Source of the DNA: an uncultured Candidatus Saccharibacteria bacterium
GTDB taxonomy: Bacteria; Patescibacteriota; Minisyncoccia; UBA6257; 1-14-0-10-40-38
Assembly: GCA_964543265.1 (NCBI GenBank)
Contig: CAZIWN010000001.1
Span: 232,977 to 296,976 of the forward strand
DNA length: 64,000 bases
Reading direction: 5' to 3'
Part shown: one piece after another, positions 1-64,000 of the stretch
Position numbering within the stretch: the stretch's first letter is position 1
Layout of the letters: the number at the start of each line of letters is the position of its first letter
Notes under the pieces: model-generated
Told to the model about the DNA's origin: nothing
The model's database searches: none
Seen by the model: only the letters and a program-made list of their open reading frames with translations
Program-made: the position numbers and the translations under genes

Positions 1-1181
1 CAGATATCGACGACAAAATAATAAAAAGAGCTAAAGAACAAAACATAGATCCCTTAGATTTTGCCAAACTAATGACAAAGAATTATTTATCAGATATGAA
101 GTCTCTTGGCATAAACTCTGTCACCAAATATGCTCCGGCGACAAAATTCATCAAACAAATTGAATCTCAAGTAAATAATCTTATTAAAAAAGGATTTGCC
201 TATAAAATAGAAAACGATGGCTGGTATTTTGACATAAAAAAATTTCCAGAATACGGCAAACTTTCCCACAGAACAGCGCAAGGAGCAGAAGACTCAGTAA
301 GCAGAATTGATGATTCTGTATATAAACAAAGTAAGGGAGATTTTTGTCTTTGGAAATTTAAGCGCGATGGCGATCCTTTCTGGAAATCAAAAATTTTAGG
401 AGATGGCCGTCCTGGTTGGCACATAGAAGATACGGCGATTTCAGAAAAGTTCTTCGGACCTCAATATGATATCCACGGCGGAGGCTTAGATTTAAAGTTT
501 CCGCATCACGAAGCCGAAATCACACAACAAGAGTGCTCCTCCGGGCTCTCCCCTATGGTTAAAATTTGGATGCATAGCGGAATGCTCAATATTGAGGGTA
601 AAAAAATGTCTAAAAGTTTAAATAATTTTTTAACTATTCAAGATTATTTAAAAAATCACAGCACAGACTCTCTTAAATTACTAGTTTTTAGCACTCACTA
701 TCGTTCTTCTTTAGAATATTCTGATTCTTCAGTATCCCAAGCTGAAAACTCTCTAAAAACCATCAAAGAATTTTTAGTTAAAATAGATTTTTCTCAAAAA
801 TCAAAAGAAAAAGGAAATTTATCATTTGACCTTAAATCTTTTGAAGATAATTTCTCATCCGCCCTACAAAATGATTTAAATACTCCAGAAGCAATTTCTT
901 CTATTTTTTCTTTAATTAATGAAGTTAACAAGATTATTTGGAATTTAAATCTTATTTCCTTAAAAAATATACAAAAAACCATAAAAGACAAATTGGATTT
1001 GTTTGGTATTTCAACAAACTTAGACAAAGTACCTCAAAATATAAACAAGCTAGCCAAAGAACGAAAGTTATTAAGAGATTCTAAACAGTTTGTTAGAAGC
1101 GACGAGTTGAGAAAAAAAATAGAAGAGTTAGGATATAAAGTAGAAGACACGCCAAAGGGGCAAATAGTTTTCAAAAACTAA
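1..1181 (+). CDS. cysS: cysteinyl-tRNA synthetase, 5' truncated at window edge (frame open from nt 3)
   Basis: Class I aaRS motifs DIHGGGLDLKFPHHEAEI and KMSKS. The frame has no stop back to the window start, so the HIGH region must lie upstream. Confidence 0.8.
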   Translation, partial: DIDDKIIKRAKEQNIDPLDFAKLMTKNYLSDMKSLGINSVTKYAPATKFIKQIESQVNNLIKKGFAYKIENDGWYFDIKKFPEYGKLSHRTAQGAEDSVSRIDDSVYKQSKGDFCLWKFKRDGDPFWKSKILGDGRPGWHIEDTAISEKFFGPQYDIHGGGLDLKFPHHEAEITQQECSSGLSPMVKIWMHSGMLNIEGKKMSKSLNNFLTIQDYLKNHSTDSLKLLVFSTHYRSSLEYSDSSVSQAENSLKTIKEFLVKIDFSQKSKEKGNLSFDLKSFEDNFSSALQNDLNTPEAISSIFSLINEVNKIIWNLNLISLKNIQKTIKDKLDLFGISTNLDKVPQNINKLAKERKLLRDSKQFVRSDELRKKIEELGYKVEDTPKGQIVFKN

Positions 1182-1184
1182 ATC

Positions 1185-2534
1185 ATGACAAAAGTTCCTC
1201 CTCAAAATTTAGAAGCCGAACAATCTGTTTTGGGTTCATTAATGATAGATAAAGACGCCATATATAAAGTGGTTGATCTTTTATCTAGTGCAGATTTTTA
1301 CAAATCTTCACACGGCAAAATTTATGAAGCTATACTATCCATATATTCAAAAAATGATCCTATAGATATCTTAACCGTATCTTCAAAACTTAAAGAGATA
1401 AATCAATTAGATGAAGTTGGAGGATCAACATATCTCACCGATCTAATAAACGGAGTTCCAACATCATCCCATGTCGCCTATTACGCTAAAAAAGTTAAAG
1501 ATCAAAAAATATTAAGAGATCTCATCAGCGCTTCTTCCGATATAACAGAACAAGCATTCAACCAACCAGGAGACCTAGATGCAACCCTAGATGAAATAGA
1601 AAAGAAAATCTTTTCAATTTCTCAAAAAACAGTCACTCAAAATTTTACAGCCATCAAAGACGAGCTTCATTTAGCATATGAAAGAATAGAAGCCCTACAT
1701 CGCGGAGACGGACAATTAAGAGGAGTTCCTACCGGATTTCAAGAATTAGACAACATTCTTTCCGGTCTTCAAAAATCAGACTTAGTTGTTTTAGGCGCCA
1801 GACCATCTTTAGGAAAAACCTCTCTAATGTTAGACATTGCCAGACAAGCAGCGGTTCATCACGGACAATCAATTGGAATATTTTCTCTTGAAATGTCGCG
1901 CGAACAAATAATTGATCGTTTAATTTCTGCAGAAGCTCAAGTCCCTCTTTGGAAACTTCGCACAGGAAGGCTTTCTGATGACACAGATTTCGAACTTATT
2001 CAAAAAGCCCTAGACACTTTATCAAAGGCCAATATCTATATAGACGACACTCCGGCGCCAAATATTTTGCAAATGAGAGCCATGGCTCGCCGCCTTCAAG
2101 CAAATCACGGACTTCACATTATAATGGTAGATTACCTCCAATTAATTCAACCAAGAGTTGGCAACGATAATGCAGTCCAACAGATCACAGAAATTTCTAG
2201 AGGATTAAAAAATCTAGCCAGAGAATTAAAAATACCAGTTCTAGCACTCTCCCAATTATCTCGCGCAGTCGACCAAAGAGACGTTAAAGTTCCTAGACTT
2301 TCTGACTTAAGAGAATCTGGATCTATCGAACAAGACGCAGACGTTGTTATGTTTATTTACAGAAAAGACAGAGATAAAATGTCTCTATCTCCAGAAGAAG
2401 AAAATATGGCGGAGGTTATTATTGCTAAACATAGAAATGGACCACTAGGAACCGTTAGATTTAAATTTGACGCAGAAAAATCATCCTTCAAACCGATAGA
2501 TAAAATGCACATCGCGCCACCAGAGGGTTTTTAG
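1185..2534 (+). CDS. dnaB: replicative DNA helicase DnaB
   Basis: N-terminus NLEAEQSVLGSLM. Walker A GARPSLGKTS. RecA-like C-domain with ALSQLSR. 449 aa. Confidence 0.9.
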   Translation: MTKVPPQNLEAEQSVLGSLMIDKDAIYKVVDLLSSADFYKSSHGKIYEAILSIYSKNDPIDILTVSSKLKEINQLDEVGGSTYLTDLINGVPTSSHVAYYAKKVKDQKILRDLISASSDITEQAFNQPGDLDATLDEIEKKIFSISQKTVTQNFTAIKDELHLAYERIEALHRGDGQLRGVPTGFQELDNILSGLQKSDLVVLGARPSLGKTSLMLDIARQAAVHHGQSIGIFSLEMSREQIIDRLISAEAQVPLWKLRTGRLSDDTDFELIQKALDTLSKANIYIDDTPAPNILQMRAMARRLQANHGLHIIMVDYLQLIQPRVGNDNAVQQITEISRGLKNLARELKIPVLALSQLSRAVDQRDVKVPRLSDLRESGSIEQDADVVMFIYRKDRDKMSLSPEEENMAEVIIAKHRNGPLGTVRFKFDAEKSSFKPIDKMHIAPPEGF

Positions 2535-2548
2535 TTTTAATTTTACTT

Positions 2549-3169
2549 TTGATATTTAACTTTATGTATCCAGAACCAATTAAGAAAATTTCTAAAATAT
2601 TATCAGAATTTCCCGGCATTGGCCCCAGACAAGCCATAAGAATAGCTTTTTATTTAGCCAACCAAGGAAAAAACCTTGCGAACAACCTAGAAGAAGCACT
2701 AGAAGAATTAGGACATATAAAAATCTGCAAAGAATGCTTTTCTTCTTTCGAATTATCTAAAGGTGAAAACGGCCTTTGTCATATCTGCAAAGACAAAAAC
2801 AGAAAAGACAATATTATAGCCATAATAGAAAAAGAAACTGATTTAATCTCTTTAGAAAAAACAAAAGAATTTAAGGGAAAATATTTAGTTTTGGGAGAAA
2901 TTTCAAAAGACGGCATATTAAAAGGTGAGCAAAAATTAAGATTAAACTCGCTAAAAGAAAGACTGAGCAGCAATCCAGACAAGATCGAAGAGATAGTTTT
3001 AGCAATTAATCCTGGAACCTTAGGAGATATCGAATCTTCTCTGTTATTTAATGAATTAAAAAACTTCACCAATAAAATATCTCGCCTCGGACGAGGGCTT
3101 CCAACTGGCGGAGAAATAGAATTTGCTGATGACGAAACACTAAAAGGTGCCCTAGAAAATAGAAGATAA
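2549..3169 (+). CDS. recR: recombination protein RecR
   Basis: HhH motif EFPGIGPRQAIRIAF. C4 zinc finger CKEC..CHIC. Toprim-like C-terminus. About 200 aa. Confidence 0.9.
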   Translation: MIFNFMYPEPIKKISKILSEFPGIGPRQAIRIAFYLANQGKNLANNLEEALEELGHIKICKECFSSFELSKGENGLCHICKDKNRKDNIIAIIEKETDLISLEKTKEFKGKYLVLGEISKDGILKGEQKLRLNSLKERLSSNPDKIEEIVLAINPGTLGDIESSLLFNELKNFTNKISRLGRGLPTGGEIEFADDETLKGALENRR

Positions 3170-3170
3170 T

Positions 3171-3197
3171 AAAATCAGGACTTAAGTCCTGATTTTA
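3171..3197. terminator. bidirectional intrinsic terminator between convergent recR and rplU
   Basis: Hairpin aaaatcaggacttaagtcctgatttt with A/T runs on both sides. Confidence 0.6.
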
Positions 3198-3201
3198 TTA
3201 A

Positions 3202-3513
3202 TTATGCGGTAATTTTTGTGATCTGTATTTGAGAATAATTCTGTCTGTGTCCCTTTTTCTTTCTTTGTCTTGTTTTTGAGTGGTATTTAAAGACAATAAC
3301 CTTATCAGCCCTACCATTATCCAAAACCTTAGCTTCAACTTTAGCGCCAGCAAGAATAGGCTTACCTATTTGTATATCAGCACCCTTTATTACAGCCAAA
3401 ACCTGATCAAACATAAAAACCTCTCCCGGTTTTTTTTCGAGTTTTTCTATTTTTAACTTTGCCCCTTCGGCAACTTTATATTGTTTTCCTCCTGTTTTTA
3501 TAACTGCGAACAT
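3202..3513 (-). CDS. rplU: 50S ribosomal protein L21
   Basis: MFAVIKTGGKQYKV start. 103 aa. Confidence 0.9.
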   Translation of the reverse strand: MFAVIKTGGKQYKVAEGAKLKIEKLEKKPGEVFMFDQVLAVIKGADIQIGKPILAGAKVEAKVLDNGRADKVIVFKYHSKTRQRKKKGHRQNYSQIQITKITA

Positions 3514-3578
3514 ATTTTTATTCTAAATAATTTTCACTCCTTTTAATTCGTAATTTTAAACGCTTAAATTCTCCTTAT

Positions 3579-3947
3579 TTAGTTGGTTAATATGATAACA
3601 GATGTAAAAACTAAAATCAAGAGAAATAAAGACATTGTTGCAAAAGCCATTAATTTAGCTAAAAAAACGTCATTTTTATAAACCCTTCTAGATATAAATA
3701 AATTTAACAACAGAATAAAAAAGAAAAAAGCATATAACAAACCAATCTCTGTTTTTGAAAAAATATATTTTGAATAACCAGTCAAAGCCTTGATAACTAT
3801 ACTAAATTCACTACTCAAAAAATGAAAATAACTTAAAAAAAATGAAATCAATAAAACAATAAAAGATGCCACAAAACAAGATCTTATAAATCTATTTTCT
3901 TTTAAAAAAATGAATATTTTCAATGATGCTATATTTTTAAAAAACAT
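3579..3947 (-). CDS. hypothetical multi-pass membrane protein
   Basis: 122-aa ORF with 3-4 hydrophobic helices. No recognisable family. Confidence 0.35.
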   Translation of the reverse strand: MFFKNIASLKIFIFLKENRFIRSCFVASFIVLLISFFLSYFHFLSSEFSIVIKALTGYSKYIFSKTEIGLLYAFFFFILLLNLFISRRVYKNDVFLAKLMAFATMSLFLLILVFTSVIILTN

Positions 3948-4020
3948 ATTAATTTAAACTTACCAGCTATTAACATTCAATATTTTATGAAAAAACAAAT
4001 ACATTATATAATAATAACTA

Positions 4021-4353
4021 ATGGACAATCTAAATCAAGAAAATAATTTTGGCCAAGAGCCGATACAAAGTTTGAATCAAGAAAAAAAACCAACCATTAT
4101 AGTTATTTCAATAATAGGCGCCTTGTTTATTGTCGGAGCTGTATTGGGTTTTATATACATAAAAAAATCAAAACTCGGCAACGCTCCATACGGAGAAGTT
4201 ATTAATAAAACCTATACCAAAGAAGAAGTCTTGGATTCGATGAATGATAATCTTGTTAGAATTGAAAATCCAGCTATAGACCAAAAAGTTTTAAATAGCT
4301 TATCTGGAACTCCTAAAAAAACAACAAAAACGTCTAATACAATAAAAAAATAA
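4021..4353 (+). CDS. hypothetical single-pass membrane protein
   Basis: 110-aa ORF with one TM helix (IIVISIIGALFIVGAVLGFIYI) and a Lys/Thr-rich tail. Confidence 0.35.
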   Translation: MDNLNQENNFGQEPIQSLNQEKKPTIIVISIIGALFIVGAVLGFIYIKKSKLGNAPYGEVINKTYTKEEVLDSMNDNLVRIENPAIDQKVLNSLSGTPKKTTKTSNTIKK

Positions 4354-4362
4354 AGCAAAGAT

Positions 4363-4989
4363 ATGAATTGGGAAAAAACTAAAAAAATAATAGAAAGTCT
4401 TATAGCTGTAGCTGTCGTTTTTGCTGTCGCAAATAGCGCAAGAGGAGGCTGGAACAATAAGCCACCATCCGCTCCAGACAATAATCCAGTAGAGTTTGTA
4501 GATATCGGAACAAAAAACCAGTTAAAAGAAGGCTATCTTTATCTTAACTATGACGGAGAATTAAATGTACCAGGAACCGCACCAAGCGGATTAATTGTCT
4601 TCGGAGATCCGACTAATGGTAAGGTTGGTGTTGGAACCATCACCCCGACAGAAAAACTTGAAGTAGCCGGAAATGTTAATATAAATAAAACATCAGGAAA
4701 TCCAGATGGAGTCATTATTGCAAATGACACAATCGGTAACTGGGCCAGTAAAGATAGTGTTCTTAGGAAGTTTGATGATGGATTAATGTATTGGAGTCAG
4801 CCAGTGCAATGGCTGACTTTAACAAGCGATCATGCCAGTGGCCTTGACTGCCCAAACGGACTACCAACTCCAGCATCTTGTTCTAGTATTGGATACAAAG
4901 AATACAAAACAAATCCAAACATTGGCGAAATTTGCGTAAATGACACGACAAGTAATTACTCTTATTGGGTCAGAAATTGCTATAAATAA
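4363..4989 (+). CDS. secreted/anchored hypothetical protein, paralog of the next gene, Cys-rich C-terminus
   Basis: N-terminal hydrophobic anchor. Motif GVGTITPTEKLEVAGNVNI shared with the next ORF. Six Cys in the C-terminal 60 aa. Confidence 0.5.
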   Translation: MNWEKTKKIIESLIAVAVVFAVANSARGGWNNKPPSAPDNNPVEFVDIGTKNQLKEGYLYLNYDGELNVPGTAPSGLIVFGDPTNGKVGVGTITPTEKLEVAGNVNINKTSGNPDGVIIANDTIGNWASKDSVLRKFDDGLMYWSQPVQWLTLTSDHASGLDCPNGLPTPASCSSIGYKEYKTNPNIGEICVNDTTSNYSYWVRNCYK

Positions 4990-4992
4990 ATT

Positions 4993-5580
4993 ATGAAAAA
5001 AATAAAAACAATATTATTTGTATCGTTTGGGGTAATTTTCGCCTCAATAATAATAGCCAAAGCTTTCACTGAACCAATCAACACATCAATAAATCAAAGT
5101 ATTAAGGTTCCAATTAATATTGGACAATCTCCTCAATTTAAAGAGGGAGGATTGGGTGTAAACTCTGGTAAAGCTGATAATGGATTAATTATAGTAAATA
5201 CAACATCTCCAGGAGCAGAGGGTTTTGGTATCGGAGTTAAGTCTCCGTCAGAAAAACTGCAAGTAGAAGACGGAAACATCAGAATCACTAACGGAAACAT
5301 AGTGACCCCCATTAGCGGATCGGGAATTATAGATAGTTATCTTACGGCAACCACAACAAGCACATCAACAATGCAATGGTCAAATATTGCTTGGCTTAGC
5401 ATCCCAAGAGTAGACATAGTAACTGGAAGTGGAGCAAATTGTCTTAAAATTTGGCCAAGTTGCCCAGCTGGTTGGACAGAATATTCTCAAGAAATTTTCA
5501 GTGACACCTGCGCTTTATATGATGGAACATATAAATATATGGCTACTCGCACTTGTTATCAAAATTTCAACCCAAACTAA
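4993..5580 (+). CDS. secreted hypothetical protein, paralog of the previous gene
   Basis: Signal peptide. Motif GIGVKSPSEKLQVEDGNIRI. C-terminal Cys pattern CLKIWPSCPAGW...C..C. Only 3 bp from the previous gene. Confidence 0.5.
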   Translation: MKKIKTILFVSFGVIFASIIIAKAFTEPINTSINQSIKVPINIGQSPQFKEGGLGVNSGKADNGLIIVNTTSPGAEGFGIGVKSPSEKLQVEDGNIRITNGNIVTPISGSGIIDSYLTATTTSTSTMQWSNIAWLSIPRVDIVTGSGANCLKIWPSCPAGWTEYSQEIFSDTCALYDGTYKYMATRTCYQNFNPN

Positions 5581-5617
5581 ACAATATAAAGCTTTTGTTT
5601 GAGTATTTATTATAAAA

Positions 5618-6553
5618 ATGAAAAGATACCTTAAGGCGTTTCTGATAATTTTAATTATAGGCCTTTTTTCTATAATCTTAGTTAAAAAATCACTAAGCGG
5701 ATCATCTGGAAATATTACTGGATGGGTGTGGAGCGGATCATTTAATGATCAATATAATGGTTGCATGTTTTCACCGGAAAACTGCGGAAATTCTGGCTGG
5801 GTTTCATTGTCATCCTCAAACGACTATGCAGGAAAAGATCCAAACGGAGCAACTTATGGATTAAACGTCCCTTCAACAGATGGACCCGTTACGGGATATA
5901 TTTGGAGCTCTAATCTTGGATGGATAGATTTCCAACCAATCAATGGATTTCCAACAACTGGATGTAAGCCAACCCCGTGCCCAGATTATGGCGTAAAAAG
6001 GGTTGGAGATGATTTTTTTGGTTGGGCCAAAATACTTAGCATGACTGGTGCGGATGAGGGTTGGATTAAATCATCTGGAATAGCAAATGATGGATCGAGT
6101 TATGGAGTAACGGTAGATCAAATAGCTCAAACCGTTAGTGGAAAAATGTGGTCAAACGACATAGGTTGGCTTGATGTTAACGGGACTTTTTCTAATCCAC
6201 CATGCGACCCAGCCACAGACCCATCCTGTGCCCCTCCGCAGATTGGTTTAAATTCAACATGCTCAGGAACACCAAATCCTGCATATATTTCAACCGGAGG
6301 CAATATAAACTGGAAAGCAACTGTAATTAGCGACGGGGTTCCTCCATACACTTATTCCTGGACATTCACACCGGCACCAGATAGTAAAACCGGCTCAAAT
6401 GATCAAATATCAGCCAAATATTCTGTTCCGGGTCTAAAATCAGCTACGGTTGAAATCCTAGACAGCGTTGGCAGTACAACCTCATCGACCTGCAATGTGG
6501 ATATGCTTAAAACTGGAAAAGTAAAAGAAACCATACCTCTTCCGTTAGAATAA
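5618..6553 (+). CDS. secreted hypothetical protein with internal G(W/Y)xWS..N.GW(I/L)D repeats
   Basis: N-terminal anchor. Four degenerate ~40-aa repeats (GWVWSGSFND.., GYIWSSNLGWIDF, GWAKIL..DEGWIKSSG, KMWSNDIGWLDVNG). Cys-rich. Confidence 0.5.
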   Translation: MKRYLKAFLIILIIGLFSIILVKKSLSGSSGNITGWVWSGSFNDQYNGCMFSPENCGNSGWVSLSSSNDYAGKDPNGATYGLNVPSTDGPVTGYIWSSNLGWIDFQPINGFPTTGCKPTPCPDYGVKRVGDDFFGWAKILSMTGADEGWIKSSGIANDGSSYGVTVDQIAQTVSGKMWSNDIGWLDVNGTFSNPPCDPATDPSCAPPQIGLNSTCSGTPNPAYISTGGNINWKATVISDGVPPYTYSWTFTPAPDSKTGSNDQISAKYSVPGLKSATVEILDSVGSTTSSTCNVDMLKTGKVKETIPLPLE

Positions 6554-6569
6554 TTTTTATAAATAAGAA

Positions 6570-6605
6570 AAATCCCCGCGCCACTAACCCTTCGGGGATT
6601 TTTTA
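6570..6605 (+). terminator. intrinsic terminator downstream of 5618..6553
   Basis: Stem atccccg ... cggggat followed by a T-run. Confidence 0.6.
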
Positions 6606-6609
6606 ATCC

Positions 6610-6645
6610 AAGCTTGCGAATACTACGAGGAGGAATAACAAAGTA
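6610..6645 (+). repeat. intergenic structured repeat, copy 1 (3' half only, truncated)
   Basis: aagcttgcgaatactacgaggaggaataacaaagta matches the second half of the consensus (..AAGC.ATGCGGATACT.CGAGGAG.AAC.ACGAAGTA). Confidence 0.6.
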
Positions 6646-6672
6646 GATCGCTATTAAAATTGAAAAGCTTTT

Positions 6673-6746
6673 GCGCTCCTAATGGGAATCGAACCCATGT
6701 TTATGCCTTGAGAAGGCAACGTCCTAGGCCACTAGACGATAGGAGC
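6673..6746 (-). tRNA. tRNA-Glu (anticodon CTC)
   Basis: Reverse complement folds as a cloverleaf with acceptor GCTCCTA/TAGGAGC, T-loop TTCGATT and anticodon loop TTCTCAA. Confidence 0.8.
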
Positions 6747-6755
6747 TATAATTAT

Positions 6756-8036
6756 TTACTGCCGAACCAGCTCGTCGACTATCTTATCCATTTTTATACC
6801 TCTCGACCCCTTAATTAAAACCAAATCACCCTCTTTAATCAAGTTTCTTGCCTCTAGGGACGCAGTTTCCGAATCTAGGTACCTCTTTACATTCTTTTTA
6901 TTAAAACCAGCCCCCAAAGCCCCCTCTTCAATAAATCTAGCCTCTTCCCCAACTATAAACAAATAATCAAAGACCTTAGAAGCATAAGAGCCAACTTTTC
7001 TATGAGCTTCCTCGCTAAACCTGCCAAGCTCTAACATGCTTCCCAAAAAACCAATCCTCCTTCCAGACCTATTAATAGACTCTACTCCCTCTATAGCAGA
7101 TAAATAAGAAGCCAATGAAGCATTATAAGAATCATCCATAATTATAGAATTATTAACTCCCCTTAGAATATTCATTCTACTATGCTCCGGAAGAAACACG
7201 TTGAGACCCCTAGTGGCTTCGACTAAATTCATCCCCAAAGACAGTCCGCAAGCAACTGCAACCGCCGAAGCATAAGCCACTGGTTTACCGAATGAATTTC
7301 TTATTCTAACCGGAATAAAACTACCAGCATATTCCAGTTTAAAATTAACTTCTGGTTCACCATTTTCACTTATATTACTTTCATAAGAAGATATTTTTAA
7401 ATCATTATCTTTATTAAATCCAAACAATAAAATTTTAGCTCTGGTTCTCTTTTTTAATTCCTGAGTCCTTACATCATCTCCGTTTAAAATGGCGTACTGA
7501 GAAACATAAAATCCTTCAATTAACTTAGCTTTTTCTCTAAAAACAGCATCTGCGTCCAAATACTTGCCGACATGAGCAGGCGTCTCGCCGATAAAAGTTA
7601 TAACTCCTAAATCGGGGCGTATTTTTGAAACTAATTTTTTTATATCACCCGGACCATCGGCTCCATATTCTAAAACCAAAAAATCTGGATATTTTTTATT
7701 CTTGAAAAGAATATTGAAAATTGCTTCAAAAAATATTTGAAAAAATATCTTAAACTTAAAAAATCCAGAAAAATCCATATCTTCACCGGATTTACTTATA
7801 GCAACTAAGCTATCTGCTTTTAAACTCGAAATTACGGTTATAGGTAAGCCTACTTCATTATTAAAACTGCCAAAACTAGCCCTCACGTTGTATTTCGTGG
7901 ACAAAACAGCCTCGACAGCATTCTTGGCTGAAGTTTTACCAACAGAACCAGTTATTCCTATTACAAACGGTTTATATTTTCTAATAGTTAAACCAGCTAA
8001 AAAAAACAAAATATTGCTTAAAAATCTATTTTTCAC
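6756..8036 (-). CDS. murF: Mur ligase family, most like UDP-MurNAc-tripeptide--D-Ala-D-Ala ligase
   Basis: ATP-binding motif GITGSVGKTS. Mur ligase middle and C-terminal domains. Sits in the dcw cluster next to ftsI. Confidence 0.65.
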   Translation of the reverse strand: MKNRFLSNILFFLAGLTIRKYKPFVIGITGSVGKTSAKNAVEAVLSTKYNVRASFGSFNNEVGLPITVISSLKADSLVAISKSGEDMDFSGFFKFKIFFQIFFEAIFNILFKNKKYPDFLVLEYGADGPGDIKKLVSKIRPDLGVITFIGETPAHVGKYLDADAVFREKAKLIEGFYVSQYAILNGDDVRTQELKKRTRAKILLFGFNKDNDLKISSYESNISENGEPEVNFKLEYAGSFIPVRIRNSFGKPVAYASAVAVACGLSLGMNLVEATRGLNVFLPEHSRMNILRGVNNSIIMDDSYNASLASYLSAIEGVESINRSGRRIGFLGSMLELGRFSEEAHRKVGSYASKVFDYLFIVGEEARFIEEGALGAGFNKKNVKRYLDSETASLEARNLIKEGDLVLIKGSRGIKMDKIVDELVRQ

Positions 8037-8044
8037 TCTATTTC

Positions 8045-9730
8045 TTATTTATTCTTAATATCTGAAAGATTATCGGGCGGAACGTTAAAATATTCAAGAA
8101 GGTATCCCATTATATCCCTAAAGGCAGGAACAACGGTAACTCCGGCCAATGGACCTATTTCTGGCCTATCTATTTTTACCAAAACGGTTAACTTTGGATC
8201 TAATGCTGGAGCAAAACCTATAAATGTGTGGATATAAGCATTTTCTTCGTAACCAGAAGACTTAAGTTTAGAAATTTGAGCGGTTCCAGTTTTCCCAGCA
8301 ACATTATATTTAGGTATTTCAGCATATTTACCATTAATAACCGCCTGTATCATCATATCCCTAACCTTGGCAGATGTCTCACTAGAAGCAACGCGTCTTA
8401 CTACTTCTGGTTTTTCTGATTTGAAAATCAATGGACGCATAAGATTTCCCCCATTAGCAATTGCAGAAAAAGCACTGATCATTTCGATAGGAGTAACAGC
8501 AACACCCTGACCGAAAGATGCCGTAGCAACATTTATTTCCGGAACATCGTCCCCATCAAGAGATTTTAAATTACCCCTAATTTCCCCAGGTAAACTTATT
8601 CTTGTTTTTTCTCCAAAACCAAAATCATTAATAAATTTCTTAAATAAATCCTTTCCCAAAAGAGATGCAACATAAGCCGCACCAGTATTGATCGAATGAC
8701 CTATAACTTCCGTCATAGAAACCTTACCATAAGCCGTCTGATTAAAATTAGTAATCTTTTTCTTATTCAGAAGAAGAAATCCTTTATCAAAAAAAGTTGA
8801 TTCTGGTGTTATTTTTTTCTCCTCTATGCCAGCGAACATAGTAATTGGCTTCATAACAGATCCAGGCTCATATAAAAGCTGAATAGCGGGATTTATAAAA
8901 TTAGCTAATGGATATTTACTATAACTATTTGGATCAAAGCTGGGATAATTTGCTAAAGCCAAAATCCTACCTGTTTTTGGATCCTGAACAATAACCGAAC
9001 CGGAAGTAGCCTTCTTATCAACAACAACTTTTTCCAAAACTTCTTCAACCTTAGATTGGATATTTCTATCTATATTTAAAACAATATCTTCCCCAGATTT
9101 TCCAGGTAAAAGAACATTATCTTGAGATACCCCACTTTCACCATTCAAATCATCATTAAATAGACTTTCTATACCATATCTTCCTTTAACCTCATCATCT
9201 TCTCCGCTTGGACCAACAAATCCTATTACATGAGCAGCAAGTTTTTCGTATGGATAATATCTAGCTTCTCTTGAATCTATATAAACACCCGGCAAATTCA
9301 AATTTTGAACCTTTTCACCCTCATAATCAGACACCTTGAAAGCTATCTCTTCATAAAGATCATTTTTCTTTATTAATTTATTGGCTATCTTATTCTTATC
9401 CAAAGAAAGCGTATCTGAAAGAATTTCTGCTGTTTCTTGAGCATCAGCTATTTCTGAAGGTACAGCGTATATATATTTATATGGCTTATTTACGGCGGCT
9501 GGAATTAAATTATCATTTTTATCAGTAAAATAAATCTCTCCCCTCTTAGCTAAGGAATTTTTTAATCCCTTAAATTGGGCAAATGCTTTTTTAAAATAAA
9601 CATCTCCCTGGCTTATTTGAATCTTATATAAATTAGCTCCTAAAATAAAAAATAGGCTCAAAAAAACGCCTATCAAAAAAAACATTCTAAATTTTATATG
9701 ACTTTTCGTTTTAAAATTATGACTTTTCAT
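8045..9730 (-). CDS. ftsI: penicillin-binding protein 2 / FtsI-type transpeptidase
   Basis: N-terminal TM anchor. Active-site motifs SVMK, SIN-like and KTGTA. Sits in the dcw cluster. Confidence 0.8.
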   Translation of the reverse strand: MKSHNFKTKSHIKFRMFFLIGVFLSLFFILGANLYKIQISQGDVYFKKAFAQFKGLKNSLAKRGEIYFTDKNDNLIPAAVNKPYKYIYAVPSEIADAQETAEILSDTLSLDKNKIANKLIKKNDLYEEIAFKVSDYEGEKVQNLNLPGVYIDSREARYYPYEKLAAHVIGFVGPSGEDDEVKGRYGIESLFNDDLNGESGVSQDNVLLPGKSGEDIVLNIDRNIQSKVEEVLEKVVVDKKATSGSVIVQDPKTGRILALANYPSFDPNSYSKYPLANFINPAIQLLYEPGSVMKPITMFAGIEEKKITPESTFFDKGFLLLNKKKITNFNQTAYGKVSMTEVIGHSINTGAAYVASLLGKDLFKKFINDFGFGEKTRISLPGEIRGNLKSLDGDDVPEINVATASFGQGVAVTPIEMISAFSAIANGGNLMRPLIFKSEKPEVVRRVASSETSAKVRDMMIQAVINGKYAEIPKYNVAGKTGTAQISKLKSSGYEENAYIHTFIGFAPALDPKLTVLVKIDRPEIGPLAGVTVVPAFRDIMGYLLEYFNVPPDNLSDIKNK

Positions 9731-9808
9731 CCTAAATATTTTAAGAAAATGAAAACTGCTTCCAAAAACTTAAATAAAAATGGAAACTATTTTATTAAAA
9801 ACAAATTT

Positions 9809-10117
9809 CTAGTTCTGACTAGCTAATTTTAAACTATCTGTCTCGATATACAAAGGGGACTTTTCTAACACCAATCCTAAAAGTTTAGAATTAGCATTTT
9901 GAGCAGTAGAATTATTGTATTCATCTAAAGATTTAACTAATTCAAAATTTTTAGACTTCTCATTTTTTAAGCTTTCTTGGAGATTAGCAGAAGAGTTTCT
10001 TAAATTCATCGCAATATTATAGTTGTAAACCAAGATTGATAAAAAAGTTAAAGCTCCAACAACCAAAAAACTATTTATCCACATCATTATTCCTATTTTT
10101 TTATTTTTTAAATTCAT
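9809..10117 (-). CDS. FtsL/DivIC-like septum protein (small bitopic coiled-coil protein)
   Basis: 102 aa with one TM helix and a coiled-coil tail. Lies between rsmH and ftsI as in canonical dcw clusters. Confidence 0.4.
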   Translation of the reverse strand: MNLKNKKIGIMMWINSFLVVGALTFLSILVYNYNIAMNLRNSSANLQESLKNEKSKNFELVKSLDEYNNSTAQNANSKLLGLVLEKSPLYIETDSLKLASQN

Positions 10118-10127
10118 TTTTTTATTT

Positions 10128-11036
10128 TTATAAAATTTCTAATGCTCTAAGCTTTGCCGATCTCGATCTTCTATTATTTAAAATCTCATTTCTACTTGGT
10201 GGAATTGGTTTTTTTGTCAAAATTTTACCCAATCCATCTTTTTCCATATTCTTAAATTCATTTTTAACAACTTTATCTTCAAGAGACTGAAACGAAACCA
10301 CCACCACCCTTCCGCCAGGTTTTAAAATATATTTAGAATCTCTTAAAACCTTTTCTATTGCCCCCAATTCATCATTTATAAATATTCTGAAAGCTAAAAA
10401 TGTTCTAGTTGCTGGATGAATGCGTCCCATCTCATAATTTCTTGGTAAAATCTTCTTAATCGCATCAACAAGTTCAAAAGTTGTTTCTATAGGCTTTTTC
10501 CTCTGTGTTTCATATATTGAATCTGCAATTTTTCTAGCAAATCTCTCTCCGCTATAGTCTCTTAAAATTTTTTCGATTTCATCCTTTTTCAATCTCCTTA
10601 AAGCATCTCTTAATGGTTCTTTAGAGTCCTCATAAGTCATTAAAAGCGGTTCGTCTCTCATAAAAGAAAATCCCCTTCCATAATCCTCTATTTCCGGAGA
10701 AGAAAATCCAAGATCTAATACCAACCCATCAGCTTTTTCAACTAATGGATTTATAAATGACTCCCCCAATTCAGAAAAATTTCCCTGCTTAAAAATTAAA
10801 TTTCCAGAAGCCATTTCACCGCTAAATCTATTTTTTCCATTCTTTATAGCTACAGGACTCAAATCTACCGCCAACACAGTTCCATTATCTCCAACAGCTC
10901 CCAAAAACTCCCTAGTATATCCACCCTCTCCAAATGTTCCATCAATTATAAAATCTCCTTTTTTTGGTTTTAGACAATCTATAACTTCTTTTAAAAGTAC
11001 TGGAATGTGAGGCATTGTTTTATATTCCCAACTCAC
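10128..11036 (-). CDS. rsmH: 16S rRNA (cytosine1402-N4)-methyltransferase RsmH (MraW)
   Basis: HIPVLLKEVIDCL start. SAM-binding fold. Immediately follows mraZ. Confidence 0.9.
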   Translation of the reverse strand: MSWEYKTMPHIPVLLKEVIDCLKPKKGDFIIDGTFGEGGYTREFLGAVGDNGTVLAVDLSPVAIKNGKNRFSGEMASGNLIFKQGNFSELGESFINPLVEKADGLVLDLGFSSPEIEDYGRGFSFMRDEPLLMTYEDSKEPLRDALRRLKKDEIEKILRDYSGERFARKIADSIYETQRKKPIETTFELVDAIKKILPRNYEMGRIHPATRTFLAFRIFINDELGAIEKVLRDSKYILKPGGRVVVVSFQSLEDKVVKNEFKNMEKDGLGKILTKKPIPPSRNEILNNRRSRSAKLRALEIL

Positions 11037-11451
11037 CCATCTTTTCAGCTATTTCATCCGACTGTGATTCAGTTTTTGATTTATACTCCTTCCAAGAAGA
11101 TTCATCCCAAACTTCAATTCTATTAAACAATCCAGTCACAACTGCGTTTTTAGATAATCCAGCGTATTGCCTTAAATATTCTGGAATCAATATTCTTCCC
11201 TGAGTATCAACCTCAACATCAACAGCTCCAGACATCATAAGTCTCACAAAAGCCCTGGAATTAGCTTGAGCAAGAGGTAATTCTATAAGCTTGGTGGCCA
11301 ACTTATCCCACTCTGCTTTTGAAAATATAAATAAACACCTATCTAATCCCCTGGTAACAATCGCTCCAGAAACTAAACCCTTCCTGAACTTAGCAGGAAT
11401 TGCCATTCTACCCTTCAAATCTAAACTATGTGAATACTCTCCAATAAACAT
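11020..11451 (-). CDS. mraZ: transcriptional regulator MraZ
   Basis: MFIGEYSHSLDLKGRMAIPAKFR. Duplicated MraZ domain. 143 aa. Confidence 0.9.
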   Translation of the reverse strand: MFIGEYSHSLDLKGRMAIPAKFRKGLVSGAIVTRGLDRCLFIFSKAEWDKLATKLIELPLAQANSRAFVRLMMSGAVDVEVDTQGRILIPEYLRQYAGLSKNAVVTGLFNRIEVWDESSWKEYKSKTESQSDEIAEKMGELGI

Positions 11452-11474
11452 TATTTTTAAAGCAGTTTTTTAAG

Positions 11475-11514
11475 TTATCCCCAGATTCAGCGGTTATCCC
11501 CATAGTTATCCACA
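11475..11514 (+). promoter_or_regulatory. three direct repeats TTATCCCCA / TTATCCCCA / TTATCCACA (DnaA-box-like), 27-76 bp upstream of mraZ
   Basis: Boxes at 11475-11483, 11494-11502 and 11506-11514. The third box is a perfect DnaA-box consensus. On the mraZ-sense strand they read TGKGGATAAC x3. Confidence 0.55.
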
Positions 11515-11587
11515 ATTCCCCACCGCTCATTAAATATACCCCACTCCGCCCCAAACTTCAACAAATAAAACTGTTAATAAATAAAAA

Positions 11588-11623
11588 AATCTGCCTCGAA
11601 ATTTCTTAAGAGGCAGATTTTTA
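11588..11623. terminator. bidirectional terminator after the DUF305 gene
   Basis: ctgcctc-gaaatttctta-gaggcag, flanked by an A-run and a T-run. Confidence 0.55.
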
Positions 11624-11639
11624 TATAAATATACTTTTC

Positions 11640-12056
11640 TTAATTTATTTTTATCATCACATCATTAGAATCTTTGGATTTAAACCATTGCTGCAACCAA
11701 CCCTTCATCTTTTCAATTTCAGAAGTTTGTCCAGCAATAATATCACTAGATAGCATCAATATTTCTGGTCTGTGAGAAGTTATTAGTGCCTTATTTGCCA
11801 TTGAAACAGCTCCTTGGTGATGAGTGATCATCTCACCTAAAAAAGCCTTATCAAATTCATCGCCACTTAAACCATCCAAGCCAGACATCATACCCCTCAC
11901 GCTTTCGTTCATTCCAGAAACGAGCTTACTTCCAGACAAGTTATCAACCACCATATCAGATCCCTTACTCCCACCGTCAAATCCCCAAATCAAAAAACCT
12001 ACAAAAATACCCAAAACCAACAAGATCGCTCCACTAAAAAAATTATTCTTTTGCAT
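11640..12056 (-). CDS. DUF305-family (ferritin-like) secreted protein
   Basis: N-terminal TM/signal. HHQGAVSMA ... EIEKMKGWL motif pair typical of DUF305. Confidence 0.5.
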   Translation of the reverse strand: MQKNNFFSGAILLVLGIFVGFLIWGFDGGSKGSDMVVDNLSGSKLVSGMNESVRGMMSGLDGLSGDEFDKAFLGEMITHHQGAVSMANKALITSHRPEILMLSSDIIAGQTSEIEKMKGWLQQWFKSKDSNDVMIKIN

Positions 12057-12116
12057 ATTTTTATTAATTTTATTCCTTCAATATATTTTTAACAAAAAAA
12101 TATATCAATATCAAAT

Positions 12117-13070
12117 CTATACTAGCTCTACCAAGGCAGACGCCAAATAGCTCTCCCTCATAAGTGAACTGCCGTTCATAAAATCCTCATCTTGACCCAA
12201 AAAAGTTATTTTCTTAATCCTACCTCCGCTAAAAGCTGATAAGCTAATCATATTTTTCAAATCATTATTATTTATTTCACTAAAATTAGTAGCCACAAAT
12301 AAACATCCCCCAGGGTTAAGTATTTTTAAAGACATATCTATTAAAACTTGCATATCCTTCTTAACGCTAAAAGATTTGCCATCATGGGTAGAAAAAGAAG
12401 GAGGATCAATAATTACAATATCAAAATAATTATTCTTTTTTACTGCTATTTTTAAATATTCCACAGAATCAAAGACAGTAAATTCATTCTTATTAGGAAT
12501 AATTCCGTTTAATTCATAATTTATCTTTCCCCTATTCAATATCTTTTTACTTATATCAACATTCACGACATCCTTTGCTCCACCACTTCGGACATAAACC
12601 CCAAAAGAACAGGTGTATGCAAAAAGATTTAAAACTTTTTTATCTCGAGATAATCCTTTTATAACTTGCCTATTGCGCCTCATATCCAAAAACAAACCCG
12701 TATTTAAAGTATCGTTCATATCAACTTCAAACTTTAAACCGTTTTCTAGAACCACGGTTTTAGGATTACCAGAATCTATCCAAACTTCCGATCTAAAAGC
12801 ATCCTTTTTAGAAGACGCAGATTCTGTTCTGTCTTTTACAATAAAATACTCCCCACCAAAATCCCTAACAATATTAATTAATACCTCTTTTTCATTTAAC
12901 CACTTTTTATTAAAAATCTGAGCCACAAAATGCTTATTATGCTTTTCTAAAATCAATCCATCAAGATTATCGGCGATACCATTAACTAAGCGCACAGCGT
13001 TTGTGTTTTCTAAAATTTTTCCACGTTTATTAATAGCAGATATTAATAGATCAATAATTTGAATAACCAT
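12117..13070 (-). CDS. class I SAM-dependent rRNA methyltransferase, RlmI/RlmK-like
   Basis: Motif IVIIDPPSFS and a Rossmann-type MTase core. Confidence 0.6.
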   Translation of the reverse strand: MVIQIIDLLISAINKRGKILENTNAVRLVNGIADNLDGLILEKHNKHFVAQIFNKKWLNEKEVLINIVRDFGGEYFIVKDRTESASSKKDAFRSEVWIDSGNPKTVVLENGLKFEVDMNDTLNTGLFLDMRRNRQVIKGLSRDKKVLNLFAYTCSFGVYVRSGGAKDVVNVDISKKILNRGKINYELNGIIPNKNEFTVFDSVEYLKIAVKKNNYFDIVIIDPPSFSTHDGKSFSVKKDMQVLIDMSLKILNPGGCLFVATNFSEINNNDLKNMISLSAFSGGRIKKITFLGQDEDFMNGSSLMRESYLASALVELV

Positions 13071-13079
13071 TTATTTTAG

Positions 13080-13151
13080 TGCGCTTTGCTGGTATCGAAC
13101 CAGCGACCCCTTCAATGTGAATGAAGTGCTCTACCACTGAGCTAAAAGCGC
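13080..13151 (-). tRNA. tRNA-Val (anticodon CAC)
   Basis: Reverse complement GCGCTTTTAGCTCAGTGGTAGAGCACTTCATTCACATTGAAG...TTCGATACCAGCAAAGCGC. Anticodon loop TTCACAT. Confidence 0.8.
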
Positions 13152-13180
13152 ATAATCTAAATTAAAGTATAGTAAATATA

Positions 13181-13211
13181 AAAAATCTGTCCAAATTTGG
13201 ACAGATTTTTT
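13181..13211. terminator. bidirectional terminator
   Basis: aaaaaatctgtccaaatttggacagatttttt. Confidence 0.6.
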
Positions 13212-13231
13212 ATATAAGACAGATTTCAATC

Positions 13232-13600
13232 TTATTTCACCTCTACCTTGGCTCCAGCAGCTTCTAACTTAGTTTTCAAGTCAGTTGCTTCTTCTTTCTT
13301 AATTCCAGTTTTAACTGGCTTTGGAGCGCCATCAACTAAATCTTTAGCCTCCTTAAGTCCTAATCCCAAAGCTTCTCTCAAAACTTTAATGACTTGGATT
13401 TTTTGAGCTCCGCCATCAGTCAAAACAACATCAAACGCTGTTTTTTCTTCAGCAGCTTCAGCTCCAGCTCCACCACCCATTCCGGCAACTGGCATAGCCG
13501 CAGAAACTCCGAATTTTGCTTCCATCTTTTTTATTAATTCTGAAATTTCAACAACGGTCAAAGTTTCAACTTCAGAAATTATTTTATCTAACTTTTCCAT
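13232..13600 (-). CDS. rplL: 50S ribosomal protein L7/L12
   Basis: [32 protein letters not shown]. Ala-rich hinge. 122 aa. Confidence 0.9.
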
Positions 13601-13628
13601 ATTTTTAATTTATTTTTAACTTTTATAA

Positions 13629-14129
13629 TTATTTCTTTTTACCAACTTCATCCAACGTATACATCATTTTTCTTATTGGACCAGTAATAGCTCCCATAAG
13701 AAGTTGCAACAATACCTCTCTTGAAGGAAGTTTTGCAATTTCTGTAAACGCTTTAAGATCTAAGAAATTCTTTTTATTAATTTCATAAGCTCCTAAAATA
13801 TTTAGAACCTTCTTATCTTTAACAACTTCTTTTTGAAATTTATGAATTATTCCAGCAATAGAAGAGACATCTCCTTTTGCAAAAACTCCGGCAACCTGAG
13901 CTGTAAATGTTACTGGATCAAAATCTAATCCAGATTTTTTCATTGCCACAGCCAACAATCTCTTCTTAAAGATTCTTATTTGCCCACCTGCCGATTTTAA
14001 ATCTTTTTTCAATTTATTAACCGAAGCAGTTGGAATGCCGGTAAAATCTATAAATATCAAACTCTGATTCTTAGAAATTAAATCTCTTCCAAGCTTAATT
14101 TCCTTCGATTTCTGCTCTTTTGTTTTCAT
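13629..14129 (-). CDS. rplJ: 50S ribosomal protein L10
   Basis: 166 aa, L10 N-terminal pattern. Directly upstream of rplL. Confidence 0.85.
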   Translation of the reverse strand: MKTKEQKSKEIKLGRDLISKNQSLIFIDFTGIPTASVNKLKKDLKSAGGQIRIFKKRLLAVAMKKSGLDFDPVTFTAQVAGVFAKGDVSSIAGIIHKFQKEVVKDKKVLNILGAYEINKKNFLDLKAFTEIAKLPSREVLLQLLMGAITGPIRKMMYTLDEVGKKK

Positions 14130-14390
14130 TATTTTACTTATTATCTATCGTTCGACCATTTTATAAATGTCTCCTTAAAAAGAAAAAAGACGTGATTTCC
14201 ACGACTTTTGATTCAGAATACAAAAAACAGTATTCTCCTCGGAAGGACTTATTTGAATGCCCTCTGTCTTTGGAAACATAAAAATACTAACAGAATATAT
14301 AGCCAAAAGTCAAATATTGACTTTAAAACCTAAACGTAATACAATAACCCAACTGTCAATTGGGGGAAAAAGTAGTTCCTTTTGGCGGTA

Positions 14391-14445
14391 CCCCTGAATC
14401 TCGCACCACGGGCACCGGCGCGAGAATCAGGGGTTGTTTTTTTAT
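14391..14445 (+). terminator. GC-rich 14-bp hairpin plus T-run on the plus strand, with no annotated upstream plus-strand gene
   Basis: cccctgaatctcgc-accacgggcaccgg-cgcgagaatcagggg then ttgttttttta. Lies in the trmD-rplJ spacer. Confidence 0.5.
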
Positions 14446-14457
14446 AAAACAAATTTA

Positions 14458-15126
14458 TTACCGAGCACTCCTCCAATCTTCAATTTTTTTATGATCACCG
14501 GATAAAAGAACTTCTGGAACCTTTAATCTCTTTGTTTTTTTACCATTCTTTATCTCAAAAACTTCTGGACGAGTATAGGTTGGATAATAACCCTTAACAT
14601 CTTCCAAGGATTCATATTTCCCCAAAAAGCCAGGTATAAATCTCGAAACTGTCTCCATTAAAACCATGGCCGGAATCTCTCCACCAGACAAAACATAATC
14701 CCCAATAGAGACTTCCTCATCGGCAACATTTTCAGCCACTCTTTCATCTACGCCCTCATACCTTCCACAAATCAAAATCAATCTATCATATTTTGCCAAT
14801 CTTTTAGCCATTTCCGAATCAAGCTTCTTGCCCCTTGTAGAAAACAAAATGACCCTAGTTTTTTTATTTGGTTTCAATTTCTCTACGGCCTTATAAATTG
14901 GCTCAACTTTTAAAACCATTCCCGGACCCCCTCCATATGGACTTCCGTCAACCGTTCTGTGCTTATCTTCTGTGTAATCTCTTAGATCGTGAATTTTTAT
15001 ATTTAAAATTTCATTTTTTTTGGCGCGCTTAAAAAGCGATTCATTAAAATATGAATCAAAAATCTTTGGAAAAATCGTTATAATATCAAAATTTATTCTC
15101 TTTACAGCCTTTTTCATAACCACCAT
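14458..15126 (-). CDS. trmD: tRNA (guanine37-N1)-methyltransferase
   Basis: DIITIFPKIF...DLRDYT...SPYGGGPGMVL. SPOUT knot motifs. Confidence 0.9.
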   Translation of the reverse strand: MVVMKKAVKRINFDIITIFPKIFDSYFNESLFKRAKKNEILNIKIHDLRDYTEDKHRTVDGSPYGGGPGMVLKVEPIYKAVEKLKPNKKTRVILFSTRGKKLDSEMAKRLAKYDRLILICGRYEGVDERVAENVADEEVSIGDYVLSGGEIPAMVLMETVSRFIPGFLGKYESLEDVKGYYPTYTRPEVFEIKNGKKTKRLKVPEVLLSGDHKKIEDWRSAR

Positions 15127-15188
15127 ATAATACCAGAAATAATAAAATTTGTAAATAAATTACAAATCTTTCGATTATAAAAGATCAG

Positions 15189-15266
15189 CTACAAGGCGCG
15201 AGTGAGTACCGACTGAGATGTATTGATATAAATACTTCGAAGGAGGAGTGGAGTGAGCAACGCCGT
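15189..15266 (+). repeat. intergenic structured repeat, copy 2 (long subfamily with central palindrome)
   Basis: tacAAGGCGCGAGTGAGTACCGACTGAGATGTATTGATATAAATACTTCGAAGGAGGAG...AACGCCGTA. Flanked by inverted repeat cgattataaaagatcagc / gatgaattttataattg. Confidence 0.75.
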
Positions 15267-15323
15267 AGATGAATTTTATAATTGAAAGTATAAAAAAAAT
15301 GAGACCGATTGGTCTCATTTTTT

Positions 15324-15617
15324 TTACAACCCAGGTTCTACTCTTGGCGCCCTAGTCGATCCTTCTGGTTCGTCTATTTTAAGATTAACTCTTGCGTTGT
15401 GTTTTATTCCCACAATTCTTAAAAGGGATCTAATCGCTTTAGCGGTTGCCCCTTGTCTACCCACAACTTGACCCATATCTTCGGGATGAACTTTTAAAGT
15501 TAAAAGAACCCCCATCTCGTCAACTTTTCTATCGATTTTGACATCATCTGGATGATCAACAATCGCCTTAACTAAACTTTCTAAAAATTCTTGGTCTGCT
15601 ATTCTCATTTTCTTCAA
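15324..15617 (-). CDS. KH-domain RNA-binding protein (YlqC/UPF0109 family)
   Basis: GVLLTLKVHPEDMGQVVGRQGATAKAIRSLL. Conserved position between rpsP and trmD. Confidence 0.8.
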   Translation of the reverse strand: MKKMRIADQEFLESLVKAIVDHPDDVKIDRKVDEMGVLLTLKVHPEDMGQVVGRQGATAKAIRSLLRIVGIKHNARVNLKIDEPEGSTRAPRVEPGL

Positions 15618-15721
15618 AATTTATTTCTGATTCGTGACGACCTTTCCGCGTTAACTGCGTGACTAAATTATAAAATACAAAAACAAAAAATGAAATTAAC
15701 AACTAACCCGAAATAAAAATC

Positions 15722-16042
15722 TTATTTAGCCGCTTCAGCAGCTGCTGGTGCAGCTTTAGCTTCTTCTTTTGATTTCTTTGGTTTTGCGTGAACTGCAATC
15801 TTTTTTCCCTCAATAACCTTATTCGCAAGTAGTAAATTATGAACAGTATCGGTTGGTTGAGCTCCATTTTTAATCCAATATAAAACTCTTTCTTTATTGA
15901 TCTCTACCTTGTTTAATTCTGGGTTAAAATAGCCCAAATCCTCCAAAGATCTTCCAACCATAGTAGATCTTCTCTCATTAACAATAAGCCTATATGCTGG
16001 CTGGTGCTTCTTTCCTATTCTTTTTAGTTTAATTGCTAACAT
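15722..16042 (-). CDS. rpsP: 30S ribosomal protein S16
   Basis: MLAIKLKRIGKKHQPAYRLIV. Lys/Ala-rich C-terminal tail. Confidence 0.9.
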   Translation of the reverse strand: MLAIKLKRIGKKHQPAYRLIVNERRSTMVGRSLEDLGYFNPELNKVEINKERVLYWIKNGAQPTDTVHNLLLANKVIEGKKIAVHAKPKKSKEEAKAAPAAAEAAK

Positions 16043-16103
16043 TGTATTTGAATAAATATATGAGATATATAGTATTAGAAAACTTTAAACTTGTCAAAAA
16101 AAT

Positions 16104-18290
16104 CTAATCCAGCTTCAAAGATAAGAGTTTTGATGATCCATCCTCCCCCAAAGTAACACCATAAAGAACACTTGCAATCTCCATAGTTGCCCTATTATGA
16201 GTAACAATCAAAAATTGAGTTTTCTTTGAAAAATCCTTAATTAAAGAGCTTAATCTCTTAGTATTTGCCTCATCTAAAGCCGCATCAATTTCATCTAAAA
16301 CTAGAAATGGCGGAGGACTGACAGAAATCAAAGCAAATAATACTGCCAAAGAAACCAAGCTCTTCTCTCCTCCAGATAAAGACTCAAGAGAAGCGACTTT
16401 CTTTTTTGGTAACGAAACAGATATTTCAATACCTCCATGGTCAAATTTCTTCCGTTCCTCAATTTCCACCTCATCAGAATTATTTTTTGGAACAATTTCC
16501 TCTATCTCACCTTCAACAATCTCTTTAATTTCTTTTTTAACCAAGGTTAATTTTGCCGATCCGCCCTGAAACATTAATTTAAAATAATTAGTAAATTCAT
16601 GATTAATTTTAACCATGGCTTCCTTAAATTCTTTATGTATTTTTTCATCCAATTCCTTGATTAAAGAATTTAAATCTGCAAATGCTTTTTCCAAATCCTG
16701 AATTTGAGAAGATAAAAATGAATATCTAGCTTCAGTTTCCTTCGCTTCTTTTAAAAGAGATTCGTCCACCTCTCCAATAGCAGATATTTCCGATCTTAAT
16801 TTAAAAATTTTTCTTTCGGATTCTCTTGCCTCGCTTTCAGAGAATGAGTTAGTTAAACCCTCTTCCGAAACACCAAACTGCTTCATTTCTTTTAAGATTT
16901 CATCTTTAGAAATTAATATTTTTTCCAATTCAAAGGCAAATCTAGATCTAGAACTTAATAATTCTGATATTTCCCTATTTTTATCTTGAACCCTAATAAA
17001 AGACTTTTTAAAATTATCGTTAAATTCTTTGCTAGAATTAGAAATCTCCGCTTCCTCTTTTGAAAGAGATGATATTTCCATTTCTAGTTGCTTAAGATTC
17101 TCAAATAATTCTTTCTTCTTTTTTTCAAATTCTTCTCTTTCTACATTATTTGTAACTTCTGAAGTTTTTTCAGAATCTTCAAAAAAATTATCAATCTTTG
17201 AAATTAAATCTTTCAATGCAGATTTTAATATTTCAAAATCAGATAACTCATATGTCTCTTCTATTTTTTTTCTTACATCCTTAAAAAACACAACCACCTC
17301 TTCGCTATTTACCACCTTTTTATCCTTCTTTTTGGGTAAAAATTCGATTTGCGCCTCAATCTTTCCCAACTCCCTTTCTACATGAGACTTCTTTTCATAA
17401 ATCTGATTTTTCCTTTCTGCGACAGCTCTTCTTTTCTGCTCTTCCTCTTTTTTACTTTCCTTATTACTATCTTCTAAATTTTTTACCTCCTTTTCAAGCA
17501 AACCAAGCTCTTCTTTTCTAGCAGAAATAGCAATATCAATATTTTTTATATCTAGTCCGATTTTTTCTTCCTGTGTCTTATAAACACTTAATTTAGAACC
17601 ATAATAATTCTTTTCTAGATTAACTAGTTCATTCCTATATTCATCGTGCTTTTCCCATTTAGCCGCTTGGCGTCTCAAGACTTTCAAATGAGGCAAGATC
17701 TCTTCGGTCAGAGCTTTTGCCTTATCCATATTTATTCTTGTGCTTTCAAGCTTCAGTTCAGATTCATGTTTTTTTATCTGATAAGTTCTAAGTCCAAGAA
17801 TTTCTTCCAACATTTCTCTTCTCTCTTTTTCGCTGGCCTTTATGAAGATATCACTCTGTCCTTGATTGATGATGGTTAAACCTCTAGCGCCAAGCTTAGA
17901 TTTGGCAAAAAAATCTAAAATCTCTTTAGCTCTAACTTCTGAATCATTTATAAAGTATTTTGATGTTCCGTCTCTATCAATTCTTCTAGAAACAGTCACT
18001 TCCTCATATTCAACAGGAAAAAACTTTGAAGAATTATCGAGTGTCATTGAAGCCTGCGCAAACCCAGCTCTTGGCCTTGTTGGAGTACCAGAAAAAATCA
18101 AATCTTCTGCTTTTCCACCTCTCATATTTTTCGCCTCTCTTTCACCCAAAAGCCAACGGATGGCATCTATCACATTAGATTTTCCAGATCCATTAGGACC
18201 CACAACCGCCAAAACTCCTTCCGGAAAATCCAAAACCGCCTTTTCCGCAAAAGACTTAAATCCCAAAAGTTCCAATTTCTTCAAAAGCAT
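16104..18290 (-). CDS. smc: SMC-family chromosome partition ATPase (short-arm variant, 728 aa)
   Basis: N-terminus LELLGFKSF...GPNGSGKSN (Walker A). Long coiled-coil. C-terminal signature LSGGEKSLVSLAVLFAL and Walker B LDEIDAALD. Confidence 0.65.
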   Translation of the reverse strand: MLLKKLELLGFKSFAEKAVLDFPEGVLAVVGPNGSGKSNVIDAIRWLLGEREAKNMRGGKAEDLIFSGTPTRPRAGFAQASMTLDNSSKFFPVEYEEVTVSRRIDRDGTSKYFINDSEVRAKEILDFFAKSKLGARGLTIINQGQSDIFIKASEKERREMLEEILGLRTYQIKKHESELKLESTRINMDKAKALTEEILPHLKVLRRQAAKWEKHDEYRNELVNLEKNYYGSKLSVYKTQEEKIGLDIKNIDIAISARKEELGLLEKEVKNLEDSNKESKKEEEQKRRAVAERKNQIYEKKSHVERELGKIEAQIEFLPKKKDKKVVNSEEVVVFFKDVRKKIEETYELSDFEILKSALKDLISKIDNFFEDSEKTSEVTNNVEREEFEKKKKELFENLKQLEMEISSLSKEEAEISNSSKEFNDNFKKSFIRVQDKNREISELLSSRSRFAFELEKILISKDEILKEMKQFGVSEEGLTNSFSESEARESERKIFKLRSEISAIGEVDESLLKEAKETEARYSFLSSQIQDLEKAFADLNSLIKELDEKIHKEFKEAMVKINHEFTNYFKLMFQGGSAKLTLVKKEIKEIVEGEIEEIVPKNNSDEVEIEERKKFDHGGIEISVSLPKKKVASLESLSGGEKSLVSLAVLFALISVSPPPFLVLDEIDAALDEANTKRLSSLIKDFSKKTQFLIVTHNRATMEIASVLYGVTLGEDGSSKLLSLKLD

Positions 18291-18408
18291 AAAGTAAAAT
18301 TATAACAGAACCAATAAAAACAATGTATTCAAACCTCTTTAATTTAAATTCTTATATTCAACTAAAAATCGCTAGTGCTAGATAGATATAATTTTCAAAT
18401 TTTATAAA

Positions 18409-18473
18409 TACAAGGCGTTTCGACGAAGTTGTATCAGAGCCATGCGGATACTACGAGAAGAAACAACGAAGTA
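18409..18473 (+). repeat. intergenic structured repeat, copy 3 (short subfamily)
   Basis: tacAAGGCGTTTCGACGAAGTTGTATCAGAGCCATGCGGATACTACGAGAAGAAACAACGAAGTA. Confidence 0.8.
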
Positions 18474-18492
18474 TTTTTCAAAAATCAAAACA

Positions 18493-19176
18493 TTACAAAC
18501 TTAAAAGAGCTTTTTTGGCTGCGTCCACCTCTGCATCTTGCTTAGACTGTCCAGTTCCAGTCGCAATCAATTTTTCCCCAAAGAAAACTCCAGAAGTAAA
18601 AACTCTGGCATGGTCTGGTCCTTCTTCTCCTAAAACTTTATAAACTGGAGTTATTTTATTTTTCTCCTGTATTATTTCCTGTAACTTACTTTTGGCATCA
18701 TATTGCAAACCCTTAGCTAAAATCTCTTCTAAATTATTCATTACAAATTTCTTAATAAAAGCCTTGGCTGGCTTAATTCCCCCATCAAGATAAATTGCTC
18801 CAATAACAGCTTCTGCGCCATTAGCCAAAATAACATCTCTGGCTCTCCCAGAATCTTTTGCTTCTCCTTTAGAAAGCAAAATAAAATCATCTAATTTAAA
18901 ATCTCTGGCAATTTTCGCCATCATTTGAAAATTAACCAAAGCAGATCTTATCGGAGTTAATTTCCCTTCTGGGTGTTGCGGAAACAGTAAAAACAATTCC
19001 TCCGTTGTAATAAGCTCTAAAACAGCATCGCCCAAAAACTCCATTCTTTCGTTTTGGCCATACTGCCACTGCGGATTCTCATTCAAATATGAACGATGAG
19101 TCAGCGCTTCTTTTAGAAAATCCTGATTTTTAAATTTATAATCTATTATTTTTTCAAAACTCTTAAAATTATCCAT
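18493..19176 (-). CDS. rnc: ribonuclease III
   Basis: RNase III signature ERMEFLGDAVLEL. C-terminal dsRBD. Confidence 0.9.
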   Translation of the reverse strand: MDNFKSFEKIIDYKFKNQDFLKEALTHRSYLNENPQWQYGQNERMEFLGDAVLELITTEELFLLFPQHPEGKLTPIRSALVNFQMMAKIARDFKLDDFILLSKGEAKDSGRARDVILANGAEAVIGAIYLDGGIKPAKAFIKKFVMNNLEEILAKGLQYDAKSKLQEIIQEKNKITPVYKVLGEEGPDHARVFTSGVFFGEKLIATGTGQSKQDAEVDAAKKALLSL

Positions 19177-19184
19177 AATTAAAA

Positions 19185-19628
19185 TTATTTCTTTCCGTCA
19201 GCCTTCTTAGTCTCCTCTAAAGATCTATAAACAGAGCCCAAAACACCATTAATAAATTTTCCGGCATTCGGTCCAGCAAAATTCTTAGCAATCTCTATTG
19301 CCTCGTTAATAGCAACCTTTTCTGGCACTTCTTTTTTATCTTCAAAAACTAATTCATAAACACCAATTCTTAAGGCGTTTCTATCAACTAAAGAAATCTG
19401 CTCTAAAGGCCATTCACTAGCAGCTTTTCTAATAATATTATCTATCTCATTAAGATGAGTAACTATGCCGTTGATTAATCTCCAAGCAAAATCTGGCTCA
19501 TCAACACCATCGGCAAATTCTTTTAAATTTCTATCTAATATTTTTACCAAGTCTTCTCTGCGATCATAAAAATCCCACTCATAGAGAGATTGGAGAACCA
19601 CAGAGCGAATCAATTGGCGAGTTGCCAT
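19185..19628 (-). CDS. nusB: transcription antitermination factor NusB
   Basis: 147-aa all-helical NusB-like protein in its conserved neighbourhood. Confidence 0.8.
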   Translation of the reverse strand: MATRQLIRSVVLQSLYEWDFYDRREDLVKILDRNLKEFADGVDEPDFAWRLINGIVTHLNEIDNIIRKAASEWPLEQISLVDRNALRIGVYELVFEDKKEVPEKVAINEAIEIAKNFAGPNAGKFINGVLGSVYRSLEETKKADGKK

Positions 19629-19707
19629 ATATTTATATTTTAAAGAACAAAATTTAAAAAAACAATTAAGCTAATTAAGACAACTTAAACTTAAATCAAA
19701 AAACGAC

Positions 19708-19872
19708 TTAAGCCTTGGATCCGTAATTTCCGCACTGAGCGCAAGCCCTATGAGAAAAAACTGGTCCCTTGCATTTTTCGCAAACTAAAATATTGGTCTT
19801 CTTAAGAGCCAAATGAGATCTTCTTCTTCCAACTTTCGATTTTGAATGATGTTTTACTGGTACACCTCCCAT
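19708..19872 (-). CDS. rpmF: 50S ribosomal protein L32 (not in the ORF track; 54 aa)
   Basis: Hand translation gives MGGVPVKHHSKSKVGRRRSHLALKKTNILVCEKCKGPVFSHRACAQCGNYGSKA. This is the L32 basic N-terminus plus C4 zinc ribbon. Confidence 0.8.
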   Translation of the reverse strand: MGGVPVKHHSKSKVGRRRSHLALKKTNILVCEKCKGPVFSHRACAQCGNYGSKA

Positions 19873-19975
19873 ATTTTTTAATTTTTAAAATTTTATAAAC
19901 AAATTAAGCGATTTACAAAGAATAACTCAACTTTTTCAAAAAGTCCAGCCTATTTACAACAATCACTCACAACCA

Positions 19976-20004
19976 TTGACAATCTAATATTTTTCTGCTA
20001 GCAT
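19976..20004 (+). promoter_or_regulatory. sigma70-like promoter TTGACA-N17-TAGCAT for the GC-rich ORF
   Basis: TTGACA at 19976-19981 and TAGCAT at 19999-20004. SD aaggggaaaaga lies before the ATG at 20057. Confidence 0.45.
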
Positions 20005-20056
20005 ATAGCACAGTACCAGTTAAGAAGGGGAAAACCAAAGGCATAAGGGGAAAAGA

Positions 20057-20491
20057 ATGGACAGCGCAACCGCACCTCTTTCGACGACCCGTTTCGATCG
20101 GACCGGCTTCCAGTTCGACGTGAATTCCGAGATGCAAGAAAGCGTCTTCGACCTCGTCGAAGGCGCCCTGAATCGTGACGGCGAAGTGCGGGCAGAAGGA
20201 ATGCCCGACGAGATCGCCACGATCTCGGAAGCGCACATCTTCGCGGGCGAAGAAGGTCGAGTTCCGGCCACGCTCGAAGAAGCGATGAGCTTCGTCGAGC
20301 GCAACACGACAATCGCAGGTCACTGCGTGGTCGTAGCAACCGGAACCCAGACCTTCCACGGCGGAGAGTTTTTCGTCTTCGCGATTCGCAAGCACGAACG
20401 CGCAGACAAGACCGGCTTCGTCGTGACGACGATCCCGCTCACGAGCACGTGGGCGCGCCACTACAAGGTGGCGCACCTCTCAGCCACCTGA
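20057..20491 (+). CDS. hypothetical acidic 144-aa protein in a GC-rich (~60% GC) islet
   Basis: Only this frame and strand has a promoter, SD and downstream terminator. The three overlapping minus-strand ORFs are high-GC artefacts. Confidence 0.5.
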   Translation: MDSATAPLSTTRFDRTGFQFDVNSEMQESVFDLVEGALNRDGEVRAEGMPDEIATISEAHIFAGEEGRVPATLEEAMSFVERNTTIAGHCVVVATGTQTFHGGEFFVFAIRKHERADKTGFVVTTIPLTSTWARHYKVAHLSAT

Positions 20492-20504
20492 CCTGACCCC
20501 CCAA

Positions 20505-20566
20505 GCCCCGACACTAGAGCCTCTCGCGCACCGCGCGGAGCTCTAGCTGTCGGGGCTTCTTTTTTT
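20505..20566 (+). terminator. long GC-rich compound hairpin plus T-run after the GC-islet ORF
   Basis: gccccgacactagagcctctcgcgcaccgcgcggagctctagctgtcggggc then ttcttttttt. Confidence 0.7.
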
Positions 20567-20655
20567 ACAAAAAAACTTTGTATTTTTCCACTGACTAAAA
20601 TAGAATAAGAGTATTAATCTTAGAAAAATACCAAAATATTAATATTTTTAACAAA

Positions 20656-20718
20656 GACAAGGCGTTTTTGCGAAGCTGTATCAAGCAATGCGGATACAGC
20701 GAGTAAAAAGAACGCAGT
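20656..20718 (+). repeat. intergenic structured repeat, copy 4 (short subfamily), immediately upstream of dnaE
   Basis: gacAAGGCGTTTTTGCGAAGCTGTATCAAGCAATGCGGATACAGCGAGTAAAAAGAACGCAGTA. Its internal ATG is in frame with dnaE and creates a spurious N-terminal extension in the ORF track. Confidence 0.75.
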
Positions 20719-20747
20719 ATTTGTTAGTAAAGATTAATATTAAACCA

Positions 20748-23700
20748 ATGAAGTTTACTCATTTACACGTTCACTCTCATTATTCGCTACTAGATGGCCT
20801 TCCAAAAATCCCCGACCTCGTAAAAAGAGTTAAGGAATTAGGAATGGATTCCGTCGCTTTAACCGATCACGGTAATCTTTATGGCGCAATAGAATTTTAT
20901 AAAGAGGCAAAAAAACAAGGCATTAAACCAATTTTAGGAGTTGAAGCTTACATTTCTCCAAAAGGGATGGAAGACAAAGATAGTAATGATGAAAAATATT
21001 TTCATCTAACTCTTTTAGTAAAAGATAATAAGGGTTGGCAAAATTTAATTAAACTCGTAACCGAAGCTCATCTTAAGGGTTTTTACTATAAACCAAGGAT
21101 GGATAAAGAACTTTTGAGAAAATATTCCGAAGGACTTATTGCCCTATCTGGTTGTATTACGGGAGAAGTTTCTAGAAATATCTTATCCGGAAACTACGAA
21201 AAAGCTGTAGCGATGGCAAAAGAATATGAATCAATTTTTGGAAAGGGTAATTATTATTTAGAAGTTGGTAATCATCCAGGATTTAAAGACACGGTCAAAG
21301 CCAAGGAAGGGTTAATAAAAATTTCTAAGGAAACAGGAATTCCCCTAGTCGCCACTCAAGATCTTCACTACTTAAGAAAAGAAGATTCAGAATATCACGA
21401 CATCTTACTAGCCGTTCAAACCGGAAATAAATTAACCGATCCAGGTCGTCTTACATTAAAAGACGATGATTTTTCTATGACTAGCCCCGAAGAAATGGCT
21501 GAACGTTTTAAAGATATCCCAGAAGCCGTTTCAAATGCTTATGAAATATCTCAAATGTGCAACGTTGAGATTGAGCTTGGAAAAATAAAACTTCCAAAAT
21601 TTCAAGTTCCAACAGGAGAATCTGGAAATGAGTATTTGAGAAAATTAATTAATGAAAGACTTTCTGGAAAATACGAACAAAAAACTGAAGAAGTTTCTAA
21701 AAGAATAGAGATGGAATTGGGTGTTATAGAAAAAATGGGATTTGCTGATTATTTCTTAATCGTTCAGGACTTTATTAATTGGGCCAAAGATCATGGCATA
21801 GTTGTTGGCCCCGGAAGAGGATCTGCCGCAGGCAGCATCGTCTCTTACATACTAGGTATAACAGATATAGATCCAATTAAATACGATCTTCTTTTCGAAA
21901 GATTTTTAAACCCAGACAGAATTCAAATGCCTGATATAGACGTAGACATCACCGACATCCGTCGCGATGAAGTCTTGGGATATCTTCGAGAAAAATATGG
22001 AGAAGATAAGGTTGCTAACATTATCACTTTCGGAACCATGGCTGCTCGTGCCTCTATTAGAGATGTTGGCAGAACCATGGATCTTTCTTATTCATTTTGT
22101 GACCAAATCGCAAAAATGATTCCGGCAAATTTAGATTTAAAAGAAGCTCTAGAGCAAGTTGATGATTTAAATAAAATCTATAAGGCAGATAAAAATGCCA
22201 AAAAATTAATCGATGTTGCTCTTCATTTAGAAGGAGTTGCTCGACACGCCTCCGTTCACGCCTGCGGAACGGTTATTTCCAATGAAACACTTACCAACTA
22301 TCTCCCCCTTCAAAAAGCCCCACAAGATCCAAACATCACAATTACACAATTTGAAATGCATACCGTTGAAGATCTCGGTCTTCTAAAAATGGATCTTTTG
22401 GGTTTAAAAAATCTAACCATCATTGAAAACACAATTAATCTGGTTGAAGAAAGATTTGGCACTAAAATAAATATTTCTAAAATTCCAATAGATGACAAAA
22501 AAGCCTTTGCCCTTCTTCAAGCTGGAATCACTTGCGGCATTTTCCAATTTGAATCCGCTGGAATGACTCGCTACCTTAAAGAACTTAAACCAAGCGAAAT
22601 AGAAGATTTAATCGCTATGGTGGCCCTATATCGCCCAGGACCAATGGAACTTATTCCAGATTACATTGCCAGAAAACATAAAAAGAAACAGGTCGTCTAT
22701 CTCCATCCAAAACTAGAATCTGTTCTTAAAAATACCTATGGAATTATGATCTACCAAGAACAGCTCATGATGGGCGCTCGTGTTTTGGCTGGCTTCACGC
22801 TTGCCGAAGCAGACGTCTTAAGAAAAGCTGTCGGTAAAAAAATTAAAGAGCTTCTCCAAAAACAAAAAGATAAGCTTATTGATGGCTGTCAAAAAAATGG
22901 AGTCCCTAAAGATGTGGCAGAAAAATTCTGGGCACTAGTTGAGCCTTTCGATAGATACGGATTCAACAGAAGCCACGCCGCTGCTTACGCCATGATCGCC
23001 TATCGCACAGCCTACCTTAAAGCCAACTACCCAATTGAGTTTATGAACTCTTTGTTAAATTCTGATGCCGGAGACACTGAACGCGCCGCTTATTTGATTC
23101 AAGAGTGCAAAAAAATGAATCTTGAAGTTTTGCCACCAGACATCAATAAAAGCTCTGCTAACTTTTTTCCAGAATCAGAAAAAACAATCCGTTTTGGATT
23201 AACTGCGATTAAAAACGTTGGAGCTAATATCATAGAAGCCATAATTAATGAAAGAAGAAAGGGCGGAGAATTTAAAAACCTTTCAGACCTCATTTCTCGC
23301 GTTAAGCATAAAGATTTAAATAAAAAATCCCTAGAATCTCTGGTTAAATGTGGAGCCCTAGATTCTTTAGGTACAGAAAGAAACCAAATAATTTTAAATA
23401 TAGAAGAAATATTAAAATTTATCAGCAACATTAGAAAGTCTGAATCAGAAAATCAGATGGGTCTTTTTGGTGCCCCCAAAGCATCTAGTAATGCAATTAA
23501 ATTAAAGGAAGTTCCACCAGCCACAACAGCTGAAAAACTATTATGGGAAAAAGAATTATTGGGTCTTTATGTCACCGACCACCCATTAAGCTATCTAAAA
23601 CCAAAAATAGACTTAATGAAGGCTAGGCCAATTAATGAATGTATTACTAATGGAAATGAATCCGGGTATTTCAGAATTGCAGGACTTCTTTCCGGAATTA

Positions 23701-23909
23701 AAAAAATCACCACCAAGAGTGGCAAGCCAATGCTTTTCGCAAAACTAGAAGATTTTACTAGCTCTCTAGAATTAGTTGTTTTCCCAACTATGCTAGAAAA
23801 AAAGCCATTAGTCTGGAAAGAAAATGCAGTCTTGGCAGTTGTGGGTAAAATGGATTTTGCCAGAGGCGAACCGAAGATCATCTGCGAAGACGCCACAGAA
23901 ATTGTTTAA
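20748..23909 (+). CDS. dnaE: DNA polymerase III alpha subunit
   Basis: PHP domain start MKFTHLHVHSHYSLLDG. Pol III alpha core and OB-fold C-terminus. True start taken at the second Met (20748). Confidence 0.9.
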   Translation: MKFTHLHVHSHYSLLDGLPKIPDLVKRVKELGMDSVALTDHGNLYGAIEFYKEAKKQGIKPILGVEAYISPKGMEDKDSNDEKYFHLTLLVKDNKGWQNLIKLVTEAHLKGFYYKPRMDKELLRKYSEGLIALSGCITGEVSRNILSGNYEKAVAMAKEYESIFGKGNYYLEVGNHPGFKDTVKAKEGLIKISKETGIPLVATQDLHYLRKEDSEYHDILLAVQTGNKLTDPGRLTLKDDDFSMTSPEEMAERFKDIPEAVSNAYEISQMCNVEIELGKIKLPKFQVPTGESGNEYLRKLINERLSGKYEQKTEEVSKRIEMELGVIEKMGFADYFLIVQDFINWAKDHGIVVGPGRGSAAGSIVSYILGITDIDPIKYDLLFERFLNPDRIQMPDIDVDITDIRRDEVLGYLREKYGEDKVANIITFGTMAARASIRDVGRTMDLSYSFCDQIAKMIPANLDLKEALEQVDDLNKIYKADKNAKKLIDVALHLEGVARHASVHACGTVISNETLTNYLPLQKAPQDPNITITQFEMHTVEDLGLLKMDLLGLKNLTIIENTINLVEERFGTKINISKIPIDDKKAFALLQAGITCGIFQFESAGMTRYLKELKPSEIEDLIAMVALYRPGPMELIPDYIARKHKKKQVVYLHPKLESVLKNTYGIMIYQEQLMMGARVLAGFTLAEADVLRKAVGKKIKELLQKQKDKLIDGCQKNGVPKDVAEKFWALVEPFDRYGFNRSHAAAYAMIAYRTAYLKANYPIEFMNSLLNSDAGDTERAAYLIQECKKMNLEVLPPDINKSSANFFPESEKTIRFGLTAIKNVGANIIEAIINERRKGGEFKNLSDLISRVKHKDLNKKSLESLVKCGALDSLGTERNQIILNIEEILKFISNIRKSESENQMGLFGAPKASSNAIKLKEVPPATTAEKLLWEKELLGLYVTDHPLSYLKPKIDLMKARPINECITNGNESGYFRIAGLLSGIKKITTKSGKPMLFAKLEDFTSSLELVVFPTMLEKKPLVWKENAVLAVVGKMDFARGEPKIICEDATEIV

Positions 23910-23917
23910 AAATTAAA

Positions 23918-23958
23918 AACTGGCGGAAGCATCTTGCGTCATTCCGCCAGTTTTTTTC
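23918..23958 (+). terminator. intrinsic terminator after dnaE
   Basis: ctggcggaagcatcttgcgtcattccgccag then ttttttt. Confidence 0.7.
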
Positions 23959-23971
23959 TCCAACCTCATTA

Positions 23972-24172
23972 TTATTCAATAGAGGGCTCAGCAACAGTAG
24001 CACGGTCAAGAGCTCGTCTCACCCTTCTTCGAACATCATTTGCAATTTCATCTTCCCTGTTTCGACAGGGATGACAGTTAATAACGTGACTAAGTAAAGA
24101 ATAAAGACCAGATCTCAAATCAGCGCTCGCGCGATGCCACAGTTGATCACACTCTGAATCTGAAGGACTCAA
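23972..24172 (-). CDS. hypothetical 66-aa ORF in a mildly GC-elevated spacer (weak)
   Basis: ORF only. No homology recognised. Confidence 0.2.
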   Translation of the reverse strand: MSPSDSECDQLWHRASADLRSGLYSLLSHVINCHPCRNREDEIANDVRRRVRRALDRATVAEPSIE

Positions 24173-24289
24173 GACTCGCCTCCTTCACAATGAAGCCTAG
24201 AGAATATAAAAATATTAATTCCCAAACCAGCACCATGTCAATAATTGAATAAAATTCACTTTAAATATAGAATTTATAAAACGAAAAAT

Positions 24290-26035
24290 ATGGAAAAATC
24301 ACAAAAAATAGAAGGAATTCGACACTCTCTAGCTCATTTATTAGCCGCTTCTGTCTTAAAAAAATATAAGACCGCCAAGCTCGGCATCGGCCCAGCAATT
24401 GAAAATGGTTTTTATTATGATATCCAATTTAAAAATCCGATCACCGAAACCGATCTGGCAGAATTTGAAAAAGAAATTAAAAACTTAATTTCTCAAAAAT
24501 TAGAATTTAAAGGAGAAAAAATAACCCCCCTCAAAGCCAAAAAGCTTTTTGCTGGCCAGAAATTTAAACTCGACCTAATAAAAGAATTCGCCAAAGACAA
24601 AAAAGATTTAACCATCTACAAAACCGGAGAAGTCTTCACCGATCTCTGCAAAGGCGGACACATTAAGAATACTTCCGAAATTAATCCAGAAGCTTTTAAA
24701 CTAACCCACACAGCCGGAGCTTATTGGAGAGGAGATGAAAAAAATCCCCAACTTACCAGAATTTATGGATTAGCTTTCGAAAACAAAGAAGAATTAGAAA
24801 ATTATATTAAGCAACTAGAAGAAGCAAAGAAGAGAGATCATAAAGTTTTAGGACCTCAATTAGATCTTTTCACTTTTTCCGAGCTTGTTGGTCCTGGTCT
24901 TCCTCTTTGGACTCCAAAAGGAACTATTCTTAGAGACGAATTAGATAATTTCATCTGGCAATTAAGAAAAGAACGCGGTTATGAAAGAGTTGATATTCCC
25001 CATATCACGAAAATAACGCTTTATGAAAAAAGTGGTCATTGGGATAAATACAAAGATGATCTCTTTAAAATTAAAACTCGCGAAGATCACATGTATGCTA
25101 TGAAGCCCATGAACTGCCCGCACCATGCGCAGATTTATGCCCGCAAACAATGGAGCTACAGAGATCTCCCTCAAAGATATTCTTCTACTACAAAAGTTTA
25201 TAGAGACGAACAGTCTGGTGAGCTTGCCGGCCTTTCAAGGGTTCTTTCTATAACTCAAGATGATGCTCACGTTTTTTGCAGAAGCTCTCAAGTTAAAAAA
25301 GAAATGAGTAGCGTCTGGGATATTATAGAAACTTTCTATGGAACTTTTGGATTTAAACTAACTCCAAGACTTTCTCTTAGAGATCCAAAAAACAAAGAGA
25401 AATATTTAGGAACTCCAAAGATGTGGGAAGAAACCGAAAATGAATTAAGAGTATTAGTTAAAGAAAAAGGATCGAGTGCCGAAGAAGCTTTAGGAGAAGC
25501 CGCGTTTTATGGTCCTAAAATAGACTTTATGGCTAAAGATTCGTTGGGCAGAAGCTGGCAGGTTGCCACAATTCAACTAGACGTTAATCAACCAGAAAGA
25601 TTTAATCTTTCCTGTATCAATGAAGACGGCAAAGAAGAAAGAATCGCCATGATCCACGCCGCCATTATGGGTTCTATTGAGAGATTTTTATCAGTTTTAA
25701 TCGAACACTATGCTGGAGCCTTCCCTCTTTGGCTCTCCCCTGTTCAGGTTAGAATTTTGCCAGTTGGTGAAAAATTTTTAAATTACGCCAACGAAATAAA
25801 ATCAGAGTTAATTAAAAATAATATCCGCGTAGATTTGCCAGAGCCAAATGAAACACTCGGCAAAAGAATTCGTGCTGGAGAAATGGAAAAAATCCCAATG
25901 CTTTTAATCATCGGCGAAAAAGAAGTTACAGCCAAAAATGTAACCATGCGCCGTTACTCCGATAAATCGCAAAAAGAAATGACTATTAGCGAACTAGTTA
26001 GTACCATCCAAAAAGAAGTTAAAGAAAAGAAATAA
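24290..26035 (+). CDS. thrS: threonyl-tRNA synthetase lacking the N-terminal TGS domain
   Basis: Editing-domain motif RHSLAHLLA. Class II catalytic core. C-terminal anticodon-binding domain. ATG at 24290 preferred over the TTG at 24245. Confidence 0.85.
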   Translation: MEKSQKIEGIRHSLAHLLAASVLKKYKTAKLGIGPAIENGFYYDIQFKNPITETDLAEFEKEIKNLISQKLEFKGEKITPLKAKKLFAGQKFKLDLIKEFAKDKKDLTIYKTGEVFTDLCKGGHIKNTSEINPEAFKLTHTAGAYWRGDEKNPQLTRIYGLAFENKEELENYIKQLEEAKKRDHKVLGPQLDLFTFSELVGPGLPLWTPKGTILRDELDNFIWQLRKERGYERVDIPHITKITLYEKSGHWDKYKDDLFKIKTREDHMYAMKPMNCPHHAQIYARKQWSYRDLPQRYSSTTKVYRDEQSGELAGLSRVLSITQDDAHVFCRSSQVKKEMSSVWDIIETFYGTFGFKLTPRLSLRDPKNKEKYLGTPKMWEETENELRVLVKEKGSSAEEALGEAAFYGPKIDFMAKDSLGRSWQVATIQLDVNQPERFNLSCINEDGKEERIAMIHAAIMGSIERFLSVLIEHYAGAFPLWLSPVQVRILPVGEKFLNYANEIKSELIKNNIRVDLPEPNETLGKRIRAGEMEKIPMLLIIGEKEVTAKNVTMRRYSDKSQKEMTISELVSTIQKEVKEKK

Positions 26036-26068
26036 GATCATAAAATTTAAAACGGCCATCTAGCCGTT

Positions 26069-27526
26069 TTAAATTTTTAACAACTCTTCTCTAAAAATCT
26101 TCTGCAATATCCCCGGATTCCCCTTTCCTTTTAAAGCACCCATCGCACGCCCAACCAAAAACTGCAAAGCATTTTCTTTTCCTTTTTTGAAGTCTTCTAT
26201 AGCTCTCGGGTTTTCTGCTAATATTTTATGCGCCAAAAGCTTTAATTCGTTTTCATCAGAAACCTGTTCCAATCCTAGCGAGCTTAAAAGATTATGTGGA
26301 TCTTCTCCCGTTTCAAACATTTTTTTCAAAATATCTTTAGCCGATCTCGAAGAAACTTTATTATGAGAAATCATTTCTATCAGATCAGAAAAGTTTTCTG
26401 GATTTATTTTAATATCGCCGAATCCGAATTTCGAAGCCGACATCAAACCCATTAAATCAGATGTTAAATAGTTATAAATCAGCTGAATTTCTTTTTTAGT
26501 ATTAATATCGTCCTCTGCTTCAATTTCAGACACAGATTCTTCAAAAAAACTCGCCAATGCCAAATCTTGGATCAGAATATTCGCCTGCTCTTCATTTAAA
26601 CCATATTCCTTTTGGAATCTCAATCTTTTAATACCTGGTAATTCTGGAATACTAGCCTTAATTTCTTTTAAACTTATTTTAGATAAATCGAGTGGCGGAA
26701 TATCTGGATCTGGAAAATATCTATAATCATGGGCAGATTCTTTTGATCTTTGCGAAAAAGTCGTTCCAGTATTTGCATCCCATCCACGAGTCTCCTGAAC
26801 AACCTTACCCCCCGATTCTAAAACTCCCTCTTGTCTTTTAAGTTCATATTCAATCGCACCCCTAACAGATGAAAAAGAAGCAATGTTTTTTACCTCAACC
26901 TTTGTTCCAAATTTAAATTCGCCATTTACAATCGTCCCTAAACTCACGTTAGCCTCAACCCTCATTAAACCACGCTCCATATCCGCATCAGATGCCCCCA
27001 AGTATTTCAAAGTTAATTGTAGCTCTTTTGCAAATTCCGATGCCTGTTCGGCACTTTTAATATCTGGTTCGGTTACCAATTCCATTAAAGGCACTCCGGC
27101 TCTATTATAGTCAACAAAAGACACCTCATTGCCATTCTTATCCTTCCCGTGCTCCAAGCTAGCCGTATCCTCTTCTAAATGAATTCTAGTGAGTTTTACA
27201 CCCCTTAAAACCCCTCCAAATACTAAAGGAAGGTCGTACTGTGATATCTGATAAGCCTTGGGTATATCTGGATAAAAATAATTTTTCCTATCAAATTTTG
27301 AAAATTGAGGAATATCTCCCTGAAGCGCCATTCCTATTTTTAAAACCAATTCCACCGCTTTTTTATTTACCACCGGCAAAGTCCCTGGGTGAGCTAAACA
27401 AATTGGACAAGTATTTTTATTCGGCTCAATATTAAAAGTCTCATTAAGACACGAGCAAAACATTTTCGTTTTTGTTTTTAATTCAGCGTGTATTTCAAGA
27501 CCGATGGTTGGAATGTATTTAGACAT
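26069..27526 (-). CDS. gatB: Asp/Glu-tRNA(Asn/Gln) amidotransferase subunit B
   Basis: MSKYIPTIGLEIHAELKTKTKMFCSC. C-terminal GatB/YqeY domain. Start trimmed to MSKYIP. Confidence 0.9.
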   Translation of the reverse strand: MSKYIPTIGLEIHAELKTKTKMFCSCLNETFNIEPNKNTCPICLAHPGTLPVVNKKAVELVLKIGMALQGDIPQFSKFDRKNYFYPDIPKAYQISQYDLPLVFGGVLRGVKLTRIHLEEDTASLEHGKDKNGNEVSFVDYNRAGVPLMELVTEPDIKSAEQASEFAKELQLTLKYLGASDADMERGLMRVEANVSLGTIVNGEFKFGTKVEVKNIASFSSVRGAIEYELKRQEGVLESGGKVVQETRGWDANTGTTFSQRSKESAHDYRYFPDPDIPPLDLSKISLKEIKASIPELPGIKRLRFQKEYGLNEEQANILIQDLALASFFEESVSEIEAEDDINTKKEIQLIYNYLTSDLMGLMSASKFGFGDIKINPENFSDLIEMISHNKVSSRSAKDILKKMFETGEDPHNLLSSLGLEQVSDENELKLLAHKILAENPRAIEDFKKGKENALQFLVGRAMGALKGKGNPGILQKIFREELLKI

Positions 27527-27628
27527 AAAATCGTTATGTAGAAGTATAGAAAAAAAACAAACCCTAAACAAGTAAAATAAAAAACAAACCCGGTCGCCTG
27601 ATTTCTCAAGCTACCGGGTTTTAGATCA

Positions 27629-27654
27629 GATCAGCGGATTCTCACCCGCTGATC
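27629..27654. repeat. GC-rich stem-loop with 9-bp perfect stem (gatcagcgg ... ccgctgatc)
   Basis: Read directly. Sits at the left edge of the GC-rich islet. Confidence 0.7.
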
Positions 27655-27924
27655 ACGGACAGATGCATGCATCTGTCCGCCACCGAAAGAAGACCTGCCC
27701 TGACGAATCGTCGTCGTCCGATCGGGACGAACAGAGCACCTGAGACACCGACCAGCCACGAGCCGTCGGCTACAGGCCGGACAGTTGTCCCCTCGAGGGT
27801 TCACGAACGCCACCGGCGTCAGAAACGCCTCGAACGGCACCCGCCTCTCTGGACGCTTCTTCTCGTCGCACGGAATCGCCCCGCCACCAGCAAGCGACGC
27901 CGCAAGCATTCCCACAAGCATCAT
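27631..27924 (-). CDS. small (97 aa) protein with hydrophobic N-terminus and CxxC..CxxC zinc-ribbon, in a ~62% GC islet
   Basis: Strong SD GGGAGGAG 8 nt before the ATG. CPACS...CLRC pair. The opposite-strand ORFs are considered artefacts. Confidence 0.4.
   Translation of the reverse strand: MMLVGMLAASLAGGGAIPCDEKKRPERRVPFEAFLTPVAFVNPRGDNCPACSRRLVAGRCLRCSVRPDRTTTIRQGRSSFGGGQMHASVRDQRVRIR
27657..27678. repeat. 22-bp perfect palindrome ggacagatgcatgcatctgtcc
   Basis: Read directly. Centre is TGCATGCA. Confidence 0.8.
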
Positions 27925-28064
27925 CTGCCTTCTCCTCCCGTTAAAGAAAAGTGCTAAAAAACATTATAAAACTTTTAAAGATATAAATCAAAATTAAATT
28001 TGCCTTAGAAAAAATATAGGCATACCATTATTTCAGCACCACAAAACCAAAAAAGGAGAATGTT

Positions 28065-28865
28065 ATGGCAAAAATCTTCATTGCCAACATTCCCGTTTGG
28101 CATGGAGGATTGGTTAAGGTTCTTAGGGGGCTTGGAATTCACGACAAACTAATTGTGATTAGTGCAGAAATAGCAAATGGCCTTGCCGGAGAAGAGATTG
28201 ACGAAAGAAGACTTCCTGATTCAGAAGCTGTTCACTGCGCCAAGCAACACGTCTGGTCCAGGGTGGAACTACTTACTCTTAAAAATATAGAAAAAATAAG
28301 AGATGACAAAGATATTGCCGTAAGCGCCACAGACGACGAAGTTACAAGGCGAGTTATAGCAAAAGTGTTTCCCAAGGCAAGGATCGCTTGGCTTAACACC
28401 TTCTCAAAAGCAGAAAGTGTAGGCAGAGACGCTGTGGTAATAGTCGAAGAAGCATCCGTTCAAGTAAGAGAAATTCGACTAATGATGCTTGCCGAAGCTC
28501 AAGCCAAGCTTTCCCCGCTCAAAGACCTTCTCTCTGGCGCAGTTCTATCCTCAGAAGATGGTCGATTCTTGGGCAAAGCTGGCATCAGACACCTACCCAC
28601 CGAATTCGAGCCATTTCTTGACGACAATCGCCTCTCCATCGCCCATCCGATCGCAATACTCGTTGCCCTGTCTGCCAGAAACGGATTGTCTATTATGGGA
28701 TCGACAATTTACTCCACCGATTTTCCTTGCACCACTTGCGCTAAGATCATAGGTGTTTCCGGAATAAAGACTGTTTTTGTAAAATACGGAAACAATACAA
28801 GAAGCCTGCAAATACTCCGCGCCTTTGGAGTAAAAGTAATAAGAATTGTGTCCAAAAAAGACTAG
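28065..28865 (+). CDS. cytidine/dCMP-deaminase-fold protein with atypical active site (HPI instead of HAE; PCTTC retained)
   Basis: C-terminus AHPIAILVAL...FPCTTCAKIIGVSGIKTVFV aligns to the dCMP deaminase HAE...PCxxC...GIK..VY pattern. About 45% GC. Confidence 0.45.
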   Translation: MAKIFIANIPVWHGGLVKVLRGLGIHDKLIVISAEIANGLAGEEIDERRLPDSEAVHCAKQHVWSRVELLTLKNIEKIRDDKDIAVSATDDEVTRRVIAKVFPKARIAWLNTFSKAESVGRDAVVIVEEASVQVREIRLMMLAEAQAKLSPLKDLLSGAVLSSEDGRFLGKAGIRHLPTEFEPFLDDNRLSIAHPIAILVALSARNGLSIMGSTIYSTDFPCTTCAKIIGVSGIKTVFVKYGNNTRSLQILRAFGVKVIRIVSKKD

Positions 28866-28905
28866 TGCCAAGTTACCGCATGCGGTAACTTGGCACTGTT
28901 TTTTT
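28864..28905 (+). terminator. 34-bp perfect palindrome plus T-run (terminator of 28065..28865)
   Basis: agtgccaagttaccgcatgcggtaacttggcact then gttttttt. Confidence 0.75.
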
Positions 28906-29158
28906 ACTGCTGACGAAAGTATCCGGCTGGCCTGGTGTGAGAGCCATCTGGTGGACGCCTTGGTGGAGTATATCCACAGCCATTACACATCCGTAGACGA
29001 GCATCAATATTTGTAGATTTGCATTTTGGACAACAATCAACAGAGATAGCAGTCGATACAGCCGGCTTCTTCTCCGAAGACTTACATCCAGTAATACAAC
29101 AACCATTTCGGTTGAGTTCCCGAAACGCTCTGCAAATTTTACAAAGTCCTGTAGCCAT
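28904..29158 (-). CDS. Cys-rich 84-aa zinc-ribbon-like protein
   Basis: 14 Cys (CKIC, CC..GC, CCPKC, CNGCG). Strong SD aaggggagg before the ATG. Preferred over the overlapping 113-aa frame. Confidence 0.4.
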   Translation of the reverse strand: MATGLCKICRAFRELNRNGCCITGCKSSEKKPAVSTAISVDCCPKCKSTNIDARLRMCNGCGYTPPRRPPDGSHTRPAGYFRQQ

Positions 29159-29297
29159 CTGACCTCCCCTTGTCTAAGAAAGAATTCCTTGTTCTGCAGT
29201 TTAGGATAAAACAAAACACCAAACTCTTACAAGCCCTCAATCATTACAAAAATATTATAAACATTGATTATCATACTTAATAATGTAGAATCGTAAT

Positions 29298-29972
29298 ATG
29301 GCACTATCAGACAAGAGAATATTGGAAGCAAAAGAAAAAGGAGATATTTTAATTCATCCTTTTGATAAAAAAAACTTAGCCACTTCAAGCTACGACGTTA
29401 CTTTAGGCGAATTCTATTTTCGCGAACAAATTCCAGACAAATATCACAATAAAATCTATAATATTTGGGACAAAAACCACATCGACAGAGTTTGGGGCGT
29501 AAATTTTCACAAAGCTATAACCGCCAAAGAAGCTTTTAAAAATTTTAATTTTGAATTTAACAACTTAAAACCAACCGAAAAAGTAATTCTTTTAGAACCA
29601 GGGGAAACAATTTTAGCTCACACCAACGAATTTATTGGTGGTCTAAACCACATCACCACCATGATGAAAGCTCGTTCTTCTCTTGGAAGAAGTTTTATAG
29701 AAGTTTGTAAATGTGCCGGCTGGGGCGACGTTGGCTACGTTAATCGTTGGACCATGGAAATTACTAACAATTCAAAAAGTTATATTATTCCACTCGTAGT
29801 TGGCAGAAGAATAGCTCAAATCATTTTCTTTGAAACTGGTGAAATTTTAGGCAGCGACTACACAAAAACAGGAAAATATAACACGACAACAGATTTAGAA
29901 AAATTAAAAAAAGAATGGAATCCATTTATGATGCTTCCAAGATTAGATAAGGATCGAGATATTAAAAAATAA
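29298..29972 (+). CDS. dcd: dCTP deaminase (Dcd/dUTPase superfamily)
   Basis: N-terminus MALSDKRIL..SSYDVTLG and core SSLGRSF..GWGDVG..WTMEITN align to E. coli Dcd. Confidence 0.75.
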   Translation: MALSDKRILEAKEKGDILIHPFDKKNLATSSYDVTLGEFYFREQIPDKYHNKIYNIWDKNHIDRVWGVNFHKAITAKEAFKNFNFEFNNLKPTEKVILLEPGETILAHTNEFIGGLNHITTMMKARSSLGRSFIEVCKCAGWGDVGYVNRWTMEITNNSKSYIIPLVVGRRIAQIIFFETGEILGSDYTKTGKYNTTTDLEKLKKEWNPFMMLPRLDKDRDIKK

Positions 29973-29990
29973 ATTTCATTCTAATTATAA

Positions 29991-30818
29991 ATGAAAATTT
30001 ATAACGATGTTCTAAAAAAAATCTTAGAAAACGGCGTTGATAGAAAAGGTAGAAATGCTATGACTCGCGCACTTTTTGCAATTCAAATGCGTTTTAACTT
30101 AGAAGATGGATTTCCAGCCGTAACCACTAAACAATTAGCGTTTAATGGAGTAAAAAGCGAATTACTTTGGTTTTTAGAAGGTAGTAATAGCGACGAAAGA
30201 TTAAAAGAGATTTTAGGAAAAGATCGCACAATTTGGACCGATAATGCTAATGCTCCATATTGGATAGATAAAGCAAAATTTCCAGGAGATCTCGGAAGAA
30301 TTTATGGAGTTCAATGGAGGCACTGGAAAAGAACAGACGGAAAAGAAGTAGATCAAATAGCTCATCTTATTAATAAACTAAAAACAGACCCAAACGATCG
30401 TCGCCTGGTAGTTACCTCCTGGAATCCAGGAGAATTAGATCAAATGGCCCTCCCTCCTTGTCATATGATTTTTCAATTCTTTGCCGCTAATGGAAAACTT
30501 TCTTTACACATGACTCAACGCAGTTGCGATATGTTTTTGGGGGTTCCGTTTAATATCGCCTCTTATTCGCTGCTCTTAGCCATGATTGCGCAAGTGGTTA
30601 ACATGACTCCACACGAGTTTGTAATCACCCTCAATGATGCTCATATTTATCACGAACATTTTGATGCAGTAAAAGAACAATTATCCAGAGAACCAAAAAA
30701 ACTGCCAAAACTTTGGCTAAATCCAGAAATTAAAGATATAAATAAATTTACAATGGATGATATTAAGCTTGTAGACTATGAACACTATCCAACTATCAAA
30801 GCCAAAATGATAGTTTAA
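29991..30818 (+). CDS. thyA: thymidylate synthase
   Basis: QMRFNLEDGFPAVTTK, catalytic PPCH, RSCDMFLGVPFNIASY. Asn at the dUMP-specificity position. Confidence 0.9.
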   Translation: MKIYNDVLKKILENGVDRKGRNAMTRALFAIQMRFNLEDGFPAVTTKQLAFNGVKSELLWFLEGSNSDERLKEILGKDRTIWTDNANAPYWIDKAKFPGDLGRIYGVQWRHWKRTDGKEVDQIAHLINKLKTDPNDRRLVVTSWNPGELDQMALPPCHMIFQFFAANGKLSLHMTQRSCDMFLGVPFNIASYSLLLAMIAQVVNMTPHEFVITLNDAHIYHEHFDAVKEQLSREPKKLPKLWLNPEIKDINKFTMDDIKLVDYEHYPTIKAKMIV

Positions 30819-30822
30819 AATA

Positions 30823-30851
30823 AAAAAACCGCCATCTCGGCGGTTTTTTTA
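30823..30851. terminator. bidirectional terminator between thyA and rplK
   Basis: aaaaaaaccgccatctcggcggttttttt. Confidence 0.7.
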
Positions 30852-30853
30852 TT

Positions 30854-31279
30854 TTAGTCTTTAACCTCAATACCCATATTCTTTGCTGTTCCTGCGATAA
30901 TTCTCACAGCAGCATCGATATTATCCGTATTTAAATCGGCTTTCTTCTTTTCAGCTATATCCCTTAAATCAGCTTTAGTAACTGTTCCAACTTTTGTTTT
31001 ATTTGGAACTCCAGATCCTTTTTCAATCTTAGCTGCCTTCTTAAGCAAAGATGAAGCTGGAGGGGTTTTTAATATGAAACTAAACGATCTATCTTCATAA
31101 ATAGTGATAACTGCTGGCACAACATCTCCAACCATTTCCTTGGTTTTATCATTAAATTCCTTACAAAAACCAGCGATATTAATACCCTGTGGTCCGAGAG
31201 CTGTTCCTATTGGTGGTTGAGGAGTAGCCTTACCTGCCTCTATTTGAAGTTTTATTACTGCCTTAATTCCTTTTGCCAT
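30854..31279 (-). CDS. rplK: 50S ribosomal protein L11
   Basis: [35 protein letters not shown]. Start trimmed to MAKGIK. Confidence 0.9.
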
Positions 31280-31407
31280 GTTTTTATTGTTTATACATAA
31301 TACATCGAACAAATTTAAAAATCAAACGCCAAAACAAAAAACCAACAATATTAAGATTTTTCATAAATACAGCCTAATTTTTCAATCTTGAAATATTAAA
31401 TAGTTAT

Positions 31408-31488
31408 ATGCAAGGCTTGGCCGAGAAGCGAACCGAGATGTACTAAATATTAGTACTTCGAGGGAGCATCGGAGGCCGTAACGAAGCA
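31408..31488 (+). repeat. intergenic structured repeat, copy 5 (long subfamily, central palindrome gtactaaatattagtac)
   Basis: atgCAAGGCTTGGCCGAGAAGCGAACCGAGATGTACTAAATATTAGTACTTCGAGGGAGCATCGGAGGCCGTAACGAAGCA. Flanks aaatagttat / gatagctattt are inverted. Confidence 0.8.
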
Positions 31489-31512
31489 GATAGCTATTTA
31501 AAATTTCAAAAA

Positions 31513-32166
31513 CTAAAGCTTTTGGACTTGCAAACTGTCTAACTCTACGGAAGTCTCTCTGCCGAATATAGTAACCAATACCTTTATCTTGCCTTTTTCA
31601 GCGTCAATTTCAGAAATCTTAGCATCATAATCCTTAAAAGGACCATCGGTAATCTTAATCATATCACCGACTTTCATATCAATATTAAACTTCATCTCCT
31701 TACCCTCCATCTTACCCATCAATTCCTCTATTTCTTTTCTTGAAAGTGGGCTTGGCATAGTTGATTCAGCACCAACGAACCCTGTAACGCGAGGAGTGTT
31801 TCTAACCACATACCAAGAATCATCAGTCATAATCATATCTACCAAAACATATCCGTGATAAATTTTTTCGTCAGCAACCTTTCTCTTTCCGTTCTTAATC
31901 TTAACTTTTTTCTCTTTTGGAACTAAAACATTAAAAATCTTATCTTCCATTCCCAAAGTTTCAACTCTTTGTTTTAAATACCTAACAACGGCATCTTCAT
32001 AGCCAGAATAGGTATGCACGGCATACCAATTTCTTTCTGAACTATTCTTTTTTCCAACAACATCACTCTCCCTCGCAGGATCAAGTAAATTACCTATTTT
32101 CTCAACTTCCTTATTTCCAGATTCTTCCGTAGGCAAATTTGCTCCAACGTTTAATTCGTCTGCCAT
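31513..32166 (-). CDS. nusG: transcription termination/antitermination factor NusG (about 40-aa acidic N-terminal extension)
   Basis: NGN domain (WYAVHTYSGYE) plus KOW (FKVGDMIKITDGPF). Lies between secE and rplK. Confidence 0.85.
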   Translation of the reverse strand: MADELNVGANLPTEESGNKEVEKIGNLLDPARESDVVGKKNSSERNWYAVHTYSGYEDAVVRYLKQRVETLGMEDKIFNVLVPKEKKVKIKNGKRKVADEKIYHGYVLVDMIMTDDSWYVVRNTPRVTGFVGAESTMPSPLSRKEIEELMGKMEGKEMKFNIDMKVGDMIKITDGPFKDYDAKISEIDAEKGKIKVLVTIFGRETSVELDSLQVQKL

Positions 32167-32173
32167 AAAATTT

Positions 32174-32353
32174 TTAAATTATTGTATTTAAAAGATACCC
32201 GAAAACAAAGTCCATTGCTCCCAAGAAAAAAGCTAAGAAAATAGAAAGTCCGATAACGATCAAGGTAAGCTTTCTGGTTTCTGCAAATGTTGGCCAGTTT
32301 ATTCGCCTAAATTCTTGATGCGCGTCTGCGAAAAACAATTTAATTCTATTCAT
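32174..32353 (-). CDS. secE: preprotein translocase subunit SecE (59 aa; below the ORF-track cutoff)
   Basis: Hand translation gives MNRIKLFFADAHQEFRRINWPTFAETRKLTLIVIGLSIFLAFFLGAMDFVFGYLLNTII. Single TM. Conserved secE-nusG order. Confidence 0.7.
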   Translation of the reverse strand: MNRIKLFFADAHQEFRRINWPTFAETRKLTLIVIGLSIFLAFFLGAMDFVFGYLLNTII

Positions 32354-32500
32354 GGAAATATTATATGATATTACGGCTTAAAACGGCAAATGTCAACCGA
32401 GTAGTAGAAATCCGACTATGGATTTTGTCGCCTTGCGATCAGTCAGATTTTCGCTACCTGGTCAACCTCCCCAGAGATTGTTTCGCGATGATTAATTAAG

Positions 32501-32566
32501 TACAAGGAGCAACGACGAAGCTGTATTTGAGCCATGCGGATACTGCAAGGAGTTGGCGACGTAGTA
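32501..32566 (+). repeat. intergenic structured repeat, copy 6 (short subfamily)
   Basis: tacAAGGAGCAACGACGAAGCTGTATTTGAGCCATGCGGATACTGCAAGGAGTTGGCGACGTAGTA. Flanks attaattaag / aattaattaat are inverted. Confidence 0.8.
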
Positions 32567-32590
32567 ATTAATTAATAAGCGCGAAACACC

Positions 32591-34648
32591 CTATCCGCTG
32601 ATATCGAGATTTTTAACTAGAAGAGCATTAGCCTGTATAAACATTTTCCTAGGCTGAACCTCCTCGCCCATTAAGACATCAAATAATTTATCGGCTGCTT
32701 CAGCATCTTCAACGGCAACCTGGAATAACAATCTATTTGCCGGATTCATTGTCGTCTCCCAAAGCTGATCTGGATTCATCTCTCCTAAACCTTTATATCT
32801 CTGTATACTTATTCCCTTAGTATTACTATCATCAAAAACCTCTTCCACTTGGTCTTTTCCTTCTTTAACATTTTTCGCCTTTGCTTTTTGAGCCTTAATA
32901 TCCTGAAGTTCTTTTACGGTTTTATCTTTTTCTTTATCAGAATAAACATACCTCACCTCCTTTCCAGATTGAACTCTATAAAGTGGTGGTTGGGCAATAT
33001 AAAGATATCCAGCCTCTACAATTGGTTGGAAATATCTATAGAAAAGAGTAAGTAGTAAAGTTCTAATATGAGCTCCGTCAACATCTGCATCTGTCATTAA
33101 AACGATTTTATGATATCTGATTTTTGTAATATCAAACGTGTCAGCTATAGCTGTTCCAATTGCAACAACTAAAGATTTAATCTCTTTATTAAGTAACATC
33201 TTGTCTATTCTAGACTTTTCCACATTTAAAATTTTTCCTCTTAAGGGAAGAATGGCTTGAGTTCTTCTGTCTCTTCCAGATTTTGCAGATCCGCCTGCGC
33301 TATCTCCTTCAACTATAAACAGTTCCGATTCTTCTGGTTTTCTAGAGCTACAATCGGCAAGTTTTCCAGGCAAGGTCAAACCCTCCAAGGCACCCTTTCT
33401 CAAAACCATATCCTTCGCAGCTTTGGCGGCTTTTCTAGCTTTTAAAGCCAAAATACATTTTTCAATAATAGCCTTTCCGTCTTGAGTATTTCTCAATAAG
33501 AAATCTTTCAGAGCTTCGCCAACCACTGCTTCAACCGCAGTCCTCGCCTCAACGCTTCCAAGCTTGGCTTTTGTCTGTCCCTCAAATTGAGGTTCAGGAA
33601 TTTTTACCGAAACAATTCCTATAATTCCCTCTCTAACGTCATCTCCAGAAAAAGCATCTTCATTAGCTTTTAAATATCCTCCATCGCGAGCAAAATCATT
33701 TAATCCCCTAGTTAAAGCCGATCTAAAACCAGTTATGTGAGTTCCTCCATCTGGAGTGTGAATATTATTAGCGAAACTTAATTCTTTTATTTCAAATTCA
33801 TCACCGTAAGTAAAAGCTGCTTCTACTTCTAATTTTTCATAGTCTTTCTTTACATAAAAATTAGACCCTAAAATAGGTTTTCTGGAAGATGCTAAATGAT
33901 TTAGAAAAGAGTTCAATCCACCATCAAAGCAAAATCCAAAATAAGAAATATTTTTACTATCCCTAGCATCAACAACCTCCATTCTGATTCCAGCAGTCAA
34001 AAATGCCTGTTGCCTTAAACGATCTAAAATCTTTTTTAAATCAAAATTGGTATCTGGAAAAATTTCTGGATCTGGCTGGAACATTATCTTGGTTCCAGTT
34101 TTTTCAGATTTTCCAATTTTCTTAACCGGCCCCTGAACTTTTCCTTTTTTATATTCTTGAACATGAACTCCCCCATCTCTTTGAATTTCCGCCTTCATCC
34201 AAGTCGAAAGAGCGCAAACCACAGACGATCCCACTCCATGAAGACCTCCGGAAACCTTATAAGAATCTCCTCCGAATTTTCCTCCAGCGTGAAGCGTGGT
34301 TAAAACTGTTTCAAGTGTAGATTTTTTTGTTTGCGGATGTATTTCAACCGGAATTCCTCTTCCATCGTCAGTTACGGCTACAATATTATCCTCCAACAAC
34401 TCAACGCGGATATTCTTTGCATATCCGGCCATAGCTTCGTCGATTGAGTTGTCTACTATTTCCCAAATTAAGTGGTGCAATCCTTCTGGTCCAGTTGTTC
34501 CAATATACATTCCAGGACGCTTTCTAACAGGATCCAAACCCTCTAATACGAAAATATCCTTCGCTCCATACGACGCCGGTTTTTTATCTTCTTTTTTCGA
34601 TTCCTTTTTATCTTCTTTTTTAACCTCTTCTTGATCGTTTTTTGCCAT
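32591..34648 (-). CDS. gyrB: DNA gyrase subunit B
   Basis: GHKL ATPase (N..D..G motifs), Toprim (EGDSAGG, PLRGKILNVEK), C-terminal tail. Confidence 0.95.
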   Translation of the reverse strand: MAKNDQEEVKKEDKKESKKEDKKPASYGAKDIFVLEGLDPVRKRPGMYIGTTGPEGLHHLIWEIVDNSIDEAMAGYAKNIRVELLEDNIVAVTDDGRGIPVEIHPQTKKSTLETVLTTLHAGGKFGGDSYKVSGGLHGVGSSVVCALSTWMKAEIQRDGGVHVQEYKKGKVQGPVKKIGKSEKTGTKIMFQPDPEIFPDTNFDLKKILDRLRQQAFLTAGIRMEVVDARDSKNISYFGFCFDGGLNSFLNHLASSRKPILGSNFYVKKDYEKLEVEAAFTYGDEFEIKELSFANNIHTPDGGTHITGFRSALTRGLNDFARDGGYLKANEDAFSGDDVREGIIGIVSVKIPEPQFEGQTKAKLGSVEARTAVEAVVGEALKDFLLRNTQDGKAIIEKCILALKARKAAKAAKDMVLRKGALEGLTLPGKLADCSSRKPEESELFIVEGDSAGGSAKSGRDRRTQAILPLRGKILNVEKSRIDKMLLNKEIKSLVVAIGTAIADTFDITKIRYHKIVLMTDADVDGAHIRTLLLTLFYRYFQPIVEAGYLYIAQPPLYRVQSGKEVRYVYSDKEKDKTVKELQDIKAQKAKAKNVKEGKDQVEEVFDDSNTKGISIQRYKGLGEMNPDQLWETTMNPANRLLFQVAVEDAEAADKLFDVLMGEEVQPRKMFIQANALLVKNLDISG

Positions 34649-34824
34649 ATATTATTAAATAAAATAAGCTCTTAATAAGAGTTTTTGAACTACTTAATTA
34701 TATCAAAAAACTGGCCACAAAACAAGCAATTTTTACAAAAGAAAACCACCTACATTACTGTAAGTGGTCGAGGTTGAAACGCTATTTTCAAAAAGTGTCT
34801 ACAAATATCATCACCAAGCCCCTA

Positions 34825-35427
34825 TTATTTCCGTCTAATGAGAGCATAACGGCGGTCGTTCCATTCATCATCCAACCACAAACATCCCCAGAACCACCTG
34901 TAACCGCTCCAAAATAAATGACGAATACATATACCTCCAGCATCATCACGATATCTTGTTCCCCAGAAAAAGATCCATCCGATCCTCTTCCAATCATCGG
35001 GAATGAGCTCTGGGTAGGTAATTAAGTAATCAAGAACATTGGCGTTCAAAACCGGCTCTTTCTCAAGCTCTTTAAGGAGCTTATGGCCTTTAATAACCCT
35101 TCCATTTTGTTGGTTCGGCGAAAGATGCAACACTACAGCCGACAGGTTCCAGTTCAGAACTCCATCTCTTATATGATTTTCCACCTTAAGTCCATCTGGG
35201 ACTAACGGCTTGGCGTCGCAATCGATCTCCCGATTCCGATTATCCGACCCCAAATCAAGTAAATGCCGAAATGCATCTCGATCGACACCATCAACATTTC
35301 CATCTAGTAAATCTGACAATAAACCAGATTCAAGTAGATTCTGTAGGCGTTCTGGAGAAATACGTTTTTCCAGAACCATCTCTAAGATCTTCAAGCCTTG
35401 TGGCAGGGTTGCCAATTTCATTGACAA
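34825..35427 (-). CDS. hypothetical 200-aa protein with Trp-rich C-terminus in a ~45% GC islet
   Basis: ORF with SD AAGGA. Composition atypical for this genome. No family recognised. Confidence 0.3.
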   Translation of the reverse strand: MSMKLATLPQGLKILEMVLEKRISPERLQNLLESGLLSDLLDGNVDGVDRDAFRHLLDLGSDNRNREIDCDAKPLVPDGLKVENHIRDGVLNWNLSAVVLHLSPNQQNGRVIKGHKLLKELEKEPVLNANVLDYLITYPELIPDDWKRIGWIFFWGTRYRDDAGGICIRHLFWSGYRWFWGCLWLDDEWNDRRYALIRRK

Positions 35428-35721
35428 GTCCTTTTAGCTAAGGCGTCGCCGTAATCACTCCAATGCGGAGCAACTTTAGCGGGCCGATTGTGTTGCTTGG
35501 TCATAGCTTAAAAAGCTCATATTTTGTTATTTTTTTACATTAAATATTTTACTCTTTACAAAACACAAGCCCTTAAAGCTATGACCACTTTTATTACCAC
35601 TTTTTAATTAAATTGTAATGTGCTAATTAAATTTATATCACATTAATCCTTAAATGGTCAATTACTAATACACATTACTAAATATATTAGGTAATTATTT
35701 TTTAAATTCAAAAACGGCTAG

Positions 35722-35799
35722 ATGCAAGGCTTGGGCGAGAAGCGATTGAGGTGTATTAATTTAATACTCCGAAAGAGCATCGAAGACCATAACGAAGCA
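35722..35799 (+). repeat. intergenic structured repeat, copy 7 (long subfamily)
   Basis: atgCAAGGCTTGGGCGAGAAGCGATTGAGGTGTATTAATTTAATACTCCGAAAGAGCATCGAAGACCATAACGAAGCA. 24-bp inverted flanks tttaaattcaaaaacggctagatg / cagatggctgtttttcaatttaaa. Confidence 0.8.
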
Positions 35800-35822
35800 G
35801 ATGGCTGTTTTTCAATTTAAAA

Positions 35823-37118
35823 CTACCTAATAACAGCCTTCAAATCCTTAACCGTCATCTCCTCAACCTGCTTGTGAATTACGTTTATTTCTTCGTTAGT
35901 AAGCGTTCTTTCATGAGATCGATAAACAACTCTAAAGGTATAACTTTTTTTATTTTCTCCAAATTTTTTTGCGTTTTCAAATTGATCAATCAATTTAACT
36001 TCTTCTGCCAAATCCCCTGCGCAGTGTCTCACAATTTCATAAAATCCATTTAAAGATGTGGATTTATCTACAATAAAAGAAATGTCGCGGATAATTTCTG
36101 GATATTTGCTAACCTCCTCATAAACACTATTAATATTCTTAAATTGCTTTGTGATTCTTTCATCTTCAGACCACAAAACTCTAATATCTGGGATTTTCAT
36201 TTTCATAATTGCCAATCTTTCTAATCCGAATCCGAAAGCCCAGCCATTATAAATTTCTGGATCTAATCCAAAATTCCTTAAAACGTTATTATGCACGATT
36301 CCCGCACCCACAACCTCAAGCCAATCATTACCCCATTTAATTTCAATCTGAGTTGATGGATTTGTGAAAGGAAAGGCGTCGTCCAAAAACCTATATTCAA
36401 TAGAATTTCCAAAAACAGACTTCATAATATTCGCCAAAACATCCTGCAACATTTTCAGCGTTACTATTTTTTCGCTTTTTTTAGATACAAACATTCCATC
36501 TATCTGATGAAATACAGGAAAATGTTTTCTATCAATCTCATCTTTTCTATAAACTTTTCCGTAACACAATTCTCCCACCCAGCCATTTTTATTTAATCTT
36601 TCAAGAACCTCTTTGTCGCTTAAATAATAAAGCCACATAGAAGTCGTGTGAGTTCTAAGGATTCTTTCAGAATCTAAAAAATAAGTATCGGTTGGCCTTC
36701 TTCCTGGATGTTCTTGTGGAAAATTAAATAAATCAAAAGCATTTTTCACGGTTACAGTTTCCGGAATTTTAACCACATCAAAACCCTTAAAATCTTTAAT
36801 TTTTAAAATCTCATCCAAAATAAACTTAACTGGCGAATTTTCTTTGCGAGCTAAATCTGGCATTGCCATTAATCGCTTCAAGCGCACAGCATCAAAATCG
36901 TTTCCTTTTAAAATCCCAGCAACAACTGGCTTTTCTTTTAAATCTTCATACTCAATAAAGCTCCCTCCTGTTGGAGCTTTTATTTTCAAATCTTTTCTTA
37001 AAAATTGAGACTCTGGTGCGGTCTGCTTCTTTAAAAAAATAGGTGTTTTCTTTTTTAAGGTTGTCTTTTTATAAGTCTTCTTGGCTTTCAAATTTCCTTT
37101 CATCTTCATTTTATTCAT
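35823..37118 (-). CDS. pheS: phenylalanyl-tRNA synthetase alpha subunit with Lys-rich N-terminal extension
   Basis: Class II motif 3 GWAFGFGLERLAIMK. N-terminus MNKMKMKGNLKAKKTYKKTTLKKK. Confidence 0.85.
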   Translation of the reverse strand: MNKMKMKGNLKAKKTYKKTTLKKKTPIFLKKQTAPESQFLRKDLKIKAPTGGSFIEYEDLKEKPVVAGILKGNDFDAVRLKRLMAMPDLARKENSPVKFILDEILKIKDFKGFDVVKIPETVTVKNAFDLFNFPQEHPGRRPTDTYFLDSERILRTHTTSMWLYYLSDKEVLERLNKNGWVGELCYGKVYRKDEIDRKHFPVFHQIDGMFVSKKSEKIVTLKMLQDVLANIMKSVFGNSIEYRFLDDAFPFTNPSTQIEIKWGNDWLEVVGAGIVHNNVLRNFGLDPEIYNGWAFGFGLERLAIMKMKIPDIRVLWSEDERITKQFKNINSVYEEVSKYPEIIRDISFIVDKSTSLNGFYEIVRHCAGDLAEEVKLIDQFENAKKFGENKKSYTFRVVYRSHERTLTNEEINVIHKQVEEMTVKDLKAVIR

Positions 37119-37131
37119 AAAATTTTATTAG

Positions 37132-37203
37132 TAGCAGGGGTGGGAATCGGACCCACGGCCTAGCGCTTATGAAACGCTCGCTCTACCATTGAGCTACCCT
37201 GCC
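37132..37203 (-). tRNA. tRNA-Met or tRNA-Ile2 (anticodon CAT), elongator type
   Basis: Reverse complement GGCAGGGTAGCTCAATGGTAGAGCGAGCGTTTCATAAGCGCT...GGTCCGATTCCCACCCCTGCT. Anticodon loop TTCATAA. Confidence 0.75.
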
Positions 37204-37293
37204 ATATATTTACCCGATTAATAATAATTTTTTTGCGCAAAAAAAGCAAAATTTTAATGCCCCCATTTCGGGGGGCACTAAAATTAACATTTG

Positions 37294-37365
37294 TTGCGGA
37301 GGCCGGACTTGAACCGGCGACCTCCTGGTTATGAGCCAGACGAGCTACCACTGCTCTACTCCGCG
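37294..37365 (-). tRNA. initiator tRNA-fMet (anticodon CAT)
   Basis: Reverse complement CGCGGAGTAGAGCAGTGGTAGCTCGTCTGGCTCATAACCAGGAGGTCGCCGGTTCAAGTCCGGCCTCCGCA. C1 x A72 mismatch. Confidence 0.75.
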
Positions 37366-37513
37366 TCTTTATTATATAATAAAATCCCATATTTGCGCAA
37401 TAGTCAAATAAGCCTTATTTTAAAGGATTTATAGAACCATCTAATAAATAGACGCTACAACTTGATTATAGTGATAAAAATATTTATACTTCTCAAGTCA
37501 GAATAAAAGAAAT

Positions 37514-37585
37514 GCAGTGGTAGCTTAGCGGCAAAGCACCTCCCTGTCACGGAGGGGACCGCGGGTTCAAATCCCGTCCACTGCG
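37514..37585 (+). tRNA. tRNA-Asp (anticodon GTC)
   Basis: GCAGTGGTAGCTTAGCGGCAAAGCACCTCCCTGTCACGGAGG...GGTTCAAATCCCGTCCACTGCG. Confidence 0.85.
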
Positions 37586-37595
37586 CAAAAATAAA

Positions 37596-37632
37596 AACAA
37601 GACGGCCTCGTGCCGTCTTGTTTTTATTTATT
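37596..37632. terminator. bidirectional terminator (after tRNA-Asp on the plus strand and gatCAB on the minus strand)
   Basis: aaaaacaagacggcctcgtgccgtcttgttttt. Confidence 0.7.
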
Positions 37633-37760
37633 ATGTCTGGCGAGATTTGAACAGGGGTGGCGCTGGAGGGGGCGAATATAGCCACCTCCAATGCGGAAAC
37701 ATTAAAACCGATTGGTTTTAAAAATTTTCAATTTTGAAAATTTGTTCAAATACCCGTCTT

Positions 37761-39227
37761 TTAAAAAGATTCGTAATACTGTCCCATTCCCAATATATCC
37801 GCCTCTCTGAAAGATTTTCCGATTAATTGAAATCCAACCGGCAAGCTATTAATTCCTTTAACCGGAATCGAAATTCCAGGAAGCCCAGCCAAGTTAACTG
37901 GAATTGTAAAAATATCAGACAAATACATTGCCAATGGATCTGCAGATTTTTCTCCAATCTTAAAAGCTACAGTTGGAGAAACAGGAGTCAAAATAACATC
38001 AACTTCTTTAAATGCATCTGTAAAATCTTTTTTAACCAAACTCCTCACCTTCTGCGCCTTAGAATAATAGGCATCATAATATCCAGAAGACAAAACATAA
38101 GTTCCCAAAATTATTCTTCTCTTAGGTTCATCTCCAAATCCTTGAGTTTTATTTTTTACATATAAATCTAAAAGATTTTTGGCCTCGGAGCGAACATTCC
38201 CAACTTTCGCATATCTAATTCCATCAAATCTAGCCAAATTAGAACTAGCTTCGGCCGGTAAAATTATGTAATAACAAGAAAGTGCATATTTTGTATTCGG
38301 CAGAGACACCTCTTTAATTTCAAATCCAGATTTTTTATAAAAATCTATAACCGAATTAATCCCCTGCTTTGTAGACTCATCCATTCCCTCAAGATTAAAA
38401 TACTCTTTAGGAATACCGATTTTTAACTTCTTAACTTTTTCAAAATCAGGATTAATTAAATCTTCGCCATATTTTATATCCTGAGAAGTTCCATCGTTCT
38501 TATCTATTCCAGAAATTGTCTTAAAAATAGTTGCCACATCTTTTACGGTTTTAGCAAAAGGGCCAATCTGATCCAAAGAAGATGCCAAGGCAATAGCTCC
38601 AAATCGAGAAACCGCCCCATATGTTGGTTTTAATCCCACAACTCCGCAAAGAGATGCTGGTTGCCTTATAGATCCCCCAGTATCAGTTCCAAGTGATCCT
38701 AAAGCCATTCCCGAGGCCACAGCCACAGCCGATCCACCAGAAGAACCACCTGGCACCCTTTCTAAGTCATGTGGATTTCTAGTTTTCTGATAAGCAGAAT
38801 TTTCAGTTGAAGAACCCATCGCAAACTCATCTAAATTAAGTTTTCCTAAAAATATTACTCCAGCGGATTTAAGTTTCTTAATAACCGTTGCGTCATAACT
38901 TGCAATATAATTTTCTAATAATTTAGATCCAGCCGTAGCCCTGTGTCCTCTTATTAAAATATTATCTTTAATAGCCATAGGCACAGCAAACATAGGTTGA
39001 TTTTTAATAACCTCCACGCCCTCAAGAGCAATTTTTTCATCTGCTTTTTTTGCTTCAGCTAAAGCTGAATCCTTCATTAGACTTAGATAAGCTCCAAGCT
39101 TTGAGTCTTCAGTCTCAATAATGCTAAAAAGATTTTCAAAAAAAGATAAGGCGGTAAAATCTTTATTTAAAAGTCCTTGATGATATTTTTCGATTGTAAA
39201 ATCCTTGATATTCATACAATTATTCAA
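37761..39227 (-). CDS. gatA: Glu-tRNA(Gln) amidotransferase subunit A (amidase signature)
   Basis: GGSSGGSAVAVASG amidase signature. Ser-cisSer-Lys triad context. 488 aa. Confidence 0.9.
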   Translation of the reverse strand: MNNCMNIKDFTIEKYHQGLLNKDFTALSFFENLFSIIETEDSKLGAYLSLMKDSALAEAKKADEKIALEGVEVIKNQPMFAVPMAIKDNILIRGHRATAGSKLLENYIASYDATVIKKLKSAGVIFLGKLNLDEFAMGSSTENSAYQKTRNPHDLERVPGGSSGGSAVAVASGMALGSLGTDTGGSIRQPASLCGVVGLKPTYGAVSRFGAIALASSLDQIGPFAKTVKDVATIFKTISGIDKNDGTSQDIKYGEDLINPDFEKVKKLKIGIPKEYFNLEGMDESTKQGINSVIDFYKKSGFEIKEVSLPNTKYALSCYYIILPAEASSNLARFDGIRYAKVGNVRSEAKNLLDLYVKNKTQGFGDEPKRRIILGTYVLSSGYYDAYYSKAQKVRSLVKKDFTDAFKEVDVILTPVSPTVAFKIGEKSADPLAMYLSDIFTIPVNLAGLPGISIPVKGINSLPVGFQLIGKSFREADILGMGQYYESF

Positions 39228-39540
39228 AAACAGGTGGAACTTTTAATAAATTCCCATCCTTGTCTGGAAACTCAGAAACACAAAGAGAATTGTCTAAATT
39301 ATCCACCACCACTTCATCTTCCCTCATTACGTTTTTTAAATCGCCACCAGAAAAAATCGGTGACACCTTACTAGTATCAACGGCATTTAAATCATTAAAA
39401 TAGTCTAAAATCTTTCCTAAATCATTTAAAAACCTCTCTTCTTGATCAGGACGAACATCAAACCTAGCAAGTTTTGCTAGATGTTCTAAATCTTTCTTTT
39501 CCAGTTTTGACATTCTTTTATTATATATAAACAGATTCAA
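39220..39540 (-). CDS. gatC: Glu-tRNA(Gln) amidotransferase subunit C
   Basis: MSKLEKKDLEHLAKLARFDV. About 100 aa. Overlaps the gatA start. Confidence 0.8.
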   Translation of the reverse strand: MNLFIYNKRMSKLEKKDLEHLAKLARFDVRPDQEERFLNDLGKILDYFNDLNAVDTSKVSPIFSGGDLKNVMREDEVVVDNLDNSLCVSEFPDKDGNLLKVPPVFE

Positions 39541-39555
39541 AAAACAAAAACAAAC

Positions 39556-41604
<2,049 letters not shown>

Positions 41605-41669
41605 TCAAATAATACCAAAAAAACCAGACTTAAACCAAAAAAAACTCATCTCTTTTTTAGATAAATAAG

Positions 41670-41736
41670 TACAAGAAGCGACGACGAAGCTGTATATAAG
41701 CGAAAGCGAATACTGCGAGGAGGAGACGACGAAGTA
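41670..41736 (+). repeat. intergenic structured repeat, copy 8 (short subfamily)
   Basis: tacAAGAAGCGACGACGAAGCTGTATATAAGCGAAAGCGAATACTGCGAGGAGGAGACGACGAAGTA. Perfect ~21-bp inverted flanks tctcttttttagataaataag / attatttatctaaaaagagat. Confidence 0.85.
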
Positions 41737-41745
41737 ATTATTTAT

Positions 41746-42207
41746 CTAAAAAGAGATACTAAAGGCTCTAGCGGCCGACCCAGCTCTTCCGACAGATTTA
41801 ATACAAGTAAGAACATCTGGAGTCGTTCCCTCATCATGAACCGCACCAAAAGGACAGCCAGCATCTTTAGAAATTAAAAGCTCATAAGTCTGATTGTCGG
41901 TTAATTTACCAGTAAAAGAATTATCATATTGATTATTTCCAGACTCCAAACAAACATCAGTAGAGGCGATAAGCGCCTGATCTGGTGCATTTAAATTATT
42001 ACACCTAAAAACCTTAAAAAGACCTCTCTCCAACGCTGCGTCTGCGGAATATATTGCCTTAACGGAATCAACGGCTATATTCGTTTGTCTAGTTTGATTT
42101 AAGGTTAAAACACCAGCAACAGTAGTTGCGACCAAAAATACAGACGCCAAAAACAAAACAGTAACCAACATAACTTGCCCAGAACTATTTTTATTAAAAA
42201 AGTACAT
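41746..42207 (-). CDS. pilus-assembly / minor pilin-like protein (PilX-like N-terminal helix)
   Basis: N-terminal hydrophobic helix MLVTVLFLASVFLVATTVAGVL. Position in the pilin cluster. Confidence 0.4.
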   Translation of the reverse strand: MYFFNKNSSGQVMLVTVLFLASVFLVATTVAGVLTLNQTRQTNIAVDSVKAIYSADAALERGLFKVFRCNNLNAPDQALIASTDVCLESGNNQYDNSFTGKLTDNQTYELLISKDAGCPFGAVHDEGTTPDVLTCIKSVGRAGSAARAFSISF

Positions 42208-42215
42208 TTTTTAAA

Positions 42216-42773
42216 TTATTCAAAATTTCTTGCAGAAGTTGTCATTTGTAAATCGGTAAATATTCCAGTCAACTTTGGATCCTTTGACCCAACTCTTAAA
42301 AATAAATTTACTCTCGAAGGCCATTCTTCTCCAAAACTAGATAATAATTTTAAGTCAACTAACCTCACCTCAAAAATCTGCACATCAACCAAAGATGAAG
42401 TTAATCTTTCAAAAGTAACTCCCAAATCATCACTTTTTTCTACTGATTTTTCTACAGAGTTAAGTCTATATATGGAATCTCCTCCTTTTGCATTTCTGAA
42501 TCTAAAGGAATTACCAACATCTCCACCAATACAACTACCAGAAAAATCAGCAACACAAAAACTAGATCCAGTTCTAATATCTCTGGAAATAGATTCTAAA
42601 ACTAAACTAGAATTATCATTTGTAGCCATAAGAGAAATAACCGCTTTTTGCACTCTTAAAGAATTAACGAATATTCCAGAAACAATACCCACTAGAATAA
42701 CGAAAATAGCCATCGAGACCAAGAGCTCAACAACAGTAAATCCATTATTAATTTTAATTTTTAATCTTTGCAT
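42216..42773 (-). CDS. type IV minor pilin-like protein (prepilin N-methylation motif)
   Basis: NNG-FTVVELLVSMAIFVILVGIVSGIF (G|FTxxE). Confidence 0.6.
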   Translation of the reverse strand: MQRLKIKINNGFTVVELLVSMAIFVILVGIVSGIFVNSLRVQKAVISLMATNDNSSLVLESISRDIRTGSSFCVADFSGSCIGGDVGNSFRFRNAKGGDSIYRLNSVEKSVEKSDDLGVTFERLTSSLVDVQIFEVRLVDLKLLSSFGEEWPSRVNLFLRVGSKDPKLTGIFTDLQMTTSARNFE

Positions 42774-42785
42774 TTTAATGTTGCT

Positions 42786-43418
42786 TTACGGCGTTCTCCA
42801 TGGAAGAAAAAAGTCTTGAACCAATAACGAAAACTTACCACCCTTACTTTCCCAACCAACAGCAGAAGTCACTCTATATTCTAAATCTAAATCCGGAGTT
42901 GCCCCAGAATGGGGATCATCTATTATTATAAGTCTTTTAAATTTAGTCCTATTTCCAGAAGGATCATAAGAATATCTGCCCGCATCAGAATAAGTTATAT
43001 TTCTAGCATCCGAACAGCTAAAAAGAAGATCATACACATTTTTCTTATTTGGCTCTCCGCCAATAACACAAGAATCTATTTTTCTTAAAACATTATCATC
43101 AAAACCAACTTCATAAATACCAGCCTCAATCTTTCCCGCGCCCCAACCATAAAAAGAATACGGAGAGGCATTATCTCTTTCTATAATATATTGTCTATCA
43201 AAAAAATTCTTTATTATTTCAATCCCCTCAGCCGATAAAAACGTTGCCGTATAAGTATCACCATTAATTCTATTAAAACCCAAAGACTTATTTAATAAAG
43301 TTACAATACCCAAAACAGCAGCAATAATCGCCGATGATGCTACCAATAATTCTATGATGGATTGACCTTTATTTTTATGAAAAATCATATTTGATTCAAT
43401 TTTTTCAAAGTCTAGCAA
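42786..43418 (-). CDS. type IV minor pilin-like protein
   Basis: KGQSIIELLVASSAIIAAVLGIV prepilin-like leader and helix. Confidence 0.5.
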   Translation of the reverse strand: MLDFEKIESNMIFHKNKGQSIIELLVASSAIIAAVLGIVTLLNKSLGFNRINGDTYTATFLSAEGIEIIKNFFDRQYIIERDNASPYSFYGWGAGKIEAGIYEVGFDDNVLRKIDSCVIGGEPNKKNVYDLLFSCSDARNITYSDAGRYSYDPSGNRTKFKRLIIIDDPHSGATPDLDLEYRVTSAVGWESKGGKFSLLVQDFFLPWRTP

Positions 43419-44080
43419 GAGGTTGTAAACTCATCTAAATTAATCTGAGAGGATCTATTTATTTTTATTAAAGAACATCCACCTCCAGAAAATTCAAGCT
43501 GAACATTAGCCTCCTTATAGCTAGGACTATCTGGATTAAAAATAACAGTTGGATCTGGTGGCTGAAAGAAAACATCCATAGAAGTTTTTGAAGAAGCTGA
43601 GCTACAAGAAAATCCGGAAGGTAAAACATCTAAGCATTTAAATTCTAATATATTTTTATCAAGAGTTCCTTTTTCAAAAACCTGAGCCGGCTCAGACGGA
43701 TCAAAAACTCCAACACTAGATCCAGAACATGTCCCCGATGGATCTATATCTTTATATACATAATAAGAATCATCACCCGAAGAATTCTTTTCAAAATGAA
43801 CTCCCCATCCGCAAATAATCTCCGTTGGTCTAATTCCGGAAATAGTAAATTGAGTGGGCTGATAAGTTTCTAATGAATATGATTTAGCTTTAAAAATGGC
43901 GCTCACGACCAATGATCTTTCGTTTGAAAAAATTAAAAACTTTCTACTATCTCCAGAATAAATTATTAAAATAGATGAAAGGACAACTGAGATACCAAGA
44001 ACAACCACCATCTCGATAACGGTAAAAGCTGACTCTGAAAAGAATTTTTTAAAAAATTTACTACCAATCATTAATTTCAT
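43412..44080 (-). CDS. type IV minor pilin-like protein
   Basis: SAFTVIEMVVVLGISVVL prepilin-like helix. Confidence 0.5.
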   Translation of the reverse strand: MKLMIGSKFFKKFFSESAFTVIEMVVVLGISVVLSSILIIYSGDSRKFLIFSNERSLVVSAIFKAKSYSLETYQPTQFTISGIRPTEIICGWGVHFEKNSSGDDSYYVYKDIDPSGTCSGSSVGVFDPSEPAQVFEKGTLDKNILEFKCLDVLPSGFSCSSASSKTSMDVFFQPPDPTVIFNPDSPSYKEANVQLEFSGGGCSLIKINRSSQINLDEFTTSC

Positions 44081-44085
44081 CCTGA

Positions 44086-45045
44086 CTAATTAATCGGAAA
44101 AAGGCTAAAATAAAAATTTAAAATATCAACACCAAAAAACATTACAACCACAGTGGAAAGAACGATAAACGGACCAAACGGCACCAACGTTTTCATCCCT
44201 GCCCTTTTCCCCAACATTAAAATTATACTCCAAAAAGAACCTATTATAAACGAACCCAAAAGAGCCAAAATAATATCTGGCCAACCCAATAAAACACCCA
44301 AAGCTATCGCTAACTTAACATCGCCAAAGCCCATTCCCCTGCCTCTGCTTAAAAAATATATTCCTCCAAATAAAACCAAACCAAAACCCAACCCCAATAC
44401 ACTAGAAATAAAAATTGAATCTCTAAATCCGAACAATGAAGCATAATGACCTAAAAACGAAAATCTATAAAAATCAAATAAAGAATATTTATATTTAATA
44501 AAAGCTAAAATAATCCCAAGGATTAAAATTAATAAATTCGAACTATCGGGTATAATCCGCAGTCTCAAATCAACTAAAGAAATAAAAACCAGAGTTAGTA
44601 AAAATAATATATAAATTCCGCATAAAATATAAAAAACAACAGGCATAGACCCGATAACAAACTTAAATTCATAAACCCTATTAACTAATTTAGGAACAAA
44701 AACAAAGATTAAACCAGAGATAATCTCGATTATTGGATACTGAAAAGATATTTTTTGCTTACAATTACCACACCTCCCCAAAAGGAATAAGAAACTTAAA
44801 ATGGGAATCAAGTTTATCCAAGAAATTTCCTTACCACAACTCATACAATTGCTTCTTCCAGAAATCTTCTTTAAATCAAAAACTTTTCCATCTTCAGAAT
44901 ATCTTAAAGACAAAACATTTAAAAAACTTCCAAACAATGTTCCAAAAACAAAAAGTATAAAATTTATCATAAAAATATTATTTATTTGTTTTGAATTATA
45001 AATGTCAGCTACAAGGCGCGAGTGAACAAAGACTAATATTATCAC
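44086..45045 (-). CDS. pilD: prepilin peptidase (A24 family)
   Basis: N-terminal CxxC..CGNC zinc motif. 6-8 TM helices. Aspartyl peptidase A24 region. Confidence 0.8.
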   Translation of the reverse strand: MIILVFVHSRLVADIYNSKQINNIFMINFILFVFGTLFGSFLNVLSLRYSEDGKVFDLKKISGRSNCMSCGKEISWINLIPILSFLFLLGRCGNCKQKISFQYPIIEIISGLIFVFVPKLVNRVYEFKFVIGSMPVVFYILCGIYILFLLTLVFISLVDLRLRIIPDSSNLLILILGIILAFIKYKYSLFDFYRFSFLGHYASLFGFRDSIFISSVLGLGFGLVLFGGIYFLSRGRGMGFGDVKLAIALGVLLGWPDIILALLGSFIIGSFWSIILMLGKRAGMKTLVPFGPFIVLSTVVVMFFGVDILNFYFSLFPIN

Positions 45046-45058
45046 ACATTAATTAATC
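45010..45058 (+). repeat. intergenic structured repeat, copy 9a (degenerate 5' part of long subfamily)
   Basis: agctacaaggcgcgagtga is identical to the 19-mer in copy 2. The rest has decayed. Confidence 0.55.
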
Positions 45059-45073
45059 TTTATTTGAGATGAG

Positions 45074-45138
45074 TACAAGACGCGACGACGAAAGTGTACA
45101 TAAGCTAAGCGAGTACTCTGAGGAGGAGCAACGCAGTA
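45074..45138 (+). repeat. intergenic structured repeat, copy 9b (short subfamily), tandem to 9a
   Basis: tacAAGACGCGACGACGAAAGTGTACATAAGCTAAGCGAGTACTCTGAGGAGGAGCAACGCAGTA. 12-bp inverted flanks tatttgagatga / tcatctcaaata. Confidence 0.8.
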
Positions 45139-45155
45139 ATCATCTCAAATATAAA

Positions 45156-45749
45156 TTAATTCCCGTAGAAGCATTCTTTGTTACCCATACAATAATAATC
45201 CCCATCGCAATCTATCCCTCCAGGATAAAGATTCTTACAAGACTCAGAAGAGCAAGAAACCGGTGACAATTTAGAAATTATATCTGCATTATCGATATCA
45301 TCACTTAAAAATTTACTATCAGCAGAAATCCTAGCCCTTAAAATATAGCACTGACCTCTCGGTATAGACGTTCCAGAACCAAGCTGCACAAAATAACTAT
45401 AAGTTTCACCCAAGGAAACATCTGGATCGTTTTGTAGCGGCTCCAATCCTATATCTGCTCTTTTTAATATATCAGACAACTCTTGCCAACTTAAAGGATC
45501 TTCACCTGGGTTATTAGGAGTAACAGCTCCACGACACTCAGAAGACACTATACTGCCAGGATAAAAACCGCATTTCAATTTAAAAAGCTCTAAAGATTGA
45601 GCCGCACTCTTCAAATCTGCAACTCTTTGATCATCTTTTGTTTTTTTTCTCACATCCAATAAACTAGGCAAAACAAGGGAAATAATAACGCCGATAACGC
45701 CGATAACTATTAATATTTCAACCAATGTAAAACCCTTTTTATTGAACAC
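45156..45749 (-). CDS. type IV pilin
   Basis: KKGFTLVEILIVIGVIGVIISL prepilin motif. Cys pair near the C-terminus. Confidence 0.7.
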   Translation of the reverse strand: MFNKKGFTLVEILIVIGVIGVIISLVLPSLLDVRKKTKDDQRVADLKSAAQSLELFKLKCGFYPGSIVSSECRGAVTPNNPGEDPLSWQELSDILKRADIGLEPLQNDPDVSLGETYSYFVQLGSGTSIPRGQCYILRARISADSKFLSDDIDNADIISKLSPVSCSSESCKNLYPGGIDCDGDYYCMGNKECFYGN

Positions 45750-46263
45750 CGACGCAATAAATATTATCTACACCTCCATTAATACCACAACTAAAACTAG
45801 TGAAATAACTTGTGAAATTAATATCCCCGTCATCTATATCAGACTTTAAAGCAGAATTATCGGTTTCTAAATGAGCGGTTAAAATATATGCTTGATTAGT
45901 TGTTCCTGGATGATATTCATAATTAGGCACAGAACCAACTTCAAATGGGATTCTAACATTTAACGAGCTCTTTAAAACAGACGACAATAGCGTTCCATCC
46001 GTCCAAGCTCCATCAGAAAAATTACCAGGAGTACATGAAGCACCAGCTCCAGCCGCTCCTCCAGGATAATATCCACATTTATTGTAATAAAGCTCTAGCG
46101 CACTCTGAACCTGCTTCAAATCAGCAATTCTTCTAGCATCACGAGCAGATTGCCTAGCTCCATTTAAACTCACTAAAAGCGCCGAAGCTAAAATACCGAT
46201 AATAGCTATTACTATTAATAATTCCACCAGAGTAAAACCTTTCCTATTTTTAATTTTATTCAT
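45739..46263 (-). CDS. pilA: type IV pilin (candidate major pilin)
   Basis: RKGFTLVELLIVIAIIGILASALL. C-terminal Cys pair. Confidence 0.7.
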   Translation of the reverse strand: MNKIKNRKGFTLVELLIVIAIIGILASALLVSLNGARQSARDARRIADLKQVQSALELYYNKCGYYPGGAAGAGASCTPGNFSDGAWTDGTLLSSVLKSSLNVRIPFEVGSVPNYEYHPGTTNQAYILTAHLETDNSALKSDIDDGDINFTSYFTSFSCGINGGVDNIYCVGVQ

Positions 46264-46303
46264 ATATTTTTAATTCTTCTAATTTGGATTTATAAAGAGC
46301 AGA

Positions 46304-46367
46304 TACGAGACGTTTCGAGGAAGTTGCATCAAGCTATGCGGATACTACGACGAGAAACAACGAAGTA
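46304..46367 (+). repeat. intergenic structured repeat, copy 10 (short subfamily)
   Basis: tacGAGACGTTTCGAGGAAGTTGCATCAAGCTATGCGGATACTACGACGAGAAACAACGAAGTA. Confidence 0.8.
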
Positions 46368-46388
46368 TATGCCTTTATAAATTCAAAT

Positions 46389-47600
46389 TTATCTAATGAC
46401 TTGTATTAAATTATATATCGGAAGTAGTAGCGCCGCAAACATAAACCCAACCATTAAACCCAAAAACACCATTATAACTGGCTGTATTAATTCAGAGATA
46501 TTAGAAACTAAATTATCAACCTCTCTAGAATAGAAGGAATTTACCTTCTGAAACATTTCTTCCAATTTTCCAGTCTGCTCACCCACAGATATCATCTGCG
46601 TCACAATTGGCGGAAAATATTTAGCATAAAGCTGAAATGCTTGGCTTAATTGTTCACCCCTCCTAAGTCTTTCAACAATTTCGTGTATTACCTCTTCGTA
46701 CAACTCACTGCCAACAGTGTGACCAGCAATCTCCAAAGATTGAGTTATAGGAATTCCTCCCTTAATTAAAACGCTAGCCACTTCAGAAAATCTTGCAATG
46801 TATAATTTTCTGAAAAGATTACCAAGTCCAGGAATTGCCAAAACAATTTGATTTAAAATAGCTTTTCCCTCCCTGCTCCTGAAATAATCCAAAACAATAA
46901 TTAAAAATATTATTATAAAAACAATAATTCCAGCCCACCATTCATTAATAAAGTCTCCTAAACTTAGAAATATTCTAGTTATTAAAGGAAGCTCAAAATT
47001 AGCTTCAGTAAAAATAGGTTTTATCTGCGGAAAAACTAAACCAACCAAAACTCCTCCAACTATAAGCGATAAGCTGATTACAAAAACAGGATAAATCATA
47101 GCTGTCCTCACCTTCGAAGATAAAAGAAGCTCTTTTTCTAAATAATTAGCTAAATACTCCATCACCTCCTCTAGCCTTCCGGTAACTTCAGCAGATTGGA
47201 CCAAATTTACATAGAAATCAAAAAATATATTTCCATGTTTTTGTAAGGATTGAGAGAAAGAAAGTCCAGAACTTATATCCTGAGAAATTTCATATAAAGC
47301 CTCCTTTAAAACAGAATTAGTTGTTTGATAATAAAGAGAATTTAAAGAGTCTGTTAGTGATATTTTCGCGCCCAACATCGCGGCAAATTGTCTAGTAAAT
47401 ATCGCTAAATCTTTAGATTTAACCCTTTTCCAAAAAAGAAAAATTTCGTTATACCATTTAGGCTCCGAATATTTATCTATGCTTAAAATAAAAAGATCAT
47501 GAGAAATTAAGACACTAGTCGCAGTATCTTTATCCACAGCCTCAACATTACCCACCTGAAGCTCTCCAGTTTTTGTTCTTGCGCTGTATCTAAATTTCAT
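46389..47600 (-). CDS. pilC: type IV pilus assembly platform protein PilC (GspF family)
   Basis: Duplicated GspF domains. 403 aa. Three TM segments. Confidence 0.85.
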   Translation of the reverse strand: MKFRYSARTKTGELQVGNVEAVDKDTATSVLISHDLFILSIDKYSEPKWYNEIFLFWKRVKSKDLAIFTRQFAAMLGAKISLTDSLNSLYYQTTNSVLKEALYEISQDISSGLSFSQSLQKHGNIFFDFYVNLVQSAEVTGRLEEVMEYLANYLEKELLLSSKVRTAMIYPVFVISLSLIVGGVLVGLVFPQIKPIFTEANFELPLITRIFLSLGDFINEWWAGIIVFIIIFLIIVLDYFRSREGKAILNQIVLAIPGLGNLFRKLYIARFSEVASVLIKGGIPITQSLEIAGHTVGSELYEEVIHEIVERLRRGEQLSQAFQLYAKYFPPIVTQMISVGEQTGKLEEMFQKVNSFYSREVDNLVSNISELIQPVIMVFLGLMVGFMFAALLLPIYNLIQVIR

Positions 47601-47620
47601 AATTCCTATTTTTTATTTCT

Positions 47621-48694
47621 CTACATTCTCTCTAATAAAATTCTTAATTCTGATTGATTTAAAGAATAAAGCTCAGCAACCTCTGGAGAAATTATCCTCT
47701 GCCTTACTAAATTAGCAAGAGATCTATTTAAAGTAATCATTCCTTCCTGCATGTTTGTCTCTATTACCAAATCTATCTGATAAGCCTTTCTCTCTCTAAT
47801 TAAGTTTCTTATAGCAGAATTCACAAACATTATTTCGCAAACAGGTATACGCCCTCCTCCAACCTTAGGAAGAAGTCTTTGAGAAACTATAGCCACAAGA
47901 GTTGCAGCAAGCTGAGAAGTAACTTGACCCTGTTGCTCGGCAGGAAAACTGTCTATTATTCTGTCTATTGTCTGAGCAGCTGAATTTGTATGAAGAGTGG
48001 AAAAAACTAAGTGTCCAGTTTCAGCAGCTGTCATGGCTGTAGAAATTGATATAACGTCTCTCATTTCTCCTATCATAACAACGTCTGGGTCCTGTCTTAA
48101 AAGAGATTTAAGTGCGTGATGAAAGCTAATAGTATCTGTCCTCACCTCTCTTTGTGAAATAATTGACCTGTCCTGTGCAAAAAGATATTCGATAGGATCC
48201 TCAATTGTAACAATATGTTCAGTTCTCGTATGATTAACTTCATCAACTAGGGCCGCCAAACTAGTAGATTTTCCATGACCAGCGGGACCCACAAAGAGAA
48301 CAAATCCTTGAGATAGTTTAGTTAAGTCATGAAGTACTGGAGGTAATCCCAATTGCTCAATAGTTTTAACCTTACTAGGAATAAGCCTTAAAGCAGCAGC
48401 CATATAACCTCTTTGAAAAAAAACATTTACCCTAAACCTAGCCTTATCTTCATAAGAATATGAAAAGTCCAATTCGCGCCTAGCTGCAAATTCTTGACTC
48501 TGAGAATCAGTTAGAAGAGACGTCACCAACCCTTCCGCAATTTCCGGAGAAACTATCGGCTCAGCATCAACGGGAACCAACACTCCATCAATTCTCAAGC
48601 TTGGCTTTTTACCAACACCTATATGAATATCTGAAGCATTTTGCTTAACCGCCAAAAGCATCAAACTCTCTAACCTATCTTTATAGTCAGTCAT
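47621..48694 (-). CDS. pilT: twitching-motility retraction ATPase PilT
   Basis: Walker A GPAGHGKST, Asp box, Walker B DPDVVMIGEMRD, His box. 357 aa. Confidence 0.85.
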   Translation of the reverse strand: MTDYKDRLESLMLLAVKQNASDIHIGVGKKPSLRIDGVLVPVDAEPIVSPEIAEGLVTSLLTDSQSQEFAARRELDFSYSYEDKARFRVNVFFQRGYMAAALRLIPSKVKTIEQLGLPPVLHDLTKLSQGFVLFVGPAGHGKSTSLAALVDEVNHTRTEHIVTIEDPIEYLFAQDRSIISQREVRTDTISFHHALKSLLRQDPDVVMIGEMRDVISISTAMTAAETGHLVFSTLHTNSAAQTIDRIIDSFPAEQQGQVTSQLAATLVAIVSQRLLPKVGGGRIPVCEIMFVNSAIRNLIRERKAYQIDLVIETNMQEGMITLNRSLANLVRQRIISPEVAELYSLNQSELRILLERM

Positions 48695-48790
48695 ATTTGT
48701 TTATTTATAAATTATAACTTATTTAGTAATCCCCTGCGAAGTGTAAAAATATATAAAATCTATTTAAGAAAATTATAAAAATTAAGAAAG

Positions 48791-48855
48791 TGCGCAGAGC
48801 GACGACGAAGTTGCATTAAAGCTGTGCGGATACTGCGAGGAGAAACGACAAAGCA
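48791..48855 (+). repeat. intergenic structured repeat, copy 11 (short subfamily)
   Basis: tgcGCAGAGCGACGACGAAGTTGCATTAAAGCTGTGCGGATACTGCGAGGAGAAACGACAAAGCA. Confidence 0.8.
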
Positions 48856-48875
48856 ATTTCTTCATTTTTATAATT

Positions 48876-50615
48876 TTAAACCACTTCCGTTTCGCTAATT
48901 ACATCCTCTATCGAAACAAGTCCCTGCAAAGCTTTTATAATTCCGTCTTGCCTCAATGAGACCATTCCTTGTCTTTCAGCTTCCTTAGAAATATCATTCT
49001 CTGAAAAATTCTTTCCGGCCAAAATCTGAGACAATTCTTTTGTCATCTCAAAAACTTCAAAAATAGCCACACGACCAACTATTCCCTTATTTTTACAAAC
49101 CTTACAACCATTAGCTTTATACACCTTAAACGGTTCTTTTATCTGAAACTTGCTCTGTATGGAAGATAATTCTTTCTTTATAACATTTAAAATCTCTGGT
49201 GATGGATCGTGCGACGTCTTACAGTTATCGCACAATTTAGAAATCAATCTTTGTCCCGCCATAGCAGAAATCGCGGAAGGTAAAAGATATCCAGAAACAC
49301 CCAAATCTATTAATCTAGGAATAACTCCGACAGCATTATTTGTGTGTAAAGTTGAAAGCAGTATGTGACCAGTTAAAGCAGCATTAACGGCCAAATCTGC
49401 AGTTTCTTTATCGCGAATTTCTCCAACCATTAAAATATCCGGATCTTGTCTTAATATTTCTCTAAGTCCTGACGCAAAGCTATATCCTATCTCTGGCTTA
49501 ATTTGAGATTGATTAATGCCCTCAATCGTATATTCAACAGGATCTTCCAAACTCATAACATTAACATTTTCCTTATTTAAAATTTTCATCAGAGCATACA
49601 AAGTGGTTGTTTTTCCTGATCCAGTTGGACCAGTTAGAAGAACCATACCATAAGCCCTCTCTATAGCCCTTCTTAGAATTTCCGAGCTTTGTCCAACAAT
49701 ACCCAAATCCTCAAGATTTTTTAAGCCAGTAGCGCTATCCAAAACCCTCAAAGCAACCTTTTCGCCATTAGGTGTTGGGAAAGTTGAAACCCTGAAATCT
49801 ATTTCCTTTTCAAAAATCATCGTCCTAAATCTTCCATCTTGGGGAATCCTGGTTTCATCCAGCTTCAAACTAGAAAGAATTTTTACACGAGAAACTATGG
49901 CCTGAGATAATTCTGGAGGAAAAGAAGTGTATTCTTCTAAATTTCCATTTAATCTAAATCTAACCCTAGTCTTTAGTCTTCCCGGCTCTATATGAATATC
50001 AGATGCTTTAGCCCCCACAGCCTCTTTCAAAAGACCAGAAACTATTCTTATTATGGGAGCGCCAATTTCTTTATTTGAAGAACTGGCTTCATCTAGCTTA
50101 ATAATTTTTTGAAACGATTTAAATTCGTCAGCTCCTTTTTCCGATTTTAAAAAACTTAAAGCTTCCTTTATCTCATCCGATATTGGATTATATTTATTAA
50201 TTACCGCATAAACATCAGAAGGAGTAACTATATAAACACCAAGGTTAACCTTTTCTCTTGAAGCTAAAAATTTTAAAGCCTGCTGGGCTTGTGTATCGTC
50301 TGGATTCACCATTCCAACCACAATCATATCCTGAGTTCTACTCATAGGAGTCATCTTAAAACTCCTAGCATTATCAAAAGGAATTAACTTAACTAAATCT
50401 TCTGATATAGAAGCAACATCTATTTTTTTAAAAGGTATTTTTAAGATTCTTGATTTTATCTTAGCAACATCATCTTCGGAAACTAAATTATCAGAATAAA
50501 TAACCTCTTCAGCAGTTTTTTTTACAGAATCAGCCTCTCTTAAAACCCTAGACCCATCTTCTTGTGTTAAAAGACCTTCTGTTACTAAGGCAGAAATTAA
50601 ATCCTGGTTTTTCAT
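48876..50615 (-). CDS. pilB: type IV pilus assembly ATPase PilB (GspE family)
   Basis: N-terminal GspII domain. Walker A GPTGSGKTT. Tetracysteine CDNC...CKVC. 579 aa. Confidence 0.85.
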   Translation of the reverse strand: MKNQDLISALVTEGLLTQEDGSRVLREADSVKKTAEEVIYSDNLVSEDDVAKIKSRILKIPFKKIDVASISEDLVKLIPFDNARSFKMTPMSRTQDMIVVGMVNPDDTQAQQALKFLASREKVNLGVYIVTPSDVYAVINKYNPISDEIKEALSFLKSEKGADEFKSFQKIIKLDEASSSNKEIGAPIIRIVSGLLKEAVGAKASDIHIEPGRLKTRVRFRLNGNLEEYTSFPPELSQAIVSRVKILSSLKLDETRIPQDGRFRTMIFEKEIDFRVSTFPTPNGEKVALRVLDSATGLKNLEDLGIVGQSSEILRRAIERAYGMVLLTGPTGSGKTTTLYALMKILNKENVNVMSLEDPVEYTIEGINQSQIKPEIGYSFASGLREILRQDPDILMVGEIRDKETADLAVNAALTGHILLSTLHTNNAVGVIPRLIDLGVSGYLLPSAISAMAGQRLISKLCDNCKTSHDPSPEILNVIKKELSSIQSKFQIKEPFKVYKANGCKVCKNKGIVGRVAIFEVFEMTKELSQILAGKNFSENDISKEAERQGMVSLRQDGIIKALQGLVSIEDVISETEVV

Positions 50616-50621
50616 TTTTAT

Positions 50622-50915
50622 CTAAAAAGGAACAAATGGATTTTCTCGACCATTAACACCGAACCCAGGTTTTGGAGCAAAACTTCTTAATTTTTCCAAA
50701 TCTTTATTTTTAAAAACAGCGCTCGGATCTATATATTGAGAATTAGCAATAATCTCAGCCTCTTTTAAACCAACCGGTAAAATTACTTCAAATTTAGGAG
50801 TGTCGGAAAAAAACAAATAATAAGCAGCCACTACAAAAAAACCGATTATAAAAAGAACAGTTGTCCACCTCACCCAATTTATTTTAGCTTGCTTAGGTTC
50901 AAATATTATTGCCAT
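50622..50915 (-). CDS. small bitopic protein in the pilus locus
   Basis: 97 aa with one TM helix. Function unknown. Confidence 0.3.
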   Translation of the reverse strand: MAIIFEPKQAKINWVRWTTVLFIIGFFVVAAYYLFFSDTPKFEVILPVGLKEAEIIANSQYIDPSAVFKNKDLEKLRSFAPKPGFGVNGRENPFVPF

Positions 50916-50920
50916 AAATT

Positions 50921-51475
50921 TTATTCAGTATAATAAGTATTTAATACGACCGAGTAAGAATTATTACCCTTATCATCTGGAATAATATTCATAGAAACAA
51001 TGTCCATAATTCTCATATTTTTTTCCACGTCAGTTATAAATGTCTTGAATTTTTCATAAGGACCCTTTAATTGCAATTTAACTTGCAAAACTGAATTTTG
51101 AGTAAAGTCTCTGCCTTTAGCAGACTTATTTGGAAGAAGATTAAAATCTAAAGAAACTAAAAGTATTCCATCAATTTTAGAAATTGCATTTATTTGATAC
51201 AAAAAAGATTCATACTCAGGATCTTTCGGAACTATATTTAAAGCATTTTTTTCAAGATTAGCTAATTGGTCCTGATAATTAGAAAGCACATCCTTAACTT
51301 TTGCCACAACACTTTCTTGGTTTGCTATTGTAGATTTATTCGCAGAATATTCCCCTCTTAAAACCGATACCTGGCTATAAGCTGGTCTTAAAAAGAACAA
51401 AAACAAAATAATGGAACCAAATAAAAGCCCCAGACTTAAAACCAAACTTATAAATCTTTTAGATGATCCTTTCAT
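50921..51475 (-). CDS. PilO-like pilus assembly protein
   Basis: Single N-terminal TM, coiled-coil, periplasmic domain. Position after pilN. Confidence 0.5.
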   Translation of the reverse strand: MKGSSKRFISLVLSLGLLFGSIILFLFFLRPAYSQVSVLRGEYSANKSTIANQESVVAKVKDVLSNYQDQLANLEKNALNIVPKDPEYESFLYQINAISKIDGILLVSLDFNLLPNKSAKGRDFTQNSVLQVKLQLKGPYEKFKTFITDVEKNMRIMDIVSMNIIPDDKGNNSYSVVLNTYYTE

Positions 51476-52017
51476 TTTTGAGATTTTAAGAAGTTATTAT
51501 TAAAATAAACACTTAGATCAAATTCCACCTTTCCACCCTCAATTAATCTCGCATTAGTTGTCTGATATTTAGAAACATAATCCAAACTATTTATTAACGA
51601 AATCTGATAGGACAAAATATCGTAATCACGAGCAATTCCTCTTAAGTTAAGCTTTGCTCCCTGAACATCAAAATCAAAACTTTTCCAAAAAATAGACTTG
51701 TTTGTATTAAACTGTAAAAAATCAAAAACTCTAGAGGCAACAAGTCTAGAATTTAATAATCTATCTATAGAAACTAGTTCCCTCTCAAAGCTTTGAAACC
51801 TATCCTGATCCTCTCGTGAAATTTCATTAGCCAACGAATTTAAACTATCTTTAGTTTCCGCAATTCTTTTTTCTAAAAGAGGAACATATCCAAAACTCAA
51901 ACCCAAATAAGAAATTAAAATTAAAGAAAAAATTACCACTAAAAAACTCAAAAGTTTAGAAGCTCCCTCAGGCCTCAACTCATCCTTAAATTGTGGATTT
52001 TTATTAAAATCTGCCAT
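51472..52017 (-). CDS. PilN-like pilus assembly protein
   Basis: Short cytoplasmic N-terminus, TM helix, coiled-coil. Overlaps pilO by 4 nt. Confidence 0.5.
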   Translation of the reverse strand: MADFNKNPQFKDELRPEGASKLLSFLVVIFSLILISYLGLSFGYVPLLEKRIAETKDSLNSLANEISREDQDRFQSFERELVSIDRLLNSRLVASRVFDFLQFNTNKSIFWKSFDFDVQGAKLNLRGIARDYDILSYQISLINSLDYVSKYQTTNARLIEGGKVEFDLSVYFNNNFLKSQK

Positions 52018-52061
52018 TTTTTATACAAATTTCTCTACAAAATCTTGAAAGATAAAGTAAT

Positions 52062-52127
52062 TACAAGGAGCTCTGACGAAGCCGTATTAAAGCCAAGCAC
52101 ATACGGCAAGAAAGAATCGATGCAGTA
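52062..52127 (+). repeat. intergenic structured repeat, copy 12 (short subfamily, perfect internal stem gccgtat/atacggc)
   Basis: tacAAGGAGCTCTGACGAAGCCGTATTAAAGCCAAGCACATACGGCAAGAAAGAATCGATGCAGTA. Confidence 0.8.
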
Positions 52128-52148
52128 ATTGGCTAGTTTGCAAATATT

Positions 52149-53222
52149 TTAAACGTAAGCCTTGATGGCTGCGCCAATCGCTACTCCCAAATTAACCCCC
52201 ATCCCCTTCAAAACATTTTCCAAGATTTTGTCGTAATTCAAATCCTTAAATGGATCTGCCTTAACAACTTTCACGCCCAATTTGCTTTCAAAATAAGATT
52301 CTATTCCAAACAAATTAGAGCTTCCTCCAGACAAAATCGCCAAGCTGACCTTCTCTCCATAATTAGACTCAAAATTTGAGACAAGACGCTTCGCCTCATA
52401 AAGTATAACATCTAAGACAGGTGTAATTAGTGTGGATAACTCGTGCTCTCCAGACGAACCATAAAGACCTCTTTCTTTTTTAAAGTCTTCTGATCTTCTT
52501 GGGTGAATATTTAATCCATTTGATATAGTTTGAGTAATCGAACTGCCGGCAAAATCGGTCTGACCTAAAGATTTTAAAAGCCCGTTATTTGAGATTGCAA
52601 TCGCGCTAGACCTAGCCCCTATATCAATAATTAATTGATTTTCAGAAACACCCCTGGTTAACGCTCTAGCTAGGCTTATTCCTTCAACCTCCAAAGAAAC
52701 TAATTTTAAGCCAGCGTAAGCAAATATGCTTTGATATTTTGATATCAAATCTTTTGGAACAGCTACCAAAAGAACCTGATTCTTTTTTAATCCAGACTCA
52801 TCAACTCGCTCCCCAACCTTCATCCAATCTAAAGCAATGGTATTGAGCGGCAACGGTATATATTGCTGCGCCTGTAAATCTATAAATTTTTTAATTTCAG
52901 AATCTGTCATCGCCGGCACTTCAGCTAAAGTTGTAAAAACAGAAAAAGCAGAAATAGAAGCATTAGCTTCTTTTGTTTTAAAGCCGGCTTTTTGAACTAA
53001 AAGTTTTAACATCGGACCGACAACCTCTTCAGAAATCTTTAAACTGCTTGTTTGAAATGCTTCATTAAATCTTTCTAAATAAGAATAAATATCAAGCACT
53101 CCATAATTTCCCAAAGTTAGCGTATTTCCAGATCTTAAAACTTCAGCGATTTTTATTGACGTAGTTCCTATATCAACCCCCAAAAAAGAATTACCCTTTA
53201 ATATTGAGCTAAAAAGAGACAT
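52149..53222 (-). CDS. pilM: type IV pilus assembly ATPase-fold protein PilM
   Basis: Actin-like fold start FLGVDIGTTSIKIAEV. Start trimmed to MSLFSSIL, which removes the overlap with comFC. Confidence 0.8.
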   Translation of the reverse strand: MSLFSSILKGNSFLGVDIGTTSIKIAEVLRSGNTLTLGNYGVLDIYSYLERFNEAFQTSSLKISEEVVGPMLKLLVQKAGFKTKEANASISAFSVFTTLAEVPAMTDSEIKKFIDLQAQQYIPLPLNTIALDWMKVGERVDESGLKKNQVLLVAVPKDLISKYQSIFAYAGLKLVSLEVEGISLARALTRGVSENQLIIDIGARSSAIAISNNGLLKSLGQTDFAGSSITQTISNGLNIHPRRSEDFKKERGLYGSSGEHELSTLITPVLDVILYEAKRLVSNFESNYGEKVSLAILSGGSSNLFGIESYFESKLGVKVVKADPFKDLNYDKILENVLKGMGVNLGVAIGAAIKAYV

Positions 53223-53262
53223 ATTTGATTGTTTGTAATAAAATTGTAACATAAAAAATGAG

Positions 53263-53979
53263 ATGAAAAAAATTCTCATCTGCATAAAAACATTAATCAT
53301 CGATTGTCTTTTTCCCAACATCTGCGGTTTTTGCGAAAAAAATCTAGAAAAAAAGACTGAGATAAACGGTTTATGCGATAATTGTTTTCATAAAATTGAA
53401 ATCTATGATTTTTTCTCTTGCGGGAAATGCTTCGCTCGCTTACCAAATAATAAAAAAATCTGTCACCAGGAATTGAAATATATTTTAGGTAGCGCTTCAA
53501 CTTTTAAAAACGAAATAATTCAAAAATTAATAAAAGGGCTCAAATATGAAAGGCGTCAAAATTTGAGCCTACCAGCATCTCAAATAATTAAATTATTTAT
53601 CCAAAAAACAAACTTTAATTTCAAGGATTATTTAATAATTCCAATACCAATTCATAAATCAAAAGAAAAAATAAGAGGATTTAATCACGCAGAATTAATC
53701 GGAGAGCATCTCTCAAAATCAAACGACCTAAGAATGATAAAAAATTGCCTGATAAAATCAAAAAACACCAAATCCCAAACCGAAACAGAAAATCATGAAG
53801 AAAGATTTAAAAATATAAAAGATAGTTTCTTGATTAAAAATCCCGAATTAATAAAAAACCAAAACATAATCCTACTAGACGATGTCTCAACCAGTGGCGC
53901 AACCCTAAGTGAAGCCAGTGAAATCTTAAAAAAATCCGGAGCCAAAAATATAATTGCCCTAGTCCTAGCAAAAGCATAA
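53263..53979 (+). CDS. comFC: competence protein ComFC (phosphoribosyltransferase-type)
   Basis: N-terminal C4 zinc finger CGFC..CDNC..CGKC. PRTase motif IILLDDVSTSGATL. Confidence 0.8.
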   Translation: MKKILICIKTLIIDCLFPNICGFCEKNLEKKTEINGLCDNCFHKIEIYDFFSCGKCFARLPNNKKICHQELKYILGSASTFKNEIIQKLIKGLKYERRQNLSLPASQIIKLFIQKTNFNFKDYLIIPIPIHKSKEKIRGFNHAELIGEHLSKSNDLRMIKNCLIKSKNTKSQTETENHEERFKNIKDSFLIKNPELIKNQNIILLDDVSTSGATLSEASEILKKSGAKNIIALVLAKA

Positions 53980-54018
53980 AAACCACATAGGATTTATAAT
54001 TTAAATAAATTTAAAAAA

Positions 54019-54094
54019 TACGAGGAGTTTCGACGAAGGTGTATGTAAGCCACGCGAATACTCCGAGGAGAAAACGACAAAGTATTTTTTAAAT
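54019..54094 (+). repeat. intergenic structured repeat, copy 13 (short subfamily)
   Basis: tacGAGGAGTTTCGACGAAGGTGTATGTAAGCCACGCGAATACTCCGAGGAGAAAACGACAAAGTA. Perfect 16-bp inverted flanks aaataaatttaaaaaa / ttttttaaatttattt. Confidence 0.85.
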
Positions 54095-54103
54095 TTATTT
54101 AAA

Positions 54104-55300
54104 TTAATACCCTTCTTGTTTTTCTGCGTCTATAACATATTGCCCAACATCCACAACTTGCGCCTTAGTTACTTTTTTCAAAGATTTTGAAGAAATTCCA
54201 TTACCATCAACATCAACAGTAATCAATCCAGAAACTCCAGACCAATTAGTTAAAGACTTCATCCATTCAGAAATATTTTTTATATTAACTTCTCCCCCAT
54301 GATAATTTGCGGAAAAAGCATCCTTAATCACAAAAAGAGCATCATAAGCATAAAAAGCCATTCCTATCGGATATTCTCCATAAACAGCCTTATATTCTTC
54401 TCTAAAATTTTGAGCTGCTAAATTATTCTTCCAATCTATATCAGTTGATATAGCTAAAGATCCCTCAAACGTTTTTGGATTCTTTGAGATGTTTTCGCTA
54501 TCAAAAATAGAAATTGGCGAAGCAAAATATGCATTAATTCCTTTTTCTCTTATTTTCTTTAAAATTTCAAAGCTATTATCTTTTGAATCCACGGCGACAT
54601 AAACAGCTTCCGGTTTTATAGTCTTAATTTCATCTATAATTTCCTGCGTGTCTTTTGAAAAATCAACCGCAGAATCTAAAACAACTTCACCGTCCGATTC
54701 TGAAAAATATTTTCTAAAACTATCAGATGATGCTTCTCCAAATTTAGTTTTATCGTGAAGTATCGCAGATTTACTAACTTTAAGATCGTTTATAAAATAA
54801 TTTGCCAAAAAAGAACCTTCAAAAAAGTCTGGCGAAGTTACAGAATAAGCAGACTCACCAGCCCCAGATACTCCATAATCAAGACCAGAATAAGAAACCA
54901 TAATTCCGCCATAATTTTTTACAACTCCAGAGATAGAAGCCACCTCTTCCTTGCACGATCCGGCAATTATAATTTTTATTCCCAAATCTATTAATTTTTT
55001 AGCAGACTCTCCGCTTTTTTTAGAATCACAACCTCCATCCTCAAAAACTACGCTTATCTTCCTTCCATCCACGCCTCCGACATCATTAATTTTTTTCTGC
55101 CCAAGCTCCAATGCCCCCTTAACAGCCAAAACTTCAACAGAGTCATTATCCATAGGCAAAATAGCCCCAATCTTTATTTCAGACTGAGAATCGGAAGAAT
55201 AATTAGGAAATATAGCAAAACCACCAATTGCAAAAACGGCTATCAAAAAAACAAAAGTTATAATCCTTATCATTAGCTTAAATAGTATATAATTAAACAA
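54104..55300 (-). CDS. ABC transporter substrate-binding protein, type-1 PBP (Leu/Ile/Val-binding family)
   Basis: Signal/TM anchor. IKIGAILPM..G..A..GA.LA periplasmic binding fold. Confidence 0.65.
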   Translation of the reverse strand: MFNYILFKLMIRIITFVFLIAVFAIGGFAIFPNYSSDSQSEIKIGAILPMDNDSVEVLAVKGALELGQKKINDVGGVDGRKISVVFEDGGCDSKKSGESAKKLIDLGIKIIIAGSCKEEVASISGVVKNYGGIMVSYSGLDYGVSGAGESAYSVTSPDFFEGSFLANYFINDLKVSKSAILHDKTKFGEASSDSFRKYFSESDGEVVLDSAVDFSKDTQEIIDEIKTIKPEAVYVAVDSKDNSFEILKKIREKGINAYFASPISIFDSENISKNPKTFEGSLAISTDIDWKNNLAAQNFREEYKAVYGEYPIGMAFYAYDALFVIKDAFSANYHGGEVNIKNISEWMKSLTNWSGVSGLITVDVDGNGISSKSLKKVTKAQVVDVGQYVIDAEKQEGY

Positions 55301-55397
55301 TCGCCATTAATTTCAATCAATCTTATTTCCAATATATATTAAAAGAGCAGTCAAATCAATTTAATCGTCACAAAAGCATTTAAAATACGTTACCTAA

Positions 55398-55952
55398 ATG
55401 GAATTGAAAAATAACAACATAGAAGAATTAATGAATTTGGCAGTATCTGGAGATAATGACGCTTTTAAAGAAATTTACAATAACTTCTTTACCCCAGTAT
55501 ACAAATACGTCTTAACCAGAACATTAAGAGACGATTTAGCCAAAGACATATCTCAGACGGTTTTTTTAAAAAGCTTTGAGAATATAAAAAGATATAAATA
55601 TCAAGGCAAATCACCGCTAGCCTATTTTTTTACCATAGCCAAGAACGAAATAGTGAACGAGTGGCGAAAAAATAATAAAATCCATCAACAACCTATAGAA
55701 GAATTAGAAGAAAAGATTAAATCAGATTATCGCATTGAAACGGTGGCAGAAAATAATTTAAATTTAGATAAATTAAAATCAGCTATCGCCCACCTAACAG
55801 AAGAACAGCAAGAATTAATATCATTAAAGTTTATAAGCGGACTAGAAAATTCAGAAATCAGCGAAATAATGAATAAATCAGAAGAAGCAATTAGACAAAT
55901 GCAGTTTAGAGCCCTAAAAGCCATTAAAGAGAAAATTAAAAGAAATGAATAA
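55398..55952 (+). CDS. ECF-type RNA polymerase sigma factor
   Basis: Region 2 (YNNFFTPVYKYV) and region 4 HTH (LISLKFISGLENSEISEIMNKSEEAIRQ). Confidence 0.8.
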   Translation: MELKNNNIEELMNLAVSGDNDAFKEIYNNFFTPVYKYVLTRTLRDDLAKDISQTVFLKSFENIKRYKYQGKSPLAYFFTIAKNEIVNEWRKNNKIHQQPIEELEEKIKSDYRIETVAENNLNLDKLKSAIAHLTEEQQELISLKFISGLENSEISEIMNKSEEAIRQMQFRALKAIKEKIKRNE

Positions 55953-56571
55953 AGATATTAAAAAAGAAGATTTATTGGAAAAGATAATTAAAGACATAAA
56001 ATCAGACAAATTAAGTCCTGATAGTTTTTCCAATGACCAAGAATTGAAAGAACTGTCTAATATTGCCAAATCTCTTTTCGATAATTCAAAAAAAATAACA
56101 CCACCAGAATCTTATTTAAAATCAGCAATCTCAAATATTGGGAATAACGTCACGGAAGTAAATCGTGAACGTTATCAAAATAGAGGGTTTAAGGGTCGGT
56201 CCTCTAATCTCAGTAATTGGGATTTAATACTAAATTTCATGAATAAAACAAAAGTATTGATTCCTGCAGGACTTGTAATATTAGTCCTCGTCATAACAGG
56301 AATAAAGGTAAAAGGTTCCCAAGATATATCAGTTTTAAACAAAGAATTCGAAAGCATAGAAAGTTTAGATTCGGAATTTTCAAATGTCATTGATCAAGAA
56401 ATCGATAATAGCGACATCTCGACATATCTAAGCTCAAATTCTTCACCAGCAGACTATTCAGAAGAAATTAAAATTGAGGATGATTCTGCGGAAATAAATT
56501 CTTTAGAATCAAGCTTCAATTCATTAATAGATGATGAAAATCAGACAAACTCAATATCGTCATCATTCTAA
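55945..56571 (+). CDS. putative anti-sigma factor (bitopic membrane protein)
   Basis: Overlaps the sigma gene stop. Central TM VLIPAGLVILVLVITGI. Confidence 0.4.
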   Translation: MNKDIKKEDLLEKIIKDIKSDKLSPDSFSNDQELKELSNIAKSLFDNSKKITPPESYLKSAISNIGNNVTEVNRERYQNRGFKGRSSNLSNWDLILNFMNKTKVLIPAGLVILVLVITGIKVKGSQDISVLNKEFESIESLDSEFSNVIDQEIDNSDISTYLSSNSSPADYSEEIKIEDDSAEINSLESSFNSLIDDENQTNSISSSF

Positions 56572-56607
56572 AAAACAGTCGAAGAACGAAAACAATAAAT
56601 TAAAAAA

Positions 56608-57291
56608 ATGAAAAAACAATTAACAATTTTAGGATTAGCTGGAGTTATGATCCTTGTAGGATTAACATCCGCTAATGCCCAAGAAGCAAGATCTATTATG
56701 GGGGGAGGAAAACAGGTTATTCTCAAGGGCGATAATCTCAAATCTGTAATCAAACAATCTGGCCCAAATGGATTAATCCAAATGATGACCGCCAGATTAA
56801 ATATGATTTACAGCAACAAAAACGTCACACCTGAAATAAAAGCCAAGATAGATTCATTAAAATCAAAGCTTCAAGTTTCAGAACCGTTTGAAAACAAAAC
56901 CAACAGAGCAGAAATACAAGCTCTTTGGCAAGATATTTTAAAATCTACAAATCAGTTGAGAAAAGAGGTTAGATCAGAAAAGGCTTTAAAGATTTTTGCG
57001 GAAGTAGATGTCCACATCACAAAAATCACAGAAAGAGCTAATAATTTAAAATCAAAAGCCAATGATAAACCAGAAGCTTTAGATTTAATCAACAAAGCCC
57101 TTACATTAATCGACTCCGCTAAAGCAAACCTTGCCACAGCTAAAGCCAGAGCCAATGATGAAGACTTAGAAGGATTAAGGAAGTTCGTCAAAACAAATAT
57201 TTTTGATGTTTTGAAAGAAGCCCATAAAAATCTTCAATCATCTCACAGTATTCTCAAGGGAGATACTAGAAACGAAGAAGGAAATAACTAA
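56608..57291 (+). CDS. secreted alpha-helical hypothetical protein
   Basis: Signal peptide and helical repeats. Follows the sigma/anti-sigma pair. Confidence 0.4.
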   Translation: MKKQLTILGLAGVMILVGLTSANAQEARSIMGGGKQVILKGDNLKSVIKQSGPNGLIQMMTARLNMIYSNKNVTPEIKAKIDSLKSKLQVSEPFENKTNRAEIQALWQDILKSTNQLRKEVRSEKALKIFAEVDVHITKITERANNLKSKANDKPEALDLINKALTLIDSAKANLATAKARANDEDLEGLRKFVKTNIFDVLKEAHKNLQSSHSILKGDTRNEEGNN

Positions 57292-57301
57292 TATTCCTTA
57301 A

Positions 57302-57337
57302 ACAAAAAAAACACCCCATATGGGGTGTTTTTTTGTT
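57302..57337. terminator. bidirectional terminator between convergent genes
   Basis: aaaaaaaacaccccatatggggtgtttttttg. Confidence 0.7.
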
Positions 57338-57348
57338 TTCTATAAAAT

Positions 57349-57906
57349 TTACAAAGCCCTAGCAACCAATCCTATAGCCAGTATTCCAATAAAATTAGAA
57401 ATTAAAGAAATAGGAATAAACCAAGTAGTCTTCATTTTTGAAAAACCCAACAAGCTAATCCCCAATTCATCTGGAAAAGGAGAAGCGATAATAAGAACTC
57501 CAATAACAAAAGCAAACCATCTAAACAACCTCAATCTAAAAAAAGCTCTAACTCTTTTACCAGCTCCTTGGTGTTTTAATAATTCGCTTAAGTGCTCTGA
57601 AAATCTGTCTTTAAAAAATCTAAATATAACTAAATCTCCAATAACCGCACCTAAAGATCCCAAAATGGCAGTTACTAAAACAGAATCAACCCTAGCAATC
57701 TCTCCCAAGGCAACTATTGCCGGAGCAGTTGTAAAAGCGGAAGTAAAAAATATTCCAGCTATAAAACTTCCAAGAAATTCCAGCTCCCTAGTAGAAGCCA
57801 ATAAATCCATCAAAATACCAGTCTTAACTAAAAGAACGGCAATTATAATGCTAAAAAAAATTATTACTAAATCTTGAAGTAAAAATATCTTTTGACGCTT
57901 AGACAT
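57349..57906 (-). CDS. YqaA/DedA-family (VTT-domain) small membrane protein
   Basis: SFIAGIFFTSAFTTAP...AILGSLGAVIGDLVIFRFF resembles E. coli YqaA. Preferred over the overlapping plus-strand ORF. Confidence 0.45.
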   Translation of the reverse strand: MSKRQKIFLLQDLVIIFFSIIIAVLLVKTGILMDLLASTRELEFLGSFIAGIFFTSAFTTAPAIVALGEIARVDSVLVTAILGSLGAVIGDLVIFRFFKDRFSEHLSELLKHQGAGKRVRAFFRLRLFRWFAFVIGVLIIASPFPDELGISLLGFSKMKTTWFIPISLISNFIGILAIGLVARAL

Positions 57907-57921
57907 TCATCTAATTCTAAC

Positions 57922-58668
57922 CTACGCTTCTATTTTCCTAAAGAGGTAACTTCCCAATCCCATAAATACTGATATTCCAATAAGTAGCGCGATCAAATCC
58001 ACAGTCAACCCAAAGTGATAATCCCCTAAAAACATTCCCCTTAAAGCATCCACCCCATAAGACAAAGGATCAACTTTTGCAATTACATTAATCGCTGAAG
58101 GCAATCCTTTTAATGGAAATAAAGATCCAGATAAAAAAAATATTGGCATCACTAAAAAGTTCATAATAAGCTGAAATCCCTGCATATCATCTAAAGTTGA
58201 AGCAATTGCCGTTCCAAGAGCCGTAAACAAAACCGCAATCATAAACATAATTAAAATTGCTATAGATAATAAGATTAAATGCTCTGGTCTAAATCCAACG
58301 AGTAATGATAGAAATAGAACTATTAATCCCTGAATAGTGGCCACAGTTGCTCCTCCAAGCGTCCTGCCAAGCATAATGGTAAATCTAGATACTGGCGCAA
58401 CCAGTGTCTCTTTCAAAAATCCAAACTGCTTATCCCAAATAATTTCTATACCAGAAAATATAGCAGTAAAAAGTATGCTCATAGAGATAATTCCCGGAGC
58501 TAAAAATTGGATATAGTTCCCGCCTCCGGCTTGAGTATAAATTGGACCAAATCCAAATCCTAACGCCACCAAAAACAAAATTGGTTGCCCCAAAGAACCG
58601 ATCATCCTAGCCTTACTCCTAAAATACCTCTTCAACTGCCTTAACCACAAAATATAAATTGTAGACAT
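57922..58668 (-). CDS. ABC-2 type transporter permease
   Basis: Six TM helices. ABC-2 family pattern. Adjacent to the ATPase. Confidence 0.75.
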   Translation of the reverse strand: MSTIYILWLRQLKRYFRSKARMIGSLGQPILFLVALGFGFGPIYTQAGGGNYIQFLAPGIISMSILFTAIFSGIEIIWDKQFGFLKETLVAPVSRFTIMLGRTLGGATVATIQGLIVLFLSLLVGFRPEHLILLSIAILIMFMIAVLFTALGTAIASTLDDMQGFQLIMNFLVMPIFFLSGSLFPLKGLPSAINVIAKVDPLSYGVDALRGMFLGDYHFGLTVDLIALLIGISVFMGLGSYLFRKIEA

Positions 58669-58680
58669 AATTATTTTTAT

Positions 58681-59478
58681 TTATCTTTTTCCGCCCCACA
58701 TTTTGCGCATCTGTCGCATATGATCTTTTGAAGACGCCTCTTCTTCTCTAATTTCGTGTCCAGTAAGCGAAAGAAACGCCTCTTCTAAAGATTTTGAATT
58801 AGTTTTATTTTTCAATTCTTCCGCCGTTCCCAAAGCAATCATTTTTCCATGATCAATAATGGCAATCCTATGCGCAATTTTTTCTGCTTCTTCCATATAG
58901 TGAGTCGAAAAGAAAATCGTCATTCCCTCTTCTTTGTTAAGTTTGGCAATATAATTCCACATATGATTTCTGGTTTGCGGATCAAGTCCAAGCGTTGGCT
59001 CATCTAAAAACAAAACTTTTGGATGATGAAGTAGGCCTCTGGCAATTTCCAATCTCCTTTTCATTCCTCCAGAAAAGTTTTTCACCAAATCATCTTTTCT
59101 GTCTGCCAAATCAACAAATTTCAACATTTGGTCAATTCTTGTTTGCTTATCTTTTTTAGGCACAGCATATAAAACCGCGTGCAAATCTAAATTTTCATAA
59201 GCGGTAAGTTCATCATCTAAGCTATGATCTTGAAACACAATTCCAAAATGATGCCTCACCTTATCTCCTTCTTTTAAAACATTATCTCCATTCAAATGAA
59301 TCTCCCCTGCTGTTGGAGCAAGTAGCGTGGTAAGCATCTTGATTGTTGTCGACTTTCCCGAGCCATTAGGCCCTAAAAACGCAAAAATCTCCCCTTTTTT
59401 AACCTCAAACGAGATATCTGAAACCGCCACGAAATCCTTAAATTTCTTAGTTAAATTCTTTACTTCAATTATATTCAT
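58681..59478 (-). CDS. ABC transporter ATP-binding protein
   Basis: Walker A GPNGSGKST, signature LSGGMKRRLEIARGL, Walker B LFLDEPT. Confidence 0.85.
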   Translation of the reverse strand: MNIIEVKNLTKKFKDFVAVSDISFEVKKGEIFAFLGPNGSGKSTTIKMLTTLLAPTAGEIHLNGDNVLKEGDKVRHHFGIVFQDHSLDDELTAYENLDLHAVLYAVPKKDKQTRIDQMLKFVDLADRKDDLVKNFSGGMKRRLEIARGLLHHPKVLFLDEPTLGLDPQTRNHMWNYIAKLNKEEGMTIFFSTHYMEEAEKIAHRIAIIDHGKMIALGTAEELKNKTNSKSLEEAFLSLTGHEIREEEASSKDHMRQMRKMWGGKR

Positions 59479-59510
59479 AAATTAATGAAATATAATTGTC
59501 TCACAAAAAC

Positions 59511-60029
59511 CTAGATATTTCTAGAATCATACGCCCAATGAAGCATGGCTTGTCTTTGCCTTCTTCTGCAAGACAAATCTAATGACTCGCAATATTTTTT
59601 AATTTGAACCAAGTGTCTTCTTATAGCAACCCATCTTTTTATCTGCCTATCATCTTCTTCCGGAATGCGCCTCCCCATATAATACCTGCAATACCACTCA
59701 AACCATCCCCTAGGATCACTCGAATATATCCAACCCCTCTTTCTCCACTCAGATAAGGGTTGACTGGCATCCACTTTAAAAAAATTAACCTCAATATCTT
59801 TCTTTAGAGACATTTTCGCTTTTTTAAACCAATCCGAAGGATATTCCCCTTTAGCATCATTCATATACTTTCCTCCAAAAACTCCCAACTCCAACATTTC
59901 CTTAGGTGTAAGTTCAGGTTTAAATCTAGGATCAAAATTCTTACCCATTGGTTCAGTTAAATAATATTCATACCCACTCTGCATTTTATTATTCACCTTA
60001 ACCAATTTCTTTTTAAAATTACTTTTCAT
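59511..60029 (-). CDS. hypothetical 172-aa basic protein, last gene of the island operon
   Basis: ORF with W/R-rich segment GWFEWYCRYYMGRR..RQIKRW. No family recognised. Confidence 0.4.
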   Translation of the reverse strand: MKSNFKKKLVKVNNKMQSGYEYYLTEPMGKNFDPRFKPELTPKEMLELGVFGGKYMNDAKGEYPSDWFKKAKMSLKKDIEVNFFKVDASQPLSEWRKRGWIYSSDPRGWFEWYCRYYMGRRIPEEDDRQIKRWVAIRRHLVQIKKYCESLDLSCRRRQRQAMLHWAYDSRNI

Positions 60030-60050
60030 TTTAAAAAAACAAATAAAATA

Positions 60051-61145
60051 CTATATTCCAGATTTTATTCGATTATCTTGCCTACATAACATCTGACAAT
60101 TTTCCGTGACAGTTTTTCCTCCTTCGCGCCAAGGCTTAATATGATCGGCTTCCATATCTTCTATTTCAAAAGTTTTCTTACATTTTTTACAAATACCTTT
60201 TTGACGCTCATAAGTCTCCCTTTTCATTTTTTCAGTGAAAGAGCGGATGTTGAGATATTTTTCTTGTCGAGTCAAAATATAAGGATAAATCCCAGACTTT
60301 TTTGTGACATCTTCGTCTTGCATTAACTCGGTTATTTCTTTTTCTAATTTTTTAGAATCTAACTTTTTATCTTTAAATTCGTTATACAACTCACCCCATT
60401 CTACGTGAGTCATTTCGCGGCGATAATTTGGAAATATTTTTTGTACCCAAGCAATCACATCTTGAAAATATTTCCACAGCTTATCGGCATCTTTATCTTT
60501 CTGATGCTTACCCATATAATCTTCAATTTTGTCATTACTGATCCAGCGCAATACTGTCTCCAAATATTCTTGACGATTTAGCTGCCCACTCACGTAATCT
60601 TTGGCCAGTAGATATGCCGGCGCGTTACTCTTACTGAAATACCTCTTGGCATCGGTTACCCACGGCCCGGAATAAATGGCATTTAAAAGTTCCTGCGGAG
60701 TCAGTTTCTCGCCGGCCGTGTTAATAACCTTAAACCAAGCAAGTTTTTCATCATCCGTGCCTTCGCAAAAATATACCATAAGCGGATAGTCTCGGATTTT
60801 CTTTTTCTCTTCCTCGGTCAAATTCTCAAAATACATCTGATATCCACGATTCACGACGTTAAAATCTCCCGCCAAAAAGTTACAGATACTAACGGTGCGC
60901 TGTTGACCATCAAGAATTTCGAAACTTCCGTCTATATTCTTCACCCAATACATTGCATTCAGCGGGAATCCACCCATCACTGAATTAACGACAGCAATCT
61001 GCTGTTCGGGTTTGTAAATAAACTCGCGCTGATATTTCGGGCGAATATTTAATTTTCCACCATAGCCCACCACGCCCTCCTCTTCACTGTTTTTATATCC
61101 GTCAACTATTTCATGTATTGGAATTTGATGTAATTCTATTTTCAT
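60051..61145 (-). CDS. DUF262 (ParB/GmrS-like NTPase) + C-terminal HNH nuclease fusion; GmrSD-like type IV restriction candidate
   Basis: N-terminal DUF262-type motifs (ILDGQQR). C-terminal HNH CKKCKK...ADHIKPW..GG..ENCQMLC..N. Confidence 0.65.
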   Translation of the reverse strand: MKIELHQIPIHEIVDGYKNSEEEGVVGYGGKLNIRPKYQREFIYKPEQQIAVVNSVMGGFPLNAMYWVKNIDGSFEILDGQQRTVSICNFLAGDFNVVNRGYQMYFENLTEEEKKKIRDYPLMVYFCEGTDDEKLAWFKVINTAGEKLTPQELLNAIYSGPWVTDAKRYFSKSNAPAYLLAKDYVSGQLNRQEYLETVLRWISNDKIEDYMGKHQKDKDADKLWKYFQDVIAWVQKIFPNYRREMTHVEWGELYNEFKDKKLDSKKLEKEITELMQDEDVTKKSGIYPYILTRQEKYLNIRSFTEKMKRETYERQKGICKKCKKTFEIEDMEADHIKPWREGGKTVTENCQMLCRQDNRIKSGI

Positions 61146-61156
61146 ATTATTTTTGA

Positions 61157-61876
61157 TTAATTGTGTTGGACTTTTAGCTTATGCGTCTCATAGCTCAAGT
61201 GATTATCTCTAATATTAGATGCGATTTCTATATATTTTTTATGTTCCTTAATAAAATCTTCAAACAAAACTGGCAATATAAAAGAGTGGTCGTTCCCTCG
61301 ATGAATTTCATTTCTTTTACAAGAATTACAATTAAATGTATCCTTATTAATTTTATTGAACATATTTTCCCTTAATAAGTAAAAAAGTGTAGGCGTATTC
61401 CAAGTTCTTGTATTACAAAAAACACAATTATGAAAAGTCACTAAATATTCATAGCTTTTATTAAGGTCTGGCAATACTACTGCGAGCATGGCATTTGTTC
61501 TACTTGTTTTACCTCCTCTTCTTTTGTCGTTTCTTAGAGAATAAGATATTTCGTTGGGTATCCACTGCTCTTTTTCTATTTTGGTTCTGTCAAACATATT
61601 GGGGGATACTAAAACTATAGTCACAGAACTATCAAAAATTTTACCTTTTAATTTTGTATCAATTGTATCATTTGAAAATTCAGCCAGCGATTCATTATCT
61701 TTTTCACCCTTAAAAATATTATCGCCATTTTTTGTAAGTAATGTTTCTAAAAAATTAACATAATGTCTCGCGGTTATTTTATTGTCGGTATCTTTACCTA
61801 TTTCATAACTAAAAAAATCACTATAGTTATATACATTACTGTCTTTGTGTTTGTAGCTAATAAAAACTTTGGCCAT
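61157..61876 (-). CDS. TIR-domain protein (ThsB/DUF1863-like) with C-terminal CxxC..CxxC segment
   Basis: MAKVFISYKHKD...IVLVSPNMF...EQWIPNEI matches the bacterial TIR pattern. The C-terminus has CVFCN...CNSC. Confidence 0.6.
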   Translation of the reverse strand: MAKVFISYKHKDSNVYNYSDFFSYEIGKDTDNKITARHYVNFLETLLTKNGDNIFKGEKDNESLAEFSNDTIDTKLKGKIFDSSVTIVLVSPNMFDRTKIEKEQWIPNEISYSLRNDKRRGGKTSRTNAMLAVVLPDLNKSYEYLVTFHNCVFCNTRTWNTPTLFYLLRENMFNKINKDTFNCNSCKRNEIHRGNDHSFILPVLFEDFIKEHKKYIEIASNIRDNHLSYETHKLKVQHN

Positions 61877-61880
61877 ACGT

Positions 61881-62318
61881 TTAAGCGATTAATTTTATTA
61901 TTATAACCATTGCTAAGCAAAGAATGCCGTAAAATCCCAGAAGTATTGGGGAGAAAATGGAGGCGAAAAGTGTTTTATCTGCATGAGTTTTAAATTCGCC
62001 AATATTCATAGAGAAATCAATTTCCTCCTCAGGGATTTTTCTTACTTTATCATGCAAACCACGAAATTTACGCTCCAACGATAGAAAGTAACCATCGTAA
62101 ATCCAGAATAAAACTAATAAAATAAAAAACAAAACTGGTGCCCACTTCGCAACATTTAATAAGTCAGAAGTCGATACAGCGAAAAGACCGGCAAGAAGTG
62201 TTATTGACCAACCTCTTAGATAAAACAGGTTTCCACCCATACGATCAATGACCCCCTGGATCATTTGTAAATGAGCAATTTTATTTGGACAATGTTTGTA
62301 TTCTTTTAGATTTTCCAT
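61881..62318 (-). CDS. small 3-TM membrane protein (candidate effector)
   Basis: 145 aa with three predicted TM helices. 4-nt gap to the TIR gene and 1-nt gap to the MTase gene. Confidence 0.45.
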   Translation of the reverse strand: MENLKEYKHCPNKIAHLQMIQGVIDRMGGNLFYLRGWSITLLAGLFAVSTSDLLNVAKWAPVLFFILLVLFWIYDGYFLSLERKFRGLHDKVRKIPEEEIDFSMNIGEFKTHADKTLFASIFSPILLGFYGILCLAMVIIIKLIA

Positions 62319-62319
62319 A

Positions 62320-63390
62320 TTATTTTTTCCTTTTAATTAAAATTCGTGCGTACAATTCTTTATTTGTCCCAGGTAAAATACCACGATGTTTATGCAGAGG
62401 ATCTTTTCTTAATCTTTCTACTTCTGGTGTCTTGTCACCACTATGAGTCTGACCTATAACCTCAAATTGATCGGGATTATATTTATCAATAAAAGTAAGA
62501 GGAACACCCATGACGCCACTATAATCCATAGGAATTTCAGAAACTTTTGATACTTCAATAGCATCATAATTGTCATACTTTGGATATTCTTCAGGTTTAT
62601 AGTTTTTATAAAAAGTCATTTTCTCGTGGCGTTTTAAGGTATCAAGATTCGTGAACCACAAAATACGCCCCATACTAAAATATTTTATACCGTCTACAAT
62701 TTTTTTTCTTGATTCCGTCTCTATGTCATAATCTTTGGGAACCTGAAACCATTTTGTGCCACCATTATCATAACCAAGCCACAATTTATTTTCCTTGATA
62801 AGTTTGAAAATTTCTTTATACGTTATAGCGTTCTGATCACCGAGAATCAAAAACTTTTTCCTATATTCAACAAGTTGTGCCACGTATTCTCGAAATAAAG
62901 AAAACGGCGGATTGGTGACTACAATGTCTGCTTCTTTGAGCAATTCAACACACTCATCGCTTCTAAAATCGCCACCGCCTTTTAAGGGAGCGGATACATT
63001 GGCGTCGTGCTTAAGTAGATACTCTACATCAGCCAAGTCTATAGAACCGTCAGTGTTGCTATCCGGAACTTTATTAATTTCAATCTTTATTGGCTGCTTA
63101 CCTTTAGACCCAGCTATTTTAGGTAGTGACAATTGTCCCCCAATAATTGGCGAACCGCTGCAACTGGTAGTAATCAGTTTCTTGAGTTTTAATTCGTTAA
63201 ATTTAGAAGCAAAATATTTGAAAAAATTGCTTTCAAACGGATCATCGCAGTTACAATACACTACCTTATCATTGAACTGATCTTTATAGTGCTTAAGCTC
63301 TTTTTCGATATCAACAAGCTGGGTATAAAACTCATCTTTTTTTGCCTTGCTTGCCCTATGTAAATTCTTATTTAAAGATTTGGTCGCCAT
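62320..63390 (-). CDS. N6-adenine DNA methyltransferase, EcoRI-methylase-like family
   Basis: DEFYTQ...KVVYCNCDDPFESNFFKYF...DIVVTNPPFSLFREY...KYDNYDAI pattern. Start trimmed to MATKSL because the ORF-track N-terminus is a read-through of tRNA-Ser. Confidence 0.7.
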   Translation of the reverse strand: MATKSLNKNLHRASKAKKDEFYTQLVDIEKELKHYKDQFNDKVVYCNCDDPFESNFFKYFASKFNELKLKKLITTSCSGSPIIGGQLSLPKIAGSKGKQPIKIEINKVPDSNTDGSIDLADVEYLLKHDANVSAPLKGGGDFRSDECVELLKEADIVVTNPPFSLFREYVAQLVEYRKKFLILGDQNAITYKEIFKLIKENKLWLGYDNGGTKWFQVPKDYDIETESRKKIVDGIKYFSMGRILWFTNLDTLKRHEKMTFYKNYKPEEYPKYDNYDAIEVSKVSEIPMDYSGVMGVPLTFIDKYNPDQFEVIGQTHSGDKTPEVERLRKDPLHKHRGILPGTNKELYARILIKRKK

Positions 63391-63408
63391 TGTTTCAATC
63401 AAAATTTG

Positions 63409-63495
63409 CGGTGAGGGCGAGATTCGAACTCGCGATGCCCTTTCGGACATAACAGTTTTCAAGACTGTCGCCTTAGACCACTCGGCCACCTCACC
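63409..63495 (-). tRNA. tRNA-Ser (anticodon TGA), long variable arm
   Basis: Reverse complement GGTGAGGTGGCCGAGTGGTCTAAGGCGACAGTCTTGAAAACTGT-variable arm-GCGAGTTCGAATCTCGCCCTCACCG. Confidence 0.85.
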
Positions 63496-63571
63496 TTAAA
63501 AACAAAGTAAATTTAAACACAAAAACAAGCAAAACTCAACTTTTTACCCCCATATTCCCAACTATCGTTTA

Positions 63572-64000
63572 TTAACCCAAAAACTGTCTCAAATTAGCAT
63601 CTATAGCCCCAGCACCCATAAATACCAAAACACTCTTAGCTTCTAGGTTATTATTTAAAGTTTTAATTACCGATTCAAAATCTGGCGAATAAAAAACTTT
63701 TTTCCTTTTCTTTTTTAATTCTTGAGTTAAAGCAAAAGCATCTTTTGGCTCGGCAAGTTCATGTCTGGCAACAGAAAGTTTTAACGATCCAATTTTTGAT
63801 AAATTATCTTTATCGTCTCTGCCTAAAACTCTATATGCAGGGAGTATTATCGTTAAATCTGAATTAGTAAAAGAAGAAACGAAATCTGGAAAGAGCGCCT
63901 CCAATCTTTTTGCCTGATGCGGCTCAAAAATACAAACTATTTTTTCATTTTTGTGCTTTTCTTTAAAAGCTTTCAAGGTCGCCTTAATTTCTGTTGGGTG
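63572..64000 (-). CDS. murC: UDP-N-acetylmuramate--L-alanine ligase, C-terminal part (5' end beyond window)
   Basis: C-terminal Mur ligase domain, IVCIFEPHQAKR...VLVFMGAGAIDANLRQFLG. Frame open to the window end. Confidence 0.55.
   Translation of the reverse strand, partial: HPTEIKATLKAFKEKHKNEKIVCIFEPHQAKRLEALFPDFVSSFTNSDLTIILPAYRVLGRDDKDNLSKIGSLKLSVARHELAEPKDAFALTQELKKKRKKVFYSPDFESVIKTLNNNLEAKSVLVFMGAGAIDANLRQFLG

Follow-up and report, generated by a model that had tools for sequence, protein, structure and literature searches.

What kind of element is repeated, always in one orientation, between the genes of a Paceibacteria genome, one of the tiny genomes of the Candidate Phyla Radiation (CPR)? 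An earlier note on the 64-kb stretch of DNA analyzed here (the window) had counted 13 conserved intergenic elements of ~65–80 nt, and an nhmmer search, a covariance model, and matches to a 16-nt piece of the consensus (seven in the window vs 0.34 by chance) confirmed that the family is real and lies where it had been placed. The consensus proposed there also agrees with the alignment. The nine short copies, three long copies, and truncated copy t6 of that count were all recovered, together with a missed truncated copy, t45, which brings the family to 14 (nine short, three long, and two truncated), or one copy per 4.6 kb. When both strands were searched with nhmmer and the covariance model, the nine full short-form copies were found, each on the plus strand; the family as a whole has all 14 copies on the plus strand and none on the minus strand, in keeping with the single orientation noted before. 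The subtypes are the short form, the long form LA (TGC-AAGGCTTGG...ACGAAG-CA), and the long form LB (CTAC-AAGGCG...ACGCC-GTAG). The pairwise identity of the short-form cores is 59–87% (mean 72%), and the purine content of the plus strand is 62–71%. The positions and gene settings of the copies are listed in Table 1.

Table 1. Copies of the repeat family in the window, with their extent, internal parts, and neighboring features.
Copy	Form	Position	Strand	Core, arms, or model match	Setting
t6	truncated short form, 3′ half only	6607..6648	+	nhmmer model positions 30–72, E=4e-5	terminator of plus-strand gene on one side, 3′ end of tRNA-Glu (minus) on the other
L15	long form LB	15168..15288	+	core 15188–15270 plus arms	canonical terminator of KH-domain gene on one side, trmD start on the other
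s18	short form	18385..18496	+	core 18408–18476, arms imperfect	adjoins rnc stop codon (18493–18495)
s20	short form	20635..20741	+	core 20655–20722 plus arms	past terminator of plus-strand ORF 20057–20491; dnaE ATG (about 20745) 3 nt on
L31	long form LA	31388..31509	+	core 31409–31492 plus arms	nusG stop 3 nt before start; upstream of rplK promoter
s32	short form	32479..32588	+	core 32500–32567 plus arms (GTTTCGCG...CGCGAAAC)	gyrB stop 2 nt before start; upstream of secE promoter
L35	long form LA	35700..35822	+	core 35722–35803 plus arms	begins at pheS stop; palindrome reaches into final pheS codons
s41	short form	41648..41757	+	core 41669–41740 plus arms	arms overlap stop and final codons of ORF 41746–42207; upstream of ligA
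t45	truncated LB, left arm and 5′ core half	44989..45040	+		directly adjoins s45
s45	short form	45051..45161	+	core 45073–45140 plus arms	overlaps stop codon of pilin gene 45156–45749
s46	short form	46281..46389	+	core 46302–46370 plus arms like LB type	adjoins pilC stop
s48	short form	48769..48877	+	core 48790–48858 plus arms	2-nt overlap with pilB stop codon
s52	short-form core, no convincing arms	52061..52131	+		pilM stop 17 nt away
s54	short form	53997..54106	+	core 54018–54087 plus perfect 25-bp arms	convergent comF-like (plus) and binding-protein (minus) genes; stop codon of the latter covered

At the gathering threshold, a search of the whole window against Rfam returned six tRNAs only and no family on the elements, and membership in an Rfam RNA family was rejected on this basis. 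A permissive Rfam search of 31380–32600 and 44980–46400 gave chance matches only, the top match on an element being GlsR7 with 22 bits vs 75 required. The pattern used for wide searches, which matches seven of the nine short copies in the window, retrieved nothing but chance singletons from 185,579 species genomes, JGI metagenomes, and IMG/VR. The uniqueness claimed for the family stands in all of these collections; the hairpin repeat is a previously undescribed family.

The element size given in the earlier note corresponds to the conserved core of 65–85 nt, but this core only caps a longer hairpin; in 10 of the 12 full copies, the flanks pair as a further AT-rich stem of ~20 bp, for a total of 110–125 nt. 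This long hairpin form with its maintained pairing had been overlooked. The inverted-repeat arms are 17–26 nt long with a complementarity of 81–100%. The duplex of a copy's own left and right flanks has a mean energy of −14.8 kcal/mol vs −4.6 for flanks combined across copies, and none of 20,000 permutations of flank pairing equalled the own-flank energy; compared with shuffles, the folding z-scores of the full hairpins are −2.4 to −7.5. The core is a rod of covarying 2–8-bp helices, between which lie invariant purine–purine loops on one strand, including tandem G·A/A·G and two inverted copies of a CRAGGAG // ACGAAG pair. In the short-form core, 94% of cells are paired vs 15–47% when slid, and double changes are seen at seven pairs vs 2.4 in shuffles, while 11 of the 20 pairs of the long form have double changes around an invariant GA/GA loop. 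Pairing is kept up while the sequence drifts, and the whole hairpin is the unit that is duplicated.

The arms of the short-form copies are copy-specific in sequence and the center is conserved; LB is the only subtype with conserved arms, which are shared across three loci in two genomes, those of L15 being conserved with the LB copies of relative B (see below). At some copies, the arms reach into adjacent coding sequence. Read on the minus strand, eight of the nine short copies have TTAC or ATAC in front of them, and the TAC in it belongs to the basal helix. Mismatches in the stems (about 15 vs 17) show no wobble preference for either strand, a spectrum that looks DNA-level, and the plus strand is the better folder in 10/10 copies as DNA and 10/12 as RNA. 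Long hairpins whose pairing is maintained are unlikely to be plain double-stranded DNA sites.

Eleven copies are located between two minus-strand genes (10 spacers, one with two copies) and two in convergent spacers (t6 and s54), whereas s20 is the sole copy between two plus-strand genes and the sole copy sense to its flanking genes. The minus, plus, and convergent settings described in the earlier note do all occur, but in these very unequal numbers, and the independence of orientation from the genes is seen at s20, the single copy that carries this claim. The s20 ortholog in relative B (see below) does not count as an independent orientation case. Among the spacers of at least 60 nt, 13 of 32 are occupied, and all six divergent spacers are vacant. 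The outer stem adjoins the boundary of a neighboring gene, mostly that of a minus-strand gene at its stop codon, and the hairpin starts 0–3 nt from a stop codon or overlaps one in 8 of the 12 full copies. As the minus strand carries 57 of about 75 genes and the GC skew is negative across the whole window, a single replichore, the directions of transcription and replication are inseparable here; gene direction and chromosome direction are separated by s20 only, which is sense to dnaE.

On the plus strand, no conserved upstream promoter or downstream terminator was found, and promoter-like matches are at background level, which bears out the earlier view that the element is not a promoter. The terminator scan of 40–56 kb identified 20 terminator-like sites, and none of them coincides with an element; an intrinsic terminator (a short GC-rich stem-loop with a U-tract) was rejected on this count. 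Canonical bidirectional intrinsic terminators occur elsewhere in the genome, one of them directly beside L15, and T8 follows the s41 copy. The element is not a promoter, and it is not a standard terminator either.

The behavior of the family over short evolutionary distances was followed in about 170 kb from four related genomes; the comparisons drew on relatives A (GyrB 93%), B (SMC 93%), and C, and on L020 (74% GyrB). Relative A has no copy in 21.9 kb and is empty at six orthologous sites that are occupied in the window. In relative C, about 37 kb of syntenic DNA contains a single copy. Relative B has a mixture: some copies are orthologs, elsewhere a different subtype fills the site, and there are also remnants and one hairpin made of arms only. 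The L15 site holds a solo arm in relative B and nothing in relative A, and the s18 site holds a long-form copy in relative B and an empty 40-nt gap in relative A. The gyrB–secE spacer, which carries s32 in the window, is only 29–48 nt in relatives A and C and L020; the whole s48 unit is missing in relatives B and C (gaps of 39 and 26 nt); the s54 site is a 4-nt gap in relative C and holds a bAvd-like gene instead in relative B; and L35 is within an insertion of ~1.1 kb relative to relative A. At the s52 site, relative B retains a decayed remnant. The s48 copy is identical in two independent same-species assemblies, and s52 is identical in one of these.

Subtypes are exchanged as well. An intact LB copy (L023 15540–15625) occupies the pilin2–pilD site of relative B, where the window has the directly adjoining copies t45, itself truncated, and s45. 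The pilC–pilin site (s46) has an LB long form in relative B (L023 14299–14389), and the core subtype differs inside similar arms. At the s41 site of relative B, the arms are joined as a plain AT-rich hairpin of ~19 bp with no core, followed by a T-run. Copies that are retained keep their pairing: the s20 ortholog in relative B is 92.5% identical, with five of seven substitutions pairing-related (relative A is empty), and L31 and its ortholog in relative C (L017 13005–13091; absent in relative A) have arms of 21–24 bp that are still paired, though about 9 of 21 arm positions differ.

Over the time that separates genomes about 90% identical in protein, copies are thus inserted, deleted, and truncated at the same intergenic sites, and one subtype takes the place of another there. 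The strand-biased mobile element that the earlier note had offered as one option fits this gain, loss, replacement, and truncation between close relatives, and its interpretation as a whole is partly supported. Comparison of filled with empty sites did not define a target-site duplication, nor a terminal inverted repeat that is conserved; there is no clear direct repeat at gyrB–secE, pheS–gyrB, pilB–pilT, x–ligA, or the dnaE leader, and TTA or TACTT at the s41 junctions is inseparable from the conserved TAC/GTA helix. Neither the window ORFs scanned nor the called genes of the related loci include a transposase, a RAYT, or another candidate partner. Transposition intermediates and within-population insertion polymorphism were not seen, the two same-species assemblies being identical at s48 and one of them at s52 as well.

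Several other explanations have to be weighed against mobility. A hairpin after the stop codon, transcribed with the minus-strand genes, could be a transcript-end structure, such as a terminator of an unconventional type, a barrier against 3′ exonucleases, or a site of processing by RNase III, that has spread because it is useful. Such a role would suit the 11 copies lying downstream of one minus-strand gene and upstream of the next, the position of t6 and s54 downstream of a minus-strand gene, the closeness of the hairpins to stop codons, the vacant divergent spacers, the pairing kept by orthologs, and the T-run or T8 at the s41 site. However, s20, which is part of the dnaE leader, has the opposite sense, and relative A, with spacers down to 40–48 nt, is empty at the six orthologous sites, so that the same genes do without the element. 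Moreover, ordinary bidirectional terminators are present elsewhere, the terminator scan flags no element, the mRNA-sense strand folds more weakly and shows no G·U preference in its stem mismatches, and the sites fall inside pilus operons that are tight in relatives; an RNA element at mRNA 3′ ends is an unlikely explanation. Still less probable are plus-strand small RNA genes, the transcript of which, antisense to the neighbors, would be a purine-rich rod stiffened by tandem G·A pairs. Its two GGA/GGAG loops could bind a dimeric RNA-binding protein, possibly CsrA-like, as a sponge or scaffold. The SELEX consensus of CsrA is RUACARGGAUGU, which we take the element 5′ end GUACAAGGA to resemble; no csrA gene is present in the 64-kb window. 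The better folding of the purine strand, the invariant GA/GA loops with covarying pairs on either side, the pseudo-two-fold repetition of the same loop pair, and this presumed likeness to the CsrA consensus speak for an RNA, but the strand has neither a conserved promoter nor a terminator, its arms run into neighboring coding sequence, it shows no wobble preference, and it matches no RNA family; the fast loss, truncation, and replacement also make 14 separately needed genes unlikely.

Two explanations place the element at the DNA level. A replication-oriented chromosomal signal with no mobility of its own could act as a template-strand hairpin for priming or primosome assembly, as a polar fork or segregation signal, or as a supercoil-absorbing cruciform at gene ends, and would account for the one orientation of all copies under a GC skew of one sign, the orientation that s20 holds against local gene direction, and the DNA-level look of the mismatches; the AT-rich arms would favor extrusion. 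It is nevertheless highly doubtful, because a core replication signal would be conserved, and relative A has no copy in its 21.9 kb and relative C only one in its 37 kb or so. Truncated and nested copies exist, and the spacing is irregular, with positions that track gene ends and not chromosomal distance. Alternatively, AT-rich terminator-like hairpins could gain the core by gene conversion or template switching without a dedicated enzyme, their arms staying paired through intra-palindrome correction and not through selection. The arms-only hairpin of relative B at the s41 site, the differing core within similar arms at the pilC–pilin site, the random mismatch spectrum, and the reach of the palindrome into coding ends are consistent with such passive dynamics. 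We give this explanation little credence, as whole units, with their arms, are present where relatives have an empty site without a palindrome (s20, s32, s48, s54, and L35), the non-palindromic purine loops are invariant where correction would erase them, and the uniform orientation is left without explanation.

The reading preferred here, to which we give about an even chance, is that of a lineage-restricted non-coding palindromic repeat family proliferating within the genome, nearest in kind to REPINs and MITEs. REPINs are extragenic, non-coding hairpins of ~100 nt that form the replicative unit, with compensatory changes common, many copies per genome, and singlets or fragments as decay products; they are lineage-restricted and vertically inherited, and a single-stranded DNA mechanism has been proposed for them (PMC3116915). 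The present element likewise folds as a unit into a long hairpin with compensatory changes and is extragenic, non-coding, multi-copy, and lineage-restricted, with fragments present. In contrast to REPINs, which have two conserved inverted ends and a free central spacer, its center is conserved and the short-form ends are copy-specific; its single orientation, invariant purine–purine core loops, and CPR host also differ. REPINs are accompanied by RAYT, a single-copy Y1 HUH transposase flanked by repeats, whereas neither the window ORFs scanned nor the related-locus genes include a RAYT. The failure to find a partner gene in the available sequence and the copy-specific short-form arms, the opposite of REPINs and MITEs, are points against mobility.

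In the IS200/IS605 family, single-strand recognition of mismatched hairpins results in fork-relative orientation bias and precise excision, and IS608 shows strand bias and lagging-strand-template bias (PMC5027513). A similar mechanism could explain the uniform orientation together with the arms-only hairpin at the s41 site. Mismatched hairpins and, in our proposal, one-strand recognition are shared with IS200/IS605 and their miniature derivatives (PATEs); however, those have separate left-end and right-end subterminal hairpins, whereas this element is a single long hairpin. IS200/IS605 insertion is on the 3′ side of a fixed tetra- or pentanucleotide, whereas the element has no demonstrable target motif, and the available sequence yielded no TnpA gene.

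MITEs, Correia/NEMIS, ERIC, RUP, and BOX elements are ~100–150 nt, intergenic, hairpin-folding, and often co-transcribed with their neighbors, and MITEs and interspersed palindromic repeats show presence/absence polymorphism between strains. The element resembles all of these in being of similar length, intergenic, hairpin-forming, and present or absent between close relatives. The defining features of MITEs, which occur in both orientations, are conserved terminal inverted repeats and target-site duplications; in contrast, the element is uniform in orientation, with neither feature demonstrable. Terminal inverted repeats matching those of an IS were looked for without success, as the short-form arms differ and the available sequence has no IS. 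Integron attC sites are imperfect palindromes of 57–141 nt that follow ORFs directly, share one orientation, and are recognized as folded single strands through asymmetric unpaired bases; their outer R/L boxes (R″/R′) are conserved, the center is variable, and the cassette arrays lie beside the integrase gene intI. The element is also an imperfect palindrome, mostly after ORFs and uniform in orientation, but an attC site was rejected because the conservation is reversed and the flanks are dispersed housekeeping genes (gyrB, nusG, pheS, rnc, pilus genes, and the like). The mobile GC clusters of yeast mitochondria, which are short, relatively GC-rich, strain-polymorphic palindromes, are comparable as palindromic modules scattered in the AT-rich intergenic DNA of a reduced genome, although sequence, host, and size are unrelated and, to our knowledge, no mechanism is held in common.

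For the mobile repeat, a possible mode of action can be outlined. The outer AT-rich stem of ~20 bp is free to vary in sequence, and the apical 65–85-nt core is conserved. In action, the element is probably a hairpin folded from a single strand, and this strand is most likely DNA. Its asymmetric pseudo-two-fold core may be recognized by a dimeric protein that acts in trans; this protein, probably an enzyme of the transposase or nuclease-like kind, would copy the element or move it. The uniform orientation could arise because the process, like those of IS200/IS605 and RAYT, works on only one strand with respect to the replication fork, or because the opposite orientation is selected against within transcription units. 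Copies would survive only in harmless places: immediately behind a stop codon, with the next promoter still to come, but never in the spacers of divergent promoters. Compensatory change in orthologous copies could also reflect a host-level function. In its gain, loss, exchange, and truncation, the family behaves as a small, mobile palindromic repeat of a new type would, and not like a gene-control signal.

A 16-nt slice of the consensus given in the earlier note matched the window seven times against a chance expectation of 0.34, and a repeat finder recovered the same loci. An nhmmer profile built from the nine short-form copies and run on both strands returned those nine together with a truncated 3′ half (t6), all on the plus strand, while a second profile located three long-form copies, L15 of subtype LB and L31 and L35 of subtype LA. 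In addition, the 5′ half of a truncated long copy (t45) directly adjoins the short copy s45, and the family amounts to 14 copies in 64 kb. A covariance model of the nine copies, one of the checks that had been proposed, found neither further nor reversed copies in the window or in the approximately 217 kb searched in total, and no copies are present in the extensions of the window by same-species contigs (2.5 kb leftward and 1.9 kb rightward). Both the existence of the family, on which nhmmer, the covariance model and the repeat finder agree, and its single orientation, seen in the both-strand profile and covariance searches, are therefore confirmed. The Rfam search that had also been proposed gave no match to the family at gathering or permissive thresholds. 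The short-form cores are 59–87% identical to each other (mean 72%), with a purine content of 62–71% on the plus strand and a G+C content of 47% compared with 35% for the window.

The unit length of ~65–80 nt originally assigned to the repeat has to be revised, as the conserved 65–85 nt constitute only the apex of a long hairpin, the full units of which span 107–123 nt. In 10 of the 12 full copies, the left 30 nt pair far better with their own right 30 nt than with the right flanks of other copies (mean duplex energies of −14.8 and −4.6 kcal/mol, respectively; sd 2.2), and none of 20,000 permutations reached the observed sum. The repeat finder independently delimited arms of 17–26 nt around the cores with 81–100% complementarity, and the full units fold as ssDNA with z = −2.4 to −7.5 relative to dinucleotide shuffles. 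The arms of the short form are entirely different from copy to copy; those of the LB long subtype are conserved, with ~75–85% identity over three loci in two genomes, which indicates that the whole hairpin was copied as a unit. The arms of the short copy s46 resemble LB arms, and this sequence resemblance suggests that cores may be exchangeable within arms.

Within the short-form core, 16 consensus pairs are formed, and 94% of the cells are paired versus 15–47% when the 3′ partners are slid. Changes on both sides occur in seven pairs (2.4 ± 1.0 in shuffles), and the covariation score is 0.286 versus 0.118. The long form, examined in seven copies from three genomes, possesses 20 pairs with double changes in 11. 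The short-form covariance model picks up the long forms weakly, at 24, 18 and 15 bits, and the two forms are thus related. Between the helices, the plus strand carries invariant purine–purine oppositions, namely a 2×2 GA/GA loop with covarying pairs on either side, present in both short and long forms, and a C[GAA]G/C[GA]G loop. Along the strand, the short core reads CRAGGAG-N4-6-(G)ACGAAG, a small hairpin and CGAGGAG-N5-6-ACGAAG; the asymmetric loop pair is therefore duplicated about a pseudo-two-fold axis, an arrangement that would be expected for a predicted dimer-bound site. That the purine loops stay invariant while their surroundings covary favours a specific recognition module over a passive palindrome. 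The K-turn, the sarcin-ricin motif and the d(GCGAAGC) mini-hairpin were considered for these loops and, judged by eye, seem unsuited, as none matches cleanly in register.

The copies lie among housekeeping genes of a reduced genome (rnc, nusB, nusG, secE, rplK, gyrB, dnaE, thrS, ligA, gatCAB, mraZ-mraW-ftsI-murE and ribosomal protein genes), as well as genes for an SMC protein, a fused mitochondrial-type PheRS and a type IV pilus cluster. GyrB homologs place the host in Candidatus Pacebacteria/Paceibacterota, within Patescibacteria. The SMC protein is short compared with the model of about 1180 aa although both head halves match, and its short coiled coil is a lineage feature because all Paceibacteria homologs found are 700–750 aa. 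The PheRS is probably a monomeric fused enzyme, since a single protein matches the mitochondrial-type pheS model and carries a C-terminal FDX-ACB/PheT-like domain; the same gene encodes 398–413 aa in relatives. A small defence island is also present.

Among the spacers of at least 60 nt, 13 of 32 are occupied: 10 of 21 between minus-strand genes, two of three convergent, one of two between plus-strand genes and none of six divergent (hypergeometric probability about 0.03). In 9 of the 12 full copies, the hairpin edge on the plus-strand 3′ side overlaps a gene boundary or comes within 0–3 nt of it. This boundary is usually a minus-strand stop codon (rnc, nusG, gyrB, pheS, ORF 41746, the pilin gene, pilC, pilB and the binding-protein gene) and, for the short copy s20, the dnaE start codon; at L35 and s54, the palindrome extends into the last codons of the gene. 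L35 lies in a ~1.1-kb insertion between pheS and the conserved gyrB promoter, which is absent in relatives A and C, contains a 30-nt inverted repeat and an unannotated ORF with a Trp-rich C-terminus, and bears a near-direct repeat at its two ends (TAGGTAGTTTT / TAGGTGGTTTT). The unannotated ORFs adjoining copies (34825-35427, 41746-42207 and 20057-20491) gave no Pfam, NCBIfam or PHROG match that would mark a partner gene.

The GC skew is negative throughout the window (about 0 over plus-strand genes and about −0.3 over minus-strand genes), which places the window on one replichore. All copies except s20 are antisense to co-directional genes. The s20 copy follows a plus-strand ORF and ends 3 nt before the dnaE ATG, and is thus sense to both neighbours. 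The earlier note took the uniform orientation, irrespective of flanking genes, as evidence against an element working in a fixed sense relative to genes and for a DNA-level, replication-oriented or strand-biased mobile feature; the observation is confirmed and extended, and the interpretation is supported in part, as it is s20 alone that separates replication-linked from transcription-linked orientation in the window. Compared with the empty site of relative A, where a GAGGA ribosome-binding site is located 7 nt upstream of the dnaE ATG, the s20 insertion parts dnaE from this ancestral site, and no Shine-Dalgarno motif is found just before the ATG (…TTAAACCAATG) in the window or relative B. 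The ORF preceding s20, with a G+C content of 61% in a genome of 35%, is served by a TTGACA-type promoter of its own and by a long, strong GC-rich intrinsic terminator; it looks horizontally acquired and is also carried by relatives A and B.

Coordinates of the features in the window and of the loci in the three relatives sampled via protein anchors
Feature	Sequence	Coordinates	Remarks
Truncated 3′ half (t6)	window	6607-6648	
L15 core	window	15188-15270	
L31 core	window	31409-31492	
L35 core	window	35722-35803	
Truncated 5′ half (t45)	window	44989-45040	LB half
Canonical bidirectional intrinsic terminators	window	3167-3200, 13176-13215, 15291-15326, 28856-28905, 30816-30856, 37589-37629, 57300-57339	
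SMC	window	16104-18290	728 aa
ORF preceding s20	window	20057-20491	plus strand, 144 aa
Region of this ORF	window	19980-20570	
Terminator of this ORF	window	about 20505-20570	
s20 insertion before dnaE	window	20635-20745	
pheS-gyrB insertion	window	34649-35822	
ORF in insertion	window	34825-35427	minus strand, 200 aa
Inverted repeat in insertion	window	35498-35587	
PheRS	window	35823-37118	431 aa
Unannotated ORF	window	41746-42207	
Defence island	window	60051-63489	
GmrSD-N/HNH endonuclease	window	60051-61145	
ThsB-like TIR protein	window	61157-61876	
ORF matching phrog_19896	window	61881-62318	145 aa
EcoRI-type adenine methyltransferase	window	62320-63489	
Relative A	GCA_009694925.1		loci L016, L030; GyrB 93%, SMC 89%
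Relative B	ENA ERZ27280317, contigs k141_208653 and k141_155705		loci L023, L029; PilB 89%, SMC 93%
Relative C	contig k141_263378		loci L017, L025; GyrB 84%, PilB 73%
clpP	relative B	L029 8970-10000	opposite strand
pilT-pilC spacer	relative B	L023 12893-13071	179 nt
bAvd / 23S-rRNA-IVP family gene	relative B	L023 6325-6687, L024 4751-5113	

No copy was found in 21.9 kb of relative A, where six sites that carry one in the window (L15, s18, s20, L31, s32 and L35) are empty, with spacers down to 40–48 nt and no palindrome present. The s20 ortholog of relative B is 92.5% identical including the arms (95% in the adjoining spacer), and five of its seven substitutions are pairing-related, among them a double change from C-G to U-A in the apical helix, and G·G↔A-T and G·U↔G-C changes that render an 8-bp helix perfect in relative B. 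Elsewhere in this genome, the s18 site holds a long-form copy and a fragment in place of the short form, the L15 site a solo arm, the s46 and t45+s45 sites intact LB long copies, the s52 site a decayed remnant and the s48 site nothing. At the s41 site, both arms are joined into a plain 19-bp hairpin from which the core is absent. Insertion into a pre-existing palindrome is possible at s41; as a general rule it is rejected because most empty sites in relatives lack a palindrome. The sole copy in the about 37 kb sampled from relative C, the L31 ortholog, differs at about 9 of 21 arm positions with pairing kept over 21–24 bp. At s48, the window sequence recurs unchanged in two independent assemblies of the same species, and in one of these at s52 as well.

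Several further differences were observed in relative B. Its clpP gene, inserted between rnc and smc, adjoins a long-form copy and a fragment of an LA-type one, and neither the window nor relative A has a gene there. The pilT-pilC spacer, only 20 nt in the window, contains two AT-rich hairpins, each with a perfect 14-bp stem and a 5-nt loop and lacking a conserved core, which could be either ordinary hairpins or relatives of the element that have no core. The bAvd family gene, whose product is an accessory protein of diversity-generating retroelements, is flanked by the binding-protein gene and comF and occupies exactly the position that s54 has in the window.

Folding is more favourable for the purine-rich plus strand than for its complement in 10 of 12 cores as RNA and, by 1.0–6.1 kcal/mol, in all 10 full hairpins analyzed as ssDNA. 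Mismatches give no wobble-based strand signal (about 15 versus 17 for arms and cores together): in the arms, 8 would be G·U when read on the plus strand and 10 when read on the minus strand, with a further 29 of transversion type, and in the cores G·U-type mismatches number seven on either strand. The stem mismatch spectrum is that of a randomly mutated DNA palindrome and does not correspond to an RNA stem under selection on one strand. A canonical promoter is rejected, as promoter-like sites occur at background frequency (65 versus 57.5 ± 6.3), and so is a canonical terminator, since none of 20 terminator-like sites at 40–56 kb of the window coincides with an element. Ordinary bidirectional terminators exist elsewhere in the genome, one directly beside L15; they consist of an A-tract, a short GC stem and a T-tract in perfect or near-perfect palindromes of 16–25 bp, are found mainly at the ends of operons and between convergent genes, and differ clearly from the repeat family.

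A proliferating non-coding palindromic repeat that acts as a folded single strand best fits these data, because many copies occur in one lineage, orthologous sites are empty in a very close relative, subtypes replace each other at the same site, some copies are truncated or abut another, whole hairpins are duplicated and the mismatch spectrum is DNA-like. The closest known kinds are REPINs (PMC3116915) and single-strand transposition of the IS200/IS605 family, in which one-strand restriction and lagging-strand-template targeting give an orientation bias (PMC5027513). The family is assignable neither to these nor to MITEs, since its conservation pattern is reversed (the apex is conserved, the arms are free), and terminal repeats and target duplications are not definable; no transposase was found in the window or the fetched sequence. 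Alongside mobility, a combination known for REP sequences, the element may serve the host as an mRNA 3′-end hairpin, a plus-strand small RNA or a replication-oriented signal, although specific evidence stands against each of the three. A bolder reading, which is rather unlikely, is that of a new class of strand-specific, single-strand-acting CPR element, in which the conserved pseudo-two-fold core with its tandem G·A, located at the hairpin apex, would be the recognition module for a putative dimeric enzyme. The element would insert or swap at the apexes of hairpins at gene ends, with a single orientation with respect to the replication fork, by a transposition or conversion mechanism distinct from REPIN/RAYT, IS200/IS605 and MITEs, and the host might have co-opted it as a chromosome-wide polar signal.

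Outside the host, a degenerate short-form pattern that matches seven of the nine short copies, with about two chance hits expected in 1.2e12 positions, gave five singletons in 185,579 species genomes, 10 in JGI metagenomes and none in IMG/VR. These 15 matches are attributed to chance: they lie in unrelated, mostly high-GC DNA (G+C 40–64%, above 50% in 13), and none has a second copy or a score like that of a real copy. The short form is thus restricted to the species of the window and relative B. Searches of viral contigs with the LA and LB patterns of the long form gave no matches.

The element is a lineage-restricted new variant, in a CPR genome, of the interspersed palindromic repeats of other bacteria. 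Neither Rfam nor the papers searched contain a description of it, and these papers describe no such repeats for Patescibacteria/Parcubacteria and no interspersed repeat family in CPR/Patescibacteria. No described mechanism matches its architecture of a conserved asymmetric apex, free arms and one orientation. Repeats of this kind can break up short-read assemblies, and none was seen broken at a copy here; they are also usable as strain-level markers. The genomes of CPR/Patescibacteria belong to the smallest and most compact known. Between genomes with about 90% protein identity, the hairpins have been reshuffled, and if mobile, they would represent an active non-autonomous element of a lineage that is presumed to experience strong genome reduction.

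Follow-up and report, generated by a model that had tools for sequence, protein, structure and literature searches.

A putative composite MraZ- and DnaA-type operator at the mraZ promoter of a Patescibacteria bacterium

The promoter of the mraZ-led division gene cluster in the DNA analysed here, a stretch of 64,000 nucleotides hereafter called the window, carries an array of six boxes of the MraZ type, one of which is fused to a perfect DnaA-type nonamer. On balance, we lean towards a composite operator, in which the six boxes would serve MraZ autorepression and the nonamer would be read by DnaA. A preliminary description of the region had considered an MraZ operator, a DnaA-regulated dcw promoter, or both; the last is the option favoured here, the MraZ part being well supported and the DnaA part being deduced by comparison among loci. 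That this arrangement represents a phylum-wide switch of the dcw cluster, with DnaA and MraZ reading overlapping boxes of the same helical phase, fused here as TGTGGATAAC, is a more tentative proposal, to which we give slightly less than even weight. What is new is that some two-thirds of the sampled lineages carry one perfect DnaA nonamer at the mraZ promoter, at varying positions and orientations, and that it is fused to an MraZ box in the lineage of the window; MraZ operators as such were already known. The elements of the region are listed below, with the offsets of the box cores given from box a.

11020..11451, minus strand: mraZ, 143 aa (PF02381), ATG at 11451
Minus strand, mraZ first: mraZ-rsmH-ftsL-ftsI-murF cluster, rsmH being of the MraW methylase family
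11475-11483, plus strand: repeat 1, TTATCCCCA, box d on the mraZ strand
11494-11502, plus strand: repeat 2, TTATCCCCA, box c on the mraZ strand
11506-11514, plus strand: repeat 3, TTATCCACA, box b on the mraZ strand
11474..11483, minus strand: box d, TGGGGATAAC; core GGGG, first base 11482; offset +41; one DnaA-box mismatch, as in box c
11493..11502, minus strand: box c, TGGGGATAAC; MraZ register ATGG, 11500-11503; offset +20; one DnaA-box mismatch
11505..11514, minus strand: box b, TGTGGATAAC; core GTGG, first base 11513; offset +10; perfect DnaA nonamer
11518..11523, minus strand: box a, GTGGGG(AATT); core GTGG, first base 11523; near the predicted start; offset 0
11533..11538, minus strand: predicted -10 hexamer, TATATT
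11539..11544, minus strand: box 1, GTGGGG; core GTGG, first base 11544; abuts the -10 hexamer; offset -21
11549..11553, minus strand: spacer box, TGGGG (weak TTGG core, 11551-11554), in the -35/-10 spacer; offset -31
11556..11561, minus strand: predicted -35 hexamer of the mraZ/dcw promoter, TTGAAG, with a 17-nt spacer to TATATT
11581..11626, minus strand: hairpin and T-run, -18.7 kcal/mol, z = -6.2
11640-12056: DUF305 gene (profile match) upstream of the mraZ region

Each of the three repeats is preceded by a G on the plus strand, so that on the minus strand, which is that of mraZ, they read TGGGGATAAC, TGGGGATAAC and TGTGGATAAC. These are the TG(G/T)GGATAAC direct repeats recognised in the preliminary description, and the start-to-start spacing of 19 and 12 nt, as well as the perfect DnaA box formed by the third repeat (TTATCCACA at 11506-11514), were found as it had reported. 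Two of its statements had to be amended. With the ATG placed at 11451, the repeats are 24-63 nt, and not 27-76 nt, upstream of the start of mraZ. The array also proved larger than three repeats, as further TGGGG/GTGG boxes with their T at 11522, 11543 and 11553 lie upstream of them and bring the number to six. For the middle repeat (box c), the repeat itself stands and its DnaA-like reading sits 2 bp outside the register of the MraZ lattice. Only 11506-11514 (box b) matches the DnaA consensus TTATNCACA, while both TTATCCCCA copies deviate from it at position 7, which leaves at most one strong candidate DnaA site in the window. The three repeats form a non-chance cluster: the 64-kb window contains six TTATCCMCA where 1.25 would be expected, none of 100 shuffles reached six, and the mraZ promoter holds three of the six occurrences.

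On the mraZ strand, six TG(G/T)GG words (T at 11553, 11543, 11522, 11514, 11502 and 11483) fall within 86 nt. This is the single such cluster in the 64-kb window, which answers the concern that equally dense clusters might be scattered at random. The cores of the boxes, (G/A/T)TGG or GGGG, are all placed on one lattice of ~10.3 bp, six positions of which are occupied versus a mean of 2.5 in shuffled sequences (P about 0.001). All six boxes have the same orientation, boxes a, b and c follow one another at exactly 10 bp, and the offsets of -31, -21, 0, +10, +20 and +41 bring the cores to one side of the helix. The strongest cores are the GTGG at 11544, 11523 and 11513, with ATGG, GGGG and TTGG as weaker variants. 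Of the six boxes, two are located in the -35/-10 spacer, and the transcript is predicted to include the other four in its first ~50 nt. Judging from the -10 hexamer alone, transcription would start at ~11525-11527, giving a predicted 5' leader of ~75 nt. The predicted promoter is of the sigma-70 type, and its columns TTGAC-N17-TAnAAT are kept in 31 relatives in an anchored alignment. On the other side, the hairpin at 11581..11626 terminates the DUF305 gene and bounds the mraZ control region upstream; the boxes are flanked by co-directional genes.

The assignment of this array as an MraZ operator is well supported, binding being deduced from the 10-bp GTGG/ATGG register, the overlap with the promoter, the lattice found in 147 loci (see below) and the presence of K13, R15 and R86 in the MraZ protein; this first option of the preliminary description emerges strongly supported. 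The boxes span 11474-11554, adjoin mraZ and overlap the dcw promoter, and they comprise at least three direct repeats with a GTG(G/T) core, in one orientation and with a 10-bp period. MraZ boxes consist of GTG(G/T) with six-nt spacers, are usually three in number (four in M. genitalium), contain the transcription start inside the first box, and are read over ~4 bp per box through Lys13, Arg15 and Arg86 (PMC12957436). In B. subtilis the MraZ-binding repeats are three GTGG[A/T]G (B. subtilis MraZ preprint). The MraZ of the window aligns without gaps over residues 1-102 with those of M. genitalium and M. pneumoniae (9qlr and 1n0e), so that K13, R15 and R86 are conserved at the same positions. The array thus resembles the operators of E. 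coli (Pmra), B. subtilis and M. genitalium in its GTG(G/T)-type direct repeats, 6-nt spacers and 10-bp period, in its place directly upstream of mraZ over the promoter and start site, and in these three residues of the cognate protein. It differs from their three to four contiguous boxes in having six lattice positions over ~75 bp, two of them empty, in that some cores are ATGG, TTGG or GGGG, and in the conserved ATAAC tail by which two to three boxes complete a DnaA-box nonamer. Whereas the four-box operator of M. genitalium was solved by cryo-EM (PMC12957436), that of Patescibacteria is known here from its sequence. An MraZ operator at this place is expected and ordinary, and this one adds to its class a member whose array is unusually long and gapped.

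By analogy with the solved M. genitalium complex, and from the anatomy and conservation of the site, a repression step may be proposed. MraZ would bind the phased boxes cooperatively as an oligomer, in the form of an opened ring that places one subunit on each box. The bound protein would extend from the -10 hexamer over the start site to ~50 nt into the transcribed region. Its occupancy would shut off its own operon, mraZ-rsmH-ftsL-ftsI-murF, by autorepression.

Conservation was studied on 80 genome loci, 80 metagenome loci and 13 loci for the closest proteins, which gave a non-redundant set of 147 mraZ upstream regions, the window included. The metagenome scan returned relatives at 59-71% identity, which are not the closest ones, and the closest loci were collected individually; the MraZ relatives are annotated as Paceibacteria or Patescibacteria (CPR). 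The array recurs among these 147 regions, as the preliminary description had required of a functional element. Distances between GTGG words on the sense strand peak at 10 bp (147 pairs), 20/21 bp (105/33 pairs), 30/31 bp (93/50), 40/41/42 bp (21/44/23, 88 in total) and 51 bp (31), and no peaks were seen for antisense GTGG-GTGG distances in the same regions. A -10-abutting box with a downstream lattice is recognisable in 128 of the 147 loci, and no box of the set is more widely shared than the equivalent of box 1, a GTGG just before the -10 hexamer ('GTGGtgTAAAAT'). The commonest layout is TTGACg...aGTGGtgTAAAATGGa-N6-GTGGGGaaaaGTGGtgaaaa, with four boxes overlapping the -10 hexamer.

The a-b-c-d layout of the window is common to 31 loci, whose MraZ is only 59-92% identical to that of the window. 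It consists of box 1 at the -10 hexamer, then GTGGnGAAAT (the consensus of box a), GTGGATAAnTA, TGGGGAtAA, ~10 nt, and TG(G/T)GGATAAC. In the anchored alignment, GTGGATAA at box b is the most conserved stretch. The position of box c is occupied in relatives by an ordinary MraZ-type box, (A/G)TGGGGA(A/T)AA, which has a true GTGG in three loci (L008, L081 and L085), and that of box d by a perfect TGTGGATAAC in L003, L110, L153, L142 and others. The spacer box is found also in L001 and L161 and is not conserved more widely. Counted from box 1, same-strand perfect nonamers are placed at +30/+31 in 13 loci and the variant TGGGGATAA at +61/+62 in 10 loci. The distance between array and promoter is constant, while that from the array to the ATG ranges, with the length of the leader, from ~25 to >200 nt; being fixed relative to the promoter and not to the ATG, the array acts together with the promoter rather than with the ribosome-binding region. 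The box module remains with mraZ in loci that have different upstream genes.

Within the array, the nonamer appears to constitute a second class of box. A perfect TGTGGATAA is present at most 300 nt upstream of mraZ in 97 of the 147 loci, versus 10 of 1803 background windows of 300 nt taken from the same loci (0.6%); allowing one mismatch, it is found in 137 of 147 loci and in 9.7% of the background windows. The full nonamer is ~100-fold enriched upstream of mraZ across the phylum sample, in counts that overstate the number of independent events because the loci are related by descent; after clustering of MraZ at 80% identity, a perfect box occurs in at least one member of 46 of the 58 clusters. 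Of the 69 perfect nonamers in the first 80 loci (410 kb), 54 lie within 300 nt of the ATG. The nonamer-bearing loci mostly contain exactly one perfect copy (85/97); perfect copies are confined to the sense strand in 61 loci and to the antisense strand in 31, and 5 loci have them on both.

Judged by their sequence surroundings, T-GTGG-ATAA-C boxes behave differently from ordinary A-GTGG-KG-AAAA boxes across Patescibacteria, and a two-class model would set TGTGGATAAC against GTGGGGAAAA. The base preceding GTGGATAA is T in 75 of 99 sense copies and in 36 of 40 antisense copies, and corresponds to position 9 of the DnaA box, whereas other GTGG boxes are preceded by A in 319 of 529 cases and by T in 17%. 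Ordinary GTGG boxes are restricted to the sense strand, and among GTGG words on the antisense strand enrichment is seen for GTGGATAA[G/C/A] alone (40/146). In most lineages the promoter-proximal MraZ boxes are devoid of the ATAA tail, and the nonamer is found apart from them, either as TGTGGATAAC on the far side of the -35 hexamer, ~41 bp upstream of box 1, or as an inverted TTATCCACA ~87-97 bp upstream. In the group of the window, lattice boxes b and d have the nonamer fused to them. As MraZ reads ~4 bp, it leaves the ATAA(C) tail unexplained.

The principal alternative is that MraZ reads all six boxes, TG(G/T)GGATAAC included, and that the resemblance to the DnaA box is a coincidence due to the shared GTGG; a variant of it ascribes the ATAAC tail to a lineage preference for certain spacers (DNA shape) or to an extended specificity of Patescibacteria MraZ. 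We regard it as possible, though rather doubtful. It would account for the fact that same-strand nonamers all fall on the MraZ lattice, at offsets of -41, -31, +31 and +63, and for the commonest one-mismatch variant, TGGGGATAA (44 copies), which is off TTATNCACA at position 7 and is changed inside the MraZ core, not at the positions that vary in known DnaA boxes. It could also draw on the AT-rich spacers and the affinity-adding, non-specific backbone contacts seen by cryo-EM (PMC12957436). However, 36 loci carry the perfect nonamer inverted, 31 of them exclusively, and a head-to-tail MraZ array cannot use an inverted box. Nor does a reader of ~4 bp explain the conservation of all nine positions, the T in place of A before the nonamer, or the separate TGTGGATAAC that is kept upstream of the -35 hexamer when the promoter-proximal boxes mostly lack the tail.

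A composite operator with DnaA as the second protein fits these observations better. The DnaA consensus is 5'-TTATNCACA (PMC4447404), with which the mraZ nonamer is identical letter for letter, and this identity, together with a precedent in B. subtilis, makes DnaA the most economical candidate; the T-GTGG-ATAA-C boxes are, from their sequence, most likely bound by DnaA. According to the statements that cite Goranov 2005 in PMC2533591 and PMC8203912, DnaA binds and negatively regulates the yllB(=mraZ)-ftsL promoter of B. subtilis. The preprint on B. subtilis MraZ likewise cites DnaA regulation of this promoter, and the binding was shown by chromatin immunoprecipitation, as cited for Goranov et al. 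2005; the main text of Smith and Grossman 2015 makes no mention of yllB, mraZ or ftsL. The two cases share a DnaA-box sequence in the promoter of an mraZ-led operon and an implied logic, from replication status to division-gene transcription. They differ in that binding was shown in B. subtilis and is deduced for Patescibacteria, and in that the DnaA box of the window is fused in register with an MraZ box, within a nonamer that is conserved phylum-wide (97/147 perfect). The idea of a DnaA-regulated dcw promoter gains comparative support from the enrichment of the nonamer, its use in either orientation and the flanking T, for one perfect box only of the three originally put forward.

In such a promoter, DnaA would bind box b, perhaps extending weakly to boxes c and d, and would feed replication status into division-gene transcription, as at yllB/mraZ in B. 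subtilis. Because the DnaA nonamer shares GTGG with the MraZ box, one may speculate that MraZ and DnaA would be rivals for box b, or would take each other's place at it.

The two-class evidence calls only for a reader of ~9 bp that is indifferent to orientation, and does not name the protein. MraZ might accordingly share the promoter with a helix-turn-helix protein resembling DnaA domain IV, or with another Patescibacteria regulator, and two loci (L048 and L022) do carry an ORF for an IS200-like Y1 transposase with perfect nonamers directly upstream. We consider this unlikely, as the motif is identical to the DnaA consensus TTATCCACA and DnaA, present in virtually all bacteria, recognises it in model species (PMC4447404). 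Moreover, no alternative protein candidate was identified, and Pfam found no DnaA_C in the L048 ORF.

The converse proposal, an array of DnaA alone with a strong anchor, two weak boxes of the same orientation and no part for MraZ, is very improbable. Its layout, one perfect box with same-orientation near-matches 12 and 19 nt away, resembles the anchor-plus-weak-site arrays of E. coli oriC, but it leaves out of account the other three TGGGG/GTGG boxes and the 10-bp lattice of GTGG words in the 147 loci; in addition, box c is an ordinary MraZ-type box in relatives and the weak boxes are off TTATNCACA at position 7. No more credible is an element acting at the RNA level, in which the G-rich leader repeats would form a G-quadruplex, a ribosome-binding mimic or a riboswitch-like structure. 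The predicted transcript does include boxes a-d, three of which have a GGGG, but neither the leader of the window nor those of its relatives gave an Rfam match, two boxes lie upstream of the -10 hexamer, and the array tracks the promoter and not the start codon. Relatives, furthermore, swap GGGG for GTGG at homologous boxes, which abolishes the G-tracts; on account of these swaps and of the link to the promoter, the G-quadruplex and Shine-Dalgarno readings were rejected.

A replication origin, or an origin-linked DnaA cluster, finally, is suggested by the three DnaA-like boxes within 40 bp but is extremely improbable, given a GC skew that is negative and monotonic across all 64 kb with no switch, boxes of one orientation inside the promoter/5' leader between co-directional genes, and relatives in which the boxes stay with mraZ although the upstream genes differ. 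A Pfam scan of ten window ORFs revealed no dnaA, nor did tblastn in the window and all loci with an approximate query made of DnaA fragments. The view that an origin was unlikely for want of a strand switch accordingly holds. Like the DnaA-box clusters of oriC, the promoter combines a consensus TTATCCACA with weaker neighbours of the same orientation; unlike them, it contains a single perfect box and is accompanied in the window by no unwinding element, no dnaA/dnaN neighbour and no skew switch, and the oriC reading was excluded on these grounds.

Three other perfect TTATCCACA are present in the window, all intragenic, and were treated as chance occurrences:

10075: inside the coding sequence of ftsL
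47530: inside a pilC-like coding sequence
52431: inside a pilM-like coding sequence

The first (10075-10083; TGTGGATAA on the gene strand, encoding M-W-I-N) is close to the 5' end of the ftsL-like ORF, in the same operon as mraZ, and is probably due to chance since it is absent from the 92%-identical relative L001. The other two belong to a type IV pilus cluster (46389-53321), where the T2SSF/PilC-like gene (46389-47600) and the PilM gene (52149-53321) each hold one TTATCCACA. Further along the window, an ORF of the EcoRI_methylase family (62320-63489) is found near an ORF with a faint ThsB_TIR match (61157-61876), as seen through locus L175, and the segment 61157-63489 may be a restriction or defence island.

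To our knowledge, the control of the cell cycle in Patescibacteria (CPR) is essentially uncharacterised. Their genomes are very small, their regulators are few, and hardly any of them has been cultivated. In the literature searched, a phylum-wide pairing or fusion of a DnaA nonamer with the mraZ promoter was not described, and no paper pairs 'DnaA box' with CPR terms; the pairing in Patescibacteria extends what was a single precedent in B. subtilis. The conserved nine-base word beside mraZ suggests that DnaA may also control division genes. If true, replication status would be coupled to the division genes directly and phylum-wide in bacteria of minimal genome. Should DnaA bind, the DnaA-to-ftsL link of B. 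subtilis would be an ancient and widespread coupling of replication and division, and the 100-bp fragment of the window would offer a compact substrate for two oligomerising proteins that share one operator.

Several observations were made at other loci. In L048, two perfect TTATCCACA are found at 1258 and 1296, just upstream of the ORF that precedes mraZ (1340-2203), which encodes the IS200-like Y1 transposase (PF01797, Y1_Tnp; Pfam). The same transposase ORF is found in L022 (974-1858), where a single perfect nonamer precedes it. Inspected by eye, the C-terminal part of this ORF resembles the helix-turn-helix of DnaA domain IV, with no Pfam call.

Eight loci (L010, L040, L045, L060, L070, L020, L033 and L036) share a conserved module ~140-200 nt upstream of mraZ, with an upstream gene that varies; in the coordinates of these loci mraZ is at 2501, or at 513 in L060. 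The module comprises, in this order, an inverted TTATCCACA just past the stop of the upstream gene, a terminator made up of a GC-rich hairpin and a T-run, and finally 'GTTTTATATTAGCCAAAA', which includes TTAGCCAAAA.

In L019, L024, L033, L037, L038, L066, L071, L072 and many others, 'ATGCTTGTC(T)' is found directly downstream of the last MraZ box. It belongs to Magasanikbacteria-type loci and stands ~40-60 nt upstream of mraZ (near 2456 in L019, for example). It could be the start of a short leader ORF, the region of the start site or another binding site.

The last ~150 nt before mraZ contain repeated 'TTAGTG(T/C)AAA...ATTCGTGGT' units in L026, L035, L111, L112, L120, L121 and L154, and these leaders finish with '...CGTGGTTCT' immediately before the ATG. 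In some loci of this group (L026 and L035, for example), a perfect DnaA nonamer is located ~600 nt upstream; this points to either a very long leader or the use of another promoter. In four Wolfebacteria loci (L005, L007, L082 and L083), the mraZ leader contains, at ~2400-2490 and between the MraZ boxes and the ATG, about ten tandem units of 7-8 nt, with the sequences CATACCT, TATACCT or TATACCG.

Follow-up and report, generated by a model that had tools for sequence, protein, structure and literature searches.

The gene described here lies between rpmF and dnaE in a 64,000-nucleotide stretch of DNA (the window) from a CPR bacterium of Candidatus Paceibacterota. Both flanking genes were named by Pfam, as bL32 and DnaE, in agreement with the position given in the initial annotation, and the surrounding genes further encode RNase III, NusB, ThrRS and GatB. 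At this site a GC-rich (~60%) single-gene block with an acidic 144-aa protein on the plus strand had been reported, and the computed GC content is indeed not uniform: the open reading frame (the islet; Table 1) has 60.9% GC as opposed to 34.95% in the whole window, and it is the top 435-bp GC stretch found there (z = 6.2). Values of 61.6% and 58.0% were obtained for the block 20040-20560 and for the span 19976-20566, and segmentation delimited a GC-rich segment of 498 bp with 62.7% GC at 20059-20556. The edges of the GC-rich block are sharp; one coincides with the ATG and the other with the end of the terminator, whose stem has 24 bp. Only the coding sequence (CDS) and the terminator are GC-rich; the promoter and the leader are host-like in composition.

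The GC contents at the three codon positions of the islet are 0.61, 0.47 and 0.745, the last of which compares with 0.274 ± 0.053 in 63 genes of the window (z = 9.0). The codon-adaptation index deviates from the same 63 genes with z = -5.6 and the tetranucleotide distance amounts to z = 12.6, while FYMINK and GARP values of 0.19 and 0.28 in the islet protein stand against 0.335 and 0.20 in the host. The description as a compositionally foreign cassette was thus borne out.

Table 1 Features of the islet cassette, its borders and a second GC-rich mini-gene (positions in the window)
Feature	Position	Strand	Remarks
Divergent promoter-like site for rpmF, TTGTAA-17-TAAAAT	19890-19918	-	Left border of the insertion slot
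11-nt near-repeat, left TTTACAAAGAA and right TTTACAAAAAA	19912-19922 and 20564-20574	.	10/11 identical, brackets the cassette
Sigma-70-type promoter TTGACA-17-TAGCAT, extended -10 (TGc)	19976-20004	+	Found by scan, 10/12 matches, TG upstream of the -10
5' leader	20005-20056	+	Two identical AAGGGGAAAA boxes, 20025-20034 and 20045-20054
Islet CDS	20057-20491	+	144-aa orphan protein, 60.9% GC, GC3 0.745, hairpin-dense
Intrinsic terminator, imperfect hairpin, stem ~24 bp, then T7	20503-20566	+	Hairpin 20503-20558
Islet 2, mini-gene unrelated to the islet, same architecture	27578-27957	-	ORF 27631-27924, 97 aa

Expression signals and borders of the cassette

The promoter TTGACA-N17-TAGCAT, the strong Shine-Dalgarno sequence and the long GC hairpin terminator with T-run that had been proposed for the cassette were all recovered (Table 1). 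The promoter stretch ATTGACAATCTAATA-N-TTTTCTG-N-TAG is invariant in 5/5 known variants of the islet. The Shine-Dalgarno sequence is the second of the two leader boxes, 2 nt upstream of the ATG; both boxes are present in all variants, and in the copy at locus L008 a hairpin of 20 nt is inserted between them. Between lineages the spacer from rpmF to the ATG (19873-20056), which holds promoter and leader, is 85-89% identical, and the CDS 69-82%. The terminator hairpin (dG -43.7 kcal/mol, z = -8.4) is likewise present in 5/5 variants, with 89-96% identity and three compensatory pair positions, and would be expected to insulate dnaE from the cassette promoter. On the other side of the slot, the region of the promoter-like site directed towards rpmF is nearly invariant in four variants. 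The promoter scan found no antisense promoter-like site inside or behind the islet CDS.

Scars of mobility were sparse: near the islet there is no integrase, no tRNA and no convincing repeat, and the sole candidate is the weak 11-nt near-repeat. This pair could, with low confidence, represent a target-site duplication; it may also be a chance match, because it is AT-rich and lacks conservation in the locus L007. No repeated cassette module or repeat family was found in the window.

Coding nature and protein family

Comparison of the variants shows that the islet is a true protein-coding gene, since dN/dS is 0.19-0.41 and all indels are whole codons. Substitutions are most frequent at codon position 3, followed by positions 1 and 2 (e.g. 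21/10/49 at positions 1/2/3), the ORF and its length are kept down to 53% aa identity, and the C-terminal 40 residues of the protein are strongly conserved, L008 included. The three overlapping minus-strand ORFs had been dismissed as artefacts in the initial annotation, rightly so: the long one evolves with omega ~1 and the other two frames contain stops in homologues.

Structured RNAs are usually GC-rich in AT-rich genomes, and a GC-rich island with its own promoter, its own terminator and a strong folding z could be taken for a non-coding structured RNA gene with an accidental ORF. The three-periodic substitutions, the dN/dS values, the whole-codon indels and the retention of the ORF at 53% aa identity, together with a lack of any G·U-specific signal and of Rfam matches at the gathering threshold (only noise at E <= 1), make such an RNA gene extremely unlikely.

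The islet protein is acidic (pI 5.03), hydrophilic (GRAVY -0.16) and predicted to be cytoplasmic. No homologue outside the clade was detected in collections drawn from ~15 billion proteins, and among 1.84 billion representatives one cluster at 50% identity takes in the whole family. The protein had no match in Pfam (E <= 10), PHROGs, NCBIfam or a PDB profile search, nor by tblastn in phage and plasmid records, nor by back-translated pattern scans of JGI metagenomes and IMG/VR; DNA-pattern scans of metagenome and viral collections for the promoter/leader and the terminator were equally without match. AlphaFold2 gave no confident fold (pLDDT 48.8 with a 4-sequence and 38.4 with a 5-sequence alignment), and with the better of the two models as query, Foldseek returned nothing from PDB or BFVD with E < 0.08 or TM > 0.32.

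A distant relationship is suggested for one part of the protein. The motif F-x-L...N-[RK]-D-G...S...I-A-x-I-S occurs both in residues ~25-81 and, without a shift of register, in each of the 11 repeats of P0006, a protein of 1987 aa. HMMER reported a weak Big_2-like similarity (E = 3.5e-5 against 1.84 billion sequences; 52 bits over the 11 repeats), and hhalign assigned a probability of 38% with the single sequence and of 69% with the repeat profile. The N-terminal half of the islet protein may be a degenerate Big_2/Ig-like domain (PF02368), with which it shares the repeat motif and register seen in P0006. It differs from Big_2 in that it lies below Pfam detection, is single-copy, has no signal peptide and contains a probable helical insertion, and its C-terminal half has no counterpart there.

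The lack of relatives would be explained if the gene had arisen de novo or by overprinting, that is, if GC-rich foreign DNA, either non-coding or with a gene in another frame or strand, had come to lie by a host promoter and a chance ORF had become translated and selected. The single narrow protein cluster, the host-like promoter and leader next to a foreign-like CDS and terminator, the lack of a confident fold, and the relaxed omega of 0.2-0.4 with fast divergence, typical of young genes, are consistent with such an origin, and the ease with which ORFs form in DNA of this kind is evident from the long open frames on the antisense strand. However, ORFs in the alternative frames have no Pfam match, and the order GC3 > GC1 > GC2 already matches mature coding frames of GC-rich genomes. 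Since the conservation of the C-terminal 40 residues even in L008 and the register-consistent Big_2-like similarity also argue against it, the latter for descent from a real domain, we regard an origin de novo as quite improbable.

Other assignments were discarded. The two halves of the protein do not align, so there is no internal duplication. A type I toxin-antitoxin locus does not fit a product of 144 aa, which is not a hydrophobic peptide of under ~60 aa, nor the lack of an antisense promoter-like site. PADLOC gave marginal 'E2' matches in one of five members (E = 0.004 and 0.027) without partner genes, and the defence assignment was dismissed.

Distribution and assembly support

Five variants of the islet are known, with 53-100% aa identity, all at the same site and within one narrow clade of Paceibacterota. 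Among 64 nusB loci, the gene was found only in the clade of the window and in L008; 63 loci outside the clade were without it. In relatives the slot between rpmF and dnaE holds rnhB instead of the islet or is an empty gap of 143 bp (L029).

The sharp GC borders might point to an assembly chimera or to contamination from a GC-rich organism. Chimerism is excluded by the same rpmF-islet-dnaE junctions in independent assemblies: both junctions are identical in at least seven of them, obtained from different samples with different pipelines, among them an ENA contig of 52.8 kb and a MAG from GenBank. They recur in ERZ27280317, ERZ27280321, ERR5863125, DRR736439, SRR12487045, SRR26991424 and ERR14789940 and also in the Baikal MAG SIBX01000007. 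Diverged variants moreover occupy the same site, so that the probability of an artefact is negligible. The check for chimeric assembly recommended in the initial annotation was thereby settled in favour of a real locus.

Age and compositional decay

Synonymous divergence of the islet (dS 0.64-1.15) is in the range of its neighbours (0.6-1.3), and four close copies differ at 0.21-0.27 of the synonymous third positions in the islet and at 0.30-0.33 in the flanks. The acquisition was not recent, because the islet has diverged together with its genome through near-saturation of synonymous sites. Compared with the neighbouring genes, the islet is under purifying selection that is weaker by a factor of five to ten, which is what a lineage-specific accessory protein would be expected to show.

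GC3 ranges among the variants from 0.75 down to 0.57, and polarised third-position changes are biased towards GC loss (25 S->W vs 9 W->S, p = 0.009); singleton changes polarised with L008 as outgroup were too sparse to be used. The islet is thus losing GC, and it has probably been inherited vertically since its acquisition. With an F81 clock calibrated on 1561 four-fold sites of the host, the present GC4 of the islet is reachable from an ancestral GC4 of ~0.76-0.94; for the window copy versus L008 an ancestral GC4 above 1 would be needed. By this estimate, neutral amelioration would be only just sufficient for the observed GC retention. The copy in L008 is over-diverged relative to its genome, and this over-divergence, with an ancestral GC4 above 1, counts against an origin by horizontal gene transfer (HGT).

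A second GC-rich mini-gene

The islet is not unique: a second GC-rich mini-gene (islet 2; Table 1) lies ~7 kb away, both being located within 8 kb. Its product has a hydrophobic segment at the N-terminus and contains the motif CPxC...RC. The Shine-Dalgarno sequence is GGAGG, the terminator hairpin (~27578-27621) has a dG of -24.1 kcal/mol (z = -5.2), and a GC segment inside the mini-gene (27645-27903) reaches 64.9% GC. A homologue in locus L001 has the same frame, whole-codon indels and 41% identity.

Secondary structure

The islet CDS has a minimum free energy (MFE) of -195 kcal/mol in comparison to -162 ± 5.6 kcal/mol in shuffles (z = -6.0). Folding z values range from -2.0 to -5.9 in the five variants and from +0.1 to -1.6 in host genes, and values of -3.3 and -2.5 were obtained for islet 2. 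The 19 control pieces of GC-rich CDS (z = -0.59 ± 0.81, minimum -1.68) rule out that the hairpin excess is a generic trait of GC-rich coding sequences. A by-product of codon composition was ruled out as well, since the signal survived codon permutation and synonymous-codon shuffles (z = -4.6, -3.3, -3.6 and -2.1). There are 13 perfect stems with a length of 6 bp or more, versus 1.2-1.8 expected, and compensatory double changes were found for 15 pairs of the islet, versus 6.7 ± 2.1 in shuffles (0/500) and 3-6 in slid controls. Pairing goes along with lower variability at third positions (38% if paired, 56% if unpaired, p = 0.036).

A plain reading as foreign DNA accounts for the composition, as the initial annotation had assumed; it does not predict this hairpin density. 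Such an excess (z = -2 to -6), which islet 2 shows too and the 19 control CDS do not, also speaks against simple HGT. Selection on a dense secondary structure of transcript or DNA might, whatever the origin, maintain the GC content, which would then be a functional property and not merely an unameliorated relic; possible aims are mRNA stability, shielding of a C-rich foreign transcript from Rho and RNases, or a dual RNA/protein function. The folding, stem and compensatory-change results and the lower variability of paired third positions agree with this explanation, as does an ancestral GC4 at or beyond the possible maximum under neutral decay. However, the antisense strand of the islet folds as well as the sense strand (z = -5.3), and pairing specific to the sense RNA was rejected, as single-change variants yielded G·U 27 times and A·C 24 times (p = 0.78). 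Because of the lacking strand asymmetry and the antisense z value, no evidence links the sense RNA in particular to the pairing. RNAalifold returned an unfavourable covariation term (+6.3), L008 breaks many of the pairs, the difference in variability is not significant (p = 0.10) with an unbiased MFE structure from the window copy only, and the structure was derived from the same five sequences on which it was evaluated. Structure alone is insufficient to explain the GC content, since unpaired third positions still have 64% GC as opposed to a host GC3 of 27%, and the net S->W flux means that GC is being lost. A GC content maintained by structure is unlikely in our view, although the hairpin density keeps it under consideration.

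Discussion

Taken together, the islet is probably a moron-like accessory gene that was acquired horizontally, is old and has been partly ameliorated. A single ORF from a very GC-rich donor would have become an autonomous unit in the divergent intergenic slot between rpmF and dnaE, which in sister lineages holds rnhB. The ancestor of the narrow Candidatus Paceibacterota clade would have received it, with fixation before the clade radiated. Transcription would proceed from the strong host-type promoter TTGACA-17-TGcTAGCAT and translation via the strong Shine-Dalgarno sequence, while the hairpin with its stem of ~24 bp and T-run would block read-through into dnaE. The product would be a small protein, acidic and cytoplasmic, from a family found in this clade only, and the gene would have been passed on vertically under weak purifying selection with slow loss of GC.

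The initial annotation had considered a transfer from a high-GC host or phage. The foreign composition and the relatives without the gene agree with a transfer; a host, phage or plasmid donor was not found in the searches. HGT into Patescibacteria has been documented (PMC12455944). The lack of a donor or outside homologue and of mobility scars speaks against HGT.

Morons possess their own promoter and terminator and a deviant GC content (PMC3594210). Like the phage morons of the HK97/HK022 type (PMC3594210), the islet combines a single ORF with a sigma-70 promoter and an intrinsic terminator of its own, lies between two conserved genes whose GC content it does not share, and is missing at this place from related genomes. 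Unlike them, it is located between the chromosomal housekeeping genes rpmF and dnaE and not in a phage or prophage, has no phage genes nearby and no counterpart in PHROGs, phage records or IMG/VR, and has become fixed in a cellular lineage and been passed on vertically there, with synonymous sites near saturation. The Lawrence-Ochman framework describes the amelioration of single-gene islets and ORFan xenologues. The islet resembles such xenologues in its atypical GC content, codon usage and tetranucleotides, its patchy distribution, its net GC decay towards the host and its relaxed constraint; it differs in that the searches made revealed neither a donor homologue nor mobility genes, tRNA scars or attachment scars, in a GC3 retention at the limit of neutral decay and in its exceptional hairpin density.

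CPR bacteria (Patescibacteria) are thought to be episymbionts with tiny, streamlined genomes, which makes an episymbiotic lifestyle of the islet-bearing Candidatus Paceibacterota plausible. A gene that was acquired, provided with a strong promoter and kept for long in such a streamlined genome likely matters for this lifestyle, and a putative role in symbiont-host or phage conflict, not in core metabolism, is suggested. The composition of the islet could in principle point to an unknown host. With sharp edges, a conserved expression module, five diverged alleles and no relatives outside the clade, the islet is a clean and datable example of its kind.

The hairpin density of both islets raises the question of whether nucleic-acid structure slows compositional assimilation. 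If it does not, the islet is an ordinary orphan xenologue. A more far-reaching idea, which we judge unlikely, is that hairpin-dense, GC-rich mini-genes form a distinct class of elements in AT-rich CPR genomes, in which selection on structure stalls amelioration. Each mini-gene would then consist of one orphan ORF that evolves fast, together with a promoter of host type and an unusually large terminator, and the selected structure may keep Rho or RNases off a C-rich foreign transcript or serve a dual function as RNA and protein. Palindrome-rich sequences inside or as coding sequence are familiar from AT-rich genomes in the form of the Rickettsia palindromic elements and the GC clusters of yeast mitochondria. 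The islets share with these a GC-rich, hairpin-forming and ORF-compatible sequence in an AT-rich genome; in contrast to them, they are single-copy, non-repetitive and syntenic, and they are under purifying selection at the protein level.

Composition and conservation of the islet

The initial annotation had described a GC-rich single-gene block with its own promoter, strong SD box and long hairpin terminator between rpmF and dnaE, and each of these elements was found at the coordinates given there (see table). In the window, which has a GC content of 34.95%, the islet ORF reaches 60.9% GC, the maximum for any 435 bp (z = 6.2 vs all other positions). A maximal-segment scan returned a block of 498 bp with 62.7% GC, which thus starts at the ATG and stops where the terminator hairpin ends. 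GC contents at codon positions 1, 2 and 3 were 0.61, 0.47 and 0.745, and GC3 deviated by z = 9.0 from the 63 other window genes (0.274 ± 0.053). The codon-adaptation index, built on the window's own genes, and the tetranucleotide distance had z values of -5.6 and 12.6, respectively, and the encoded protein is low in FYMINK (0.19 vs 0.335) and high in GARP residues (0.28 vs 0.20). The compositional switch lies exactly at the ATG: promoter and leader are host-like, coding sequence and terminator foreign-like.

Coordinates of the islets, their regulatory elements and the corresponding slots in other genomes (loci designated L are from other assemblies)
Feature	Position	Strand	Characteristics
Promoter	19976-20004		TTGACA-17-TAGCAT, TG upstream; score 10/12
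First AAGGGGAAAA box	20025-20034		identical to SD box
SD box AAGGGGAAAA	20045-20054
Islet ORF	20057-20491	plus
GC-rich block	20059-20556
Terminator	20503-20566		folding -43.7 kcal/mol, z = -8.4
Islet neighbours		minus; plus	RNase III, NusB, bL32 (minus); DnaE (plus)
rpmF-dnaE slot, window	19873-20747
11-nt near-identical direct repeat	19912-19922; 20564-20574		TTTACAAAGAA; TTTACAAAAAA
Hairpin in dnaE 5' UTR	~20686-20715		GCTGTATC-N10-GATACAGC
Islet copy, L008	5122-5553	minus
Leader, L008	~5562-5609	minus	20-nt hairpin AAGGCTATGAAAATAGCCTT between the boxes
Islet copy, L001	10001-10432
rnhB between rpmF and dnaE	L044 5075-5677; L047 5199-5780		28 loci within L009-L071
Second islet	27578-27957	minus	between gatB and deaminase gene
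Second islet, GC-rich segment	27645-27903		64.9% GC
Second islet, ORF	27631-27924	minus	97 aa
Second islet, promoter			TTGATT-17-TATAAT, read by eye
Second islet, SD			GGAGG
Second islet, terminator hairpin			-24.1 kcal/mol, z = -5.2
Second islet, copy in L001	19256-19567

Within this neighbourhood, conservation was lowest in the coding sequence (82%, 69% and 72% nucleotide identity in three pairs). Identities of the rpmF-to-ATG spacer with promoter and leader (85-89%) and of the terminator (89-96%) equalled or exceeded those of the housekeeping genes (84-90%); 24 terminator pairs were kept, three positions being compensatory. Both leader boxes were present in all variants. Their retention despite the hairpin inserted between them in L008 suggests a putative standby or regulatory site.

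Coding status and homology

Independent assemblies carry the gene for the identical protein, or for a variant of it, at this site, namely two ENA contigs (52.8 and 15.6 kb), five Logan assemblies from different runs and one GenBank MAG from Lake Baikal. Since both junctions recur and the copies have diverged, the chimeric assembly that the initial annotation had considered is excluded, as is contamination, and there is practically no chance that the islet is an assembly artefact. The five variants P0001 (window) to P0005 (identities 100, 78, 81, 74 and 53%) comprise 143-144 amino acids; the copy in L008 is annotated as hypothetical protein in GenBank. Substitutions fell mostly on third codon positions (e.g. 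21/10/49 between window and L001), dN/dS was 0.19-0.41 and every indel consisted of whole codons. Judged by this substitution pattern, the islet is a protein-coding gene; an RNA gene is highly improbable and effectively excluded. The overlapping minus-strand ORFs turned out to be GC artefacts, as had been presumed: the long one is open in the window and in L008 but has an omega of ~1, and the remaining two frames are interrupted by stops.

An exhaustive HMMER search with the family profile against 1.84 billion cluster representatives recovered nothing beyond the family itself and one weak match (E = 3.5e-5), P0006, a protein of 1987 amino acids from JGI metagenome 3300059473 that is made of Big_2 Ig-like repeats. 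The islet profile aligned with all 11 repeats in one register (52 bits in total), and a profile-profile comparison with hhalign assigned 69% probability to the match of islet residues 25-81 with Big_2-like repeats. This weak similarity may serve as a lead, not as proof. By eye, the repeat motif fitted best in the most divergent variant, that of L008. Pfam, PHROGs, NCBIfam and PDB contained no match for the protein, and neither its pattern nor the DNA pattern of promoter and terminator matched phage records, plasmid records, IMG/VR or JGI metagenomes. PADLOC returned marginal E2 matches only, in one of the five members. AlphaFold2 models had pLDDT values of 49 and 38; searches by fold returned nothing. 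The protein is small, acidic, cytoplasmic and fast-evolving, and the islet appears strongly expressed, properties that lead us to infer an accessory role specific to the lineage, plausibly in interactions with the host or with phages.

Distribution and inheritance

A NusB-based scan with one genome per GTDB species yielded 64 loci, all from Patescibacteria. The islet gene occurred solely in the nearest of them, Candidatus Paceibacterota Baikal-deep-G188 (L008; NusB identity 97%), and was missing from every lineage in the scan with a NusB identity of ≤73%. In relatives with rpmF and dnaE still adjacent, the gap contains rnhB (RNase HII), encoded on the same strand as rpmF and in some cases accompanied by a second gene; in L029 it is empty (143 bp). 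None of the relatives' gaps deviated in composition, and rnhB was not found in the 64-kb window, L001 or L008. The cassette thus sits in a slot that underwent remodelling in the ancestor of the islet-bearing clade. Mobility scars around the cassette were absent except for a weak 11-nt AT-rich near-repeat flanking promoter to terminator; it is a possible target-site duplication, but as it is AT-rich and not conserved in L007 it may be due to chance.

Between lineages, dS was 0.6-1.3 for neighbouring genes (omega 0.03-0.05) and 0.64-1.15 for the islet (omega 0.19-0.39). At synonymous third positions, the window differed from L006, L007 and L001 by 0.22, 0.21 and 0.27 in the islet vs 0.30, 0.32 and 0.33 in the flanks (not significant), consistent with vertical inheritance along with the flanks. 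The copy in L008 is over-diverged (0.49 vs 0.34 in the flanks, p = 0.012). L001 and L008 are sisters by DnaE (97% amino acid identity, dS 0.62), yet their islet proteins are just 55% identical. These figures point either to faster evolution confined to one lineage or to replacement of the allele by way of the conserved flanks with promoter and terminator.

GC3 is 0.75 in the window copy and ranges down to 0.61 and 0.57 in other variants. Polarised third-position changes in four close copies comprised 25 from S to W and nine from W to S (p = 0.009), an excess showing that the islet is currently losing GC. By an F81 clock whose calibration used 1561 four-fold sites of the host (40% differing, GC4 0.32), the present islet GC4 of 0.73 and 0.61 requires ancestral values of ~0.94 and ~0.76, and >1 for the window vs L008, so that neutral amelioration is barely sufficient. 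If amelioration was neutral, the donor would have been very rich in GC and the gene would have been acquired not long before the radiation of the clade.

The best-supported reading, which we consider probable, is that of a moron-like, horizontally acquired accessory gene. Morons are independent transcription units with own promoter and terminator and deviant GC content (PMC3594210). The islet shares these three traits but is embedded in core genes of the chromosome, not in a phage genome. Horizontal gene transfer into Patescibacteria is well documented (PMC12455944). A de novo origin or overprinting would account for the lack of relatives, yet appears improbable. The initial proposal of a foreign autonomous cassette stands with respect to composition and autonomy, but the donor is not identifiable, the acquisition is old and the cassette is not unique.

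Hairpin density and a second islet

The islet coding sequence folds at -195.2 kcal/mol compared to -161.6 ± 5.6 kcal/mol for dinucleotide shuffles (z = -6.0). The five variants had z values of -5.9, -3.3, -2.4, -3.7 and -2.0 and the antisense strand -5.3, whereas host genes ranged from +0.1 to -1.6 and 19 GC-rich control genes of relatives (50-63% GC) averaged -0.59 ± 0.81 (minimum -1.68). The excess persisted under codon permutation and in shuffles that preserved the protein and its codon usage (z = -4.6, -3.3, -3.6 and -2.1). In the window copy, 13 perfect stems reach 6 bp or more (1.2-1.8 expected), and 70 of 122 consensus pairs link codon positions 1-3, 2-2 or 3-1; the hairpins are thus largely made of in-frame reverse-complement codons.

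Selection on the nucleic-acid structure itself, keeping the GC content high, is the main rival reading, albeit an unlikely one, and the evidence for selection on pairing is mixed. Compensatory double changes affected 15 pairs, vs 6.7 ± 2.1 in shuffles (0/500) and 3-6 in slid controls, and third positions varied less in stems than in loops of the consensus structure (38% vs 56%, p = 0.036). However, the latter comparison gave p = 0.10 with an unbiased single-sequence structure, single changes showed no preference for G·U over A·C (27 vs 24), the RNAalifold covariation term was unfavourable and 64% GC persists at unpaired third positions. Structure alone does not account for the islet GC, but may slow its loss.

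In the dnaE 5' UTR, the hairpin upstream of dnaE covaries in L007 (GCAATAC...GTATTGC) and is missing in L008, in which 132 nt of the spacer are deleted; it may regulate dnaE in cis.

The window contains just one other long GC-rich segment, an unrelated mini-gene that is likewise hairpin-dense (z = -3.3 and -2.5), so the phenomenon is not unique to the rpmF-dnaE locus. We class the first islet with the orphan xenologues, here carried by a moron-like cassette; the hairpin density common to two unrelated islets is a property that simple horizontal transfer does not predict. The second ORF is missing from the gene calls of the source genome. Beyond its homologue in L001, no further relatives were found. 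That homologue lies in the same place and frame, differs by whole-codon indels and is 41% identical, in hosts with housekeeping proteins of 92-97% identity. Both proteins have a hydrophobic N-terminal segment as well as a zinc-ribbon-like CPxC...RC motif.
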